Source: an uncultured bacterium (GTDB lineage Bacteria; Oederibacteriota; JAAXVQ01; JAUVAV01). Taken from it: DNA of 64,000 nucleotides. Shown here piece after piece: positions 1-64,000 of the stretch (its first letter is position 1; the number at the start of each line of letters is the position of its first letter). The notes under the pieces are model-generated. The model did not search any database. It was given only the letters and a program-made list of their open reading frames with translations, and was not told the DNA's origin. Both the position numbers and the translations under genes were made by a program. The DNA lies in the NCBI GenBank assembly GCA_963710755.1, contig CAVQBK010000013.1:128001-192000 (forward strand). Direction: 5' to 3'.

Positions 1-156
1 GCAACAGCCGCTCGGGACTTGCGTCGGCCAGGTAGGCTTTAATTAGCTCCACTACAACCAACTTGACCAATAGGTAATAAAAGGGTTAGTCTAATTGTCT
101 ACTTTTATGAAAGCAAGGCCGGAAGGATAAAGTACATTCCTGAACAAGGCGGTCTA

Positions 157-858
157 ATGTTGAAAATCCTGGCCCTCTCCGATAAACCTTCCCATCTTTT
201 AGAATTAAAGCTCGGCAATATGGCTGAAGACCAGCTGGATTTCAATGCGATTTGCAGTTGCGGTGATCTGGACAAAGAATATCTTGATCTGATCACCTTT
301 AAAGCTCCGGGCCGGTTGTTCTACATTCACGGTAATCACGATCAGGTGAGTACCAGCATGCCCACAGGGCTGGGGCCCGATCAGAATGCCTTGCAGTATA
401 TGGGTTGGGGCGGTACGGGATTGCATCACCGGGTGGTGGAAGAGCAGGGCTATATTTTCTGCGGGTTCGATGGCGTGCGGTCCGACAACCAGCAGCCCTT
501 TCATTTCACGGAAAAACAAATGCGCATCTGGGTGCGCCGTACGGCCGCCGCCATTCGCCGCCGGCAATGGCGGGACCGTTTATTGGGCCGGCCGTTAAAG
601 CCGGTGATTGTACTCTCTCATACCCCGCCTCAAGGCGTGCATGAGGATGGCTCCAGCTATCATGAAGGGTTTAACTGTTTCCACGAGTTTATTCGTCTGG
701 TCAAGCCCATCCTGTGGCTGCACGGCCACATCCATTTGCAGTCTTTTACCCAAATGCAAACCACCAGAATCGAGGAGACCCTGGTGGTTAATGTTTATGA
801 ATTTAAAGTGATGACGATCAAGGACAATGACATCGAGGTGGGTTATCAGGTGGGGTAA
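157..858 (+). CDS. Metallophosphoesterase (calcineurin-like, Icc-related)
   Basis: Motifs ALSD, CGDL, GNHD, SHTPP and HGHIH in the expected order. Confidence 0.85.
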   Translation: MLKILALSDKPSHLLELKLGNMAEDQLDFNAICSCGDLDKEYLDLITFKAPGRLFYIHGNHDQVSTSMPTGLGPDQNALQYMGWGGTGLHHRVVEEQGYIFCGFDGVRSDNQQPFHFTEKQMRIWVRRTAAAIRRRQWRDRLLGRPLKPVIVLSHTPPQGVHEDGSSYHEGFNCFHEFIRLVKPILWLHGHIHLQSFTQMQTTRIEETLVVNVYEFKVMTIKDNDIEVGYQVG

Positions 859-900
859 AGCAAATTCTAATATTTGCAGAACCTGCTTTCGATATTTGAA

Positions 901-1711
901 TTAATAACCAACAGCGATCCAATTAAACTTTCCAATGACTGGCATTCCTATGACTGTAAATTTAATTTTGGTCGGTGCACTGGATAGCTTTATACTGGCT
1001 GAATCTCCGCTAGCTTGACAATAAACGACAGGTACTTGGGTGAAACTGTTTGTTGGAAAAACAAAAGTTGCGATAAAATTTGAAAGAAGACCCCCCGCCA
1101 CTAATAATTTTTGTATTATCTGTTTATTGACATACTATTAATATAAACTGTGGGCACCCAAAGTGCGTGCGCTTGGTTTATAGATCCATCAGCAATGAGA
1201 TTCATCCGTTGAGGTAAGATATTGTGAAGCAGTAACATTGCCAATTTATCAGCATTGGCGGCATTATCGGCATTATCGGCACTATCGGCATTATCAGCCT
1301 GTGTTGCATTCTCAGCTGAATCAGCATGATGGATGATTTGGCCTGCATGGCATAAGGTACACCCACCAATTGTACCCGTGGTGTCATCTCAGCATCTGTT
1401 GCCACACGGATTCCTAAATATAAGGATTTGGAAAAATCTACGCCCGAGAGGTCCAGCTTATTGGTTCCTGCTCCAATAATCGTATTAAAAAAACCTTCTT
1501 TAGTGGTTACCGGATTGATGTCCTGCCATAGCACATTACCAGCCTCCGGTGCATCATAAATGGTAAAGGTTACTGAATATTCCCCATCTACAATTGACGA
1601 TCCGTCCTGCTTGGTCAAGCGGCCCTGGTAATTAAATTGAGCAGGAACATCAGCAATAGCTGCCCCACTTGCAGCTGAACACAATAATGCTAAAATTAGT
1701 ATTTTTTTCAT
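901..1711 (-). pseudogene. Secreted protein with tail-fibre-like C-terminus, multiply frameshifted (paralog 1)
   Basis: GGAGG RBS, then MKKILILALLCSAASGAAIA signal peptide and VPAQFNYQGRLT...VPYAMQA domain. Switching frames continues as HADSAENATQADNADSADNADNAANADKL, NVTASQYL, IADGSINQAHA, and ends in ORF 901..1101 (FPTNSFTQVPVV...FNWIAVGY). May be a sequencing artefact rather than a true pseudogene. Confidence 0.7.
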
Positions 1712-1746
1712 AATATTCCTCCGCTTTCGAAATCTTTTACCTTTAA

Positions 1747-2593
1747 TTAAAATAAAATCCATGCTATCCATTGAAAATCCCTTGATGCTGGCTGGACATT
1801 TAAAATATCACCTGAAAAAGTGTGTACTGTGTATACCCTTGCAGTTCTTCCATATTCGTGAATAACATATATGAAATCTGATAAAGGACCACTACCAATA
1901 AGTGTTACCAACAATTGATGATTGTTAGTAGGCACAGTAATTGTTGCTAAACCATTAGTATTGTTTGGCCTTGGCCGGCTGCGATTCTCGGGTAATTTCT
2001 TTGCACCCCTAAATAAAAATAAGTTGGAAATGTTGGTGCTTTATCCTGAGTGACTGCATTATCAGCAATACACCAAGCTGTCACTGTATTAGAAATATCC
2101 TGAAAATAATGGACAGCAACCTGATTGCTTAACTTGTCGGCATTGGTCGATGGGTGGCACTAGTAACATTGGTCGCATGGTCCGCATGGACGGCATCGGT
2201 AGCCGTCTCGGCATGAACCGCACTTTGGGCCAGCATGGCATAAATGGCTTTGGATCGCGAAGCGTGGGGTCATTTCCAATCACCATTAACCGCCATGCCG
2301 ATATAAAGCTGCTGGTCAAAATCCACCCCTGTCAAAGGTGTGGTGCCTGAGCCGAGGGTCACATTGAAATAACCGCTATTAGTGGTGATATCAAAGGTGT
2401 CCTCCCAAAGAGCCGTACCCGCTGATTCAACGTTATACAAACTGAAATGAATGGAATACTGATTGTCCGCAACCGGCGTGCCGTCGGGCTGAGTCAAACG
2501 GGACTGAAATCCCAGGGTGGACGGCACAGCGGCCAAGGCCGTGGCTGTCAGCAGGCTCGCTCCCAGCAGCAACAGCAGCACAATTTTTCTCAT
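1747..2593 (-). pseudogene. Secreted protein with tail-fibre-like C-terminus, multiply frameshifted (paralog 2)
   Basis: Signal peptide MRKIVLLLLLGASLLTATALA and VPSTLGFQSRLT domain similar to paralog 1. Other frames continue as YAMLAQSAVHAETATDAVHADHATN, NADKL, IADNAVTQDKA, ending in ORF 1747..1935 (...DFQWIA). Confidence 0.7.
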
Positions 2594-2943
2594 AGGATGG
2601 CTCCATTAAATTTTATCAAAGGTTTAGCAACATTAAGAAAGAGTGATAGATAATGTTACTATCAATGCGAGTCGGCTAAAGGTATTAGGCACCATCTGTC
2701 TGTCCCCACAGGCCAATGGGCTTAGCCAGCCAACCCTTCCCTCCAGGAGTTGATAGTGTGTTGAGGTGGCTATAACAGTACCATTCCCAACAAATACTGT
2801 CAATTTTTTCCTGTAATTCAAGAGCCCCTTAAGTCCTGCCCAAGGTCTCTTTACCATCAAATGGTGATTGACTTTTCTTGCGGTCAGGCATAGCTTAAAG
2901 CTTAAGAAACATCCTAAATTGCACCAGGAAGGAGACTGCTGCC

Positions 2944-3495
2944 ATGAACAAGAAAACTGGTTTAAGTGCCCTAGTGGTCATGCTCTTATTTTTAACCTCT
3001 TGTGCCAAGGCTCCGCTTAAGGAAAAAGCTGCTGCCGAGCAGGCCCGGATGGCCGCCCTGGCGGCGGATGCCCAGCGCTATGCCGAGGCCACCATGACTT
3101 CAGCTCGGAAGCTTTGGGATCAGGCTGAAACTTCACTCAAACAAAAACAATATCGAGCTGCCAAAGCCGCTTTTCGCGCCGCGCGTCAGTCCTATGACAA
3201 AGCAGCCATGCTGGTGAGTCAAAACAAAGAAGTTATGGTTAACGCCATTAAAGAAGGCGTGGATGAAGCCGATCAGGATTGGCAGACACTCAACCAAAAA
3301 ATGGATCAAACCGGAAAACGATTATCCAAAGACCTTAAAAAAGCCTGGAAGGATGACCAGCTGATGGTCCGGACTGCATTGCAATCAGCCCATGCCTTTT
3401 TAAAAGACCAGGATCCCTTGGATGCTCGGCAACAGCTCAACAATGCCAAGACCTTGATTGAAAAATGGAAGAAATTATTGAAAAGCAAACTTTAA
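2944..3495 (+). CDS. Helical lipoprotein (DUF4398-like)
   Basis: AAGGAG RBS, lipobox LLFLTSC, Ala-rich helical body (AADAQRYA...A...A). Confidence 0.65.
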   Translation: MNKKTGLSALVVMLLFLTSCAKAPLKEKAAAEQARMAALAADAQRYAEATMTSARKLWDQAETSLKQKQYRAAKAAFRAARQSYDKAAMLVSQNKEVMVNAIKEGVDEADQDWQTLNQKMDQTGKRLSKDLKKAWKDDQLMVRTALQSAHAFLKDQDPLDARQQLNNAKTLIEKWKKLLKSKL

Positions 3496-3504
3496 GCGCC
3501 TGAC

Positions 3505-4608
3505 TCATACCTTCCAATCCAGTTTAAGGTTGATATGAAACACGGCCATGATCCAAACAATTAAATTGACCACGATCCATATGGGCGAGTAAATGAAATA
3601 AAAGAAGATGTAGCCGAGAAAATTGAATTTAAATTTAAAATACCGGGCAAAGCCATAGTGCAGCCCGGCGGACATGACCAGGGCGATGACCGTAGGCAGC
3701 GCGCCATCCACAATCACCAGGTGATAATGGGTGATCCATAGAAAAATACCGGCAAAGCCATGAAAATACTGGGCAATCATGAAGATAAATGGCAACAGTA
3801 CCATTAATTGAGCGCGGCGCAATACCTCAAACACGCTTCCAATAATCACAAAAGGCAACAGTACCAAAAGCAAGGGGACAATCAGACGCGGGCTGCCAAA
3901 GACGTGGGTAACGAAATACAAAAAATGATTTTTAACCCAGTAAAGGTTGTTCATGGCCCAACGCTTACGCTGACGCATCCAGTCATTCAAGGTCACAGGA
4001 ACCTCATTGAGCACTTTCAAGGCCGGCTCATAGCCAAATCGGGCCCGTTTGCGAAATGCCCGGGCCGCGAAATCCATGTCTTCATTGACCACTGCACGAA
4101 AGCCTTCCAATTTTTCAAACCATTTTTTCCTGACCGCAAAAGCAGCACCATTCATGGAAGGACAGCGCCTACCGAGCCTGGCAAACAGCCAGGTGGCAAT
4201 GGCAAATTCCAAAAATTCATAGCTTACCATGGTGGAAAGGGGCGAAGTGACCACCGCTTCCTTGGGAATTTCAGCCAGGTCGTGATTAAGCATATGCTGG
4301 TTGAGCCGGTGCAGAAAACGTTTGTCATCATTTAATAGAATGTCATTGTCCAAAAACAGTAACACGTCCGTTTTGGCGGTCATGCCCAGCTGATTGAGCG
4401 TGGCGACCTTGCCCAGATGCGCTTGATTGAGATGTACGGTAATTTGGTCGCGAAACGGCGTCAGCGCCCGGCTGATGGCTTCGGTCTGTTCCCCATCGAC
4501 AGCCACAATAATTTCCTTGTCCATATAGTCATTGGCCACCAGCTTGGCCAGCATATCCTGCAGACGTTTGGGTTGGCGGTAAACCGGAATAATGACCGTA
4601 ATCTTCAT
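3505..4608 (-). CDS. GT2 glycosyltransferase, processive type with C-terminal TM helices
   Basis: ITVIIPVY start, DND (DxD), NED, QRKRW motifs; hydrophobic C-terminal third. Confidence 0.9.
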   Translation of the reverse strand: MKITVIIPVYRQPKRLQDMLAKLVANDYMDKEIIVAVDGEQTEAISRALTPFRDQITVHLNQAHLGKVATLNQLGMTAKTDVLLFLDNDILLNDDKRFLHRLNQHMLNHDLAEIPKEAVVTSPLSTMVSYEFLEFAIATWLFARLGRRCPSMNGAAFAVRKKWFEKLEGFRAVVNEDMDFAARAFRKRARFGYEPALKVLNEVPVTLNDWMRQRKRWAMNNLYWVKNHFLYFVTHVFGSPRLIVPLLLVLLPFVIIGSVFEVLRRAQLMVLLPFIFMIAQYFHGFAGIFLWITHYHLVIVDGALPTVIALVMSAGLHYGFARYFKFKFNFLGYIFFYFIYSPIWIVVNLIVWIMAVFHINLKLDWKV

Positions 4609-5933
4609 AGGCCCTGTTCAATCCCTTGTCGAATCAATTCCCCATACCAATGAGCGCTGGCTTTAAGCAGACGCTGTTGTTGGGGGGCGTCATTATATAC
4701 GATACCGAACCGTTTACTCAATCCATAAGACCATTCAAAATTGTCCATCCAGGACCAGACATAATAGCCTTTAATCCGCACCCCGGCCCGGCGTGCGCGG
4801 CGCATGGCCTGAATATGTTCTGAAAGAAAGTCAATTCTGGCCCGGTCTTCCACCAGGCCATCCTGAACCTGGTCCTCAAAAGCAGCTCCATTTTCGGTAA
4901 CATAGATCAATGGGTGTTTGTAAGTCCGGTCCAGCCAATGCAGCAGGTCCGCCAAACCCTGAGGATAAATGGGCCAACCCATGGCGGTTCGGGGTAAGGT
5001 TCTGGAGGACAGCACTGCATCAGCCGAGGGGACGACACGGCCAAGTCCCGGCTTTACCAAGGGCATGTAATAATTCACCCCTAAAAAGTCGAGGGGCTTG
5101 GCTATCAGCTCAAGATCACGTTGCAGCCGCCCTGCCGTAAGCAGGTTCATAAAAGCCTGATAGGGCGCAGGATAACGGCCGTGATAAACAGGGTCCATAA
5201 ATAACCGGTTGACACTGTGATGGACCCAGCCGCTTTCCACCATGCGACGATGTCCGGCCTTATAAACCGGATTAAAACAATTGACCAAGCCCACCTGCAA
5301 GTCTTGGTCATGACTTTTGATAGCTGCCCTGGCTTTGGCATGAGCCAAGAGAAGAAAATGGCATGCTCGCAAAGCTTTGATGGGATTTTTAAAACCCGGG
5401 GCGTGCTTGCCAGAGATATACCCGTGGGTCATGATCGTGGCCGGTTCATTGATAGTGGTCCACAGCCGGACCCGGTCGCCCAGGCTTTTCACCATCAGGG
5501 CGGCATACTCGGCAAAGCGTTCGGTGGTATCACGCGCCAGCCAGCCCCCCTTCTGCTCCAGGGCCTGCGGCAGATCCCAATGGTAAAGGGTGATCATGGG
5601 CACCAGCTGATGTTTCAGCAGGGTATCCACCAACTGCTTATAAAAATCCAGGCCTTTGTGATTGACAGGTCCCTGGCCTTGAGGAAAAACACGCGGCCAG
5701 CTTATGGAAAAACGATAGGAATTCAGCCCCAACGCAGCCATCATGGCCACATCCTGTTCAACGCGGTGATAATGATCGCAAGTCACCCGTCCGCTGGTGC
5801 CATCCTTTATTTTACCAGGACGATCGCAAAATGTATCCCAAATGGAAAGGCCCTTGCCGTCTTCATTCCAAGCGCCTTCGATCTGATAAGCCGAGGTGGC
5901 GGTGCCCCACAAAAACTCATGCTGTTCATTCAT
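4605..5933 (-). CDS. GH1 beta-glucosidase
   Basis: FLWGTATSAYQIEG, TINEP (acid/base), VTENG (nucleophile), DNFEW. Confidence 0.95.
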   Translation of the reverse strand: MNEQHEFLWGTATSAYQIEGAWNEDGKGLSIWDTFCDRPGKIKDGTSGRVTCDHYHRVEQDVAMMAALGLNSYRFSISWPRVFPQGQGPVNHKGLDFYKQLVDTLLKHQLVPMITLYHWDLPQALEQKGGWLARDTTERFAEYAALMVKSLGDRVRLWTTINEPATIMTHGYISGKHAPGFKNPIKALRACHFLLLAHAKARAAIKSHDQDLQVGLVNCFNPVYKAGHRRMVESGWVHHSVNRLFMDPVYHGRYPAPYQAFMNLLTAGRLQRDLELIAKPLDFLGVNYYMPLVKPGLGRVVPSADAVLSSRTLPRTAMGWPIYPQGLADLLHWLDRTYKHPLIYVTENGAAFEDQVQDGLVEDRARIDFLSEHIQAMRRARRAGVRIKGYYVWSWMDNFEWSYGLSKRFGIVYNDAPQQQRLLKASAHWYGELIRQGIEQGL

Positions 5934-5947
5934 GATCGATCGCGCTC

Positions 5948-7774
5948 CTAGGCTCCGGCCGAAGCCTTCCCCATGTCCGATTGTTCCTGCTGCAAGCCTC
6001 CATGTTTTTGGGCGAGGGTTTCAATTTCACGGCGGTAACGTTGATAGTCAGGGGATTGGGCAGGGGTGTAATTGAAATTTTTATACAAACCGGTAAGTCG
6101 TATGAAAAAGTCCCTGGCCTTCTCCTTACTTTCAAAGCTATATTCGCGGTCAAGGATGGTTTTTAATAAGGTGAAACTTTCTCTCTGCCGTTCCTGGCTC
6201 ACGGACACATCCACCTCATCAAAAGCATCCTGCTGCAAGTAAACCATATCCAGCAGCAGCGCTTTTTGATAGACCACATAATCTTCAATACTGATCCCCT
6301 CTTCCCCGCTGACTTGCATCATTTGATTAATCCCATCGCCCTGATGAATCAGGTCCTGAAAACGATGGACATCCTCCATCCAGGTCGGCCCATAGTGGTC
6401 GTCGTACCACTTGTCCAGCTGGTCAAAATAGCGTGACCAGGAGATCAACGGGTCAATGGCCGGATAATAACGGCGATAAGCCCGATCCGCACTGAGGCCC
6501 AGAAAAGTTTTCACCGTAGCCAGCGTGGCCTGCGTGACCGGTTCATCAAAATTGCCTCCGGCCGGGGAAACGGTGCCGATCATGGTCAGACTTCCGTTGC
6601 GGTTGTCCTCGTTCTCGATAATGCCGGCCCGCTCGTAGATGCTTTTAATGTTGGAATCCAAGTAAGCGGGAAAAGCCTCTTCGCCCGGAATTTCTTCCAT
6701 GCGCCCCGAGGTCTCCCGCAGAGCCTGGGCCCACCGGCTCGTGGAATCGGCAATCAACAACACGTGATACCCCATTTGCCGATAATATTCGCCCAGCGTC
6801 ATGCCCGTATAGATCGAAGATTCCCGCGCGGCCACAGGCATGGCGGAGGTGTTGCAGATAATGATGGTTCGGTCCATGAGCGAACCACCGGTTTTGGGAT
6901 CTTTCATCTGGGGATATTCGGTGATGGTCTCCACCACTTCGCCGGCCCGCTCACCGCAGGCCACAATAATCACAATGTCCACGGAGGCGTGACGGGCAAT
7001 CAGACCTTGGAGCACGGTTTTACCTGCTCCAAAAGGCCCGGGAATGCAGGCGGTACCGCCGCGGGCGATGGGATAAAACGTATCAATAATACGCTGGGTG
7101 GTGGTCATGGGTTCAGAAGGATAAAGCCGTCGGGCCAGCCGTTTATCCAGCAATGCTTCCGACAGGGGCTTGCGCACCGGCCAGCGCTGGACCATGGTCA
7201 AAGCGAGTTCTTGTTGGTCCTCGGTTTTGAGCCAGGCTATAGGCGTCTCAATAGTGTAGGCACCGTGTAAAATACGGATGACCTGGGCCTGGCCGGTCAA
7301 ATCATTGGACGCCATAATATAATGTCGAAAGGGACCTTCAGGCACATACCCGATGACCTGACCTGCCCTGACCTGATCACCGGCCTGAACCACGGGGGTA
7401 AAGGTCCAGGTTTTTTCATGATCCAAGGGCAGCACCCTTACCCCGCGGGGCAGAAAAAAACCATGGTCGCGGGCAATGTCAGCCAGCGGTTTCTGCAGGC
7501 CGTCATAGACCTGTCCCAGCAGGCCCGGTCCCAGGGAGACCGACAGCAACTCACTGGTCAGTTCCACCCGGTCACCAACTTTGATCCCGCCCGTATCCTC
7601 AAACACCTGCATATCCGCGTGTCGCCCTTCCACCCGCAGCACCTCTGCCATCAGCCGTTCCTGACCAACCAGAATATAGCCCACCTCGTTTTTCTTGATG
7701 GGACCATTCTCTGCTTCAATGGTAACCAGATTCTCGCGTACGGCAATTACCCGCGCTCGGGTAGCCTCGGACAT
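5948..7774 (-). CDS. atpA: V/A-type ATPase catalytic subunit A
   Basis: Walker A GPFGAGKT, CGERAGE, PGEEAFPAYL; start set at MSEATRA (7774). Confidence 0.95.
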   Translation of the reverse strand: MSEATRARVIAVRENLVTIEAENGPIKKNEVGYILVGQERLMAEVLRVEGRHADMQVFEDTGGIKVGDRVELTSELLSVSLGPGLLGQVYDGLQKPLADIARDHGFFLPRGVRVLPLDHEKTWTFTPVVQAGDQVRAGQVIGYVPEGPFRHYIMASNDLTGQAQVIRILHGAYTIETPIAWLKTEDQQELALTMVQRWPVRKPLSEALLDKRLARRLYPSEPMTTTQRIIDTFYPIARGGTACIPGPFGAGKTVLQGLIARHASVDIVIIVACGERAGEVVETITEYPQMKDPKTGGSLMDRTIIICNTSAMPVAARESSIYTGMTLGEYYRQMGYHVLLIADSTSRWAQALRETSGRMEEIPGEEAFPAYLDSNIKSIYERAGIIENEDNRNGSLTMIGTVSPAGGNFDEPVTQATLATVKTFLGLSADRAYRRYYPAIDPLISWSRYFDQLDKWYDDHYGPTWMEDVHRFQDLIHQGDGINQMMQVSGEEGISIEDYVVYQKALLLDMVYLQQDAFDEVDVSVSQERQRESFTLLKTILDREYSFESKEKARDFFIRLTGLYKNFNYTPAQSPDYQRYRREIETLAQKHGGLQQEQSDMGKASAGA

Positions 7775-7787
7775 TCTAATGCCCGGC

Positions 7788-8465
7788 TTAGACGAATGCT
7801 TGTCCACCGATGGCCTCCTCAACCAGCAATTTAAACCGCTCCTGCGCAGGCCCAGCCTGATAAGAGAGCCAGCGCTCTATAATATCCCACTTAAACAAAT
7901 AAGCCAGCAACGCCTGTAAGTTAAACGTGTTGAACGTCACCAGTTGCGACACATTTTCCCAAATGAGCGACAACAGCACATGCTCCAACTCATAAGTTTC
8001 CGCCCTGTCCATCCTCTGCTTCAGGTCCTTGACCGCGGGAAAAAGATGATCCAGGTGAAAATAGGGTTCCTGCCAGTGACGCGCAATGATTCCCACCCAT
8101 TCCCCCACGCCCCAGAGTTCTTCCGGTCTAGGCGCCGGTCTGCCCAGATAGCGGCGGCGCAACGCGGTCATCAGGGTACGGAGATTGACCCGGAAAGTTA
8201 CCATAGCACGCAAGGCCGGGTTGGTCACCGCGGCCATCATGTTGGCATAGTGGTGAATCATGTCCCGATCCGTCCGTTCCAGAGGATGCCGTTGCCAGCG
8301 CAGAAAATTATGGGTCACCTCTACAATCACCTGGTCTTTAGGATCAAGCATGCGCAGTCTTTCCCTCAGCCTCAAGGCGCTGATCGGCAGCCGTTCCACC
8401 TGATCAAAAGGCGGCAGAAAAGGCAGGCTGGCCATGAGGGTGTAGAACGGATTAACCGGACTCAT
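7788..8465 (-). CDS. V-type ATPase-associated DUF2764-like protein (subunit C equivalent)
   Basis: N-terminal YTLMASLP and C-terminal LLAYLFKWDIIERW; lies between subunits E and A. Confidence 0.75.
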   Translation of the reverse strand: MSPVNPFYTLMASLPFLPPFDQVERLPISALRLRERLRMLDPKDQVIVEVTHNFLRWQRHPLERTDRDMIHHYANMMAAVTNPALRAMVTFRVNLRTLMTALRRRYLGRPAPRPEELWGVGEWVGIIARHWQEPYFHLDHLFPAVKDLKQRMDRAETYELEHVLLSLIWENVSQLVTFNTFNLQALLAYLFKWDIIERWLSYQAGPAQERFKLLVEEAIGGQAFV

Positions 8466-8471
8466 GACCGG

Positions 8472-9143
8472 CTATTCCACACCCTGGATAACCGCGCGAA
8501 AGCGCGGCGCCAGATGCTTTAACAGCAGCTCGGAAATAGCTTTTTGGGTCAGGTCGATTTCCAAATCTTCGCCCCGCAATTGCACACGCAAGCCTACTTG
8601 ATCGTCACCACCGGGGTGCAGATCCACCCCTTCGCGCAACATCTCACTGGACACGGCCAGCAGAAAATGGCGCAGCCGCTGTTTGCCTTTGCCTGACAGT
8701 TCCGTACCGGCATAATCTTCAAACAGCTCATTGGCGATCTGAATGTCCATGCCCTGGTCGGCGGGAATGGACGCCGAGCTTTTCAGGGCAATGGCCAGAA
8801 CCATCTGTTTTAAAAAATCATGGTCCTGCAGTTCCATGGAAACCAGCCGTCTCACATGAGCGGCAAACACGGACTTGAGATCTGTTTCCAGCCTGATCTC
8901 CACGTCCCGGACTGCCAGACGCAGGGCTTCATCAGCAGATCGGCGCTCCGCCTCAATTTCAGCCTTGGCTTTAGCTCGCAGGGCTTCCGCTTCTTCCCTG
9001 GCCTTAAAGAGCAGTTGTGAAGCCTGCTGCTGGGCCTGCTCCACAATCTTGGAGGCTTCGTCGCGACCCGATTGAATGCCCTCATCTTTCAGGCGGTTGA
9101 TCAGTTCCTGTACACCTGAGGAGCCTTTGCTTTCCTGAGCCAT
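8472..9143 (-). CDS. V/A-type ATPase subunit E
   Basis: VQELINRLKDEGI...A..I...A coiled-coil N-terminus; operon position. Confidence 0.85.
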   Translation of the reverse strand: MAQESKGSSGVQELINRLKDEGIQSGRDEASKIVEQAQQQASQLLFKAREEAEALRAKAKAEIEAERRSADEALRLAVRDVEIRLETDLKSVFAAHVRRLVSMELQDHDFLKQMVLAIALKSSASIPADQGMDIQIANELFEDYAGTELSGKGKQRLRHFLLAVSSEMLREGVDLHPGGDDQVGLRVQLRGEDLEIDLTQKAISELLLKHLAPRFRAVIQGVE

Positions 9144-9146
9144 AGT

Positions 9147-9608
9147 TTACTTTCCTCCCGGCAGTAATCCGGCCAAGACCAGCGCGAAAACAAAAGTGAA
9201 TACTGAGAACCCTTCCACCAGGGCGGCCGGTGCCAGTGATATACCAAACACTTCGGGTTTGCTTTTGGAGGTTTGAATGGCCGAGGCGCAGGTATAGCCC
9301 TGGTAAATGGCGCTGAACAGCAGGGCCACGCCCGTGAGCAGACCGATGGCAAAAATACCGGGCGCATTGGCCAGGTTGAGCGAACCGCTCAGAGAGAGCA
9401 TGATCACGATGCCGTAAATGGTCTGCGAAGAAGGCATGGCCGAAGCACCGATAAAGCGGCCATGGCCGCTTTCGGTCTCTAAAATAGCACCGCAAGCCGC
9501 CTGGCCGGCGCGGGCGCACCCAATCACACTGCCCACGGCCGCCAGGGCCATGGGAGAAAATACCCCCATCCAGCCCATCAATAAAAAAACCTTATCGCTC
9601 ACGTTCAT
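9147..9608 (-). CDS. atpK: V/A-type ATPase proteolipid subunit K (4-TM)
   Basis: Duplicated hairpin; PSSQTIYG, AIYQG and ALVEG motifs. Confidence 0.92.
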   Translation of the reverse strand: MNVSDKVFLLMGWMGVFSPMALAAVGSVIGCARAGQAACGAILETESGHGRFIGASAMPSSQTIYGIVIMLSLSGSLNLANAPGIFAIGLLTGVALLFSAIYQGYTCASAIQTSKSKPEVFGISLAPAALVEGFSVFTFVFALVLAGLLPGGK

Positions 9609-9611
9609 TGT

Positions 9612-11387
9612 TTATTGCTCCTTTCGGGAAAATGCGCGGAAGGATGTGCCCTCCTCAGGAATACTCCAACGGAAAAATTCAATAAAATTGAGGCGCAGCC
9701 CATGGATCACACCGCTGGCCATGGCCAGCATAAAATTAATGCCATGACCGAAAAGCAAAATAAAAAACGCCGCCACCAATCCCAATCCCGGGAGGCTTTG
9801 GTTGACCTGGCCGGCAAGATGATTAAAGGTCGTGGCCAGAGAAGCGCTTGCCAGTCCCAGGGCAAACAAGCGCAGGTAACTCATTATGTCACCAAAAGCG
9901 CCCGACACCTGGGCCAATTGGCCCAGACCACCAAACAATCGCTTGGCCAAACTACCCCTGGTGACGCTAAACCCGGCGACCAGCATCGCGCCGAGGCTCA
10001 GCAGCACCATGCTCTGCGTCTGAACCGAAGAGACTTGCAGGTGCAGCACACCCGAGAACCACCACCAGCCTGCGCCCATAAGCATGAGGCACCATCCCAA
10101 AGAGGACAGTGCCCTGAGCTCGCGCCGCCAATGCCAGGTATTAGCGGTATTAGCCACCAGCAGATGAACCAGCCCAATGGCCAGGGAAAGATTCATCATT
10201 ACCTTAAAGTCATTAATATCCAGCAGCTTTAATTGCCCCAGCCAGGCATGACCCTGCAGGCTGACGCCGAAGTAACTGCCCACCATCACGCCCCATAGCA
10301 AAGAAGCCGCCACCAGGCTAAGCAGCAGCCTGCGAAAACGTATTTGCCAGGCCGTAGCATTTAATCTTTTCCACAGCAAGGCCAAAGCCGCGGCCATCAC
10401 CAGGGCATAACCGGCATCGGAGATAATAATGGCATAAAAAACGGCAAAGGAAAAAAAGACCACCACCGAAGGATCCCAGAGCCAATAGCTGGGCATGGTG
10501 TAAAATTGAACCAAATCCTGACCCCCGGCCACAGCCGGCTGATTGTGCAGCAAGGTGGGCGGCGTTTCGTCAGGGCCGGGGTCTGCCATCTCCAAGGCCA
10601 GGCCATGGTCTTGGCTGTACGTTTTCAACCGGCCGGCCTTATGCTTGGGTGCCCAGGCTTGCAACGCAAAAACATCGGGCGTATCCAATGTTTGCCGGGC
10701 AGCCTCCAGTCTGCCGGCCTGATCCTCCAGACGGCCCAGATTCTTGGCGAACAAAGCGCACCAGCGGGTCAGACTGACCCGTTCATTTTCCAGCTCATCC
10801 ATTTCCAGCTCCACCTCTTCCAGGCGCTCCGCCAGACGGCTGAGACTGTCATGCCCCAGATGAGTACGGTGAACCGGCATGTCCTTGGGTTCGTGCTTGG
10901 CCATCACCACCACATAATTGAAACGATTATCCTGGGCCACCAGTTCCCAGGTCAGGTTTTTTTTATCCAGTATAGGCAGTTGGCGGTGAGTCAGAATATA
11001 AAACCAGAAGCGCCAATGCCCCATGTTCTGGGCCGGCTCCATTTTAAAATCGCCCCAGGGCTTGAGCTCTTCTATTTTATTTTTCAGGGCATCCTGATCA
11101 TCTTCTAGAATTTGTATCCGCTCTTTGATTTCCAGCACCCGGGCCTGGACAGCTTCAATATCGAAGGCTTGCGGATCCTTGAGTTGTTTGCGCCGGCGAG
11201 GACAGCTCAGCAGGTATTGCAACGCCTCTCTGGCTTGGGCCGTAGGTCCGCTGTCAGAACTTTTTTCCCCGCTGGCGGTGAGCGGAATGATGTGTAAAAT
11301 GCCCATAGCTTGCAGATCGAGCAGAACCTGGGCTTTTTCCTGCAGGGGCCCATAAAAGGTGATTTTGGCCAGCGCCTGAATACTCAT
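9612..11387 (-). CDS. atpI: V/A-type ATPase subunit I (a)
   Basis: PPTLL, DAGY, DIMSYLRLFALG, HGLRLNFIEF motifs. Confidence 0.95.
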   Translation of the reverse strand: MSIQALAKITFYGPLQEKAQVLLDLQAMGILHIIPLTASGEKSSDSGPTAQAREALQYLLSCPRRRKQLKDPQAFDIEAVQARVLEIKERIQILEDDQDALKNKIEELKPWGDFKMEPAQNMGHWRFWFYILTHRQLPILDKKNLTWELVAQDNRFNYVVVMAKHEPKDMPVHRTHLGHDSLSRLAERLEEVELEMDELENERVSLTRWCALFAKNLGRLEDQAGRLEAARQTLDTPDVFALQAWAPKHKAGRLKTYSQDHGLALEMADPGPDETPPTLLHNQPAVAGGQDLVQFYTMPSYWLWDPSVVVFFSFAVFYAIIISDAGYALVMAAALALLWKRLNATAWQIRFRRLLLSLVAASLLWGVMVGSYFGVSLQGHAWLGQLKLLDINDFKVMMNLSLAIGLVHLLVANTANTWHWRRELRALSSLGWCLMLMGAGWWWFSGVLHLQVSSVQTQSMVLLSLGAMLVAGFSVTRGSLAKRLFGGLGQLAQVSGAFGDIMSYLRLFALGLASASLATTFNHLAGQVNQSLPGLGLVAAFFILLFGHGINFMLAMASGVIHGLRLNFIEFFRWSIPEEGTSFRAFSRKEQ

Positions 11388-11402
11388 AACCCGCTCCCCC
11401 TA

Positions 11403-12017
11403 CTATGATGACCAAGACGGCCGTGATCGTTCATGCATTTGCTTGGCAATTTTGGACCGCACCACCGCAGCCCGTTCCGCATCACCCAGAAAAATCCGGA
11501 TACGGGCAATAGTGGTTTCTGTCTGCGGAATCAACACTTTCTTGAACAGATTTACCCGCTGAGTAATGCGCTTGACAGCCTGGGCCAGTAAATTTACCCG
11601 TCGGGCCATGACCTGCAAACGGGCCCGAAGGTCCAGCATGATTTTCATTTCCTTGACCAGGCGGTCCACCCAATGCGGCTTGGCCAGCATGGAATAGGGA
11701 TAAACAAAAAAGGCAACCTCTTCCAGTTTGGGCAACACCACGCCCACCACATTTTCCTGGCCGAGCCGCACGTCTTTAATCTTTACCAGACCGGCCACGG
11801 CGATGGCCTTATTGGCCAGCATAGGCAATTGAGCGCCCACCAAAGCCAGAGCCTCTCGCTCCTGCTGATGCAGGGTGCCGAGCGCTCTTTCCGCCTTTCT
11901 TTGTTCCCCCAGCAGCTGCATGCGCTTGAGCTCCAGCGAAGGCAGGAGCCGCTGATACAGTTTTAATTTAACCCGCTCTTTTTGCAGGCTGCTTTTATTC
12001 ATCGAAATTCTGCTCAT
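11403..12017 (-). CDS. atpD: V/A-type ATPase subunit D
   Basis: LPSLELKR and TQRVNLFKKVLIP motifs. Confidence 0.93.
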   Translation of the reverse strand: MSRISMNKSSLQKERVKLKLYQRLLPSLELKRMQLLGEQRKAERALGTLHQQEREALALVGAQLPMLANKAIAVAGLVKIKDVRLGQENVVGVVLPKLEEVAFFVYPYSMLAKPHWVDRLVKEMKIMLDLRARLQVMARRVNLLAQAVKRITQRVNLFKKVLIPQTETTIARIRIFLGDAERAAVVRSKIAKQMHERSRPSWSS

Positions 12018-12064
12018 GGTTTATCCTTATGGTCCATGCAAGTTGTATAACTCCATCTCACGGC

Positions 12065-12086
12065 GGGGTTCAACCTGTTGAACCCC
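12065..12086. repeat. REP-like palindrome between subunits B and D
   Basis: GGGGTTCAAC-CT-GTTGAACCCC, similar to the copy at 39147-39172. Confidence 0.6.
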
Positions 12087-12146
12087 TGCAATGAGCGCTT
12101 CACCCCTGTCTATGTCCGCAGTGTATGTTTATGAGTTGTCTTTTTT

Positions 12147-13511
12147 TTATTTCGGCGATACGGCCTGGTCTTCGGCCTGCTGTGCCTGTGCTTTATCGTT
12201 TCCCGGGTAATATTTATCGATTAAGCTCTGCTTCATCAGCAATTCTTCCGGCTGAAAACACTCGGCCAGGGTCTCCCAGCACCGGTCCAGGGCTTGGAGT
12301 ACGGGCATAGCCACTTCGATGGCCATGAAGCGCTCGCGAAACAGTCGGCCAAACTTCAGAAGTTTCTGATCATAATCGGAAAGTTCAAACGCCATGGCCT
12401 GCTTGCGCTGGGTTTCCATAGCCTCTGAATAAAAGCGAATCATGGTATTCATGATCTGGCCGTGGTCTTCCCTGGTGGCTTTGCCCACCACATGCTGTTT
12501 GAGGCGCGACAGGCTGCCAAAGGGGTCGATCATCTTTTGGTAAAGATAAAGCTGGCCTTCCGTGATGTAACCGGTGTTGTCCGGCACGGGATGGGTTACG
12601 TCATTGCCGGGCATGGTGGTCACGGTCAGAATAGTGACCGAGCCGGCACCTTTGTAGTCGCAGGCTTTTTCATAGCGCTTGGCCAGTTGGGTGTAGAGGT
12701 CGCCCAGATAACCCCTGGTGGCGGGAATGCGCTCCATGGCAATACCGATCTCCTTCATGGCGTCGGCATAAGCGGTCATGTCGGTCATGAGCACCAGCAC
12801 CCTTTTATGCTGGTTAACGGCAAAGTGTTCAGCCACGGCCAGGGCCAGGTCAGGCACCTGCAGGCGCTCCACGATGGGGTCGGAAGCCAGGTTGACGTAC
12901 ATCACAGTGCGATGAAACACGCCGTGGTCTTCAAAAGCTTTGCGGAAAAAATAATAATCGTCAAAAATCAAGCCTAACCCGGCAAACACCACCACATCGG
13001 CATCAGCCTGAAAGCCGATGCGCGCCAGCAGTTGGTTGTAAGGTTCACCGGCCACGGAAAAAATGGGTATTTTCTGGCTCTCCACCAGGGAATTGAACAG
13101 GTCGATCATGGGCACTTCGGTCTGAATCATGTTGGAAGGCATAACCCGCATCATGGGGTTGACCGTGGGCCCCATGACATTGATGGTGGGGTCCGTGGAC
13201 AGGTCGGGGCCGTCATCCAGAATGTCGCCGGACCCTTTGAAAATGCGGCCCAAAATGTTGTCGGAACAGGTAACTTTGAGAGGATGGCCTAGAAAGCGGA
13301 CATGGGCGTCCGTGGACAGGCCCTTGCTGCCGCTGAAGACTTGCAGCCGTACCAAAGGACCGTTGAGTTCCACCACCTTGGCCAGGGACTGCTCACGTGC
13401 GCCAAACTCCACCACCGCCAAATCGCCGAAGGCAATATCATCAGCCTTGACGGTGATGGTGTCCCCGATGATTTCAAGGATTTGCGTATGCCGCCGCAGT
13501 TCTTCAAACAT
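12147..13511 (-). CDS. atpB: V/A-type ATPase subunit B
   Basis: SQKIPIFS, TDMTAYADA, HPVPDNTGYITEGQ, SLSRLK; start set at MFEELRR (13511) after GGGAGAG. Confidence 0.95.
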   Translation of the reverse strand: MFEELRRHTQILEIIGDTITVKADDIAFGDLAVVEFGAREQSLAKVVELNGPLVRLQVFSGSKGLSTDAHVRFLGHPLKVTCSDNILGRIFKGSGDILDDGPDLSTDPTINVMGPTVNPMMRVMPSNMIQTEVPMIDLFNSLVESQKIPIFSVAGEPYNQLLARIGFQADADVVVFAGLGLIFDDYYFFRKAFEDHGVFHRTVMYVNLASDPIVERLQVPDLALAVAEHFAVNQHKRVLVLMTDMTAYADAMKEIGIAMERIPATRGYLGDLYTQLAKRYEKACDYKGAGSVTILTVTTMPGNDVTHPVPDNTGYITEGQLYLYQKMIDPFGSLSRLKQHVVGKATREDHGQIMNTMIRFYSEAMETQRKQAMAFELSDYDQKLLKFGRLFRERFMAIEVAMPVLQALDRCWETLAECFQPEELLMKQSLIDKYYPGNDKAQAQQAEDQAVSPK

Positions 13512-13673
13512 GCGCTTGCTCTCCCAACCCGGTGTTTTTGACAGGCGTCGATGGCATGGCCTGCCTGTGATTTGAAGTGCTGTTTCGAAGTGCCGCGTCT
13601 TGACTGAAGCGTCTTTAATTATGCAATGAAAGCCGGAGGCATGCAAGGGCAATGATCGACCTTAAAAGCGGAC

Positions 13674-14309
13674 CTAGCCCAGCCACCCTGGGAACAACTC
13701 GGTCAGACCATTGGCCATAAATTGCACGGCTGCCGCGGACAGCAGCAACCCCATCAGGCGCGTTGAGATTTTAAGGCCATTGGCCCCCAGAAATTTACTG
13801 ACCGGCCTGGCCAGACTGAGGATAAGACCGGTCAGAAGGCCGATGAGCAGACTGATGCCAAGCAGCAGCATATAATGATGCATGCCGCTATGACGATGAG
13901 CAAAGAGAATCATGGAACTGATGGCGCCAGGACCGCTTAGCAGGGGTATGGCCAGAGGCACAAAAATATAGCCATCGTCCTTTGGATTGGTTTCAGCCAA
14001 TTCAGCGCGGTCGAGCTGAAAGCGATGGTCAGCCAGCATCATTTTAATGCCGATCAGGAGAAGTAAAATACCCCCGGCCACACGAAAAGAGGCAATCTGA
14101 ATGCCAAAGGCTTCCAGCAATTTCTCACCGGCAAGCGCAGACAAGGCCAGTACGACAAACACCGTGGCCGCAGCCAGCCAAGCCGCTCGTTGCTTACCTT
14201 TGAGGGCACCTTCCCCTACCAGAGAAAGCAAAACCGGTATGCCGCCAATGGGATCGACAATGGCCAGCAAGGTAATGAACATGTTAACGTACTCGTGGAT
14301 GTTTTTCAT
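13674..14309 (-). CDS. MarC-family inner membrane protein
   Basis: IVDPIG, FRVAGGILL, PLAIPLLSGPGAI, RLMGLLL motifs. Confidence 0.92.
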   Translation of the reverse strand: MKNIHEYVNMFITLLAIVDPIGGIPVLLSLVGEGALKGKQRAAWLAAATVFVVLALSALAGEKLLEAFGIQIASFRVAGGILLLLIGIKMMLADHRFQLDRAELAETNPKDDGYIFVPLAIPLLSGPGAISSMILFAHRHSGMHHYMLLLGISLLIGLLTGLILSLARPVSKFLGANGLKISTRLMGLLLSAAAVQFMANGLTELFPGWLG

Positions 14310-14321
14310 GACCTTTAATCC

Positions 14322-17300
14322 TCATGCGGCTTGAAACGGGCCGCGCAGACGTCGCCGGGGATGACCCGGTATCGGCGGCCTCGCGGGCAAGATTATGGAT
14401 CTAATTTTTTCCAAAAGCAAGATCAAAGGTGTAAAGAACCTTGTCTTGTTCATGTTCGCCGTGGTCAGGCTGTGGTTGATCCAATTCTTCATCAGCTCGA
14501 TTAACCAAGTTAACCCAAGACTGCTTATCATCACGGCTGCCGCCAAACCAGGTCCTTGCCAGTGGCCATTCATTACCGCCAGAGCCAGATGTCCGGCAGC
14601 CCCCACAGCCAGCAGCAGCGTTAGTCCGCTGAAGGTCACCATACCCTGCATGGAAGACGGTCCTTTGAGGATGGCCTTCACCCACGACGGGATACCTACA
14701 TCCTTCTCACTGGGATTCAGGAAACGAAGAATCCAATCCATATCATCGGGTCCCAACCATTCTGCCTCACAAAGGGGTTTAAAATAATCGTTTTGCAATA
14801 ATTGGCGCAGGTCCTGGTTATGGTTTAAATACTGGGCTTTTCCGGCCCGGCCCATGTCCGCTATCACCACCGGCAGGATGCCGGCCAAGGCTGTCTTTTT
14901 GGTATCATGGGTGCTGCGCCAAACCACTTTGGCCAAATGATCACCCAGGGTTCTGACCAGAGACAGGTCTTGGCCCTGTATTAAATAGGTTTCTTCAAGC
15001 ACCGTTGTACGCAGCCGCTCCATTTCATGGAGCTGGTCCGTCACCACTTCCTCCAGACTTTTAGGGTGCGCCACCACCGAATTTCCGGCAAGCGCTTGAA
15101 AAGAAACCCGGTCCAGCTGCTCTGCAGATAGTAATGTGTGATTCCCTTGCATCACCGTAAAATATTTAAAATATCGGTTAAGCAATGCTTTGATGGCCGG
15201 GAACATGACCCGATCTATCCGCAAGGTTGCATAAGTCTTGTCGGTCATGATTTTGGTGCGGAGGAAATTCATTGCCGTAAAGGTAAACCCCGCGGGCACA
15301 ACGTCTCCCTTTGACAGAGGTTGGAGCACCATCTGACCGAGAGCCTTATCCAAAGTCAATACCATGCGCCCTACAAAGGCCCCGCGGTTTTTATCTGATA
15401 ATCGTTTCCACCTTACCGGTTTGCTCTTCATAAGGTAAAAGTCATAAATAGATCCCCTCATTTTGTTGACGACGAAATGCTGCCATGGGTTAAACACGTT
15501 GGCCAACCCATTCAAATCGGGATCAAAATCCTGCAGCGCATAGTGCTTCTCCAAATAATGGCGAATGGTGCGTTCCAGTGCCTTCCTATCCGCGGACTTG
15601 GCAGCAAACCTTGCCAGCACTAGTGGACGCATGGCTTCCTCTACACCGGGAAGACCGGCAAGTGCTTTAATAGCCTCGCGATTATTCAGGCCCAGTTGCT
15701 GCCATAAAGGGCCTTTTTGCGGATCCAGCAAGCTTTCCAGCGACATTTGCTGGAGTTCTAATTTTTGCTCCCCATTGATCAGGCTGGTCGTAGGGAGAAT
15801 GACGTTGAGCAGGATGTTGGCCAGGGCATGTTCCAGAAAGGGTTTCACGGTCTCGGGCTTTTGAGCGCGCTGTTCCAAGCCCTGCACGATGGCGGTCAGG
15901 ATCTGGTGTTGTTTTTCTTGTTCCACGCCATAGTATTGCAAGGTTAAAATAAATTGCCGTAGCCGCCCTGCTTCGTGAGCCATGACGCCTGGGGGAGAAA
16001 ACCATAGGGCCAGAGCCTGCTTCAAGTCATCGTCCTGCCCCGAAGCCAAGGACCAGATCCATTGATCCAGTGAAGTAAGAACCGGCGGCCCTTCCAAGGA
16101 AGAGGGATGGGCCCGGATTTGTTCCAACAACAGGCCATGGCAGGCACTCAAGATTTGCAAGGATTTTAAAGGTTGTTTCTTCGTCTCAGCCATCACCAGC
16201 CGGTACAGTTGGTCGGACAGCTCCATCAGTCCTTTTCCTTGAGGGGCTGTTAAACCCTGACGTGTGTCGAGGAGCAACGCCAATTTCCAAGCTAAGAGGT
16301 GATAATCCGCCAGCCTACGTACACCTAGCCGTTCCTGGTTTAATTGAGCCAGACGGGCTGCGGCTTCAGGGTCCAAGAGATCGGGTTCCTTGGCCAGAGT
16401 CTCCACCATCAGGCCGACCCAGCGTAAAGGAGTGGGCCTCCCTTCGGCTCTCACCTTTTGAAAAAAGAGATCACCAGGGGCAGCCATTCTCTGTAACATT
16501 TTGAGGTTTTGGTCCAATTCATGATTCTGGTCTTCCGGTGTATACGCCAGCCAGGCGGTTAAAAGTTTATAAAACAACAGGTTGTAGTCATCACCAAACC
16601 AATTTTCCAGCCGGCTGCGCATTTGTATAAAATCATCGAGCGATTCCAAAGGCCTGCGCTGAGCCTGCCGCACCAGATAATGGTTAAAAAAGGGTAAGTC
16701 CTTTGGGTTAATGGACCAGGGGACGGTTCCGCGCTTGAAAGGACGATTGAGCCAGGCTTCAGTCACTTCTGCAAGCAGTTGGGGCTGGTCTGAAAGGGTC
16801 AGGCCAAAATACCGGTGCAGGCTGCCTATGTAAACCTGCTGGCTCGGTGCGGCAGCCACCAGCAGGGATTTGAGGAGAGTCGATTTATCTGCTCGGGGCA
16901 GTTGCAGGTTAAAGTATTGCTGGAACCAGGGCCCAAAAAGACGGGGGCAACGGTCTATCATCCAGTAAGCCAGTCGGCGTTTGATTCGCCAGTCAGCTTG
17001 CTGCAGTTTTTTCTGGAAAGATTGCCAGCGGCGGTCATGCATACTGACATCCTGTAGGTTCAGAGTTTGCACATCCTTTTTCCATCGGGGCACCCAGTCG
17101 GGCTGAGGTTCAGATCCGCTGCTGGTCATCATACCTAATAAGCCCGGTATTAAGGTTGTAAAGTCATGGTCCATCACTGCCTTGATCGTATAGCCCAGCA
17201 CCACGGCAGCAGCTCCGGTCATCAGCAAGCGTCGGGATCCCCAGGCTTTCACAGCCAAGGCCTTCACCCCTTTCTTCGCAGTTTTCCCCAGAGGGCGCCA

Positions 17301-18761
17301 TGAAAAAGCGCGTTCCATCGCAGGGCGCACCCCTTTCCAGGCGCGCTGAACTTCTTCAGCCGAAGCCTGATAAATCCAAATCTTAAGGTGGCCCAGCCTG
17401 AGGACCATCTCCGGTTTGAGCACTGACGGCAAGTCCTTAACCGGATTGGCTTGAAAAACCACGAGCCGCCTTTGACCGTCAGGTAAAGTCAGCCGTGCCA
17501 TGCGCCAAAGCTCGCTTTGATTCTGACCGGCCATGGTTAAGAGATGCACCAAAAATCGAATCATCTCTTGAAAGCGTTCTTGTTCCCGGGTGAGCGTATG
17601 GCTTCCAGGCATGCTGGTTTTAGGCCCTTGATAAAAGCGCGTAAGCAAAGACAAACTTGCAGGATGCTTGTCCAGATAGGATGCCAGAGCCGTGGCTCTT
17701 TGGGTCAGAAGACCAAAATAAGGATTGGCTGCCTCGGGACGGGTTAGACTGGGGATGATGGAGATGGTGGAAAAACCATGTGCCTGCAAAGCTTGTAGAA
17801 AGTCTTGCGTATGAAATCCTCCGGTCACCACGACGGCCACGTTTTGTTTTTCTTCAGCCATGGTCCGCGCCCAATGGTCTGCAAAAACACGGCTCCGTTG
17901 GTGGGCGGTTGCATAAAAGGTCCTGGCCACCTTAAGTTTGTTATCCAAAAAGACGGGATCATTATTAACCAGCCAGGAAGTCTGCACTGCCCGGGGAAGG
18001 AGATGCAAGCAAGCCTTGATATTGAACCAATGCGGATGAGCCAGGAAGGTCGCCACGTCCTGTGGCGTGGCTGAAATAGTGAGCACTCTTTCCAGTACGT
18101 CCAAGCGTTGCTGCCATGGCTTTAAAACTGAAGACTTGGCATTACTGCCACCAGGAGCAAATTGATTTTGAAGCGCTTCTTTTAAATCCTGGAAGTAACC
18201 CAAGGTTTCGGTGGTTAACAAGGTACGTGCTTGCTGAAGATTGGCTTCATACAAAGCTTTATCTTCAAACCCTTTCACCATCAGAGGCGTGGGATTCAAA
18301 GTTGCACCATATTCAGCGCCTGTGATCAAGCCCTGCTGAAGCAAATAATCTGCGATTGATTGACGAATAACAGGATTGACCAGCCCGCGCAAAGGGGAGA
18401 GATCCAGATAATCCCAAGCGCCTTCCACGCCCACCAGCCTGACGCCTTGATGTTTGGCCAAATAACGGACCAGCCCGGCAATATGACGCTGTACCTCCTC
18501 CTGGCCATGTAGATCCTGCACCTGAATGATCAATGGCCCGGTGCCAAGGTGCCGGCTAACCACGGTGCCCAAGGCTTTGGGTACAGTGACAACCTTAGGA
18601 TCCAGGCTTGGCCGCGCCTTAGGAATAAAAGCCCAGCTCACTTCAGGACTAAGCCAGCTGAGCAACATTATCATGATAAGGCCAGCCCTTAGCTTCCTGT
18701 GGTGCCTGAACAGTGTCAAGGCAACGGGTTTGACCTTTCTGTGATGGGACAACCATTTCAT
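14322..18761 (-). CDS. Giant exported/membrane protein 1 of the QDLH-domain family (~1479 aa)
   Basis: Long intact ORF; probable start MKWLSHH (18761); signal peptide ending PEVSWA; QDLH, GVEG, GAEY, GGFH, NPYF motifs shared with the two other giants. Confidence 0.85.
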   Translation of the reverse strand: MKWLSHHRKVKPVALTLFRHHRKLRAGLIMIMLLSWLSPEVSWAFIPKARPSLDPKVVTVPKALGTVVSRHLGTGPLIIQVQDLHGQEEVQRHIAGLVRYLAKHQGVRLVGVEGAWDYLDLSPLRGLVNPVIRQSIADYLLQQGLITGAEYGATLNPTPLMVKGFEDKALYEANLQQARTLLTTETLGYFQDLKEALQNQFAPGGSNAKSSVLKPWQQRLDVLERVLTISATPQDVATFLAHPHWFNIKACLHLLPRAVQTSWLVNNDPVFLDNKLKVARTFYATAHQRSRVFADHWARTMAEEKQNVAVVVTGGFHTQDFLQALQAHGFSTISIIPSLTRPEAANPYFGLLTQRATALASYLDKHPASLSLLTRFYQGPKTSMPGSHTLTREQERFQEMIRFLVHLLTMAGQNQSELWRMARLTLPDGQRRLVVFQANPVKDLPSVLKPEMVLRLGHLKIWIYQASAEEVQRAWKGVRPAMERAFSWRPLGKTAKKGVKALAVKAWGSRRLLMTGAAAVVLGYTIKAVMDHDFTTLIPGLLGMMTSSGSEPQPDWVPRWKKDVQTLNLQDVSMHDRRWQSFQKKLQQADWRIKRRLAYWMIDRCPRLFGPWFQQYFNLQLPRADKSTLLKSLLVAAAPSQQVYIGSLHRYFGLTLSDQPQLLAEVTEAWLNRPFKRGTVPWSINPKDLPFFNHYLVRQAQRRPLESLDDFIQMRSRLENWFGDDYNLLFYKLLTAWLAYTPEDQNHELDQNLKMLQRMAAPGDLFFQKVRAEGRPTPLRWVGLMVETLAKEPDLLDPEAAARLAQLNQERLGVRRLADYHLLAWKLALLLDTRQGLTAPQGKGLMELSDQLYRLVMAETKKQPLKSLQILSACHGLLLEQIRAHPSSLEGPPVLTSLDQWIWSLASGQDDDLKQALALWFSPPGVMAHEAGRLRQFILTLQYYGVEQEKQHQILTAIVQGLEQRAQKPETVKPFLEHALANILLNVILPTTSLINGEQKLELQQMSLESLLDPQKGPLWQQLGLNNREAIKALAGLPGVEEAMRPLVLARFAAKSADRKALERTIRHYLEKHYALQDFDPDLNGLANVFNPWQHFVVNKMRGSIYDFYLMKSKPVRWKRLSDKNRGAFVGRMVLTLDKALGQMVLQPLSKGDVVPAGFTFTAMNFLRTKIMTDKTYATLRIDRVMFPAIKALLNRYFKYFTVMQGNHTLLSAEQLDRVSFQALAGNSVVAHPKSLEEVVTDQLHEMERLRTTVLEETYLIQGQDLSLVRTLGDHLAKVVWRSTHDTKKTALAGILPVVIADMGRAGKAQYLNHNQDLRQLLQNDYFKPLCEAEWLGPDDMDWILRFLNPSEKDVGIPSWVKAILKGPSSMQGMVTFSGLTLLLAVGAAGHLALAVMNGHWQGPGLAAAVMISSLGLTWLIELMKNWINHSLTTANMNKTRFFTPLILLLEKIRSIILPARPPIPGHPRRRLRGPFQAA

Positions 18762-18856
18762 AAGATGCAAATCGACACCCCAAAAGTCAAGTCGCCTGGG
18801 ACATGTCCTGCCGGTAATTGGCCGGGCAAGGACAGTTGTACCCAAAGGTGCATCCC

Positions 18857-18885
18857 ACTATAACATCAGAAAAAAGGTGCATCAA
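18857..18885 (-). promoter_or_regulatory. Sigma70-type promoter for giant protein 1
   Basis: Minus strand TTGATG-17 nt-TATAGT with extended TG. Confidence 0.55.
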
Positions 18886-19054
18886 TTTTCGATGCCAGGA
18901 AAAATGTATTAAATAATTATATTCAAATAGATTGTTTCATTTTAAGAAAAAAGAAGGTGTACTTTTTTGGAAGATCCTTGAGGATGGGAGCCAGAGCAAA
19001 CCCTTTGGCTTGCCCCTTTGTTTACCCCATGACGGTTATTTCGGTCCACACTTG

Positions 19055-19423
19055 CTACAGTTGATCGAGCGATAAAATGCCCTTAATATCCTTGTCCTGT
19101 CCGATCACCAGGACTTCCCGCTGATTTTGTTCTTTCATCAACTGGGTAACTTCGTCGAGATCATGCTCTTCCAGCACATATTTCACATGACTCTTCATGA
19201 CATCGGCCACCATAAGCTGGTCTACGCCGGATGCGTTTTCCAATCTGTATTGATTAATATCACGTTCTGCAATAATGCCGGTTAATCGGCCATCATTAAA
19301 AACCGGTAAAAAGGCCACACGGCGTGATTTCATTTTAGCTTCCGCTTCCTTGACCGGTAACTGGGATTCAACCAGCTCTACATTTTCAATCATTTTTTCC
19401 TTTACCTGCGCCATTGTTGCCAC
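19055..19423 (-). CDS. CBS-domain pair protein
   Basis: LPV...LTGII.ERDI, VADVM, GILSL pattern; GGAGG RBS. Confidence 0.88.
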   Translation of the reverse strand: MATMAQVKEKMIENVELVESQLPVKEAEAKMKSRRVAFLPVFNDGRLTGIIAERDINQYRLENASGVDQLMVADVMKSHVKYVLEEHDLDEVTQLMKEQNQREVLVIGQDKDIKGILSLDQL

Positions 19424-19629
19424 CTCCCTGTTCTGGTTCGATTTTTCCCTCTCAGTAATTCAATGGCCAACACTATCCTATTGACCAGACCCTTTTGTCT
19501 TACTATAATTACTACTCTAATGTTTTGAAGTCAAATCATTTTTCTTGCAAGTGAAATAGGCATAATTGGGACAACATCGCCGAGGTTCACCTTGCATGAA
19601 AGTATATACCTTCATGAGGAGTTAAAATC

Positions 19630-20367
19630 ATGATGTACTCCAACAGCCGGGAGTTTGGGGCCACCTCCTCCCTCAAGACAGAAACACTCACTGTGCATTG
19701 GGCTGCACTCTTTATTATGCCTGGGGTGTTCTTATTACTGTTTTTGCTTCCTGCTTTACTGCCTCTTGATGCCCAATGGTCTCGGTGGCTCTTGATCCCC
19801 CAACAGTGGCCTTGGTGGCATTTTGCTGTGATTTATATGGCCGCCGGCTTGCTGACCATTCCTAGAACCCTCATTGCCATAAGTGCCGGATTTTTTTTGG
19901 GATTAAAAGCAGGAATGATTGCCGCCTTTTCCGGTTGGCTGATAGCGTCTTTGGCGGCTTATATGATTGGTTTTTATTTGGCCGGCAAACTTTTACCCCA
20001 CTTTTTATTCATTAACAGCAATTTTAAAATTATTCAGCAGCAAGCGCAAAAACACGGATTCAAGACGGCTCTCCTTTGCCGGCTGTTGCCGGTCTTTCCC
20101 CTGGGGTGGTCGTCTTATGCATTGGGAAGTATGAAGGCGGGCTTTATGGATTATTTAGGCGGTTCTCTTCTGGGATCACTGCCTCTTACGTTAGCCTACG
20201 TCGGGCTGGGTCAAAGTGTCCGAGTAGCGGGCATCCTCCTATCCGGCGCACCATTGGACCTGGGGATGAAAGCTTATGCTCCCCTGGTGATGACCATACT
20301 CATGCTAGCCGCTGCTGTAACCTTTGGGGTTCATTTTAAAAGCCAGTTCGGTCCTGCAGCACGGTAG
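19630..20367 (+). CDS. TVP38/TMEM64 (DedA superfamily) membrane protein
   Basis: Hydrophobic; P...I...AGFFLG...G and RLLPVFP...SYALG motifs. Confidence 0.85.
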   Translation: MMYSNSREFGATSSLKTETLTVHWAALFIMPGVFLLLFLLPALLPLDAQWSRWLLIPQQWPWWHFAVIYMAAGLLTIPRTLIAISAGFFLGLKAGMIAAFSGWLIASLAAYMIGFYLAGKLLPHFLFINSNFKIIQQQAQKHGFKTALLCRLLPVFPLGWSSYALGSMKAGFMDYLGGSLLGSLPLTLAYVGLGQSVRVAGILLSGAPLDLGMKAYAPLVMTILMLAAAVTFGVHFKSQFGPAAR

Positions 20368-20419
20368 CCCTGGTCACTCATCCAAAAGGAATGGATGAAT
20401 TAGCCCTTGGCCAAGGGGG

Positions 20420-20448
20420 TTGACAAGCTTTGTTGAACCATGTAGTAT
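20420..20448 (+). promoter_or_regulatory. Sigma70-type promoter of marR-ablB-ablA
   Basis: TTGACA-17 nt-TAGTAT. Confidence 0.6.
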
Positions 20449-20493
20449 TTTCGAGGTCTAATTATTGGTATTGAAATGATTGGGAGTTTAACT

Positions 20494-21057
20494 ATGGCCG
20501 ATAAAGCCAAAGCCATTGCACCTGCGGTAAATCCTAAATTAACAGCCACCAGCACCAATAAAAATGTACGGGTATTGCAGGCGCTGCGAAGAATAGTGCG
20601 GGCCATTGAATTACACTCGAAAAAACTGGCTCATCAGTATCATATCACAGCTCCTCAGTTGGTCTGTTTAATCAAGCTCAGAGAAGACGGCCCTTTGACC
20701 ATTACAGCCCTTTCCCGGCTGGTTCATCTCAGTCCCAGCACGTTGGTTGGTATTATGGACCGGTTGGAAGAAAAGGCGCTGGTACAGCGCACACGCAGCA
20801 GCCATGACCGCCGGGTGGTGCATATCTCCATTACCGCCAAAGGCATCCTCCTGGCCGAACAAGCGCCTTCTCCCCTGCAAGACAAACTGGCTCAGGCCTT
20901 GGATCTGCTGCCGGAACTGGAACATTTGTCTATTACCCTGGCTTTGGAAAAAATTGTGGACTTGATGGAAGCCGGCCATATCGAAGGCGAACCGGTATTA
21001 AAAACCGGTCCAGTCCATCAACTCAGCGATGATCCTGACCACGCCGCAGAGCAATAA
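20494..21057 (+). CDS. MarR-family regulator (EctR/CosR-like)
   Basis: LRRIVRAIELHSKKL, ITAPQL, DRLEEKALVQR..S..DRR; start after GGGAG. Confidence 0.88.
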   Translation: MADKAKAIAPAVNPKLTATSTNKNVRVLQALRRIVRAIELHSKKLAHQYHITAPQLVCLIKLREDGPLTITALSRLVHLSPSTLVGIMDRLEEKALVQRTRSSHDRRVVHISITAKGILLAEQAPSPLQDKLAQALDLLPELEHLSITLALEKIVDLMEAGHIEGEPVLKTGPVHQLSDDPDHAAEQ

Positions 21058-21100
21058 CCCTTTTCAGACCACCTACTTCCAAAAACTTCAGAAATGAGTC

Positions 21101-22003
21101 ATGATGAACATTATTGATGGAAAGTTACATTTATCCGAACATCAAAGCGTTGATATCGTTTTGGGCGATTACAATCAAAGAATTAAGCTCTATGGTCTTA
21201 CCGGCACGGACCTCAACCAGGAGCGGCTGGAATGGCTGTGCCGCCAACAAAGCACCCTGGGTCATCCTTACGGCAAAATTATCGTTTATGCCCTGCCCGG
21301 CGGGGAAATGGACTGGCTGGCTATGGGTTTTGTAAAAGAAGGGGTAATTGGGGGTTTTTTTCGTAATCAGACCGACGCGGTTATCAGGTCTTATTTTATC
21401 GACCCCGACCGGCGCAGTGATGAGTTGCAAGCCAAACACGACAAATATGTGCAAATCGCCAGGGATAAAGCTTCTATTACGCCCGCCTGTCCAAAGGGCT
21501 TTACCTGCCATTTGGCCCAGCCCGAAGATGCTCCGGCAATTTCAGCGCTTCTAAAGCGGACTTTCAAGGATTACCCCTCCTCCCTGGAAGCGGATCACCT
21601 GCAAAAAGCAATGGCCAACCGGCACAACCACTTCCGTCTCATCCGCAACCACCGGCAACAGCTGGTGGCGGCCATGTCCGCTGAAATCGACCACGAACGA
21701 AGCAGCGCAGAAATGACGGATTGCGCTACGGACCCTGACTACCGCGGCTTGGGTCTGATGGCCTGCCTGCTTGGCCGTCTTGAGCAAGACTTACATAAAC
21801 AATTTGGCATCATCAATTTCTATACCTTGGCCCGGGCGGACATGCTCAGCATCAATTGCGTGTTCAGCAAACTGGACTACCATTACACGGGACGGCTGGT
21901 CAACAACTGCCGCATGCCCAATGGATGGGAGTCCATGAATATCTGGTGCAAAAGGTTATCACCAAAGGAGAACCATGGATCATCGCAGCCAGCGTCAAAA
22001 TGA
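21101..22003 (+). CDS. ablB: Beta-lysine N-acetyltransferase (GNAT)
   Basis: [43 protein letters not shown]; overlaps the aminomutase gene. Confidence 0.85.
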
Positions 22004-23300
22004 AATATCCAGTCAAATCAATGAGCATTCAGCCGCTACCAATGCCTCCCATTGGTATGACTGGCAGTGGCAATTGCGCCATTGCGTCAGAAATATGGAT
22101 CAATTTGAACACTTATTGGGGGTAACCTTTCCTGAAGAAAAGATGCGTCAACTAAAAGAAGCGGCCGCCAAATTTCCCATTTCCGTGACCCCTTACTATC
22201 TGTCTTTAATTGATACCACCGATCTGGAGAACGACCCGATCTTCAAGCAATCTTGTCCTTCTTCCCTGGAATTACAGACCATGCATCATGATTTGGCTGA
22301 TCCGCTTTCAGAGGACAAAGACAGCCCGGTCCCAGGCATCACCCACCGCTATCCGGACCGGGTGTTGTTTTTGGTTTCCAATACGTGCACCATGTATTGC
22401 CGGCATTGCACCCGCAAACGCAAGGTGGGTGAAAAAGACTCCATCCCCTCAAAAACAGCGGTCAAAAAAGGCCTGGAGTATATCCGGTCCACGCCGGCGG
22501 TACGCGATGTGCTACTCTCCGGCGGCGATCCCTTTTTGCTCCCCGATGATTATCTGGATTGGATTTTAACGGAATTACGCAAAATCAAACATGTGGAAAT
22601 TATCCGTATCGGCACCAGGACCCCGGTGGTACTTCCCTATCGCATCACCGACAATCTGGTGAACATGCTTAAACGCCATCACCCTCTGTGGATCAACACC
22701 CATTTTAACCATCCCCGGGAAATCACCAAATCATCGAGCATAGCCCTGGCCAAATTGGCTGATGCCGGCATCCCTCTAGGCAACCAGTCGGTGCTGCTGG
22801 CCGGGGTTAATGACTGCCCCAGAATCATGAAGCGGTTGATGCAAAAGCTGGTCCAGAACCGGGTGCGTCCCTATTACATGTATCAATGTGATCTTTCGGA
22901 AGGGCTGAATCATTTCCGTACGCCTGTGGGCAAAGGCATCGAAATTTTGGAGAGTCTTATTGGTCATACCAGCGGGTTGTGCGTACCGACGTATGTTATT
23001 GACGCACCCGGTGGCGGCGGCAAGATTCCCATCATGCCTCAGTATCTGATTTCCTGGTCCACCAATAAAGTGATCCTGCGTAATTATGAAGGCGTGATCA
23101 CCACTTATCGCGAGCCCGATTCGTACGAGCCCTTTTTCTGCAACCGCAATTGCGACCACTGCCAGTTACAGCTGAAGTTGGACCCCAAAGAGGATCCCGA
23201 AACCGTGGGGATCGAAAAACTGCTGGCCGATTACGATGAAACCATTGCCCTCGTTCCCAGCAACACGAGCCGTCTGAAACGGCGGCGCCGGAAGAGTTGA
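21975..23300 (+). CDS. ablA: Lysine 2,3-aminomutase (radical SAM, KamA/AblA)
   Basis: [37 protein letters not shown]. Confidence 0.95.
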
Positions 23301-23309
23301 GCGGCCTGC

Positions 23310-23858
23310 TTATTTAATGGGCGCCACATAATAAATCATTTTAGCCTGCATATCATCCAATTCATAAGGTGTGTCCAGGGTGTAGCCTTTGGCTTGAGCG
23401 GCTTTCGTAAGCGCCGGATAACCCTTCATGGGCCCCAGACTGTAGGACAAGGCATTGCGCAAAGGAAACGCAGCCACCAGACAGAGACGCTGCTCCACGG
23501 TTTTAATCTGATAGCGGGTTTTCAATTCCTCTACTTTGGACAGATCGGCTTCAGGCACCACCAGGCCACAGTCGCTGCGCAATTTCATTTTATCCACCTT
23601 ACGGGGATCATCATAATAAATACCCAGTCCCAGGGTGGGGGTGATGCCTTCTTTTTGCACTTGATTGTAAACCCGCATGAACACTTTGCCTGTATCCTGG
23701 TAAGGTCCTTGGTAGGCTTCATACACCATGGTGTAGGGCCCCATGGTTTTTTCTGAAACGGCAAGTGAGGAAAACATGCCCATATAACCCAGAAACGCAG
23801 CCAGCCCAATGGCCAGACCCAACAGCGCCACACTCGTCACTGCCAGTATTTTTCTCAT
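23310..23858 (-). CDS. Membrane-anchored GyrI-like small-molecule-binding protein
   Basis: N-terminal TM; GPYQDTG, GIYYDDP, LRSDCG motifs. Confidence 0.8.
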   Translation of the reverse strand: MRKILAVTSVALLGLAIGLAAFLGYMGMFSSLAVSEKTMGPYTMVYEAYQGPYQDTGKVFMRVYNQVQKEGITPTLGLGIYYDDPRKVDKMKLRSDCGLVVPEADLSKVEELKTRYQIKTVEQRLCLVAAFPLRNALSYSLGPMKGYPALTKAAQAKGYTLDTPYELDDMQAKMIYYVAPIK

Positions 23859-23972
23859 GATACACTCCTTGGTTTGTGAGACTATGCCTGCACCCAGCCT
23901 CGCCCCGCCAAAAATTTGGAGAGAGGGATTGCAAGGTATTGTATGCCATGGTCATGGCGGGGTCCATAAAAT

Positions 23973-25673
23973 TTAAGATTTCGGCATTTTTTTTAAAAAT
24001 TCGAAATTACAGATGCGAATATCGGGCTGGCCGCAATGGTCGCGAATCACCCTGCGTTCCTTATTAACAGAAATGAGCAAATGCTTGCCGCTCAGGTTTA
24101 GGTCTTCAACGCCCACCCGCTGCAGTTTTTCTTTGGTTAATTGAATGATATTAAAGTACTCTTCCCGCGTAATAATACCTTCACGGTAGGCATACAGGGT
24201 GTTAATGCCTTCGCAAAAATCATCTTCTGCCTCTGCCAGACGTTCATCAGGCCCGTTCCAATAGCCCCAGATAATGATGTAATGGCGGTCCTTCATGAGG
24301 ATGGGCTTACCATCCGGGGTGGTAAGCGGTTTATGGGTTTCATAACGCTGATTGTCAAAAAAACGGTCAATAATGTCACTCTTGTTGGCCATCATATAAA
24401 TGGCCCGGGGATAAATGGTAGCCACACCCTTTTGGTTTAATTCCACGGCCAGTTGAACTTCTTCAAAGGGACTATTGTACCCGTATTCCAGAATTTTGCG
24501 CTCATCATCCAAAAAAGGGTCCATATCGGGGACCAGTCCCACCTTGGACACTTCCCACACCACATGCAGGTTGTCTTTGGTAATAGTGTAATAACTCTCA
24601 CTGAACATGGATATTTTAGTACGTTTGGTGCTTTCCCAGCGTTCGGGCATGAAAAAATCGAACAGAAATGGGTCTTTTCCCACCACCCACAGACGGCCTT
24701 TGGTGCTTTCCACTTGGCCAAAAATATAGTCCACATCAAAAATACGCATGTGGTTCAACCCATCGTTGATAGTGATCGGCACTTCAATGGCAAAACGATT
24801 TTTCTGCCGGCGGTGATAATCCTTACGCTTTACTTTTTTCAAAATCCGCTCTTTTTCTTCCGTACGTGCCAGCAGTTCAAAATCAATCAGGGCGTAGTGT
24901 TCAGTCGGACATGAATGTTGGTCGCGGCCGTTCAGGCGCTGAGGATCGACCACCACATGGTTGGGCTTGTTATCGCGCACCACAAACCCCAGCCGGCTAA
25001 GCTTCTCCGCAGCATCAGCCGCCAAATTCCGGGCCTGCTCCCCGTTGATCAGGCGGTTTTCAAAAGCCAGGGCCGCGTCCATACCATCCACCCATTGATA
25101 AATCATCATATAGAGCCGGTTCATGTCCAGGTCTACATCCACATGTTGGCTGATGAGCATTTTCATTTTGTATTCGCTTCTGCCGGTTTGCCACAATTTA
25201 TGCCGCTGAGCGGGCACATAGATGGCCAAGGGTTTCTGGATGGCAATCAAGTAAGGCGAGTCTATAACTGCGTCCTGCAGCTGTTGCACCAGGGCAAATT
25301 CTTCAAAGGGACTGTTAAAACGGGCATGAAGTAAATCTTCGTAAATTTCAGCTCCGGGAATCTCCTCACCCATGCGGTTCCATTTAATCACCAGGTCATG
25401 GTCGCGGTTGTCGATCGCTTTGGTCCTAACCTTGTAAACACAACTGGTACCGGCCAAACGCTGGGCATGTTCCTTGAACCAGGGACTCTCGGCCTTGAAA
25501 TCCATGGGATTGTGCGCATTCAAAATGGGCAACCCCTCGCGGGTGATGAAAAAATCATCGTCATTTCCCATCCTGATATGGGCATACTCCACATCGAAAA
25601 TAGTTCTCACGCCAAAGGCTTGCTGGCCTTGTTTGCTCTCGTACCAGCTTCTGATCAAATCATCCTTAATCAT
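23973..25673 (-). CDS. Hypothetical protein with two tandem kinase-like domains
   Basis: Two halves each with NSPFEE and P.AIY; first has DNKPNH and IDFELL, second NLSGKH and CNFEFL. Confidence 0.65.
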   Translation of the reverse strand: MIKDDLIRSWYESKQGQQAFGVRTIFDVEYAHIRMGNDDDFFITREGLPILNAHNPMDFKAESPWFKEHAQRLAGTSCVYKVRTKAIDNRDHDLVIKWNRMGEEIPGAEIYEDLLHARFNSPFEEFALVQQLQDAVIDSPYLIAIQKPLAIYVPAQRHKLWQTGRSEYKMKMLISQHVDVDLDMNRLYMMIYQWVDGMDAALAFENRLINGEQARNLAADAAEKLSRLGFVVRDNKPNHVVVDPQRLNGRDQHSCPTEHYALIDFELLARTEEKERILKKVKRKDYHRRQKNRFAIEVPITINDGLNHMRIFDVDYIFGQVESTKGRLWVVGKDPFLFDFFMPERWESTKRTKISMFSESYYTITKDNLHVVWEVSKVGLVPDMDPFLDDERKILEYGYNSPFEEVQLAVELNQKGVATIYPRAIYMMANKSDIIDRFFDNQRYETHKPLTTPDGKPILMKDRHYIIIWGYWNGPDERLAEAEDDFCEGINTLYAYREGIITREEYFNIIQLTKEKLQRVGVEDLNLSGKHLLISVNKERRVIRDHCGQPDIRICNFEFLKKMPKS

Positions 25674-25767
25674 TCGTCTTTTACTCCTTAGTTGCCCAGC
25701 CGTAGGCGTTCTTTCCAGCTAATATCTTTACCAGGTTTTACGGAGGGAACCATTCTGCCGGCTCAGC

Positions 25768-26181
25768 TTACAAATCAAAATAAACTTCCCCTTCCCATTT
25801 TCCTTGATTAACAGACACCTTCAACTGGTGGTAAGTGGCGCTTTTAATTTCACGTACCAAAGTCCCCTCGCCCAGAATGGCAAACGAGCCGTCTACTGTG
25901 AGCTCGTGGCCCTGCTCCTCTTGTTCCACCTTAATCCGCCCTGCAATCATATGATGGACTGTGGCCTCATAAATAAGTTCGTTTAAAAAGTGGACCAACA
26001 ACTCCTGCTCATCTTCTCCTATTAAAACTATAGTCTTTCGTTGAACCGGACCGGCCGGCAGCCGGACAGTCATGATGGCGTTCAACCCTGCGGCCGCCTC
26101 CTGATAAAAACTTTCCCGCGAGTATGCCCATACCCTCAAACCCATGTCCGCCGTATGCTCCAACAGCTCAAACCCTTTCAT
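25768..26181 (-). CDS. Archease
   Basis: EHTAD, LNELIY, EIKSATYH, C-terminal FDL; start overlaps rtcB stop. Confidence 0.93.
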   Translation of the reverse strand: MKGFELLEHTADMGLRVWAYSRESFYQEAAAGLNAIMTVRLPAGPVQRKTIVLIGEDEQELLVHFLNELIYEATVHHMIAGRIKVEQEEQGHELTVDGSFAILGEGTLVREIKSATYHQLKVSVNQGKWEGEVYFDL

Positions 26182-27644
26182 CCCTTGATCACGCCCATAG
26201 GAACCAGCCGTGCGGCCTTTTTGGACAATCCCAGGCGATGGGCCACCTCCACCACCCGGTCAATTTCTTTGTATGCTCCGGGCGCCTCCTCCACCAAGGT
26301 CTTGCGGTTATGCGCCATTACCTCTATGCCTTTGGCTGCTAAAGCCGGCAGCAGAGTCTGATGCTTAAATTTTTTCAAAGCACCCTGCCGGGAAAGCACC
26401 CTGCCCGCACCGTGCGCAGTGGAACCAAAGGACAACGTCATGGCCTGGGGGGCGCCGACAGCCACATAAGACGCGGTGCCCATGCTGCCAGGAATTAATA
26501 CCGGCTGACCGAGGTGACGGTAATCGGCAGGCACGTCACTATGATCGGCAGGAAAAGAGCGGGTAGCGCCTTTGCGGTGGACACATACCGGCAGGATTTG
26601 GCCTCCTACTTGGTGGTTTTCAATTTTGGCGATATTATGGGCCACATCATAAACCAATCTTAGTCCCAAAGCACCCCAGCTTTTTTGAAACACTTTCTCA
26701 AAGCTCTCCCTGACCCAATGAGTAATACATTGCCGGTTGGCCCAGGCATAATTGGCGGCTGCTGCCATAGCCGCCAGGTAATCTTGGCCTTCCCTGGACT
26801 TGACCGGCGCGCAGGCCAATTGCCGATCCGGCAGCTCGATGCCATAGTAGCGTGCAGACTGAATAAAAAGAGGTAAAAAATCATCGCATACTTGATAGCC
26901 CAATCCCCGGGACCCGCAATGAATCAAAATGCATATCTGACCCTTTTCCAGACCAAGGCCGCGGGCAACCTCTGAATCAAAGAGCTCATCCACCTTTTGG
27001 ATTTCCAAAAAGTGGTTGCCCGAGCCCAAGGTACCCAGTTGCTGTGCTCCCCGTTCTTTGGCGCGTGTGCTGACGAGGTCATCATCAGCATTGGCTATGA
27101 CGCCCTGGCTTTCGGTATGAGCCAGATCTTCATCCGTGCCAAAACCTTGCTCCACCGCCCAAGCGGCGCCCCGGTGCAAGACTTGGTTCATCATGGACGG
27201 CTTCAGGTTTATGCGGCCTTTGCTGCCCACGCCGCTGGGAACGGCTTGGTACAACGCCTTGACCAAGGCTTCCAAACGTGGCCGCAGGTCTTCTTCCCGC
27301 AAATCGGACCGTATTAGGCGTACTCCGCAGTTGATGTCATAGCCCACCCCGCCGGGAGAGACAATGCCGGTCTCTACATCAAATGCCGCCACCCCGCCGA
27401 TGGGAAATCCATAACCCCAATGGATATCGGGCATGGCCAGAGCCCGGCCCACAATGCCCGGTAAGCAGGCCACATGGTGTACTTGTTCCAGGGCCTTATC
27501 CTGCATGGCCGCTTGCACAAGCTGCTCATCAGCAAATACTAGCCCATCAACCTTCATATTTGGGTGATCCTGCCTGCTGATAAGCCATTGAAAAGGGGCA
27601 ATTTCTTTCAAGGCGCCGATGGAATGGAGGTCTGGTTTAGCCAT
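26178..27644 (-). CDS. rtcB: RtcB RNA ligase
   Basis: PDIHWGYGFPIG, DINCG, GNHFLE, HCGSRG, HRKGAT, PGSMG, HGAGR, EEAPGAYK. Confidence 0.97.
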   Translation of the reverse strand: MAKPDLHSIGALKEIAPFQWLISRQDHPNMKVDGLVFADEQLVQAAMQDKALEQVHHVACLPGIVGRALAMPDIHWGYGFPIGGVAAFDVETGIVSPGGVGYDINCGVRLIRSDLREEDLRPRLEALVKALYQAVPSGVGSKGRINLKPSMMNQVLHRGAAWAVEQGFGTDEDLAHTESQGVIANADDDLVSTRAKERGAQQLGTLGSGNHFLEIQKVDELFDSEVARGLGLEKGQICILIHCGSRGLGYQVCDDFLPLFIQSARYYGIELPDRQLACAPVKSREGQDYLAAMAAAANYAWANRQCITHWVRESFEKVFQKSWGALGLRLVYDVAHNIAKIENHQVGGQILPVCVHRKGATRSFPADHSDVPADYRHLGQPVLIPGSMGTASYVAVGAPQAMTLSFGSTAHGAGRVLSRQGALKKFKHQTLLPALAAKGIEVMAHNRKTLVEEAPGAYKEIDRVVEVAHRLGLSKKAARLVPMGVIKG

Positions 27645-27827
27645 GGGTAACCTCTTTTGGCTTTAAATAATCCGCCTCGGTCAGGATTAGAACTACCGCA
27701 TTTTGATAGAAATCATCACACCTTTTAAAGAGGCTGTCAATGGAAGGAAGAGGATTTTCATATGAATTTTAATTGAAATTAATATAAATATGTTTTATTA
27801 AGAAAAACAGTGAAAAAAAATTATATC

Positions 27828-27876
27828 ATCACAATAAAATACCCCGCAATTTAATTGCGGGGTATTTTATTGTGAT
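27828..27876. terminator. Perfect 23-bp inverted repeat, probable intrinsic terminator
   Basis: ATCACAATAAAATACCCCGCAAT-TTA-ATTGCGGGGTATTTTATTGTGAT, 22 bp downstream of the stop of 27899..28357. Confidence 0.8.
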
Positions 27877-27898
27877 TTAACCAACCAGGTTTATTGGA

Positions 27899-28357
27899 CT
27901 AATTCCAATTAACGTTTGGTATTTGATAAATGTATGGTGTCTCAGGTTGTGTATCTTTGGTATAAGTTGGCGATGACCCAATTTCAACATCATTTTCATA
28001 AATCGTAATCTTGGCATTACCACCATCCAACACAGCAAATCCGCCACCCACTCCAGGACATTGATTATGTCCGATAGTAATTGTTGTTTCCCAAGGTAAA
28101 GCAACCATACCAACTTGCACTTCGTTGCCCCAAGAGTCACCATAACCAACAAAGCATTGTTGAGAAGTGCCAGTGACAGCAATTTTAATTTGCGAAGTGG
28201 GCACGGCAAAGGTAGGCGTTGCGGTAGCAGTCGGCATTGTGGTCGGTGTAGCGGTAGGATCGGCCGGTTTGGGATCAGTTGGTGATTCGGAACAGCTCGC
28301 AATCATCATTCCCAGACAAGCAGCGGCCACCATGGTAATAAACAAGTTTCTTTTCAT
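27899..28357 (-). CDS. Lipoprotein with Pro/Thr-rich linker and small beta domain
   Basis: Lipobox MIASC, then PTATPTTMPTATATPT. Confidence 0.75.
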   Translation of the reverse strand: MKRNLFITMVAAACLGMMIASCSESPTDPKPADPTATPTTMPTATATPTFAVPTSQIKIAVTGTSQQCFVGYGDSWGNEVQVGMVALPWETTITIGHNQCPGVGGGFAVLDGGNAKITIYENDVEIGSSPTYTKDTQPETPYIYQIPNVNWN

Positions 28358-28465
28358 TGCTTTCCCCTTTCAATTCGATGATTTTTTCTTTCTTAATCAA
28401 CTTTATTATCGTGATCATCACGACTCGACTTTAGGACTATAATTTTTTTTTTTACCGTCGTCTAA

Positions 28466-29044
28466 TTACTGCCAATGATAATTGATGACACATGAGGCAT
28501 GGCCATCGGCCACGCATTTAGGATGATCCCAGACCAGGTTTTGTGCGCCCGCAAATTCCAGAACCGCGCTAGTCCATCCGATAGTGCCCAAACAACCCGC
28601 CCGTCCGTAGACGTCGGCCCCCACCAATTCAAGGGACAACATCGTCGCGCTTTTATAGATGATATTGACCAGCCCGGCATTGAAATAATGCCTCCAGGCT
28701 GAGGGCAATTGACCGGCCACAAAGGCGGGAGAACCGATTTTTAAAAATAATTTCATAAACGTGGAAAAATCTTTTTGGGCGACAAATCGGGCGCCTTGGA
28801 TAAAGGCGTCCTCCTTTCCCTCGCCCCAGAGACGGTTGCAGACCTCATAAAGATGCAGATAGAGTTCCGCCGGATACCAGGCCACTTGCGGCATTTTTCC
28901 AACAGACCAAAGCTCTTTTTCCGAAGGTGATAATTCTCCTAAGAAATCTTTCAATCCCGTTCGGCCATATTGGCTGATAATCCATTCCCTGGTGCCGCTG
29001 AATATTAATCCTTTGACTGATCCTCTGCCCTTATCCGTTGTCAT
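28466..29044 (-). CDS. DUF2378/TIGR02265-like (V4R/HNOB-related) protein
   Basis: VKGLIF, WYP, WRHYF..G, C-terminal C...G...C.....W pattern; start MTTDKG after GAAGGAG. Confidence 0.65.
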   Translation of the reverse strand: MTTDKGRGSVKGLIFSGTREWIISQYGRTGLKDFLGELSPSEKELWSVGKMPQVAWYPAELYLHLYEVCNRLWGEGKEDAFIQGARFVAQKDFSTFMKLFLKIGSPAFVAGQLPSAWRHYFNAGLVNIIYKSATMLSLELVGADVYGRAGCLGTIGWTSAVLEFAGAQNLVWDHPKCVADGHASCVINYHWQ

Positions 29045-29630
29045 GATTGCTCCTTCAAATGACTTAGGGTTAGTATCGTATTGGATAGGCAGGAAATTAA
29101 ATGGACAGATGGCCAGGCCGAGGAAATCGAGCTTGAAACTTACAAGCAATTTGGGGATGCCGGAGATAATGAAGGGGTAAACTCAAGAGTTCTTAGGTTA
29201 TAAATGGCTGGAAGTGTAATAACTCAAACTTGATCTGACAAGTAATGTCCACACCGTTGAGAAAACAGTGCCGCAGTAGGATGAGCTTTTCATGTTGATT
29301 TTATTTTGTCAGGTCTATTTCGAAAGACAACTGTGATTGTGGGTGGCCTCAGCTTGCGAAACGATGATAAAATTAATCCTTTTTGCAAATACTTTTCCAA
29401 AAGATCTAACGGAGCAATTTTTAAAACAAAAAAGATAAATCTTGGAACTTAATGCCTTCCTGTAATAAGCATGCTACGATGAAAATGCAGCACTGACCAT
29501 AATTGTGAAATAAATTTCGGATTATCACACTTGAAGTCTGGAGTCGCGGCACCATGATAAGGCAAAGTTCAAGGGGTGAGCCCTATCACAGCAATGTTTG
29601 CGGCAAGAATACTGATAAAAGCGTTTATGC

Positions 29631-32600
29631 TTACGCTGCGTTTCTAAGGGAACGGTTCTGCCGCGACGGTGCAAACTTCTCAAAGGCTTCTTGATTGATG
29701 ATCTGAAGTAAAGGCCGTAATTCGTCCAGCACCCGGCCCTTCATCATATTGCTGTCCAACATGAAGCTCGGCAGGTAAATGTCCTTCAGGCCATCCTTGG
29801 TTGTCAGATCGCCCACATGCACGGACCCCAGTTCGGGAATGGCCCGAGCCAAACTGGACAGGCTCATTAAATTATTGATTCTATTTTCATCTGACAGGTT
29901 AACGGCTTGCGATTGCCAAAATTGCTGAAGCAGCTTTTCGAAACGTGCCCGCATTTGAATATTACCCGTGACCGCCCAAAGCTTATAAGTCTGGGCCAAA
30001 GGCTGATTAGGTTGGGTTAAGGCGCTCGCCAAAGGCGACGCTTGGCCCTTCAGCACCATATTTATATAAGCCGGCGCATTCCAGAGCCGCAGGAGCCGCA
30101 TAACCGGCGCCTGCCATGAACGGGGCAGGTGGTTGATGGTCTTGAAAAAAGTTTCAAACAGGGTTATTGGTGCTTGCCAAGCGGTATGCGTCACCCCTTC
30201 CATTAAAAGGTCAACTTCCCAGCGCTGTTCATTTTCCTGGCGCAGTTGAGTTAGAGAAGCGCCGAGCAAGGCTTCTGTGACTGCTTTCCTGCTCTTCTGC
30301 CACCATGAAGATCCTTCTGGCTGTCGCACCACCTCGCGCAGCAGGCTGTCAGGCAGAAATAAAACAGTCTGGGTAAACAGCTGATCCCCGACTTCTTCTC
30401 CTGCCAACACCAGCCGGCCTTTCCAATCGCGAGCCCGTTTTTCTCGCAATTGCGATAATGGTTTTATAGCCATGTCCGGCATGGACCGGGCTTGCCTGAC
30501 CGCAGCCTGCAAGCTCACAGGATCGGGCAGGTGATTTTGACGCAACAACCTAATCAACGCCGGATGGTGATCGTCAATCATCACCCCACTTTTCAAGGGC
30601 CGATTAATGAGAATGTTAACCAAAAGACGCAGCGCTTTAAGCGGCGCGCCAAAAATCATTCCCAGGCCACTGCGGGTGATGGGCTTTTCCTGATCAGCAG
30701 TGAAAACAAACTGCCCTAACAGCCACCGCAGCATACGCTGCCCGACCGAAAGCCGCGTGTAATAGGGTTGGTTAGCTTCTTCGACCATGCTGAATTTCTG
30801 GCTTGGTTCGGATGGGATCGTGCTGCCGGTTCCTCCATTGGCTTCACCGCTGGTGCCAGGGGCGGCAGGAGGTGGGTCATTGTTTCCGCCATCCTTTTGA
30901 TCATTTTGATCCTCATTTTCCGCGGCTTTGGCACCCTTGAGTGGTGAAGTCGATTGTAAAAAGGCATGCTGCTCTCTACTCCCCGCCACATTGGTTTCCC
31001 ATTTTCCCAAATCCACCTCTTCCAGAGGGGGAATATCTGTTTTAACCTCAATATGGTCAATCCCTAACTCCCGGCAAGGTTGTTCGAAATCGGCATCATT
31101 TTGCATCACCGTAATAACAGCATGGCCGAGCCTTTCTGCTTCCATAATTGTCTTGCCTTCCACAGAAAATTCATAACGCTTATCGCCTTTGATTAAAAAT
31201 ATTTTAAGAGGCTTTAATTCACCATTTTTTTTCTGATATACCGTAAATTGGCAATCGCTCTGCTGATAGGATATGGGTATAAGGGGGTTTCCCGTAATAA
31301 TCAGTCCTCCTTCACGGAGGGAATTGTCGTTGGCCATTTGGGTGAGAATTTTTTCTTCCAATCCAGGATAGGTCCCCAATAAATTCAAACAAATTTTTAT
31401 TTTGCTTTTGACGTTAATACCAAAAGGATTGTGTTTTAATCCCAGTCCAAGCCGCAAAGCCTCATTATCATAATTGGTGCTCTCCGCGCTTATCCCACGG
31501 GGCAAACTGCTTTCATCCTTTTTATAATCCTTGAACCAGGAATTAAAGCGTCTGTAACTCCGGACACTGGTATCCACCCTGCCACCCAAATAGTAAATCC
31601 CAACAATCTTGTTCCCTTTAAAATATGCGATCCTGTAATTTTTCGGATCCAGCGATGAACGTTGGTCGGTAATCACAAATTCAGGCATATGCGTTTCAGA
31701 AACAATAACGTGATGCCGTGGGTTTAATTGACTGGCATCGGCTGCTATTTTGGCTGCTTCCACTGGAGACCAACCAATAATATTGATATTTATGCCCACA
31801 TCATTCTCATTTTTAGGCAGAAGAATGCGCGCCGGTAATTCACCTTCCTGTGTAAGGTATTGGCGGATGCGGGCCAGGTGATGATCGCGGTTGACCAGAT
31901 CAAAAAGATTGTATTTATTGCGGTCGCCGGCAATTTTATTGATTTGCCATTTCAATTTTTGGGAAAGTTTATTTTTAATCGTTTGTAGTGTGAAAAAGGC
32001 GGCATAAGTCACTTGCTGGGTATATTGCCCTTCTTTCTTTATAATGCCCAGCATGACGTGCGCTGCGTCCCGAAGGATGTCCTTACTCATTCTTTGATAA
32101 TTGCCTGCAATGGTCATCATACCATTGACCAAGGCCAAATCTCCTGCACTGGTATCCAAGAGGGGGAGCCCACCCCAATCTTCATTCGCTGGCATTTCAT
32201 CGGCAGTGGTTAATTCTTCCATGGTGGCACGGTAAAGAGGAAAATATCTTTGCCCGTGAGCGCCGTACAACAAAATTTCGGAGATCATGGCATGTAATGC
32301 TTCCTCCTGCGGATTAAAGCCCGTATAACCATCAGGTTTAATAAATGGACTCACATCCGGTTTTTTTGGGTAAATTTTAGTGGCTCTCACCATGGCCTTA
32401 ACCCATTTCATATCCAAAATACCTTTACCGGCCAATTTCAACAGTTCATCCCGCATTTGGTAGAAAAGTTTTCTGTCCAAGCGATAAGTACGATGGAAGG
32501 AAGTCACAGCTTCGTACTTATCTACCACTGGCAAAGCTTCTTGTATAGCGGTAGTTTCAACGGACGTAAGGCCGTAAGGATAACCATTACCGTTTAATTC

Positions 32601-35600
32601 TTCATGATGAATGGTGCCTTCTACCATAACCGGATCCAAGCCGAATGATTTAAGCACAATTTCCCCCACCCGGGAATGAGCCATTACCAGCATCCTTTGT
32701 TGGGGATCGAAGCGCCCGGTATCATAAAGAATCGCCGGATCGATAAAAACTTTTCCATAATCATGGAGCCATGCAGCTTGTCTTAATTTTTCAATGAACG
32801 GTTGATACCAACCGTGTTCCACCCCATTAGCGACCCCATATTCTTCAGCCGCATGTGCTGCATATTCCGAGACATAATGACAATGAAGGAAGCTTTCGAA
32901 ATTGGAATGGGTATTCTCAGGGTTAAAATTATAGGCATAACGAAAAATTTGATTATAGAGCATGCCTGTCCAAAAATAGGGTCGCAATTCATTAGGCATT
33001 TTTTTTAAATATTTTTCATTAGCTTCCCGAACTAAAGCCCCAAGCTCTGCGGCAGCTTCCACAGCCTTGCGGTTGACTGAATCAGGCCAATATTGATTAT
33101 AGGCCCTGCCAGACAACTGATTAACTTGCTCGGCATCAATGTCCCCTAAGGTCAAGCGATATTTCAAACTAATAGCTTCCATGCGATCCAATATTTTTTT
33201 ACGATTACTCTCACGCACCATGGCCAGAGCTTTTTTGACTTGAGTCCAGGAGGGATTGTCATAGGCCAGCTCTTTTTTCAAATCAATCACCTTATAAGCC
33301 AAAGCTTCATACAATTCTCTAAAGTAAAGGACGTTGACAACCCAGAACACGATACTTACCAAAGGCACGTGCACATGCAGCATTAAAATATCATCATGGT
33401 AGAGAACCAGCACTGGCAAATAGGGCAGCAACATGAGCAGTTGTTTTAAAAAGCCGATGATGAATTGAAGCACATGAAACCAACGAAACGCCTGCTCACC
33501 GTGTACGATCAGGTCTATGGTTTTGAACCCTTGCAGCAATGCAGTATATAACAGAAGCGGTAGGCTCATGGCCAGCAAGCCCGCTTTGGGAAAGAAAAGG
33601 CCAGTCAGCAACGTAAAGACAATAATGCCGCCTATGTCCAAAAACAGGCCCCACTGACCCCACTTGATCTGCCGACGGATCTCTCTGGGAAATGCGATCC
33701 GCGATATCCAAAATCCCAGGGAGGCGATCACATTCTCCAATTCCCAGGTACGGTCGCTGACTGAAAATTGATGCCAAAGATCCACCTGTTGTCCCCAAAA
33801 TTTGACCAACCGTGGCCGGGCCTCGACAAATACATGAGCTACCAAAAGGCCTCCCAAGTAATAAGCGATAAACGTCATTCCCGAAGGATTTAGTGCAGTG
33901 CCTACAAGGGCAAATAACACCACTTGAAAACCTGTCAGGGACAAATAAGATAAATTAAAAAAGGCCAGTTTCAACTGTTGTATAGGACTTAATGTTCCCT
34001 CTATCCCCACAAGATGCAGGATATGCCAAAAAAACTTGTAAACTAAAAAGAACACCCAAAAAGACATGCCAAAAAGCAATGGTTGATTTAAAAGTTGCAG
34101 ATGCCACCAGGTGGTCAAACCGACAAACCCCACTGATTCCACCACGGCCGGTGCAAAAACGTCGGCCATGAACCAAGCGATGCGGTGCCGCCAGGGAGAA
34201 GCGTTCTTGCCTTTTGGCCCTAATATCCTTTTCTCCAAGTTTTTATACAACCATTTTTGCAAGAAGGGCCATTGTCCGGGCGAAGCGAACCTTGCTTGCA
34301 ACCATGAACTTAAACGCCAATTCTCCGCCCACCCCGAATGGGTGCGGCGCAGGGACTGAAGTTGATGAAACAGCGCTATTAAGCTGGTCCGGATTTTATG
34401 CCAAGCTTGACTGATGGATTGTGACCATGAATACCAAGCCGGTGTACTTAAAATGGCGCGAGCACGCTGCTTGGCTTCCTGGTTGGATAGAAACCGTACC
34501 TTCATATTGGTTAGGCCCGTGCCCAGGTGCCATATCCGGCGTGGAGAAAAAAGCGCGGTGATGTCCGTGTTTTCAATGGGGACCAAGTAAGTTTTGGTTT
34601 TTTCATTACTCCTGACCGCAGACCAATCAAAGTCAATGGCAGGATCGTTTTCTGCATAGCTTGCCAGCTGCTGCTGAACATAGACTTGGAGTTCCTGGGG
34701 ATTCACATCCGCCGCGTCCATTTTTAATTCCACGGTGGTCGCTTTGGCAACCACATCCAGCTGTTCAGCGAAAAACCGCAACGCGTCAGGTAATTCCTTG
34801 TCAGGGAGGCTGGCCATACTCAGGGGCTTAAAACGCGAAGCCAGCGCAATCAGGGTCTGGTTTTGGGCCAGCAGTTTTTCCAGGGACGTTTTTTCATGCC
34901 TAAGTAGGGCAAAATAGGGATTAATCAAATCGACCTGGGTCAAGCGAGGTTTGATGCTGATATAGGAAACATCCTTCTGTTTCAGACTTTCCAGAATTCC
35001 GGCCTGATGATAGCCGCCACTAAGCAGCACTGCTTGTTCCTGTCCTTGAGCCCGCATGCTCGCCAAGAGGTTGGTGACAAAGGCCTCGCTGCGTTGATCA
35101 GCCTGTTCATAAAAACCACTAACTTTGTCCAGGGCTTCATCCAGATGCAGGAGGCCTGCTTCCAAAATCTGCGGCGGCCTTTTCTCCATCAGGTTGGACT
35201 CCACCTGATGGATGAACTTTAAAAATGAAGCAACAGTATAGCTGGCCCGGTTTGCTTGAAAGGCCTCCAACTCTGCGGTTGTGGCAGACACGTTGAGCAG
35301 CTTTTCCATCAATTCCACTTGCCGTAAGCGCTGGTCCAAGGCCTCCTCTTGGCGGTTCTGATATAAGGTGCGGCGAATGGCCCTATCCAAGTCATCCACC
35401 TCTTTGATCAGTTGATCCTGATCCACCCCATACGGTAATACATGACGCCGTTTGGAAATGGTTTTTTTGATTTCCTGATAAGGTGCCAGCGGCAGACCCT
35501 GGGCCTGGGCAGTTTCATAGAGAAAGGCGCTGTATTTAAGCAGAGGCCATTGTCCTGACTTAAAGGCCATGACATCCTTGTCGTAGTCTTTCAGCGTCTC

Positions 35601-36263
35601 GTGATAAACACTGTCTTTTAGAGTATCCAGCGCATCCCTCAAATCCCAAATTAAGCCTTGTGTCTCGTCGGTGAGAAAGGCCTCAATGGCCTGGCGGCTG
35701 TGCTGATACAATTGGGGTGTTTCAATGCCGTCCAGAATCACCGGGATCTTGCCTGTAGCTGCATAGTATTCAGCACCGCTCATCTGGCCGGTTCTGATAA
35801 AATGACGTCCTACCAACTCCTTAACCTTTTGCAGGGGGAAGGTGCGTAATTTGGAAACATCCAGTGCTTCACTGGCACCTTCGACGCCTATCAGCCTGAT
35901 TTGGTTATCTTGGACCAGATGGGCCAACAACTGGGCAATATTGAGCTGTACTTCCTGTTGGCAATGAAGGTCCTGAATATAAATGATGGTTGGGCCATGG
36001 CCTTGGAAGTGATCGGTTACCTGGCCATATTGACGTGGTATGTTATAAAATTGATGTTGTAAGTTTATCCTATTTGGCCCTTGCAGGTAGGCCGCTTGGT
36101 CAAAGGCCCAAGTAACGTAGGGTGTGATAAAGGTAAGGGTCAGTAGCAACGCCAATGTTTTGGTCATGCTCTTAAAGAAGATCTTCTGCCCAAACAGATG
36201 TGCTATTAATTTGTGAAGTTGATGCTGTCGCCAATGTTGATAGTTTGAATTAATCTCAGTCAT
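29631..36263 (-). CDS. Giant exported/membrane protein 2 of the QDLH-domain family with internal HD-GYP domain (2210 aa)
   Basis: Signal ending PYVTWA; QDLH, GVEG, GAEY, GGYH, NPYF; multi-TM block; WLHDYGK and HHEELNGNGYPYGL. Confidence 0.9.
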   Translation of the reverse strand: MTEINSNYQHWRQHQLHKLIAHLFGQKIFFKSMTKTLALLLTLTFITPYVTWAFDQAAYLQGPNRINLQHQFYNIPRQYGQVTDHFQGHGPTIIYIQDLHCQQEVQLNIAQLLAHLVQDNQIRLIGVEGASEALDVSKLRTFPLQKVKELVGRHFIRTGQMSGAEYYAATGKIPVILDGIETPQLYQHSRQAIEAFLTDETQGLIWDLRDALDTLKDSVYHETLKDYDKDVMAFKSGQWPLLKYSAFLYETAQAQGLPLAPYQEIKKTISKRRHVLPYGVDQDQLIKEVDDLDRAIRRTLYQNRQEEALDQRLRQVELMEKLLNVSATTAELEAFQANRASYTVASFLKFIHQVESNLMEKRPPQILEAGLLHLDEALDKVSGFYEQADQRSEAFVTNLLASMRAQGQEQAVLLSGGYHQAGILESLKQKDVSYISIKPRLTQVDLINPYFALLRHEKTSLEKLLAQNQTLIALASRFKPLSMASLPDKELPDALRFFAEQLDVVAKATTVELKMDAADVNPQELQVYVQQQLASYAENDPAIDFDWSAVRSNEKTKTYLVPIENTDITALFSPRRIWHLGTGLTNMKVRFLSNQEAKQRARAILSTPAWYSWSQSISQAWHKIRTSLIALFHQLQSLRRTHSGWAENWRLSSWLQARFASPGQWPFLQKWLYKNLEKRILGPKGKNASPWRHRIAWFMADVFAPAVVESVGFVGLTTWWHLQLLNQPLLFGMSFWVFFLVYKFFWHILHLVGIEGTLSPIQQLKLAFFNLSYLSLTGFQVVLFALVGTALNPSGMTFIAYYLGGLLVAHVFVEARPRLVKFWGQQVDLWHQFSVSDRTWELENVIASLGFWISRIAFPREIRRQIKWGQWGLFLDIGGIIVFTLLTGLFFPKAGLLAMSLPLLLYTALLQGFKTIDLIVHGEQAFRWFHVLQFIIGFLKQLLMLLPYLPVLVLYHDDILMLHVHVPLVSIVFWVVNVLYFRELYEALAYKVIDLKKELAYDNPSWTQVKKALAMVRESNRKKILDRMEAISLKYRLTLGDIDAEQVNQLSGRAYNQYWPDSVNRKAVEAAAELGALVREANEKYLKKMPNELRPYFWTGMLYNQIFRYAYNFNPENTHSNFESFLHCHYVSEYAAHAAEEYGVANGVEHGWYQPFIEKLRQAAWLHDYGKVFIDPAILYDTGRFDPQQRMLVMAHSRVGEIVLKSFGLDPVMVEGTIHHEELNGNGYPYGLTSVETTAIQEALPVVDKYEAVTSFHRTYRLDRKLFYQMRDELLKLAGKGILDMKWVKAMVRATKIYPKKPDVSPFIKPDGYTGFNPQEEALHAMISEILLYGAHGQRYFPLYRATMEELTTADEMPANEDWGGLPLLDTSAGDLALVNGMMTIAGNYQRMSKDILRDAAHVMLGIIKKEGQYTQQVTYAAFFTLQTIKNKLSQKLKWQINKIAGDRNKYNLFDLVNRDHHLARIRQYLTQEGELPARILLPKNENDVGININIIGWSPVEAAKIAADASQLNPRHHVIVSETHMPEFVITDQRSSLDPKNYRIAYFKGNKIVGIYYLGGRVDTSVRSYRRFNSWFKDYKKDESSLPRGISAESTNYDNEALRLGLGLKHNPFGINVKSKIKICLNLLGTYPGLEEKILTQMANDNSLREGGLIITGNPLIPISYQQSDCQFTVYQKKNGELKPLKIFLIKGDKRYEFSVEGKTIMEAERLGHAVITVMQNDADFEQPCRELGIDHIEVKTDIPPLEEVDLGKWETNVAGSREQHAFLQSTSPLKGAKAAENEDQNDQKDGGNNDPPPAAPGTSGEANGGTGSTIPSEPSQKFSMVEEANQPYYTRLSVGQRMLRWLLGQFVFTADQEKPITRSGLGMIFGAPLKALRLLVNILINRPLKSGVMIDDHHPALIRLLRQNHLPDPVSLQAAVRQARSMPDMAIKPLSQLREKRARDWKGRLVLAGEEVGDQLFTQTVLFLPDSLLREVVRQPEGSSWWQKSRKAVTEALLGASLTQLRQENEQRWEVDLLMEGVTHTAWQAPITLFETFFKTINHLPRSWQAPVMRLLRLWNAPAYINMVLKGQASPLASALTQPNQPLAQTYKLWAVTGNIQMRARFEKLLQQFWQSQAVNLSDENRINNLMSLSSLARAIPELGSVHVGDLTTKDGLKDIYLPSFMLDSNMMKGRVLDELRPLLQIINQEAFEKFAPSRQNRSLRNAA

Positions 36264-36568
36264 TGTGCATCCTTAAATTTTCAGAAAACAGCAATCACTG
36301 ATTACTATACCATCATTAGCGGCAGCTATTACCATAAAACATAATTATTATTTTTAAAAAATAATATATATAACACTTGTGTTTTATTTTAGAACACTAA
36401 TAAATTAATTTTTTAGTGTAAATATTCGGAATATATTTTGTCATATTTATAATTATATGCTTTATTTTTTAATGTTTTATTATCAACTTAAAAATTGACA
36501 TCTAAAAATTTCCACTTGCCCCTTTTTTTCAACAGTTATAATTTAACCTTCTCAATTATTGGGAATAA

Positions 36569-37996
36569 CTAAAAGCTGATTTCCGTTCCTATGGTGGCAC
36601 ACCCATAAATATAATTGAAGGCATAGTCAGGATCATATTCGACATTATTGTTTGACCAATGGCTGATCCACTGATACTGGAGAATAAGCCGCCACCAATG
36701 CACCAGTAAGGGTTGCCGGATTCTGAAAGAAGCTGATAATCCTTGTTCTTTTAAAGGCTCCTTAAAAACCCATAGCCCCAAAAGAGGCTGAGTGGCCGAG
36801 GTCTGACGGGAAGGCCTGGTATGATATTGCCTTAAAAAATAACCCAATTTCAGCAGGCCTTCCGGGGCAAAGGCTCCCAATTTAAAAGGAAATTGAAATA
36901 AATAATGGCTGGTGATGGCCTGGGCATCAAAATCAAAATAGGATGGCACAAACACATCCCGGCCGGTACTGTCGTCATATAAAAAATAATTCTGATTGGA
37001 GCTGCAGAGCCTCCAAAGATAGCCCAAAGTGACTTCGTGATGCTCGTGTATATACAAGGGCAGTTGGATATAGATTTCCCGAACCAGATCCTGGCGCTTG
37101 ATGGTTTCATTAATAGTTCCGTCGGCCTGAATTTGGCCAACTTGATCATAATCCCACTGGGCCAGACTAACCATGACATCCAAATTAATGAAATTCTTTT
37201 CATTCCCCAGCCGTTGCCCCACCTGCAAATGGGTGGCGTTAAAATCCAATGCTTCTGCCTCCGCACCTTGTTCTATCAGCGCAATAGTATCAGTCACCGG
37301 ATTAATCACCGTTGTCTCCCCTGTTTGCGGAGGTATGCGCGGACTATTATTGGAATTGTCATTATTGGCCTGAGGTCGACGCAACCCGCCATCATCAATA
37401 TAAAGACTGTAATAATCGGGAAAGGTTTTGGAACTCCAGCTTCCTTCCAGCCTGCTTTCCATAGCCAGACCGGGGTGGTAGGAGGCTTGCATATTTATAA
37501 CCCCGCCGTATTCCTGGGCATTATAATAAGCCTCAGCCAATGTCTCATTTTGATAATAAGGAAGATCTTCGGTACGGCCAAAAACCTTCCCCCCCATCCG
37601 AATCCCCGGCCAAGTCTTTACATTAGCTCCCAACCAGTACTCCATGATGAGTTGTTCCCTGTACATAAAGACTGGATCTTCCGTATCCAGTACGGCCGAA
37701 GGATAAATGTACGTTAAATCGATACCAGGATGGAACGTCAGGGAATCCTGCGATTTAAAACCTATGGTGGGCGTAAAAGAAAGATCCACTTCCCAAGCCG
37801 CGGCTTGGGCCTTGGGGCTCGGTGTATTGCCCGTGCTGTCAAGATATACAGCTGGATAACTAAGGTCATTCACTGCGGCATGACCAATTACCATAAGATT
37901 ACCAGCTGGTTTAAAGGTCAATTCCTCAGCATAACCCATGGCATTAATCATCAAAGTCCCCAGCCATAAGCCGGCCCAATAGCCCAACGCCCTCAT
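36569..37996 (-). CDS. Putative outer-membrane beta-barrel protein
   Basis: Signal peptide, aromatic-rich alternating strands, C-terminal IGTEISF. Confidence 0.6.
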   Translation of the reverse strand: MRALGYWAGLWLGTLMINAMGYAEELTFKPAGNLMVIGHAAVNDLSYPAVYLDSTGNTPSPKAQAAAWEVDLSFTPTIGFKSQDSLTFHPGIDLTYIYPSAVLDTEDPVFMYREQLIMEYWLGANVKTWPGIRMGGKVFGRTEDLPYYQNETLAEAYYNAQEYGGVINMQASYHPGLAMESRLEGSWSSKTFPDYYSLYIDDGGLRRPQANNDNSNNSPRIPPQTGETTVINPVTDTIALIEQGAEAEALDFNATHLQVGQRLGNEKNFINLDVMVSLAQWDYDQVGQIQADGTINETIKRQDLVREIYIQLPLYIHEHHEVTLGYLWRLCSSNQNYFLYDDSTGRDVFVPSYFDFDAQAITSHYLFQFPFKLGAFAPEGLLKLGYFLRQYHTRPSRQTSATQPLLGLWVFKEPLKEQGLSASFRIRQPLLVHWWRLILQYQWISHWSNNNVEYDPDYAFNYIYGCATIGTEISF

Positions 37997-38172
37997 GGTT
38001 TAAACCTCCGGTTATTTTTCTCACACTTAAGTTTATGCCCGCTTCAGCAATTTCTCAACTGTTTTACTTGGATAAGTAGTCACCTAATCAACGAGCAGGG
38101 CATTGGAAAGAGTCGTTGACATTTGAGCAATTTGGATGTTTATTACCATCAAAAATACCGGGGAGAATATAA

Positions 38173-39117
38173 ATGATCAAATCCATTATCATTGCGCTCG
38201 GTTCCATAGCCATCTTGTGGCTGGTCATCTTTCTTATTAATGAAACCGATTTCCTTTATCACGAACCTGAAGGCTATACGCTGTCCAAGGAAGCGCAATG
38301 GTTCTCTCCCGATGTAGCGCCTTTATTTATCACCAACCCCAAACACGATCAGTTGATTCTATTTATCCATGGGTATCAAAGCACACCTCACGATCTGCGC
38401 GCTATTGCCCTGCATTTTTCCAAATCTTATGATGTGGCTCTGCCTCTGCTTCCCGGCCACGGCACATCGGAAGCAGATTTTCAAAAAACCTTCTTTGCTC
38501 AATGGTACGGCTATGCCAGTGATTTGTATCATTACTATCGCAAACAATACAAAAAGGTTTACCTATGCGGCTTTTCCATGGGCGGCACCATTGCGCTCAC
38601 GCTGGCCGAGAACAACCAGGGCGGCATGGCCCCCGATGGCTTGGTCATCCTGTCGGCGCCCGTCTTTTTAAACCATTTATGGGGTAGTGGTATTCTCTAT
38701 GACTGGCGATTGTATTTCTCGCGTATGGCTTCCTGGTTTCTGGAAAAAGTCTCTCATCCCATTCCATCAAGCGACGGCGACGGCGCTCATGAAATCGGCT
38801 ATGAAGGTACGAATTATTTAAAACAGGTACACAGCTTGAAGTTGGCCATGAACAGGGCACGCCGGCATTTGGATAAGATCAAGGCGCCCATGCTGCTTAT
38901 GCAGGCCATGGGCGACCATACCGTGCCTTTTGCCAACATGGCTTATATTGCCCGTCATGTCAGCTCCAAGGTGGTTTGGACCAAAGCCTTTGATCTTAGT
39001 GCCTGGTCGCATCGCAAACATCTGATCCCCTTGTATGACACTACCCAGCCGCAGATCATTAAGGAAATGGACCTGTTTTTAGATAAGATCAATGACAAAC
39101 CGGCCAAGAATGAATAG
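38173..39117 (+). CDS. Alpha/beta hydrolase (carboxylesterase/lipase-like), membrane anchored
   Basis: FIHGY, LPGHG, GFSMGG nucleophile elbow, DHTV, distal His. Confidence 0.9.
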   Translation: MIKSIIIALGSIAILWLVIFLINETDFLYHEPEGYTLSKEAQWFSPDVAPLFITNPKHDQLILFIHGYQSTPHDLRAIALHFSKSYDVALPLLPGHGTSEADFQKTFFAQWYGYASDLYHYYRKQYKKVYLCGFSMGGTIALTLAENNQGGMAPDGLVILSAPVFLNHLWGSGILYDWRLYFSRMASWFLEKVSHPIPSSDGDGAHEIGYEGTNYLKQVHSLKLAMNRARRHLDKIKAPMLLMQAMGDHTVPFANMAYIARHVSSKVVWTKAFDLSAWSHRKHLIPLYDTTQPQIIKEMDLFLDKINDKPAKNE

Positions 39118-39146
39118 AGATTGGGGTTAAACAAAGCTTATACCTA

Positions 39147-39172
39147 TAAGGGCTCACATGTTGAACCCCTAC
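39147..39172 (-). repeat. GTAG-type REP-like palindrome between convergent genes
   Basis: Minus strand GTAGGGGTTCAACATGTGAGCCCTTA. Confidence 0.6.
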
Positions 39173-39189
39173 TATTGAACTACAAACGT

Positions 39190-42100
39190 CTACACACCTT
39201 GCAACGCCGATTGCTGAGGTTTGCGCCGCATAATGGTGTTTACCTTTCGGTAATCCCAAATAACATCCGTTCCTAAATGCTTGTCTAATCCATCCAGAAT
39301 AATACCGCCGACCGTTTTCATCCCCTTTTCCCACATTATGTTTGGCAGACGCAATGGCCTTCCTTGATAGATTGCCAATCGTTGTGAGGTCAGAGGCGCG
39401 CTCAAGACCAAAAGTTCCTGCGCCTTAAACATGAAGTCGCCATCAAGTTCATCAGCATGGTTCTGTATGATCCGCGCCAGGCCCCGCACCAATTCCTCTC
39501 TCCTCTGCGCCAAGCTCAACCCAGGCCGGGCTTGCAGTTGCGCCAAAAGGCCTTGACGGGGGTCAAGCACCAATTTGTCAAACGGTCCGGCCGCGCCGGC
39601 GCTGACAAGTACGGCGGCGGTCTGCCAATAAGTTCTTCCGTCAACACGCAAGATCACCGCGGCCAGCAACCGATCCAGGAAAGCCCCGCCCAACCACGGG
39701 CCGGTCATTTCGTTCATGAGTATCCGCTTATAAATCCGGGACCGGAAATAATGCTGCGGACCTAAGCTTTCTTCACGGGAGCGCTGCTTGCCTCTTTGCT
39801 GAATCAAGCTTTTCCATGATTGAATGGAAGTCATAAGCAAAGGGCTGAATACACCTATTATCCAGCCGGCAACGTTGATAATAGCTTTAAATCCTCTTCG
39901 GCGATAGGGCGTGTTCAAACGCCGGCTCAGCGACGCTCCATTGGCAACAGTTCTGCCGGTCCGCCGTTCTTTCCACCAGCGCACCAGCACCCACCCCACC
40001 ACCAGCGCAGCCGTGGCAACCAACAGCCAGGCGTTGGGCTCCAAGCCCCAGGACAGAGGACCGTCAAGCGGCCCGGCCAGCAGAGAATTGCTATGGCCCA
40101 AGCCCAACAAGCCTGAACCCAGAGAGGCCAGGAGGATGGCAGCAGAATGGCCATTGCCTGGAAATCGGATAACATTCTTCGGATTCGTTTCAGGTCCTTC
40201 CGGCCCGTCTTGGCCACTTCTGTAAGTCAAAAACAATAAATGTTTCGGCAGCCCAAATAGGTTCAATTGTTTGTTTGCTAAATCAATGCCAACATTCGAA
40301 TATTTTTGGTACTCCAGGGTTGACGTCATTCCATTTTGACGGATAAGTTTGCCAATCTTAGCGACCATTTGTTTAAGAAATGCTTCACGTTTGCCTTGGT
40401 TACGGATGGCAAATATTTTAAAGGTGGCTTCAATATAGTCGGAAGGATATTCTTTTTTCGTCTCCAATTCCGCGTTGATCATGGTTTCCAATTCCTCATC
40501 CGTGCTCTCCGTAAGCAGGATGAGGGTGTTCAGGGCTTCTTCTCTGTCTTTGTCAAGGATGTCTTTTTTCTGTTGCTGCATATCCCGGAGTTTTTTAGCA
40601 TAGGTCAACCGTAGCTGCTCGTCTCTGGTCCGTCCCAGCAACTCAAGGATAAGATTAATCAATGCGTTCAATTTTATTTCGGCAAAGCTCTCCGCAGAAC
40701 CAGCGTCAACAAATGTATTTAATTCATCCATCGCATGATGCAACGCAATGGCCGGACGCTTTCTAAAGTTTGTTCTGATCTCTCTTTCCGCCTCATTGGG
40801 GTTATGAGTCCAATGATGCTTCAGTCGGATATTTTTGCCAATAGGAGCTGCCCTGTCCAGTGCTTTTTCACCTTCTTGTTCAATTGCTGGTTTTTTCTCA
40901 CCTTTAACATCTAAACCCAAAGCGGGTTTCATATCATGTTCATATTCATCAAAAGGCTTGTCTTGACTATTTCCCGGTGATTTCTCAGACTGTTCAACGA
41001 TGACCGGTTTTAAAAAAGCCAGATAATCAGGCAATTTTTCAGACACGGCTCGTGCATTTTCCATATCCACTCCACCATCGTGATACCACTCAAGGATCGA
41101 CGCTAGGGTAATTGGTGTTCCCGAAATCATAACTTTTATTTTTATCAATATTTCACCAAGCATGCGTTGCCTAAGGGCATCATCTATTAACGCCAACGCT
41201 TTGTAAGCCGAATCCAACAAGGCCATCGGTTGGGCAAGGGCAATAGAGTCGAGCTTTTCTTGAATTTCAGTCTTCAACTGCTCGTCCTTAAGGCGGCTTA
41301 AAGTAATGATCAGGTTAAGATCGTGTTGGCCGGTGAGAATACCTTCGTGCTTAAGATAACCACTGAGTTCCGTGGCAAAGTGAAGGCGCCTGCCATGATT
41401 CACTGTTTGGCCAAGCAGCTTCAACATATAGGTAATCAGCCCCCTCAGCTCTCCTTCTGCTTGGTCAGCAAGGGTTTCATGTTCAGCTTTTTTAATATCA
41501 GCCAATACATAGGTCAGAACTTTTCCCGGTTCTTGTTTGAATATCTCATCATAGTAAGCTTTATAGAACCCAGGGCCGTTCTCCCAATTCACATGGGATG
41601 CCAATCCATTTGACGACGTCTCAATTCTTTCAATTTTAATATCATCGCCGGCCGCTTCCACATCTTTGTATTTATCCACCTCCAACAACTCTTCTATTGT
41701 CTTACCATTAATCCTAATCGGTGGCAAAGCGATAGCCCATTCTTGCGCCCGCTGCTTAAAAAAGTGATATTGTGCTCGGCTTTGTCTGTCCATGGTCACA
41801 CTAATCTGGCGGGAAGGATGAAGATCAATTAAGTAGATTCTCATTAACGGCCACAATTGTTGAAGACCTTCTTGTTGAGCCCCTGAGGGCAAATGAGGAT
41901 ATTCGCTTATAAAATTATTGATGACCTGGTTTAATTGGAGTCCTGCCTTGAGACGTTCCATGTAAGTTTCATGGTAAAGCCCTCGCAACAGGTTGAGCTC
42001 TTGCTCTAAAGGCAAGTAGTGAAGGGTTGGAAGATTAGCACGATCTATATTAAATCGTTGATAAGTTCCTATGAGACGATCGGTAAAGATTTTTACAAAA

Positions 42101-45100
42101 TCATGGTTGTATGGCTTTTCCAAATAAAAAAGCATATGCCAGCCCAATTTCATTAGCCGGTCCAATTCAACATCTGTCGAAGGAGCGGGCACCAAGTTCA
42201 GTGCCATTTCATAATACTCCGCCAAGGGGACCTGGACTTGCGATTGCGCCACTTGGCCTTCGTCTATTTCCTGACCTATGCCCGCGATGGTTTCAAAAAC
42301 CGGCTCAAAGGTATAATGTTCTTGATCGTGATTTTGCGCATTGCCTTGAGCCAGGTTATTTCCCAGCCGCTTTTTACGAACGTAATCAATGCCCATGCGA
42401 ATTAGCCAAGCACCAAGGATGGCCACGCCCCCAAGCCAGGTCAGCCCTGCAGTGGAAACTAAGATCCAATCCACACCGGCAGCCATGGAAACCGGACTAT
42501 AGAAAAGCCCGCTTAGGCCAAGTAGCGCGGTCAGGCCCACCGGCAAGGCCCATTGCATCAGACGGTCGCCGTAAGGATGCTTTTCTTGATAGCCCTCTAA
42601 TAACTCTTTTAGGGTTTCGGTTTTCCAAAAATAATGTTCAGGCAAATTAAAGACTCTATCCAGCTGGTCTAAATAAAAAAAGCGGGCATGGTCATTTTTG
42701 ATCTGCAGACCTAGCAAAAACAATTTGCCCAGTTCAAAGGGTTTAATTTTTACTCTTTTTCTTTTTTTAAGACGGTCTTCGGTCAATTGTTTTAATTTTC
42801 GTTTAATAATTTCATTTATAATTTCTTTCATCTCCGACCGCAGTTCTGCCGGCACCTTAAGTTCCACTTCTCTTCCCGCCGATTCCGATCCTTTGAGTTC
42901 AACCGGGCCGACCATGTTGTTCATGGTTTTACTGAGATGATTCATAAGCTGCTGTTGATCAGCGTTCATTAAACGTTTCAAGGTATCATAGTGCCCTTTA
43001 TTTTCTTTCCGGTATTGCGGCGAACAATCTTTCCAAGTAAGTTCAATATTTTCTTTGACAAAATCCAGGCCTTGAATGGTGCCGACATTTTGCCGGGGCG
43101 GTAAATCTTGATCGAGTGCGGGGGGCAGGATCGCCAGAAAATTCATCCAGGCCAACCAGGCTTCCATTCTATTTTCGGTCTTGACCACAGAAGTGATTTT
43201 GACGGCAATGTCATTCAAACTCTCAATGATGATGCCATAAAGCTCAAAAAATCGTCTTTGGATACCCCGGTATTTTAACAAATCTTCGTAAAGCGCGCTC
43301 AGGGTATGAGTGATCGCAGACGCATCGATCAGGTAAATGCTGCTGTTCTCCATCTCCGATGCGGCAATGGACTCCAAGGGGGTGTTATGCAATTGCAGCG
43401 GCCGCGGGGGCTGGCGCAAATGAAAGGTTATGCGGCTATAGGTCTGGTACTGTCTTATAACTCTTTCCAGCCAGGCTTGACGCATATGTTTGTTGTCCAA
43501 ATGCTCAATATGCCACAGGACGTGCTGCCAATTTATCAACAGGTCTTTTTCAATTTCGGGTTTTTCATGATCAACCGTTTTTTCAAACTCAGACAGTAGG
43601 AGGTCATTATGGTGTAACTGAAAGGCAATATAATCATAACGCCTTTCGTCAAGCTTTCCGATTTTTTTAAAGAACGGTGTTAACAAGTCCACCTCAGCGG
43701 TTGTCGTTTGATCCCGGTTTGCATTATTGTAAGTGACATTGATAGACGCCATTAAGCGCTTAGCCAAAGGCTGATCCGCCGGATTGTTTGCATAATTGAC
43801 CAACATCCATCCCAAGGCAAGCAACCGCTTCAGCCTCCCTTCCAGGTCAGGATATTTAAGGGTAAGGTGAAAAGCATCTTGTAAAAGGGTGTTCAAGTCT
43901 TGCATAGCTTGGATATTGGATGCATCCGAACTTGTATAAATCGGATTGACTACAGCATCCATCTCAAGCATTAAATGATTAAAATAAGCACTTATATTTT
44001 TTCCTGCCCAAGAACGCCATGCATCGGTAAGTTGCTTCGAGGCTTCGATGTCCTGCCAAATCGATTCGGGCATAGTGGCCAGCAACTTCAATAGATCATC
44101 GTCACTAACCTGATTTGGGAACATCTTGGACAACAATGAAATCTTTTGGAAATCTTCTTTGACTACTGCCCAATAGGTTTTCCAAAAAATGGCTTCCAGC
44201 GATTCTCCGTCGATGAGCATAGCCTGGCATTCCTGGAGGGGCATATTAACTACCAGCTTCATCAAATCCTTCAGTTTGGCTGAACTTGTTCTCTTCCTCT
44301 TAAATTGCTTGAGAAGAGCATCCATCTGGCTACGATTAAGGCTTTTAAGATTAAGTTTAAGAAAAAAGGACATTAAATTGAAAAGCAGCGCTTCTCGAGG
44401 TCCCCTATCAGTAATATTTTTCCCCAGGCCTTGATCACCAATGATCCACCGTTTTGCCGGAGGTGACGACCAATTATGACCAATATGGAGTGCTGTATGA
44501 ACACCAAAGTAAACCACGCCAAAGGTGCTGGTTAGGTGATATAACATCAATTCCGGCGCCTGCCAGATCACTTCTGCCAAAGAAGCATGCGGTGCTACAC
44601 TCACACCCATAAGTGACAGCACCAGCAAGCCCCAGGTGATCCACCACGTTCTGGTGCCGGCTTGGTTTATGGCTTTCACCACATCCTCACCTTTGGCGCG
44701 ATGAAGGTCGCCAAAGAAATTCTTGGCGAAAAGATTATTTAATAGCCTGGAAAACAATATCAGCAGCGGCACGGCCAGCCAAGGATCGTTGATCTGAAAT
44801 GTACTGTGGAAAAAATGCTCCACAAGGACACTGGTCTTGGGCAGGAACGCGATAGACAGGCCTGTAACCATCAGCGTAATTACACTCGACTCAGCAATGG
44901 GAAGAAGTACCATGGTTACCAATTTTTGGCCCCAATTTTCATAAGGTGTAACACCTGGAGCCGGGCTTCTTAATAATTCCGTCAACTCGCGATTGGTGGG
45001 CCGGTTTCCCCACCAATCCATCACCGCCAAAGCTATTATAATCGCGGCGGTGATTACCAAGGACGGCCAGAAATCAACAACCGCATGCCAACTCCAGGAA

Positions 45101-47121
45101 CCATGATAAAAAGTGATGGGAAGGAAAACAGATGCCATCTTGGTGACGGAAGCGGACAACGGCTTTTCCCGCCACCATTTGTCAACGGCGCTCCCTATCA
45201 CAACCCAAGGCCGTCTTGCCTTTTGTCTGATCTGTTTAAGCTGCTGTTCCACCGCTCCTTCTTGAGCGCTACTGATGACTGATGCGGCCAGGCCATGAGC
45301 TTCAAATACATACGGCAATTGAGTAAGGGGTCTGAGCTGCCACGCCGGTCCGGCCACCAGGCATAAGTTGGCATTGCCCATAGGCAACACCATGCTTTGG
45401 CCTGATTTGACGGCAGTAAACAAGCGCTGCAGTTGTTGAGGCGCAACAGCAAAGTCCTGTGCCTGAGCACCCACAAGTAGGCGCTCATCCATCGTGTAAT
45501 GGTGTTGCAGGCTTTTCAGATCTTCGCTGAGTTGATTTTCTGATTGAGCCTGATGTAACCGCTCCAGCATGGCCTGTTGCCACAGCAGTAATTGCTGCAT
45601 CGCTTCAAGGGACTTAATATTGCCTCTAAGCCCTTCCGGCAATTGCGCCATCATGGTTTGCAAGGTTTCTTCGGATAAAGGCTGAGTGGAAGTTATCCGG
45701 CTGGTTCTGGGCAGTTGAAAATTTCTGATTGGCGGGGCGATTAATTTTTGGTTTTTCAGCAACAGCGTTTCGAGGGGCGTTTTTTTATCCCGGATCAATT
45801 GAAAATAGGGATTAATCAAATCCTGATGGGTTAGCCTGGGCACAACGGAAATATAGGAAAAGCCGGCCTCTTTCAAGGCTGTTTGAACATCTTGGGCATG
45901 ATAGCCGCCGGTAATGAGTACTGCTGCCTGCTGATGGTGTTGTTCCATCATGGCGCTCAGATTGGTCACAAAGTTGCCGCTACGCTGATCCGCCTCTTTA
46001 TAGAAGCGGGCTACATCATCCAAATAGCTCTGCAAAGACGCGGCCTCCGGCATCATGAAGTCCGTCTCTTGCGGCGCCCATTGAGCCAGGGATTTCAAAA
46101 GCACAGCCACGCGGTAGTGATCTTGATGATTTATAAAGTCATGGACTTCACGGCGATTAGCCGCAATGGACAGTAATTTTTCCATCACATCCAGGTGTAA
46201 GCCAACCTCATTGATGGCTGCTTCTTGCGGGGTTGAAATAAGCGCTTTGGTCAGGGCTTGATCCAAGCGGCCGATCTCTTCCTGAAGCCGATCAGGATTA
46301 ATGCCGGTCACATAAGATGATTTTTGTTGTTGTAGATAACGGAAAATCTGGGAAAAAGGCGCAAGATCCAGATCCTGTTTTTTAGCCATCTGCCACAGTT
46401 GACCCGCATAGTCCGCCTGGGAACTTCGACCGTCTTTGTATGATTGGGTCATCTGTTCTAAACCAAGCAAGGGTTGATGGTAAAAACGCTTTTTGATGCT
46501 GCGCAGCATTTCTTTTAAATCAGCACAGTACCCCAGGCTTTCACTATTAAGAAAAGATCGCGCAGTCTGTAGATTTTTAAGGTAAAGCTCTTCGTTTTCA
46601 ATGCCTTCCAAAAACAATGGTTGCGAAGACAAGGCGCTGAAATATTCAGCACCCGAAATCAACCCTTGTTTCATCAAATAGTGACCCACCGCTTTTTTAG
46701 CCCGCGCCAGGGGAAAGGTGCCCAGCTTGCTGGTGTTGATTAAGCGGCCTGAGCCTTCTATACCAATGAGATTGATGCCCAGCCTTTGCGCAAGATCCTT
46801 CAAAATATTGGCAATATTTGATTGCACCTCATAATGACAATGCAGGTCCTGGATATGAATGACCACACCCCGGCTGTTGGGCGCCTCATAGGCTTGTTCC
46901 ACCGCGCCAAACTGGCGCGGCACGGTCACCACTTTCTGGTTCATGATTAAATAAGGCTGGCCCGATTGGAGATAGGTTCCCGGATCTACAGCCCAGGACA
47001 CTAAGGGCATAAGCATGAGCAGGCTCAACAGCATGGACAGGCTGGTTTTAAAAAGGTGATGACCAGGCAAAATCCGTTGTAATAAATAGTGTTGTTGCAT
47101 ATCGCGCTTTTTATTTTCCAT
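39190..47121 (-). CDS. Giant exported/membrane protein 3 of the QDLH-domain family (2643 aa)
   Basis: Signal ending PLVSWA; QDLH, GIEG, GAEY, GGYH, NPYF; several TM blocks; two pairs of internal repeats. Confidence 0.9.
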   Translation of the reverse strand: MENKKRDMQQHYLLQRILPGHHLFKTSLSMLLSLLMLMPLVSWAVDPGTYLQSGQPYLIMNQKVVTVPRQFGAVEQAYEAPNSRGVVIHIQDLHCHYEVQSNIANILKDLAQRLGINLIGIEGSGRLINTSKLGTFPLARAKKAVGHYLMKQGLISGAEYFSALSSQPLFLEGIENEELYLKNLQTARSFLNSESLGYCADLKEMLRSIKKRFYHQPLLGLEQMTQSYKDGRSSQADYAGQLWQMAKKQDLDLAPFSQIFRYLQQQKSSYVTGINPDRLQEEIGRLDQALTKALISTPQEAAINEVGLHLDVMEKLLSIAANRREVHDFINHQDHYRVAVLLKSLAQWAPQETDFMMPEAASLQSYLDDVARFYKEADQRSGNFVTNLSAMMEQHHQQAAVLITGGYHAQDVQTALKEAGFSYISVVPRLTHQDLINPYFQLIRDKKTPLETLLLKNQKLIAPPIRNFQLPRTSRITSTQPLSEETLQTMMAQLPEGLRGNIKSLEAMQQLLLWQQAMLERLHQAQSENQLSEDLKSLQHHYTMDERLLVGAQAQDFAVAPQQLQRLFTAVKSGQSMVLPMGNANLCLVAGPAWQLRPLTQLPYVFEAHGLAASVISSAQEGAVEQQLKQIRQKARRPWVVIGSAVDKWWREKPLSASVTKMASVFLPITFYHGSWSWHAVVDFWPSLVITAAIIIALAVMDWWGNRPTNRELTELLRSPAPGVTPYENWGQKLVTMVLLPIAESSVITLMVTGLSIAFLPKTSVLVEHFFHSTFQINDPWLAVPLLILFSRLLNNLFAKNFFGDLHRAKGEDVVKAINQAGTRTWWITWGLLVLSLMGVSVAPHASLAEVIWQAPELMLYHLTSTFGVVYFGVHTALHIGHNWSSPPAKRWIIGDQGLGKNITDRGPREALLFNLMSFFLKLNLKSLNRSQMDALLKQFKRKRTSSAKLKDLMKLVVNMPLQECQAMLIDGESLEAIFWKTYWAVVKEDFQKISLLSKMFPNQVSDDDLLKLLATMPESIWQDIEASKQLTDAWRSWAGKNISAYFNHLMLEMDAVVNPIYTSSDASNIQAMQDLNTLLQDAFHLTLKYPDLEGRLKRLLALGWMLVNYANNPADQPLAKRLMASINVTYNNANRDQTTTAEVDLLTPFFKKIGKLDERRYDYIAFQLHHNDLLLSEFEKTVDHEKPEIEKDLLINWQHVLWHIEHLDNKHMRQAWLERVIRQYQTYSRITFHLRQPPRPLQLHNTPLESIAASEMENSSIYLIDASAITHTLSALYEDLLKYRGIQRRFFELYGIIIESLNDIAVKITSVVKTENRMEAWLAWMNFLAILPPALDQDLPPRQNVGTIQGLDFVKENIELTWKDCSPQYRKENKGHYDTLKRLMNADQQQLMNHLSKTMNNMVGPVELKGSESAGREVELKVPAELRSEMKEIINEIIKRKLKQLTEDRLKKRKRVKIKPFELGKLFLLGLQIKNDHARFFYLDQLDRVFNLPEHYFWKTETLKELLEGYQEKHPYGDRLMQWALPVGLTALLGLSGLFYSPVSMAAGVDWILVSTAGLTWLGGVAILGAWLIRMGIDYVRKKRLGNNLAQGNAQNHDQEHYTFEPVFETIAGIGQEIDEGQVAQSQVQVPLAEYYEMALNLVPAPSTDVELDRLMKLGWHMLFYLEKPYNHDFVKIFTDRLIGTYQRFNIDRANLPTLHYLPLEQELNLLRGLYHETYMERLKAGLQLNQVINNFISEYPHLPSGAQQEGLQQLWPLMRIYLIDLHPSRQISVTMDRQSRAQYHFFKQRAQEWAIALPPIRINGKTIEELLEVDKYKDVEAAGDDIKIERIETSSNGLASHVNWENGPGFYKAYYDEIFKQEPGKVLTYVLADIKKAEHETLADQAEGELRGLITYMLKLLGQTVNHGRRLHFATELSGYLKHEGILTGQHDLNLIITLSRLKDEQLKTEIQEKLDSIALAQPMALLDSAYKALALIDDALRQRMLGEILIKIKVMISGTPITLASILEWYHDGGVDMENARAVSEKLPDYLAFLKPVIVEQSEKSPGNSQDKPFDEYEHDMKPALGLDVKGEKKPAIEQEGEKALDRAAPIGKNIRLKHHWTHNPNEAEREIRTNFRKRPAIALHHAMDELNTFVDAGSAESFAEIKLNALINLILELLGRTRDEQLRLTYAKKLRDMQQQKKDILDKDREEALNTLILLTESTDEELETMINAELETKKEYPSDYIEATFKIFAIRNQGKREAFLKQMVAKIGKLIRQNGMTSTLEYQKYSNVGIDLANKQLNLFGLPKHLLFLTYRSGQDGPEGPETNPKNVIRFPGNGHSAAILLASLGSGLLGLGHSNSLLAGPLDGPLSWGLEPNAWLLVATAALVVGWVLVRWWKERRTGRTVANGASLSRRLNTPYRRRGFKAIINVAGWIIGVFSPLLMTSIQSWKSLIQQRGKQRSREESLGPQHYFRSRIYKRILMNEMTGPWLGGAFLDRLLAAVILRVDGRTYWQTAAVLVSAGAAGPFDKLVLDPRQGLLAQLQARPGLSLAQRREELVRGLARIIQNHADELDGDFMFKAQELLVLSAPLTSQRLAIYQGRPLRLPNIMWEKGMKTVGGIILDGLDKHLGTDVIWDYRKVNTIMRRKPQQSALQGV

Positions 47122-47461
47122 AATGGTCTTGGAAGCTTCCTTTTTTTACAAGAAAGGTTGGGTTTAAAGGGCGGTTGGAATGGTTCTTATAGTTATACCA
47201 TTTATATAGGGTTAATCAAAAAGTCAGACCATCCTAATTGTTTTTTTAAAATTATAGCGCTGCGATTCGTGTCGTTTTGCAACATCGTTGTTTTAAATAA
47301 TATTTTTATTGATTATTCTGATGATTTGGATTTCATCAAGGAAGGATCCAGCGCTATAATTAACTCACTTGCAAAAGGCACAAGCACCAGATTGAGCACT
47401 CTCTTTTCACAATAGGTCATGGTCCCGGCAGGCCTAATCAGAAAGACAGGGGGTGAAGTAA

Positions 47462-47719
47462 ATGAAGTACAAAAAAGCCATTGCAGTGATCAATTCCATT
47501 AAAACCGGCGAAGACCAAGCCAGCATTTCCCATCGTCTCGGATTTCCTGACCAGCAAAAAGGCAATTATTGGCTTTACAATTTTACCAAATGTGAAGATT
47601 TCCCCAGGCTGCCTCCGGTTAACGGCGAGGCCCTCTTGGGCGTGATGTTAACCTTTAACCGCAAGGCTGTGGCCAAAATACAGCCCCGCTGGTTTAAAAA
47701 GCCTGATTTGGCGGCCTAG
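47462..47719 (+). CDS. Small hypothetical protein (possible SmpA/OmlA-like fold)
   Basis: GGGGG/GAAG RBS; IKTG...LGFPD....YWLY pattern; no signal peptide. Confidence 0.45.
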   Translation: MKYKKAIAVINSIKTGEDQASISHRLGFPDQQKGNYWLYNFTKCEDFPRLPPVNGEALLGVMLTFNRKAVAKIQPRWFKKPDLAA

Positions 47720-48548
47720 TCTCATCCAACACCCCGGCATCCTCCATAGCCTTGAGGAACTCATGATCTTTAAAACTCAAGGGATAATCCACACGCCGGC
47801 GATCAACATAAAAACCACTCTCCAAATCAGATGCTGAAGCCAGGTACAGTCCGGTAGGACAAGCGTCACTTAGCAGCAGATTCATTTGCTTGGCACTCCA
47901 GCGCATCCAACTTGGAAATTGATTGAGCATATTGGTCTTGACCAAACCGGGATGAAAAACATTGACCATCACGCCGCTTCCCTGCAAGCGCTCCGCCATA
48001 GCCAGGCCATACAGAAATTTAGCCTTGATGGTTTTAACATATCGCTGTCCCCAAAACCTTGGTCCACCCTGTTCCGCCTCTTCCCACCGTACTGATGTCA
48101 GCTTGAATACCAAAGGTTGTCCGCACACCAAATTTATTCGTGCCGGACTGCTGGCACGCAGGAGAGGTAAAAGCCCGCGCACCAAGTGGTTGGTTCCCCA
48201 AAAATTCACTGCCCACATCATCTCCTGTCCAACTATATTGGTGGTCCGGTTCGGTATAAAAGCAGCCGCATTATGAGCCAACACATGGCATTGACCAAAC
48301 CGGCTGCTGAAGGTTTCCAAAAAAATATCAATCGAAGAAGGCAGGCTCAAGTCGCAGGCTAAAAAATGAATATTCGCATTACCCGTAGCTTCGGTCATGG
48401 CCGCAGCCAGCGCTTGACCACGCACCTGGTCGCGGGCGGACATAATGATAGTGGCCCCCAGTTGGCTTAACCCTTTAGCAATGGCCCAACCTACACCGGA
48501 AGTGGCGCCGGTTACCAGGCAGATCCGCCCCTTCATGGGTTTGTCCAT
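47694..48548 (-). CDS. Short-chain dehydrogenase/reductase (retinol dehydrogenase-like, atypical)
   Basis: TGATSGVG, CDLS, HNAA, YVKTI in place of YxxxK, HPGLVKT. Confidence 0.85.
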   Translation of the reverse strand: MDKPMKGRICLVTGATSGVGWAIAKGLSQLGATIIMSARDQVRGQALAAAMTEATGNANIHFLACDLSLPSSIDIFLETFSSRFGQCHVLAHNAAAFIPNRTTNIVGQEMMWAVNFWGTNHLVRGLLPLLRASSPARINLVCGQPLVFKLTSVRWEEAEQGGPRFWGQRYVKTIKAKFLYGLAMAERLQGSGVMVNVFHPGLVKTNMLNQFPSWMRWSAKQMNLLLSDACPTGLYLASASDLESGFYVDRRRVDYPLSFKDHEFLKAMEDAGVLDETRPPNQAF

Positions 48549-48557
48549 GATCTCTCC

Positions 48558-49352
48558 TTAACGGGGAATCACCCAGTAATGCTGATCCTGGTGATTGACG
48601 GTCAGCGGCAGATCGTATAGGCGGGATATTTTTTGACTGGTCAGGGTAGCAGTCTTGTCGCCGTCGGCAAATACCCGTCCTTGTTTGATCAGCACCACCC
48701 GGTTAATTTCGGGAACAATCTCTTCCAGGGCATGGGTAACCAGAATAAGGGAATGACCTTGCTGCGCTAATTTTCTAATGACTTGGCTGAAGGTCACCCG
48801 GCCATGAATATCCAGGGAGTTGAAGGGCTCATCGAGCACCAGCATTTTGGGATCGTGCACCAAGGCGCGGGCAATGAGAAAGCGCCTCGATTCGCCGGAG
48901 GACATCTCCGTCATCAGGCGCCTACGTAAGGAGCGGATATCCAGAAAGCGCATGATGGACTCGACTTTGGCGCGCATGGCCTTGGTCACCTGCTGATGCT
49001 GGTGCAGGCCGATGCTGCCGAAAAAACCGGAAAGCACCACCTCTTCACCAGGGATTGGACGCAGATGGGTTTCCTGCAGTTCATTGGTCACCATGCCCAA
49101 TTGATTGCGTAGCTGAAAAAGATCCCAGCTGGTTTCGCCGAATAATTTTACCGGTGCCGGGTGGTCACGGTGCACCGGGTGAAGATCGCCGCTGAGCACC
49201 TTGATGAGCGTGGACTTGCCCGATCCATTGGGACCAAGTACAGCCACATGTTCATCATGCCGAAACTGAAGGGTGATGTTTTTTAAAACCAGCTTGTCCT
49301 CCCGATAAACTTGGGCGCGCTGGAGCTCAATGGCCATAGTGGATTCAGTCAT
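48558..49352 (-). CDS. ABC ATP-binding protein (ModF-like)
   Basis: GPNGSGKST, MSSGE, LVLDEP, VTH; start MTESTM after GAGGAAG; no adjacent permease. Confidence 0.88.
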   Translation of the reverse strand: MTESTMAIELQRAQVYREDKLVLKNITLQFRHDEHVAVLGPNGSGKSTLIKVLSGDLHPVHRDHPAPVKLFGETSWDLFQLRNQLGMVTNELQETHLRPIPGEEVVLSGFFGSIGLHQHQQVTKAMRAKVESIMRFLDIRSLRRRLMTEMSSGESRRFLIARALVHDPKMLVLDEPFNSLDIHGRVTFSQVIRKLAQQGHSLILVTHALEEIVPEINRVVLIKQGRVFADGDKTATLTSQKISRLYDLPLTVNHQDQHYWVIPR

Positions 49353-49410
49353 GGTCTTCCTCAGAGGTGAATGGATAAAGCCCTCAGGGGCTAAAACTAA
49401 AAGCCTTGCA

Positions 49411-49438
49411 TTGACAAAGCATGGAAACATGATATAGT
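49411..49438 (+). promoter_or_regulatory. Sigma70-type promoter upstream of leuA leader
   Basis: TTGACA-16 nt-TATAGT with extended TG. Confidence 0.6.
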
Positions 49439-49474
49439 TATTTAACTCTCAGATCAAGAAAGGTTTTCACCGTC

Positions 49475-49555
49475 ATGAGCACTGTTTCAATGACAGCCTT
49501 CACCAGTACCTTCCTTTTAAAGAAAGAACCCCTCGGGCCACGATTGCGTGGTTAA
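49475..49555 (+). promoter_or_regulatory. Candidate leader peptide of leuA (26 aa)
   Basis: GAAAGG RBS; MSTVSMTAFTSTFLLKKEPLGPRLRG*; tandem CTT-TTA Leu codons plus two more Leu. Confidence 0.5.
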
Positions 49556-49666
49556 CTGTCCTTTTCTGTTCAACTTCAATATTAGTTTATTTTTTTAACT
49601 TAACCCGGCCTCAATCGCTTGCGGCAGCGCGCCTTAGGGCGGTTGACCATGATCAAGGAGATCATC

Positions 49667-51349
49667 ATGAATAAAATGGCATTCCATAAATATAAACCTT
49701 ACCCCACCATCGACCTGCCCAACCGCACCTGGCCCAATCAACGCATTGTCAAGGCGCCCCGCTGGTCCAGTGTCGATCTGCGCGACGGTAACCAGGCCCT
49801 GCCCATTCCCATGAATGTAGAGGAAAAAATTGCTTTTTTTGAAATGCTGACCGCGATTGGCTTCAAGGAGATCGAAGTCGGCTTTCCCAGCGCTTCCCAA
49901 ACGGAGTTTGATTTTTTACGGCGCCTGGTGGATGAACAGCGCATTCCCAAGGATGTCACCATCCAGGTGCTGGTGCAGGCACGGGAACATCTCATCCACC
50001 GCACCTTCGAGGCTCTGGCCGGTGTACCGCGGGCCATTGTGCATTTTTACAACTCCACCTCCACCCTGCAGCGCAAGGTGGTGTTTAAGAAAAGCCGTAG
50101 GGAAATTACCCAAATCGCCACCGATGCCGCCCGGCTGATCAAAAAGCTGGCTCAGGAGACAGCAGGCACGGAGATCACCTACGAATATTCACCCGAGAGC
50201 TACACCGGCACGGAATTGGATTATGCCATCGAAATCAGTGAAGCGGTCATGGACGTGCTGGAACCCACCATGGAACATCCGGTGCTGATCAATTTGCCGG
50301 CTACGGTGGAAATGGCCACGCCCAATCTCTATGCGGATTCGGTGGAGTATTTCATCCGCCATTTAAAAAATCGCGATCGCGCGGTTATTGGCCTGCATAC
50401 CCACAATGACCGCGGTACAGCTGTGGCCGCCGCGGAACTGGCCCTGATGGCTGGGGCCCAACGGGTGGAAGGCACGCTCTTCGGCAATGGCGAGCGCACC
50501 GGCAATCTGGACATTGTCACCATGGCCCTTAATATCTTCAGCCAGGGCGTGGACCCTGAACTGGATCTTGCCAATCTTCCCAAAATTGGTGCGCTCTATG
50601 AAAAAGTGACCAAACTCAAAATCCCCGAACGCCAGCCTTATGCCGGGGAATTAGTCTACACCGCTTTTTCCGGTTCCCATCAGGATGCCATTGCCAAAGG
50701 CATGCAAGCCCTGCGCCAGTCCCAGGATGGCCTGTGGGCTGTGCCCTACCTGCCCATTGATCCCAAAGATGTAGGCCGCGATTATGAAGCCATTATCCGC
50801 ATCAACAGCCAATCCGGTAAGGGCGGGGTGGCGTACATCCTGGAAAAAGGCTTTGGTTATCAGCTGCCCAAAGGCATGCACCCTGAATTCGGCAGGATCA
50901 TTCAAGAGATCACCGACCGGACCTGCAAAGAATTAACGGCCGAAGAAATCCTGGCGGCTTTTAAATCCACCTATCAGGATCAGGCTGAAAAGTGGCAGCT
51001 GATGGATTGGGACGTCCATACCCTTTCACCTAAAGCTGATGCCTCCTCAGCCCAAACTCAGGTTCAGGCACAACTGAAAATTGACCATGAAGTAAAAAGC
51101 ATAGACGCCAAAGGTAATGGCCCGGTAGACGCCTTTATCAAAGGATTGCAGCAGGCAGGCTATCCAAACATCGAAGTTTGCGATTACGCGGAACATGCCC
51201 TCAGCGAAGGCTCGGAGGCCAAGGCGGTTTGTTACGTTCAGATTAAAACCAGCCAAGGCACAGCCTATGGCGTAGGCGAGGACAGCAATATCGCCCTGGC
51301 GCCCATCAAAGCCGTGCTTTCCGCCATCAGCCGGCTGGACCTTAGGTAA
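49667..51349 (+). CDS. leuA: 2-isopropylmalate synthase (yeast/actinobacterial-type)
   Basis: DLRDGNQAL, EIEVGFP, NLPATVE, HTHNDRG, GNGERTGN, SGSHQDAI, C-terminal regulatory domain (GNGPVDA); start after AAGGAG. Confidence 0.96.
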   Translation: MNKMAFHKYKPYPTIDLPNRTWPNQRIVKAPRWSSVDLRDGNQALPIPMNVEEKIAFFEMLTAIGFKEIEVGFPSASQTEFDFLRRLVDEQRIPKDVTIQVLVQAREHLIHRTFEALAGVPRAIVHFYNSTSTLQRKVVFKKSRREITQIATDAARLIKKLAQETAGTEITYEYSPESYTGTELDYAIEISEAVMDVLEPTMEHPVLINLPATVEMATPNLYADSVEYFIRHLKNRDRAVIGLHTHNDRGTAVAAAELALMAGAQRVEGTLFGNGERTGNLDIVTMALNIFSQGVDPELDLANLPKIGALYEKVTKLKIPERQPYAGELVYTAFSGSHQDAIAKGMQALRQSQDGLWAVPYLPIDPKDVGRDYEAIIRINSQSGKGGVAYILEKGFGYQLPKGMHPEFGRIIQEITDRTCKELTAEEILAAFKSTYQDQAEKWQLMDWDVHTLSPKADASSAQTQVQAQLKIDHEVKSIDAKGNGPVDAFIKGLQQAGYPNIEVCDYAEHALSEGSEAKAVCYVQIKTSQGTAYGVGEDSNIALAPIKAVLSAISRLDLR

Positions 51350-51355
51350 ACGTCC

Positions 51356-51387
51356 AAGAGAGGCATGGCCTCTTCCATGCCTCTCTT
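51356..51387 (+). terminator. Hairpin after leuA
   Basis: AAGAGAGGCATGG-CCTCTT-CCATGCCTCTCTT, 13-bp stem. A second GC-rich hairpin follows at 51400-51433. Confidence 0.65.
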
Positions 51388-51577
51388 CCATTCTATTTCC
51401 CGCTGGCCAACTCCGTCGAGGGTTGGCCAGCGGAACAAATAAGCCATGTGTAATAATCCAACCAAAGAACCAGTAAATTACTTAATTTAAAAATCCGAAT
51501 AAAATACTTGATATTTAATCGATAACAGCCTTATCATCTGCTCATAAGAATTTAACAATCTTAAAAGGAGGTGCAGT

Positions 51578-52900
51578 ATGAAATTTACAAAACTAGGTCT
51601 GGCATTGGTTTTAACCGTAGTCATGAGTACTTCTGTAAGTTGGGCCATGGATGCGCGCAAGCAAGTCCTTGGTATCGGCGTCGGGGTTGTAGGTGAGAAT
51701 TCCCCGGCCGGACTGGTATTGGATTCAGCCGATTCTTTTTCCAATCCTGCTTACATGCTCTCCTACGCCAATCTGCTCGGCCTGGAAGGGGTGGCAGGCG
51801 TTAATGATCTGTACACAGGCTTTGCCTTTGCCGACCTTTCCGTAGTGGGTGTGCCCGGTGTGCTCGGCTTCCAAATTGGACGCAACTTCGGGCTCATGAA
51901 GACGTCCACCCTCAGCACGACCGATGACCTCAATGATTTGAATGCCCGGATTTCAGGCCTTGGAACCGGCCTCAACAACAACGCTCTTATCGACGGCACC
52001 AGTCTTAATAACCTCAATGATGTTCAACCCTATGGTTTAATGTATGCTTTGAATTTGATGGAAGAACTGCAGATCGGTGCTGCCATCAATTTTGTCGGCA
52101 ACAGCATCAAAGGCAAAGCCCTGGTGGGTGATCCCACTTCCGCTGATTTGGAAAAAAGCATCAGCGATCTGGAAGTTCGTCTGGGCGCTGTAATGACTAT
52201 TATGCCCGAGCTTACCGGCTCGGTAGATGTGGGCTTGAATTTCCCCAATTATACCTTCAAATACAACAGTGCTGCCTTGGACCAAAAAGCCGAATTCAAT
52301 GCCTTTAACCTGGATGTGAATGCGCGCCTGGGCTGGGCTTTGAGCAACCAGTTCGAAACTGTGCTGGTGGCCGGCTATGCCAACAATGGTGGTGACACCA
52401 AAATTGATCCAGACGAAGCCAATGCCAATGACGACCTGACACTGACGCTGGGCAGAAGCGATGTTTCCGTGGGTATTGGCGGCTTGATTAAGGACGAAAC
52501 CGGCCTGGTTGGTGTTCTGCTCGGATTCATGTCCCAGGATTATTCCTATGAAGTAAAAACTACGGTTGGCACCCTCAAGAACAATCCCAGCTATACTTAT
52601 TTTCCATCCCTCAAATTATTGGCGGAAAAGAAACTGGCCCAATGGTTCACCTTGCGCGGTGCGGTGGGCTATACTTATCAGGGACATTCCACCAGCTATT
52701 CCGACCCCACCATCAGTTATACCCAGCATGCCAAAGCTACTTCCTATGTAGTGACAGCTGTTGGGGCCACAGTTTCCATCAATCCCTTTTACTTTGAAAC
52801 CGTGCTTTCCAAAGATCTGCTTTTCAACGGTCCCTGGCTGATCGGCGGCGTAATCGACACCGGATTAAATACAGTGCTGTCGTTGGGGTATCGTTTCTAA
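51578..52900 (+). CDS. Outer-membrane beta-barrel / porin-like protein
   Basis: AGGAGG RBS, signal ending VSWA, NPA motif near N-terminus, amphipathic strands, C-terminal LGYRF. Confidence 0.75.
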   Translation: MKFTKLGLALVLTVVMSTSVSWAMDARKQVLGIGVGVVGENSPAGLVLDSADSFSNPAYMLSYANLLGLEGVAGVNDLYTGFAFADLSVVGVPGVLGFQIGRNFGLMKTSTLSTTDDLNDLNARISGLGTGLNNNALIDGTSLNNLNDVQPYGLMYALNLMEELQIGAAINFVGNSIKGKALVGDPTSADLEKSISDLEVRLGAVMTIMPELTGSVDVGLNFPNYTFKYNSAALDQKAEFNAFNLDVNARLGWALSNQFETVLVAGYANNGGDTKIDPDEANANDDLTLTLGRSDVSVGIGGLIKDETGLVGVLLGFMSQDYSYEVKTTVGTLKNNPSYTYFPSLKLLAEKKLAQWFTLRGAVGYTYQGHSTSYSDPTISYTQHAKATSYVVTAVGATVSINPFYFETVLSKDLLFNGPWLIGGVIDTGLNTVLSLGYRF

Positions 52901-52928
52901 GATTAATCATTGTAATTTTCAAGGGTAT

Positions 52929-52960
52929 TAGTAGGGGCGGGTTTAAACCCGCCCCTACTA
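52929..52960. repeat. Perfect 32-bp GTAG-type REP-like palindrome / bidirectional terminator
   Basis: TAGTAGGGGCGGGTTT-AAACCCGCCCCTACTA between convergent genes. Confidence 0.75.
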
Positions 52961-52971
52961 TTTTGCTGCCA

Positions 52972-53562
52972 TCATTTTTCCTCAAGATAACAAAAACACT
53001 CCTGCAAATGATCATTCACCATGCCTACGGCCTGCATGAAGGCATAGCAGATGGTGCTGCCCACAAAAGAAAAGCCTCGTTTTTTCATGTCCTTACTCAT
53101 GGCGTTCGATTCTCTGGTTTGGGCTGGTATCTCCCGCATGTTGGTATAATGGTTGTGGAGCGTTTGATAGCCCGTAAATTGCCAGATATAGCGGTCAAAG
53201 GTGGTAAATTCTTTTTGCACCTTTAAAAAAGCCCGGGCATTGGTGACTGCCGAGCGGATTTTTAATTGGTTACGTATGATACCGGGGTTTTGGAGCAACC
53301 GGTTAATCTTGGCTTCTTCGAAACGGGCCACCTTGCGCGGATCAAAACCGGCAAAAGCTTGACGATAGGCTTCCCGCTTTTTCAACACTGTAATCCACGA
53401 CAATCCGGCTTGCGCACCTTCCAGCACCAGCATCTCAAAAAGTTTTTGATCATCATGCACAGGCCGGCCCCACTCCAAGTCATGGTAAGCGGTATACAAT
53501 TCCCCTATCACCCAGGGACAACGTTTTTTCTCCATCGCTTTTCCCTTCGCCCGAACGTTCAT
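52972..53562 (-). CDS. tag: DNA-3-methyladenine glycosylase I
   Basis: RCPW, YHDLEWG, LEGAQAGLSW, IIRNQLKI, FVGSTICYAFMQAVGMVNDH; start may be 53535. Confidence 0.96.
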   Translation of the reverse strand: MNVRAKGKAMEKKRCPWVIGELYTAYHDLEWGRPVHDDQKLFEMLVLEGAQAGLSWITVLKKREAYRQAFAGFDPRKVARFEEAKINRLLQNPGIIRNQLKIRSAVTNARAFLKVQKEFTTFDRYIWQFTGYQTLHNHYTNMREIPAQTRESNAMSKDMKKRGFSFVGSTICYAFMQAVGMVNDHLQECFCYLEEK

Positions 53563-54947
53563 AATTGGCCTCCACCGTACGCACGTGGAAAAGCAATGAC
53601 ATCGCGGATATTCTGCATGCCCGTGATAAATTGCACCATGCGCTCGAATCCCAACCCAAAGCCGGCATGAGGCGCGCTGCCAAAGCGGCGCAGGTCCAGA
53701 TACCAGCCATAATCAACAGGGTTAATGCCCGCTTCCACCATGCGGGTCTGCAGGCGCTCAAGATTATCCTCGCGCTCACTGCCGCCGATAATTTCGCCTA
53801 GCCTGGGTACCAGCACATCCAAGGCCCGTACGGTTTGGTCATCGTCATTGAGTTTCATGTAAAACGCCTTGATACTCTTGGCATAATCGGTCACCAGTAG
53901 CGGCCGTTGATAAACTTTTTCGGTTAAATATCGTTCATGTTCAGACTGTAGATCCATGCCCCAATGTACAGGAAACTCGAAGGGTTGGGATGCTTTTTCC
54001 AACCGTCGGATAGCTTCGCTGTAGGTGATGCGTTCAAAGGTCTGGGCGCTCAGGCGTTGCAAATGATCAAGCAGACCTTTTTCAATCCACTGATCAAAAA
54101 AAGCCATCTCCTGCGGACACCGGTCCAGCACATCGGTAATAATCGATTTTAAAAAGGCTTCAGCCACATCCATGTCTCCGTGAATGTCACAAAAAGCCAT
54201 CTCCGGTTCCACCATCCAGAATTCCGCCAGATGGCGGCTGGTGCCGGAATGCTCGGCACGAAAGGTAGGGCCGAAGGTATATACTTTCCCCAGGGCCAAG
54301 GCCAGGCTCTCCCCTTCCAGTTGCCCGCTCACCGTCAGGGCTGCCCGCTGTCTGAAAAAATCCTGATCATAATCAATCTGTCCTTCTTTTCTGGGTACTT
54401 GCGTCAGAGGCAACGTGGTCACCTGAAATTGCTGGCCTGCGCCTTCACAGTCACTGCCAGTGATGATGGGGGTATGAATATAAAAAAAGCCCCGTTCATC
54501 GAAAAAACGATGGATAGCCATACTCAGCGCATGGCGCACTCGCATGACCGCGCCCTGCGTGTTGGTACGGCACCGAAGGTGGTTCATCTCTCGTAAAAAT
54601 TCAAAACTGTGCCTTTTTTTTTGCAAGGGATAGGATTGAGGATCAGCGGGCCCAATGATCGAGATTGTTTGCGCACGGCATTCCACGGCCTGCTCCTTGC
54701 CTGGTGACGCCACCAACATGCCGGTCACGGTCACACTGCTGCCGGTGGTTAACTGAGACAACAGGTCGTGGTAACCTTCCAGGCCCTCATCCATCACTAC
54801 CTGAAGGTTGGCCAGGCAAGACCCGTCATTGAGTGCAAGAAAACAAAAAGTCTTGCTTTCCCGCTTGGTACGGATCCAGCCGGAAACACGCACGTCCTCC
54901 TCTCCCGGTGGTCGGCTCAGTAATTGTTGTATGGGGTATTGGTTCAT
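53559..54947 (-). CDS. asnS: Asparagine--tRNA ligase
   Basis: OB-fold [39 protein letters not shown]; start MNQYP. Confidence 0.96.
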
Positions 54948-55125
54948 GGCCCGCCTCTTTAATAGGTTCTCGCGAATTACCCGCATCTCAGAGTCTGTGT
55001 CAAAACTTCAAAATCGCCTCTCCCCCCGATGAGGGGAGAAGGGATTATTAAGCGATGCACACAGATTTTTAATGCAGGGCATTTTATTTTTATAAAGTGC
55101 AGTTATTTTACACCAAATCGAGGAC

Positions 55126-55171
55126 ATAAAAAAAGAGGATACTGAATTCAGTTGGAACCCAGCATCCTCTT
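55126..55171 (-). terminator. Intrinsic terminator after PorV-like gene
   Basis: Minus strand AGAGGATGCTG...CAGTATCCTCT followed by a T run. Confidence 0.7.
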
Positions 55172-55203
55172 CACTCATCCATAAATGCAGCTGTTTTTAC
55201 AGC

Positions 55204-56115
55204 TTACTTCTTTCCAAAGGCATAACCCAGGCTGAAGCGATGAACGCTTTCCACCGTGGACTTAAGGGCAAAAGCATAGTCCACACGCAGGCCTTCAATG
55301 GCAATACCGGCACCAACGGTCAGAGAATCAAATTCATAACCTAATTTGTAGCCGGCACGCAGAAAGAGCATGTTTTGCCACGCATACTCCAATCCGAGGT
55401 GCTGCTTAGGTGTATCATCGTTATACAAAAGCACATCCCCGGCCAGTGTCAGGCCGTGTTGGCCGGCCAAGGCCAGTTGATAAGCAGCGCCCAGACGCAG
55501 TAAGGTTGGCATAGGATCTCCGCTGTTCTCATAAACGATGTCCGTACCCAAATTCTGTAAGGCTGCTCCCACACTGAGTCCCGGCAGATCCAGCAAATGA
55601 TACTGGGCTCCCACATCTAACCCAAAAGCCAAGGCATCATATTCTTCCAGCAAGGTGGAATAAAACGCTTTGACGCTGCCGCCAATGGCAAGTGCGGAAT
55701 TTAATTGATGACCATAACCTACCGTGAGCACATAATCGTTTTGCGACGTCAGCGTGTCTTGAGTCCCGTCCAGATAATTAATGGTCATCTTCGCACCCAG
55801 TAGATTAACTACACTGAGACCCAATCCCCCATGTCCGAACCATTCCACAGGCACCCCCAAGGCCAGATTGAGATTTTTATTGTCAAAGCTGTTGAGCGCC
55901 ATCATACTACTGAGTTGCGGCGCTTCCAGCGCCGCCAGTCCGGCGCTGTTGTAGGCCAGCTGGTTGATGTCACCGGACAGCGCCACGCCGGTCTCGCCCA
56001 TTCCAACTTGTCTGGCGCCTATGGGTTCCCGCAACAGCTCGCCACCACTCAACGTCCAGCCAAGATTGCTCAACAAGACTAAGGATACTGCCGCTATCGC
56101 GCTCAATATTTTCAT
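55204..56115 (-). CDS. PorV/PorQ-family (FadL-like) beta-barrel
   Basis: IGARQVGMGE, YNSAGL, DVG, QNLG, LRAGY, DYAF, HRFSLGYAF; start MKILSA after AGGAGG. Confidence 0.85.
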   Translation of the reverse strand: MKILSAIAAVSLVLLSNLGWTLSGGELLREPIGARQVGMGETGVALSGDINQLAYNSAGLAALEAPQLSSMMALNSFDNKNLNLALGVPVEWFGHGGLGLSVVNLLGAKMTINYLDGTQDTLTSQNDYVLTVGYGHQLNSALAIGGSVKAFYSTLLEEYDALAFGLDVGAQYHLLDLPGLSVGAALQNLGTDIVYENSGDPMPTLLRLGAAYQLALAGQHGLTLAGDVLLYNDDTPKQHLGLEYAWQNMLFLRAGYKLGYEFDSLTVGAGIAIEGLRVDYAFALKSTVESVHRFSLGYAFGKK

Positions 56116-56147
56116 TTGATTTGCCCTCCTAAGCTGCTTGGTTGCCA

Positions 56148-59100
56148 TTATTTAATCACCGCCACTCTGACGTATTTGGTTACATTCGGCGTTTTGACCA
56201 ACACAATATAAATACCCGACGGCACAATCTCGCCTTGCGCGGTTCGCCCATCCCAAGTAGTTTCGTGCATCCCGGCTGTATATACCCGCTCTTTCACAAG
56301 CTCGGCAATTAGTTTCCCTTGCAGGGTGTAGACTTTAATGTCCACCAGGCCTTGGTTTTCACAGTAAAAACTGATAATGGCCGGCTGATCATTGCGGGTG
56401 GGGTTGATTTTATTGTTATAGGCCTTGACCGGGGTTTCCCGGTCCGTATGCACCACTGAAGTGGGCGTGCTGGTGGGAATCAACGTACAGGTCGCTGTCG
56501 GGGTAGATGTTGGGGTTGGGGTAAGGGTGGCCTCAGGCGTACCTGTTGTTGCCGTCGGGGTGGGGGTTGCTGTTAAGGTGGGCGTAGGTGTGGCCATCGG
56601 ACCATTGACGTCGATGCGCGGCGAATACCCTTGAGCCACAGGATTAGGATCTCCGGCATCAAGATCGCGAGCTCTGATGTATATCGTTCCGCCCAGATTA
56701 TAGGTTTCATTGGGTATGGTGCAGACACCATTGATGGTTTGGCCGGTGTTAATGTATAGCGTTCCAGTGGCCGGTGTAAGTGGTGAAAGGCTGCTGTAAA
56801 CATCAAGTGCAAATAACCTGTTTATATTGATAATTTGATTCAACGTATCATGGACAATTTCCACCCTCACATTAAAGGTGTTGGGATGGGCTTCCACCAA
56901 AACAGTTTGATTATCCGACACGCGGATGCCATCAATCACCAATTCATAATGGAACAAGCCGGTCTGGGAGATCCGGAGATACGCTACCGTTAAACTTTCA
57001 GCACCATCTATAATCGAGCCATTGGTCAGGTCGTAAGGCCTTAAAGTTCTCAACCCATTGCTGCGCAGTTGGGCGCTGAACCAAGCCCGGCCACCGGCCA
57101 GAGTGCTGTTAAGAAACGCCCCGGAATTGGGTTCCGCTTCGCTATTGGGATCATCAGAACGTAGTTCAATGGAATTGGTCGGCGCGCTGCTGCCTACAAA
57201 GTTACCGAACAAGTCCACCGCCTGAACCGTTACGGGGAAGTAAATCCCTTCCACTTCAATGTTGCCTTCATAAGTAGTACTGGTTGGTCCTGAAACGCCG
57301 CTATACCAACTATTGGCCGGCAGACCCTGCACAGCCCCGATGGCCAGGCCGGAATTACCGCTGCCTTCCACGGCGGTCAAGCCGGGCACCAATATCTGAA
57401 GTCCATAATAAGCACCGGGATTAACGGTAATATTGGGCGTGGTCCCGTCCGTGGCCGTCACTGTGGTAGGGCTAAAGGTGATGGTCTGGGTCCCGTGGGT
57501 ATGGAATCTGAAGGTGTTGGTAAAGTCGGCATAGCCATTGATATTATCCACCTGTTTATTGGCCGGTGGTGGCGAGAAGGGATCAGATGTATCGAGTGTC
57601 ACATTGAAGGACGGCGTGCCCTTCACAATATTGCCGTAGATGTCGCAAGTATAGGCCCGCAAAGCAGAAGCATGAATCCCCGCTGTTTCCGCCGAAGGAC
57701 TACCGAAGTTGTTAAATACATTTACTGACGCAGGTGGCGGTGTGGAAGAATAAAGCGCGCCCGTGGGATCTACATAAGTACCACCGGCACCCATATCATC
57801 GGGAATACTCATGCCTGTGGTATAGGCCACCACCCGGGCAAAAGAATTATTAAGGACATTGAAATTTTGGGATACGCCGGTACGGCCTCCGGCGCCAAAA
57901 TCATAAGCCGCGGTCAGGAATTCCCCGCCACCGGTAACCTTTTTGTACACGTAAATCCAGGGATAGGAAATACCTTCGGTCCACTTGGTGGCATCAAGCG
58001 TTCCCAATTTGGTAGGCCACATGCTCTTATTGCTGATATCCGTATTGGCGCTCAAATTAACACTGGTATAGGTCCCAAAGGCCGCGCCGCCATTGAGTGA
58101 GTTGAGGGTGTTGCCGTAACAATCCACAGCTGCCACGGTGACGGCAAAGGGTACACCAGCTTTCGCTGCACCGCTGCTGAAAGCGGCCTGGCTGGTATTG
58201 ATGATAAAGTTAAACCTTCTGGTCCTGCTATCATAAGGTGAAACAATATCCAGATTGGCTGCGGCGTGTTTGACAGGCACCGCATTTTTATTGGTGCCAA
58301 GAACATAAGTGGTATAGCCGCCTAAATTCACACCGATCTGCTGGCCTGTACTGCCGTTAACCTTGTAGAGCACAAAGCTGTTGTTGGCCTGATAAACACC
58401 ATTGCTCAGATTCACGGACAAGGTACCACCGCTGAATTGACCCACCCCCAGGATTTGAGCCGGGAAAGGGTCGCTGCAGGTGATGGTGACGGCTGCATTG
58501 GCATCTTGCGCGGGCGTGGTGACGGTGTTCCAGTAGTCATCGCAGAGATAGAAATCAATTTGGGAAATAGGCGCACCAGCCGTCTGTTCCGCCGGTTGCC
58601 CTTGCACGGACAACGCCCCAGTTGGATCAATGTCAGGATTAAGCCCATTGTACCGCTCCATGCCCCCTTCTTCCACAATCAGCATTTTGGTGGGCACATT
58701 ATGGCAAATCCTAATGGTGGCTGAGTTGTTCTGGGTCGCCCCCAAAGATACGGTAATATTATTGTTTTCAGTAGGTGTCCGGTTGGCCCTGAACACGGTG
58801 ACTTGCCCATTCCACACGCCGTTGGTGAAGGTAATGGAGGTGGGACGAATGACTTTCATGGTCGGGCTATGATCAAGGGTGCAGCTTAGATCAGCAGCAC
58901 CATTAAAGGTCGTGGCCACATGGGTGCCATCGGACCAGGCGGTAATGGACACATTGACCGGCACGCCGGCCACCCATTGCGACGGCCATGCGCCACCGCT
59001 GACCAGTTCCAGGTCAAAGTGATCCATGCTAAAGGTGGTGATGGTATAAGGCGTTACATAGGTATTGACGCCAGGTGCAGGATTGTCAATGGTAATCGAG

Positions 59101-60590
59101 TAATCGGAATCAGCATTAAAGGTCACATCCAATTGGCGCAAGCCGTTGAACAGCGAATTGGTTACGTTATGAATGTCCGACGTATTGGGTAACGTGGTGG
59201 TGGTAAAGTTGTCATTGCCATCAGTCCTGATATTCCAGTACAAGTCCGTGGCATAGATGGTAACGGAAAAAGCGTTGCCTTGCTGTTGAGTCAAGGGTGT
59301 CCCATTGTACCCTACGCCTGCAAAATAAGTATTGCCGCTCGAATCGGCACCAGGACGGTAACTGAGGCCCGGCACAGTGGCAAACATGGTCCTGTAGGTG
59401 TTGGGATTAACGGTCATACCCACAGTCTGGCCGATATGACCGGTATGGCTGGTGGGCGTATCTGTGGCAATATCGGAGACAAACAAAGATGCTGTCGAGG
59501 GGGTGGTGGTCGCCCGGTAAATCCTGACATTCAAATTAGCAACGCCGGAAGTAAAGGCAGCTCCAGGCACTAACCAATTGGCAGTGGATGAGCTTGAGGT
59601 ATAATTGGAAGTGGCCCCATTGATCTGGATGACGCTCTGAGTCGGGCCAAAATAATCAAGGGGCGGGCAGGTCACGTATACCGTGTTGCTATAAGATTGT
59701 ACGTCATTTTCATATTGGTCCTTGGCTCGTATGGACATGGTGAATTGGTTACCAGCCGTCTGGGTAGCCCCGGCGCTCACTGTTAAATGGTCAAAAGTGG
59801 TATTCAGTACCGTAAACTGACCTGAGGCTTGATCAAAAGGCGGATTGCCGGAAGGCATATGGATATTTTGGTTGGACGTGGCCACGGTCAGCGTAATTTG
59901 CGCTATTCCCTGTCCAGTGCTGATAACAATGGGATCTGGATTGCTGCTGGCCAGGGCATCAGTCACATCGAGATGGCTGGCTGGATTCCAATCCAAATTT
60001 GCGCTTTGATTGACCTGGTTACCGTAGACATCGGTGATATACACATTGATGGTGACCGGGCTACCGGCGGTCACGTTGTTGGGCGTTCCTGTTCTGCCCC
60101 AAGTCCCGCTATGCCGCTCACCAGGCGTGTAAGTCTGGCCGGGCATGACCGTCAAATACCAGAAGGCGCTGCTGGTTACGACATCAAAGTTTGTCGACAC
60201 CGCATCCGTTACACCGACGCTGCTGTTACTGATAGTCACCGTATAATTGCTGGCTGCTTTTTTAATGTTCAAATTCCCTGTAAACACACCGTTGCTGAAA
60301 GCCGCTGAATTAAAGGTTGGTGATACAGACCATGATTCGTAAGTGCTGGACAAGGTGGTAGCACCGTATTTAATGGTCATGGTGGTTGTTCCGGGGATGC
60401 TGGTCACAGTGTTGCCGGCAGCGTCAACCCCAACAATGGCAAGGGTGATATTGGAACCAGCGGTATAGCTGGAAGTAAAATTGTTTCTAAATTCAAAATG
60501 ATCAAGTGTGGCAGCTTGGCTTAATACCCCCATGCCAAGTCCCATGAGCACAATCCCAAACACCATCAAGAGTCGTTTAAACCTTTTCAT
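56148..60590 (-). CDS. Large secreted Ig-like-repeat protein with Pro/Thr linker and FlgD-Ig/T9SS-like C-terminal domain
   Basis: Signal peptide; repeated AG...D.[YF][GW]N units; TPTPTLTATPTP linker; IKVYTLQGKLI...WDGR...VPSGIYIV C-terminus. Confidence 0.85.
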   Translation of the reverse strand: MKRFKRLLMVFGIVLMGLGMGVLSQAATLDHFEFRNNFTSSYTAGSNITLAIVGVDAAGNTVTSIPGTTTMTIKYGATTLSSTYESWSVSPTFNSAAFSNGVFTGNLNIKKAASNYTVTISNSSVGVTDAVSTNFDVVTSSAFWYLTVMPGQTYTPGERHSGTWGRTGTPNNVTAGSPVTINVYITDVYGNQVNQSANLDWNPASHLDVTDALASSNPDPIVISTGQGIAQITLTVATSNQNIHMPSGNPPFDQASGQFTVLNTTFDHLTVSAGATQTAGNQFTMSIRAKDQYENDVQSYSNTVYVTCPPLDYFGPTQSVIQINGATSNYTSSSSTANWLVPGAAFTSGVANLNVRIYRATTTPSTASLFVSDIATDTPTSHTGHIGQTVGMTVNPNTYRTMFATVPGLSYRPGADSSGNTYFAGVGYNGTPLTQQQGNAFSVTIYATDLYWNIRTDGNDNFTTTTLPNTSDIHNVTNSLFNGLRQLDVTFNADSDYSITIDNPAPGVNTYVTPYTITTFSMDHFDLELVSGGAWPSQWVAGVPVNVSITAWSDGTHVATTFNGAADLSCTLDHSPTMKVIRPTSITFTNGVWNGQVTVFRANRTPTENNNITVSLGATQNNSATIRICHNVPTKMLIVEEGGMERYNGLNPDIDPTGALSVQGQPAEQTAGAPISQIDFYLCDDYWNTVTTPAQDANAAVTITCSDPFPAQILGVGQFSGGTLSVNLSNGVYQANNSFVLYKVNGSTGQQIGVNLGGYTTYVLGTNKNAVPVKHAAANLDIVSPYDSRTRRFNFIINTSQAAFSSGAAKAGVPFAVTVAAVDCYGNTLNSLNGGAAFGTYTSVNLSANTDISNKSMWPTKLGTLDATKWTEGISYPWIYVYKKVTGGGEFLTAAYDFGAGGRTGVSQNFNVLNNSFARVVAYTTGMSIPDDMGAGGTYVDPTGALYSSTPPPASVNVFNNFGSPSAETAGIHASALRAYTCDIYGNIVKGTPSFNVTLDTSDPFSPPPANKQVDNINGYADFTNTFRFHTHGTQTITFSPTTVTATDGTTPNITVNPGAYYGLQILVPGLTAVEGSGNSGLAIGAVQGLPANSWYSGVSGPTSTTYEGNIEVEGIYFPVTVQAVDLFGNFVGSSAPTNSIELRSDDPNSEAEPNSGAFLNSTLAGGRAWFSAQLRSNGLRTLRPYDLTNGSIIDGAESLTVAYLRISQTGLFHYELVIDGIRVSDNQTVLVEAHPNTFNVRVEIVHDTLNQIININRLFALDVYSSLSPLTPATGTLYINTGQTINGVCTIPNETYNLGGTIYIRARDLDAGDPNPVAQGYSPRIDVNGPMATPTPTLTATPTPTATTGTPEATLTPTPTSTPTATCTLIPTSTPTSVVHTDRETPVKAYNNKINPTRNDQPAIISFYCENQGLVDIKVYTLQGKLIAELVKERVYTAGMHETTWDGRTAQGEIVPSGIYIVLVKTPNVTKYVRVAVIK

Positions 60591-60706
60591 TGCTTCCTCC
60601 CTCTGTCCTCATTCTTTTTAAATGCCCTATTTTACTTATAGCCGGCAGATGCCGCTCCTACCGGGGTAGATTTAAAAACTTCGGCTTGCGGCAACTGGTC
60701 TGAGCT

Positions 60707-61562
60707 CTAAAAATAGTAGGTCAAATAAACTTTCCCCTCAGTCCAAGTGGCAATGTCATTGGCATCCTGTTCGCGATAATTGTATCCCAGATCCAAACCC
60801 AGTCCCCAACGGGACTGGAGCAACCATTCAGCGCCGATAAACCCACCGATGGTGGCGTTTAATTGACGGCTGTCTCCCAGGTCCACCTGTACCGAAAGCC
60901 CGGGGTAAATAAACAGTTGTGAAGGTTTCGGTCGTATGACCGGCATTAATTGTATCCGCATACCCGCAGCTAGTCCTGAGGGCGACTTTTCCAAATCCAA
61001 TTCCGTCATCAACCGTTCCTGATTGCCAAAACTATAACGGCAATGAACACCCCAGGTATGAAGCCCTATACCCCAGCGGCGGAACCCCGCTGGTATCTTC
61101 TTTTTCCTGCTTGGTTGTCCGGGATATTAAGTCGTCAAGTTCGGATAATGGTCCAACAGCCTTCTTTACTTCGCTCATATTTTTTATTTTTTGATTTCCT
61201 ATATAAGGCGGTTCTTGTAATTTGATTTCCACACGCTTCACCACATGGCTTTGATCAGCATATTTTTCCAAAATGATCGTAAAATATCGGCGTGCCTTTT
61301 TTGCTTCCCCTTTTTTATCCATGATCATACCCATGTGATAATTGGCCACTGCTGCAATATCATGTATATCTACATAAGTTTTTGCCAAATCGTTATATAT
61401 AGTGAAGGCCAATTCCAAATTGCCGGTACCCATTTCCTGAAACAGGCCCTCCTGGTACAGACGCAGGGCTTTGCTCCGCCGGCCCTCACTGGCCTCCATG
61501 GCATACAGACTGTTCATAAGCGTCATTGCCGTTATTATCACCACCAGCATTCCCCTGAACAT
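60707..61562 (-). pseudogene. Exported TPR + beta-barrel protein split by one frameshift
   Basis: ORF 61032..61562 (signal, TPR-like) joins ORF 60707..61012 (ends YLTYYF) through a 1-nt shift near 61075-61125; the shifted frame reads FRRWGIGLHTWGVHCRYSFG. Confidence 0.65.
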
Positions 61563-61620
61563 GGATTCAGCTCCTATAGGATTAGTATAGATAAATTCAT
61601 TTTTTTTGATTCACTATTAA

Positions 61621-61646
61621 GTCAAACATTTGTCAAATATTTGTCA
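61621..61646. promoter_or_regulatory. Three GTCA half-sites at 11-bp period (OmpR/PhoB-type box)
   Basis: GTCAAACATTT-GTCAAATATTT-GTCA between the regulator and its downstream gene. Confidence 0.6.
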
Positions 61647-61675
61647 TCATGAACACGTGCGTCCTGGCCTTGGCT

Positions 61676-62362
61676 TCAATCCACAAAACGATAACCTTTC
61701 CCATGTACGGTGAGCAGATGTTTGGGCTCATCTGGTTTTTTCTCAATTTTCTGGCGCAACTTTAAAATGTAATTGTCCAAAGAACGGGACACCGGCATTT
61801 GTTCCAAATCATATCCCCAGACGTCTTGAAAAAGTTGCTCCCGGCTGATCACTTTTCCGCGATGGCTCAAGAGATAGCGCAACAACTCCAGCTCGCGTAC
61901 GGAAAACTCCAAAGGGCGATTGTATTTTAAGGCGGTCATGGCTTCGAAGTCAAATTGAAGTGATCCCAGTGTATACCTGGTAATTAAGGATGGGCGCTGT
62001 TGGGCATTTTTCAGACGTACTTTAATACGGGCTATCAACTCTTTGACCCCAAACGGTTTGGTGACGTAATCGTCAGCGCCGTATTCAAACCCTTTGATTT
62101 TATCTACTTCCTGACTCTTGGCGGTGAGGATAATAACCGGCACATATTTATTCTCTTTTCTTAAGCGCTTTAGTATGTCGTAGCCGTTTAAACGGGGCAG
62201 CATCAAATCGAGCACCAACAGATCATAGGGTTCTTCCAGTGCATATTTCAACCCTTGTTCCCCATTTCGCGCCGAAAGCACATAGTAACCCGCCTGTTCC
62301 AACGCATCCTCCAACGCCACTAAAATGGGCATCTCATCCTCAATGATTAGAATGGTTTCCAT
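61676..62362 (-). CDS. OmpR/PhoB-family response regulator
   Basis: IIEDE, LDLMLP, ILTA, GADDYVTKPF, winged-helix TVHGKGYRF. Confidence 0.95.
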   Translation of the reverse strand: METILIIEDEMPILVALEDALEQAGYYVLSARNGEQGLKYALEEPYDLLVLDLMLPRLNGYDILKRLRKENKYVPVIILTAKSQEVDKIKGFEYGADDYVTKPFGVKELIARIKVRLKNAQQRPSLITRYTLGSLQFDFEAMTALKYNRPLEFSVRELELLRYLLSHRGKVISREQLFQDVWGYDLEQMPVSRSLDNYILKLRQKIEKKPDEPKHLLTVHGKGYRFVD

Positions 62363-62378
62363 CTTATTCCCTCCTGTC

Positions 62379-64000
62379 TCATAACTTTGGTCCCTCCAGA
62401 GACGGCAACGCCACCTCCACGGTCGTGCCGCGGTGCAAGCGGCTGGTTATTTTAATATGCCCATGATGAGCCTTAACGATATCTTTGACGATGGCCAATC
62501 CCAGTCCCACGCCCTTAAATTTTTCTTCATAAGTTCGCTTGGCTTGATAAAATTTTCTGAACACCTTGCGCACTTCGGCCTTGGTCATGCCCACCCCTTG
62601 GTCTTCCACAGCCACGATGACTTTGCCTTTATCCAATCGCGAGCCGAGCCGTATCTGGCGTTCTTCTTTGGAATATTTTCTGGCGTTGTCCAACAAATTG
62701 AGGATGACCCTGATCATGGCATCACGGTCCACATTAGCCAAAGCCTGCGACTCCAACTGTACAAGCAATTCCATCGGTTGATCCTGGTGATTTCCGTTAA
62801 ATATTTGAACTGCTTCCCGGATGACATCGTCAAGAAGGTAGGGATCAAGCCGGTAATTGAGCTTCTTTTTTTCGATGCGGGTAATATCGAGCAGATTTTC
62901 CACCAAGCGGGCCAGACGCATGGATTCTTCCTGCATGAAATTGCAATATTGCTCTATCTTTTGCCGGGGCAGCCGGGCATGATCCTGCATCAATTCTGAA
63001 AAGGCCCGCAAAGATGTTAAAGGCGTTCTGAGTTCGTGGGAGACTTGAGAAACAAATTCGGTCTTCAACTCGGACAATTTGATTTGATTATCCACCACGA
63101 TGAAAAGCATGCCCACAATGATGGCCAGGCAAAAGAAGGCAATGATATAAACGTGCTTCAAATGCACCAGTTCATGGCGCAGCGCTTGTTGCCAATCATT
63201 CTTCGGGGCCAACCGAATCTTCAGCCCCGGCAATTCCTTGGTAACTGCAAATTGTAATTCCGAGTGTTTTTTAGTTGCGAACGGTCGAAGGATTTCATCG
63301 CCATAGATGAGTCCTGCCTCCAAATGCTCTTTTTGGATATCCTCTATGGTCTTGCCCAGTGCTCGTTGAATAAATAGGTAAAAATCAATTTCCAAGATGA
63401 GAAAGGCCTCAGCATGGGGAATAATGAGCAGCACTCTTCTTTTCCGGTCAGATCGTTCCAAATGATAAAAATGATAGGGCGCCGTGTAATAGCGGCCTTC
63501 CAGATAAGGGATAACCTTTTTCTGTAACAGGGCCACGTATTGCTTGTCCGCGTTGATGACTCTTTCTTTTCTCTCGATAGCAAGATAACGGCGTCTGATC
63601 TGGCGGCTGTTTATGGAGAGATGGTTGAAGGACTTTTTGATCTTATCCATAAAAAATTGTTGTTTCAAATCGGTCAGGGTCCATTTGGAATTGAGTAAAT
63701 CCTGCATCATGTTTAGGGAGGCGTTGGCCGCATTGGCCGGTTGGTTCATGGCCTCGTAGATGGTGACAATTTGTAAGCCGGCGGCCAACCCAAGAGGAAT
63801 TTCCTGGCTTAATTTTGTTTGAGGATTTTGCATATAGATCTGCCGGTATAATTTCAAAGCCCGTTCATAATTACCTTGTTTAAAGAGACAACGCGCCAGG
63901 GCGTTGGCCGCATAGACATCATCGGGATTTTCCAGCCACAATTTTTCATAAATGGCCACCGCCCCCGCGAAATCCTGGTCGCGATATTCCATGATTTCGG
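62379..64000 (-). CDS. Sensor histidine kinase with TPR-like sensor region (5' end probably outside window)
   Basis: SHELRTPLT, NLLDNARKY, EDQGVG, GVGLGL; one TM before HisKA; frame open to the window edge. Confidence 0.92.
   Translation of the reverse strand, partial: EIMEYRDQDFAGAVAIYEKLWLENPDDVYAANALARCLFKQGNYERALKLYRQIYMQNPQTKLSQEIPLGLAAGLQIVTIYEAMNQPANAANASLNMMQDLLNSKWTLTDLKQQFFMDKIKKSFNHLSINSRQIRRRYLAIERKERVINADKQYVALLQKKVIPYLEGRYYTAPYHFYHLERSDRKRRVLLIIPHAEAFLILEIDFYLFIQRALGKTIEDIQKEHLEAGLIYGDEILRPFATKKHSELQFAVTKELPGLKIRLAPKNDWQQALRHELVHLKHVYIIAFFCLAIIVGMLFIVVDNQIKLSELKTEFVSQVSHELRTPLTSLRAFSELMQDHARLPRQKIEQYCNFMQEESMRLARLVENLLDITRIEKKKLNYRLDPYLLDDVIREAVQIFNGNHQDQPMELLVQLESQALANVDRDAMIRVILNLLDNARKYSKEERQIRLGSRLDKGKVIVAVEDQGVGMTKAEVRKVFRKFYQAKRTYEEKFKGVGLGLAIVKDIVKAHHGHIKITSRLHRGTTVEVALPSLEGPKL

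What the first reader, a model, noticed from the sequence alone, without database searches (positions are those of the whole stretch)
14322..47121. Three giant paralogs with a constant QDLH head and unrelated payloads: candidate modular export/effector system
Seen: ORFs 14322..18761, 29631..36263 and 39190..47121 all begin with a long basic/His-rich leader and a signal ending P-x-V-[ST]-W-A. Each then has a 370-470 aa domain with co-linear motifs: QDLH..EVQ..IA (18507, 35964, 46840), G[VI]EG, G..[ST]GAEY, G.E...LY, A.QRS..F, GG[YF]H, P.LT, NPYF (17715, 34911, 45802). After NPYF the three become largely unalignable by eye and alternate TM blocks with soluble modules. Together they take about 19 kb of the window, all on the minus strand, each behind its own AT-rich upstream region. 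Inference: a constant head with swappable cargo is the logic of polymorphic toxin/effector families. I recall similar heads on giant proteins of Omnitrophota/Elusimicrobiota-type host-associated or predatory bacteria, but cannot verify that here.
Basis: partly seen in the sequence, partly recalled or inferred. Interest (0 to 1): 0.92.

Follow-up and report, generated by a model that had tools for sequence, protein, structure and literature searches.

The report
Giant membrane proteins with hydrolase head
The three huge genes belong to a family of 31 large membrane proteins in this uncultured bacterium that all begin with the same exported, enzyme-like domain and then carry different cargo, a design whose purpose is still unknown.

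Summary
The three minus-strand ORFs share a signal peptide and a 330-430 aa head. Their tails show no BLAST similarity to each other. The genome holds 31 such genes, about 80,000 aa or 7.0% of its DNA.

All 15 genomes searched in this order carry the head, at 6-31 copies each. None of the other 84 genomes of the phylum do.

Two AlphaFold models place the head in the TIKI / erythromycin-esterase / ChaN superfamily. It keeps that superfamily's acid-x-His, Glu (+28), Arg and His catalytic set. No Pfam, NCBIfam or PDB sequence model detects it.

The tails alternate transmembrane blocks with nucleotide- or sugar-using enzyme modules: HD-GYP, PPDK-like, glucan and trehalose enzymes, GGDEF and kinases. 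No toxin domain, recurrent neighbour gene or adjacent secretion system was found. Same-genus orthologues keep their tails.

This is not a polymorphic toxin system. It is the head-bearing form of the giant multi-enzyme membrane proteins described in Omnitrophota. The head looks like an obligatory, payload-independent periplasmic hydrolase, and its substrate is unknown.

The parts
14322..18761 (-). Head-bearing gene 1: 1479 aa from the ATG at 18761. The open frame also allows a TTG start at 18845. No Pfam family matches anywhere in the protein.
   Evidence: The tail has no match outside this genome in 14 related genomes.
18630..18761 (-). Basic/His-rich leader plus hydrophobic segment ending PEVSWA|F. 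Probable Sec signal peptide, residues 1-44.
   Evidence: Read from the sequence. The motif P-x-x-x-[WF]-[AST] precedes the head in all 31 paralogues.
17637..18629 (-). Head domain with a TIKI/Ere/ChaN-like fold. This is the naturally short form, with a smaller helical insert.
   Evidence: The AlphaFold model has pLDDT 81.0 and pTM 0.74. Foldseek's top 7 hits are all TIKI/Ere-superfamily entries, best 3b55 at E 2.9e-5. VIA-align puts EreC first at Z 9.8.
29631..36263 (-). Head-bearing gene 2, 2210 aa.
   Evidence: A full-length orthologue exists in the same-genus genome G023 at 57-58% identity over the tail.
36105..36263 (-). Leader and signal segment ending PYVTWA|F, residues 1-53.
   Evidence: (P48 and W52 are invariant).
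34824..36104 (-). Head domain, residues 54-480. Candidate catalytic set: D98-x-H100, E128, R391, H419. A helical insert spans about residues 184-390.
   Evidence: The motif is compared with passages of PMC6254334.
33309..34181 (-). Polytopic transmembrane block, about residues 695-985, roughly 8-9 hydrophobic segments.
   Evidence: Read. The hydropathy scan peaks at residues 769-958. Part of this block recurs in other giants.
32475..32885 (-). HD-GYP-type HD domain, residues 1127-1263. The translation shows an HD pair and the string HHEELNGNGYP.
   Evidence: Pfam HD_5 at 5.2e-7 and HD at 9e-5. NCBIfam gives a weak match to a c-di-GMP phosphodiesterase model. The motif was read; the HD-GYP signature itself is recalled, not taken from a call.
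39190..47121 (-). Head-bearing gene 3, 2643 aa.
   Evidence: The orthologue in G023 has a head at 80% identity and tail pieces at 52-80%.
46990..47121 (-). Leader and signal segment ending PLVSWA|V, residues 1-44.
45712..46989 (-). Head domain, residues 45-470.
   Evidence: (E 9.8e-267 to the three-sequence profile).
44572..45084 (-). First transmembrane block after the head, about residues 680-850.
   Evidence: Hydropathy scan. Sequence.
39193..39834 (-). C-terminal module of about 210 aa. It is also found at the C-terminus of the genome's 9474-aa head protein and in two other genera.
36264..36568 (.). 305-nt upstream region of gene 2 at 22% GC.
   Evidence: The promoter-like hits here are no more frequent than in shuffled sequence.

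Best explanation
The three genes belong to a lineage-expanded family of large to giant inner-membrane proteins. Each is made with a Sec-type signal peptide. This places a 330-430 aa N-terminal domain of the TIKI / erythromycin-esterase / ChaN superfamily in the periplasm. That domain keeps the full acid-x-His, Glu, Arg, His catalytic set, so it is most likely an active peptidase or esterase.

The rest of the chain alternates transmembrane blocks with soluble modules. Many of these are ordinary nucleotide- or sugar-dependent enzymes and are therefore probably cytoplasmic.

Every independently translated member carries exactly one head at its N-terminus, whatever follows. Modules are reshuffled, repeated, fused or split between genomes while the head stays. 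The head therefore most likely serves a generic, payload-independent role at the outer face of the membrane, such as processing, maturation or envelope remodelling.

Shown here: the family and its size, the fold, the conserved residues, and the modular tails.

Inferred: signal-peptide cleavage, membrane topology, catalytic activity, and the generic role of the head.
For: Family size. 34 profile matches resolve to 31 genes. They total 80,453 aa, or 7.0% of the genome.

Distribution. 15 of 99 phylum genomes carry the head: all 10 of family f1, all 4 of f2, and the window's own genome. None of the other 84 do. Five relatives carry 6-11 head genes with open frames up to 12,551 aa. Summed frames are 49,609-69,903 aa in three of them, which is 5.0-5.8% of their genomes. 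There are 9,456 cluster representatives at E<=1e-3. The head starts within the first 103 residues in all 150 listed.

Fold.
- Model 1: pLDDT 82.3. The five best of 48,161 chains are ChaN 2g5g (Z 9.4), EreC 6xcq (9.3), HopBA1 5t09 (9.0), 2qgm (9.0) and 2rad (8.2).
- Model 2, from a different paralogue: Foldseek's top 7 are all from this superfamily, best at E 2.9e-5 with probability 1.00. EreC scores Z 9.8.
- PMC6254334 (passages read) names these same entries as TIKI-superfamily members. It defines a 2His/2Glu motif plus a conserved Arg, with His to Glu at +28 in RRSP and Bcr135.

Catalytic residues. The head has D98-x-H100, E128 (+28), R391 and H419, invariant in 18 of 18 sequences. In 17 sequences that include 14 distant relatives at 24-33% identity, H, E, R and H are 17 of 17 and the acid is 16 of 17. 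The spacing is 28 in 24 of the 27 paralogues my pattern matched, out of 31. R...GG[FY]H is present in 31 of 31.

Signal. P-x-x-x-[WF]-[AST] follows a hydrophobic stretch in all 31. Distant relatives have ordinary A-x-A type signals.

Payloads. The Pfam families found are HD, PPDK_N with PEP-utilizers, GH77, alpha-amylase, TreT/GT1, NTP_transferase, GGDEF, cytidylate kinase, LMWPc, transglutaminase core and AAA. Relatives add SIS, HAD, FBA, FBPase, Pkinase, NUDIX and others.

Module shuffling. Modules of gene 2 recur, some 4-6 times, inside 8.6-12.4 kaa ORFs of other genera.
Against: - No sequence-profile method links the head to any TIKI family. Pfam at E<=10 gave one weak ChaN hit in 18 heads. 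PDB hmmsearch found nothing relevant. hhalign against a 4-sequence TraB profile gave probability 1.1%.
- Fold Z scores of 8-10 are only modestly above the tool's stated background of 7-8. One unrelated methyltransferase reaches Z 8.3.
- The residue equivalence rests on motif order and spacing. I could not obtain a residue-level superposition.
- Transmembrane segments come from a crude hydropathy scan. The sidedness of the payload modules is undetermined.
- The 2026 Omnitrophota preprint reads the enzyme content of one giant protein as periplasmic.
- No transcript or protein evidence was obtained.
- The generic role of the head is an argument from architecture alone.
- ChaN and PMT show that TIKI folds can be non-catalytic.
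Confidence: 0.6

Rival explanations
1. Sensor reading. The periplasmic head is a ligand-binding or substrate-sensing domain, like ChaN, which binds haem. It controls cytoplasmic output modules across the membrane, making these oversized signal-transduction or regulated-enzyme proteins.
For: The layout of signal, periplasmic domain, transmembrane block and cytoplasmic module is that of a receptor. Gene 2 carries an HD-GYP-type domain and another paralogue carries GGDEF. Relatives carry HATPase_c, CheR and Pkinase. ChaN is among the best structural matches.
Against: The full catalytic set is invariant even in relatives at 24-33% identity. Non-catalytic TIKI members such as PMT lack it. Many payloads are plain metabolic enzymes rather than signalling outputs. 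31 receptors sharing one sensor type would all sense the same class of ligand.
Confidence: 0.17
2. Polyprotein reading. The giant ORFs are translated as one chain, threaded into the membrane, and cut at periplasmic loops by the TIKI-like head, in cis or in trans. This releases separate membrane and soluble proteins, a protein-level substitute for operons.
For: TIKI-family members include site-specific peptidases that act at membranes: TIKI on Wnt and RRSP on Ras. There is one head per ORF regardless of length. The number of heads per genome varies from 6 to 31 while total family length stays at 50-80 kaa, as if units fuse and split freely. West-Roberts et al. raise self-cleavage for N-terminal C39/S8 peptidases of Omnitrophota giants (passage).
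Against: A 4-mer and 5-mer enrichment scan of 24 tails found no recurrent short motif that could mark cleavage sites. No proteomic evidence exists. Small members (616-1,479 aa) would hardly need cutting.
Confidence: 0.13
3. This is a polymorphic toxin/effector family in which the head is a trafficking domain for a dedicated export route and the tails are swappable toxic cargo.
For: Heads are conserved and tails are unrelated. A TIKI-fold domain (RRSP) and the related PMT domain occur in bacterial toxins. The genome has secretins and many TolC-like genes.
Against: No toxin family appears among the Pfam hits of the 29 (of 31) genes scanned. No recurrent adjacent small gene was found. Neighbours are housekeeping genes. 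Internal transmembrane blocks run throughout. Orthologues in the same genus keep their tails and their synteny. No T6SS sheath gene was found. In the known toxins the TIKI fold is cargo, not the constant head.
Confidence: 0.05
4. Cell-surface attack or attachment machinery, as proposed for Omnitrophota giant proteins. Here the head and glycan-active modules would act on the envelope of a prey or host cell.
For: Distant head relatives carry Omnitrophica, Elusimicrobia and Endomicrobia labels, and Omnitrophota is the commonest Atlas neighbour. Glycan enzymes are among the payloads: GH77, alpha-amylase and a glucoamylase-like domain. West-Roberts et al. argue for this role (abstract and passages).
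Against: Most payload families use ATP, NTPs or NDP-sugars and would be useless outside the cell. No adhesin, dockerin or lectin repeats were found in the 29 genes scanned. The genome is 3.4 Mb and 98% complete with ordinary housekeeping neighbours. I did not test the organism's lifestyle.
Confidence: 0.05

Closest known systems
Erythromycin esterases and Bcr135/Bcr136 (PDB 6xcq/6xcs, 3b55, 2rad, 2qgm), the Ere branch of the TIKI superfamily
   Same: They are the best structural matches for both head models. Both have an alpha/beta core with a large helical insert. The His-Glu pair is spaced 28 residues apart, as in Bcr135 H85/E113.
   Different: There is no detectable sequence-model similarity. 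Ere enzymes are stand-alone soluble proteins of about 400 aa. The head is exported and fused to 1-13 kaa of membrane protein. The substrate is unknown.
TIKI / TraB / PrgY membrane-tethered peptidases
   Same: They belong to the same superfamily. The catalytic domain sits on the outer face of the membrane and is followed by transmembrane helices. That architecture is recalled from Bazan et al. 2013, which is cited in PMC6254334 but which I did not read.
   Different: Pfam TraB_PrgY_gumN finds no head in the 12 head-bearing genomes it searched. hhalign gives probability 1.1%. The C-terminal extensions here are 10-100 times longer and carry enzymes.
Giant 'multi-enzyme' membrane proteins of Omnitrophota (West-Roberts et al. 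2023 preprint; Nielsen and Lui 2026 preprint, class 1)
   Same: Both have a signal peptide and/or many transmembrane helices, and tiles of metabolic and signalling Pfam families: PPDK_N, NUDIX, HAD, HATPase_c, GNAT, PGM, glycan enzymes and HD. Both are mostly Pfam-dark and sequence-unique. Distant head relatives carry Omnitrophica labels.
   Different: Those papers describe N-termini as lacking identifiable domains apart from C39/S8 peptidases. The 2023 paper does not contain 'erythromycin', and its single word-start match to 'chan' was not among the relevant passages. The 2026 preprint contains neither 'erythromycin' nor 'TraB'. The window's genes are 1.5-2.6 kaa, below those papers' 10-30 kaa thresholds. 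No SecA-like domain was found here.
Polymorphic toxins and MARTX toxins
   Same: Both combine a constant part with variable modules. MARTX toxins contain a TIKI-fold module, RRSP.
   Different: In MARTX the TIKI fold is one of the cargoes, whereas here it is the constant head. No toxin domains, no immunity-like neighbours and no secretion-system linkage were found.

Membership tests
TIKI / Ere / ChaN superfamily (fold level) | Alpha/beta domain with a parallel beta-sheet core flanked by helices | tested here: met
   Two independent models were made. In an all-against-48,161 search, the top five hits for model 1 and five of the top six for model 2 are ChaN, EreC, HopBA1 and Bcr135/136-type entries, at Z 8.2-9.8. 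Foldseek gives E 2.9e-5 and probability 1.00. Z is only moderately above background.
TIKI / Ere / ChaN superfamily (fold level) | 2His/2Glu catalytic motif: acid-x-His after the first strand, Glu about 28 residues later, and a second His after a later strand (PMC6254334 passages) | tested here: met
   D98-x-H100, E128 and H419 are invariant in 18 of 18 sequences. In 17 sequences including distant relatives, H, E and H are 17 of 17 and the acid is 16 of 17. The positions follow strands 92-97, 124-127 and 410-415 of the model. The equivalence is by order and spacing, not by superposition.
TIKI / Ere / ChaN superfamily (fold level) | Conserved basic residue near the active site (RRSP R4001, 29 residues before the second His) | tested here: met
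   R391 lies 28 residues before H419. It is invariant in 18 of 18 and 17 of 17. R...GG[FY]H is present in 31 of 31 paralogues.
TIKI / Ere / ChaN superfamily (fold level) | Hydrolytic activity (peptidase or esterase) | not testable with these tools
   This needs an enzyme assay.
Pfam families TraB_PrgY_gumN (PF01963), Erythro_esteras, Cofac_haem_bdg (PF04187) | Score above the family's curated cut-off | tested here: not met
   No family reached its cut-off in 18 heads scanned at E<=10; there was one hit to PF04187 at E 0.023. PF01963 found nothing in the 12 head-bearing genomes searched. The head is therefore a separate, unmodelled family within the superfamily.
Polymorphic toxin systems | C-terminal toxin domain | tested here: not met
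   No toxin family appears among the Pfam hits of the 29 (of 31) genes scanned. Most of the tail length has no Pfam hit, so an unknown toxin fold is not excluded.
Polymorphic toxin systems | Cognate immunity gene immediately downstream | tested here: not met
   All-against-all BLAST of ORFs within 4 kb of 29 paralogues gave no family recurring beside more than 4 different paralogues (largest cluster: 5 ORFs).
Polymorphic toxin systems | Tails differ between close relatives while the N-terminus stays constant | tested here: not met
   Same-genus orthologues keep the tails at 57-58% (gene 2) and 52-80% (gene 3), against heads at 68% and 80%. The tail of gene 1 was not found in the 92%-complete same-genus genome.
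Omnitrophota-type giant multi-enzyme membrane proteins | Signal peptide and/or multiple transmembrane helices with many distinct enzyme families along one chain | tested here: met
   compared.
Omnitrophota-type giant multi-enzyme membrane proteins | Length of at least 10,000 aa (catalogue threshold of the 2026 preprint) | tested here: not met
   The window genes are 1,479-2,643 aa and the longest in this genome is 9,459 aa. Head-bearing open frames of 10,037-13,678 aa occur in related genomes.

The most novel reading that the evidence does not exclude
The TIKI-like head is the obligatory N-terminal processing enzyme of a widespread class of 'membrane polyproteins'. Each giant ORF would be a protein-level operon: it is threaded into the inner membrane once and then cut in the periplasm by its own head into separate enzymes and membrane units. 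Genomes could then fuse or split such ORFs freely, provided each piece keeps a head. That would explain 6 heads of about 10 kaa in one genus against 31 heads of about 2.5 kaa in this one.
Probability: 0.13. Interest if true: 0.9.

Novelty: new variant of a known kind. Interest (0 to 1): 0.7.

Why it matters
Giant membrane proteins of uncultured bacteria are a recognised puzzle. In the papers I could read, their N-terminal regions are described as generally lacking identifiable domains.

This finding gives a large subset of them a recognisable handle. They share a conserved, exported domain that appears catalytically complete and has a known fold. At least 9,456 protein clusters are marked by one profile.

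That makes several questions testable:
- what the head hydrolyses;
- whether the giants are processed;
- which side of the membrane the enzyme modules face;
- how such genes fuse and split.

In this lineage the family takes 5-7% of the genome, so it must matter to the cell.

Tried and rejected
- Sequence links for the head: Pfam and NCBIfam on the whole proteins, Pfam at E<=10 on 18 heads and a PDB profile search found nothing usable. PF01963 found no head in the 12 head-bearing genomes it searched, out of 61 genomes in all. hhalign of the head alignment against four TraB proteins of the same phylum gave probability 1.1%. That TraB profile is thin.
- Conserved partner genes: none found.
- A shared 'P-x-A-E-S' transmembrane motif seen by eye in genes 2 and 3: my first script had an indexing error. 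The corrected scan matched it in 2 of 29 tails. separately shows that genes 2 and p19 share a transmembrane-block module. The motif is not general.
- Recurrent short motifs as possible cleavage sites: none stood out. The background set included unfiltered ORFs.
- Alignment of the 300 residues after NPYF: only about 25 conserved residues, then a weak strand-like element.
- Expression: no RNA holder listed. I did not lay reads.
- Promoter scan upstream of gene 2: hits were no more frequent than in shuffles.
- Literature: 134 papers mention FCPU426. I read the listing of 20 and passages of one, and none treats these proteins. No paper holds Omnitrophota with TIKI or 'giant protein' with 'erythromycin esterase'. 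Supplementary files of the two giant-protein preprints were closed and may list N-terminal domains I could not see.
- The 'longer' protein search reaches only 5,000 aa. I therefore could not test whether the 30-147 kaa Omnitrophota giants carry the head.
Full report
**Observation**

The three minus-strand ORFs exist as described. The 18761 ATG is the likely start of the first; the open frame also allows a TTG at 18845.

Each begins with a K/R/H-rich leader and a hydrophobic segment ending PEVSWA, PYVTWA or PLVSWA. The tails of the three do not match each other by BLAST at E<=1e-3. A hydropathy scan shows hydrophobic blocks alternating with long soluble stretches.

The upstream regions are AT-rich to differing degrees: 22% GC before gene 2 and 41-42% before the other two, against a window mean of 49%. 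The fourth long ORF in the window, 56148..60590, is an unrelated Ig-like surface protein.

**Scale**

A profile of the three heads finds 34 matches in the window's own 3.44-Mb, 98%-complete genome. Two genes matched in two pieces and one match is a 47-aa fragment, which leaves 31 genes. Two apparent in-frame stops lie upstream of the real starts.

From their first ATG the 31 proteins total 80,453 aa, or 7.0% of the genome. They range from 616 to 9,459 aa. The genes are scattered over the contigs. In the window their neighbours are housekeeping genes, including a V/A-type ATPase operon, RtcB, LeuA and an Asp/Asn-tRNA synthetase.

Of the 36 open frames of at least 2,000 aa in the genome, 22 carry the head.

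**Distribution**

Among 99 genomes of the same GTDB phylum, the head occurs in the window's genome and in all 14 other genomes of its order. It occurs in none of the other 84.

A pattern scan of 185,579 species genomes found 246 relatives. The 80 kept all lie in MAGs titled candidate division FCPU426, Ca. Firestonebacteria, Ca. Goldiibacteriota or 'uncultured bacterium'.

Against 1.84 billion cluster representatives, the 18-sequence profile finds 9,456 proteins at E<=1e-3 and 5,654 at E<=1e-30. In all 150 listed, the match starts within the first 103 residues.

More distant relatives (24-33% identity) carry NCBI labels of Omnitrophica, Elusimicrobia and Endomicrobia. The nearest ESM Atlas clusters are unnamed and mostly from Omnitrophota.

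**What the head is**

No sequence library recognises it.

Two AlphaFold models were built from different paralogues. Gene 2 gave pLDDT 82.3 and pTM 0.70. The naturally shorter gene 1 head gave 81.0 and 0.74. Both show a parallel-sheet alpha/beta core with a helical insert.

In a Foldseek-independent search of 48,161 chains, the five best hits for model 1 are ChaN, EreC, HopBA1 and two Bcr135/136-type proteins, at Z 8.2-9.4. For model 2 the same set gives Z 8.2-9.8, with one unrelated methyltransferase at 8.3. Foldseek's first seven hits for model 2 are all from this set, the best at E 2.9e-5 with probability 1.00. RRSP and PMT appear lower, at Z 6.2-6.7.

Passages of PMC6254334 list exactly these entries as the TIKI superfamily. 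They define its catalytic 2His/2Glu motif: RRSP E3900, H3902, E3930 and H4030, and Bcr135 H85 and E113. They also describe a conserved basic residue, R4001.

The head carries D98-x-H100, then E128 exactly 28 residues later, as in both references. It also carries R391 and H419, 28 residues apart against 29 in RRSP. Each sits just after a predicted strand or in the preceding helix. These residues are invariant in 18 of 18 aligned heads. In 17 sequences that include 14 distant relatives, H, E, R and H are 17 of 17 and the acid is 16 of 17.

I conclude that the head is a new, unmodelled family of the TIKI/Ere/ChaN superfamily and probably an active hydrolase. The caveats are moderate Z scores and no residue-level superposition.

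**Export signal**

All 31 paralogues have a hydrophobic segment ending P-x-x-x-[WF]-[AST], followed by F or L and often an acidic residue. Distant relatives have ordinary A-x-A type signal peptides.

The positively charged leader and this c-region fit a Sec signal cleaved after W-A. That would put the head in the periplasm. The genome encodes Omp85/BamA-type proteins, so the organism is diderm. Cleavage and sidedness are inferred, not shown.

**Tails**

Pfam on 29 of the 31 genes finds an HD-GYP-type HD domain in gene 2. Other paralogues carry:
- PPDK_N with PEP-utilizer domains (four paralogues);
- GH77, alpha-amylase, a glucoamylase-like domain, and TreT/GT1;
- NTP_transferase, GGDEF, cytidylate kinase and LMW phosphatase;
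- a transglutaminase core, an AAA ATPase and an M50-like stretch.

In the two batch scans of the other paralogues, 11 of 18 pieces and 4 of 9 genes have no Pfam hit. Of the three window genes, only gene 2 has hits that pass Pfam's cut-off. Relatives add SIS, HAD, class II FBA, GlpX, GH130, methyltransferases, CheR, NUDIX, HATPase_c, PGM, M20/M48 peptidases, Pkinase and transaldolase.

These are cytoplasm-type enzymes that need nucleotides or sugar phosphates. None is a toxin family.

**How the tails evolve**

Gene 2 has a full-length orthologue in the same-genus genome, at 57-58% identity over the tail and 68% over the part of the head that aligned (241 residues). It lies on a contig that also holds the end of gene 3's orthologue, so synteny is kept. 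Gene 3's orthologue has a head at 80% and tail pieces at 52-80%. Gene 1's tail was not found in any of the 14 relatives.

In other genera, modules of gene 2 reappear inside ORFs of 8.6-12.4 kaa, some repeated 4-6 times. The last three modules are in the same order as in gene 2. The HD part also matches many ordinary proteins of 390-790 aa.

Three nearly complete relatives have only 6-10 head genes, but with frames up to 12,551 aa. Their summed frames are 49,609-69,903 aa, about 5.0-5.8% of each genome by my arithmetic on rounded genome sizes. So the family's total size is roughly similar across genomes while its partition into ORFs differs greatly, and every ORF keeps one head.

Heads within this genome are no more alike (31-44% identity) than heads from different genera. 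The paralogues are therefore old.

**Interpretation**

The toxin/effector and export-system reading is not supported, for these reasons:
- no toxin domains;
- no recurrent neighbour gene;
- no secretion genes next to the window's three genes;
- no T6SS sheath gene;
- internal transmembrane blocks;
- conserved orthologous tails.

The closest described phenomenon is the giant multi-enzyme membrane protein of Omnitrophota. I read passages of the 2023 preprint and section 8 plus passages of the 2026 preprint. Topology class and Pfam repertoire overlap. However, the 2023 paper says the N-terminal regions generally lack identifiable domains, apart from C39/S8 peptidases. My term searches found no Ere or TraB domain in either text.

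**Mechanism**

I commit to the following. These are Sec-targeted inner-membrane proteins. Their first domain is a periplasmic TIKI-type hydrolase with a payload-independent role, followed by membrane blocks and mostly cytoplasmic enzyme modules (confidence 0.6).

The rivals are:
- a sensor role for the head (0.17);
- self-processing of a membrane polyprotein (0.13), which is also the most novel reading;
- a polymorphic toxin family (0.05);
- prey or host attack machinery (0.05).

No expression data could be obtained, because no RNA holder was listed.

**Verdict**

This is a real and striking gene family. It is ordinary neither in size nor in architecture, but it is a variant of a recently recognised kind rather than a new export or toxin system. 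Its most useful new element is the identification of the head.

Noticed in passing
window 55204..60590 (-): A 1480-aa Ig-like repeat protein has a C-terminal FlgD_ig-like domain. It is followed by a 314-aa ORF with weak PorV/DUF5723 matches, both below Pfam's cut-offs. This may be a type IX secretion cargo and porin pair.
   Followed up: partly
window 28466..29149 (-) and G000:C3:514926-516089: The 227-aa Pfam-less ORF just downstream of gene 2 has two paralogues just upstream of another head gene, p19. Gene 2 and p19 also share a transmembrane-block module. It may be a small partner protein for this subfamily.
   Followed up: no
G000:C3:412738-423663, C13:366379-372909, C1:314880-318350, C3:1275807-1279058: Head-less open frames of 1,084-3,642 aa, with 2-12 hydrophobic segments by a crude scan, abut or overlap the 3' ends of head genes p21, p6, p4 and p3 in another frame. 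They could be continuation genes, frameshifts or assembly errors.
   Followed up: no
G000 contigs C11, C12 and C4:146561-150532: Head genes p5, p8 and p9 are near-identical over parts: 63% over 837 aa, and 89-100% over 56 aa. Two of them sit on 9-kb contigs and are cut by contig ends. This suggests a recent duplication that breaks the assembly.
   Followed up: no
window 21101..23300 (+): A GNAT acetyltransferase gene overlaps the start of a lysine-2,3-aminomutase gene. From memory, this pair makes the osmolyte N-epsilon-acetyl-beta-lysine.
   Followed up: no
window 5948..13652 (-): A complete-looking V/A-type ATPase operon (A, B, D, I and c subunits plus DUF2764) lies directly downstream of gene 1 and a MarC-family gene.
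   Followed up: no
G000 whole genome: There are 113 open frames of at least 1,000 aa in a 3.44-Mb genome. They include head-less frames of 8,131 and 6,830 aa.
   Followed up: no
G031:C2:58871-97589: A 12,450-aa head gene is followed immediately by a second head gene of 2,613 aa. One module, matching residues 868-1213 of gene 2's tail, is repeated at least five times in the larger gene.
   Followed up: partly
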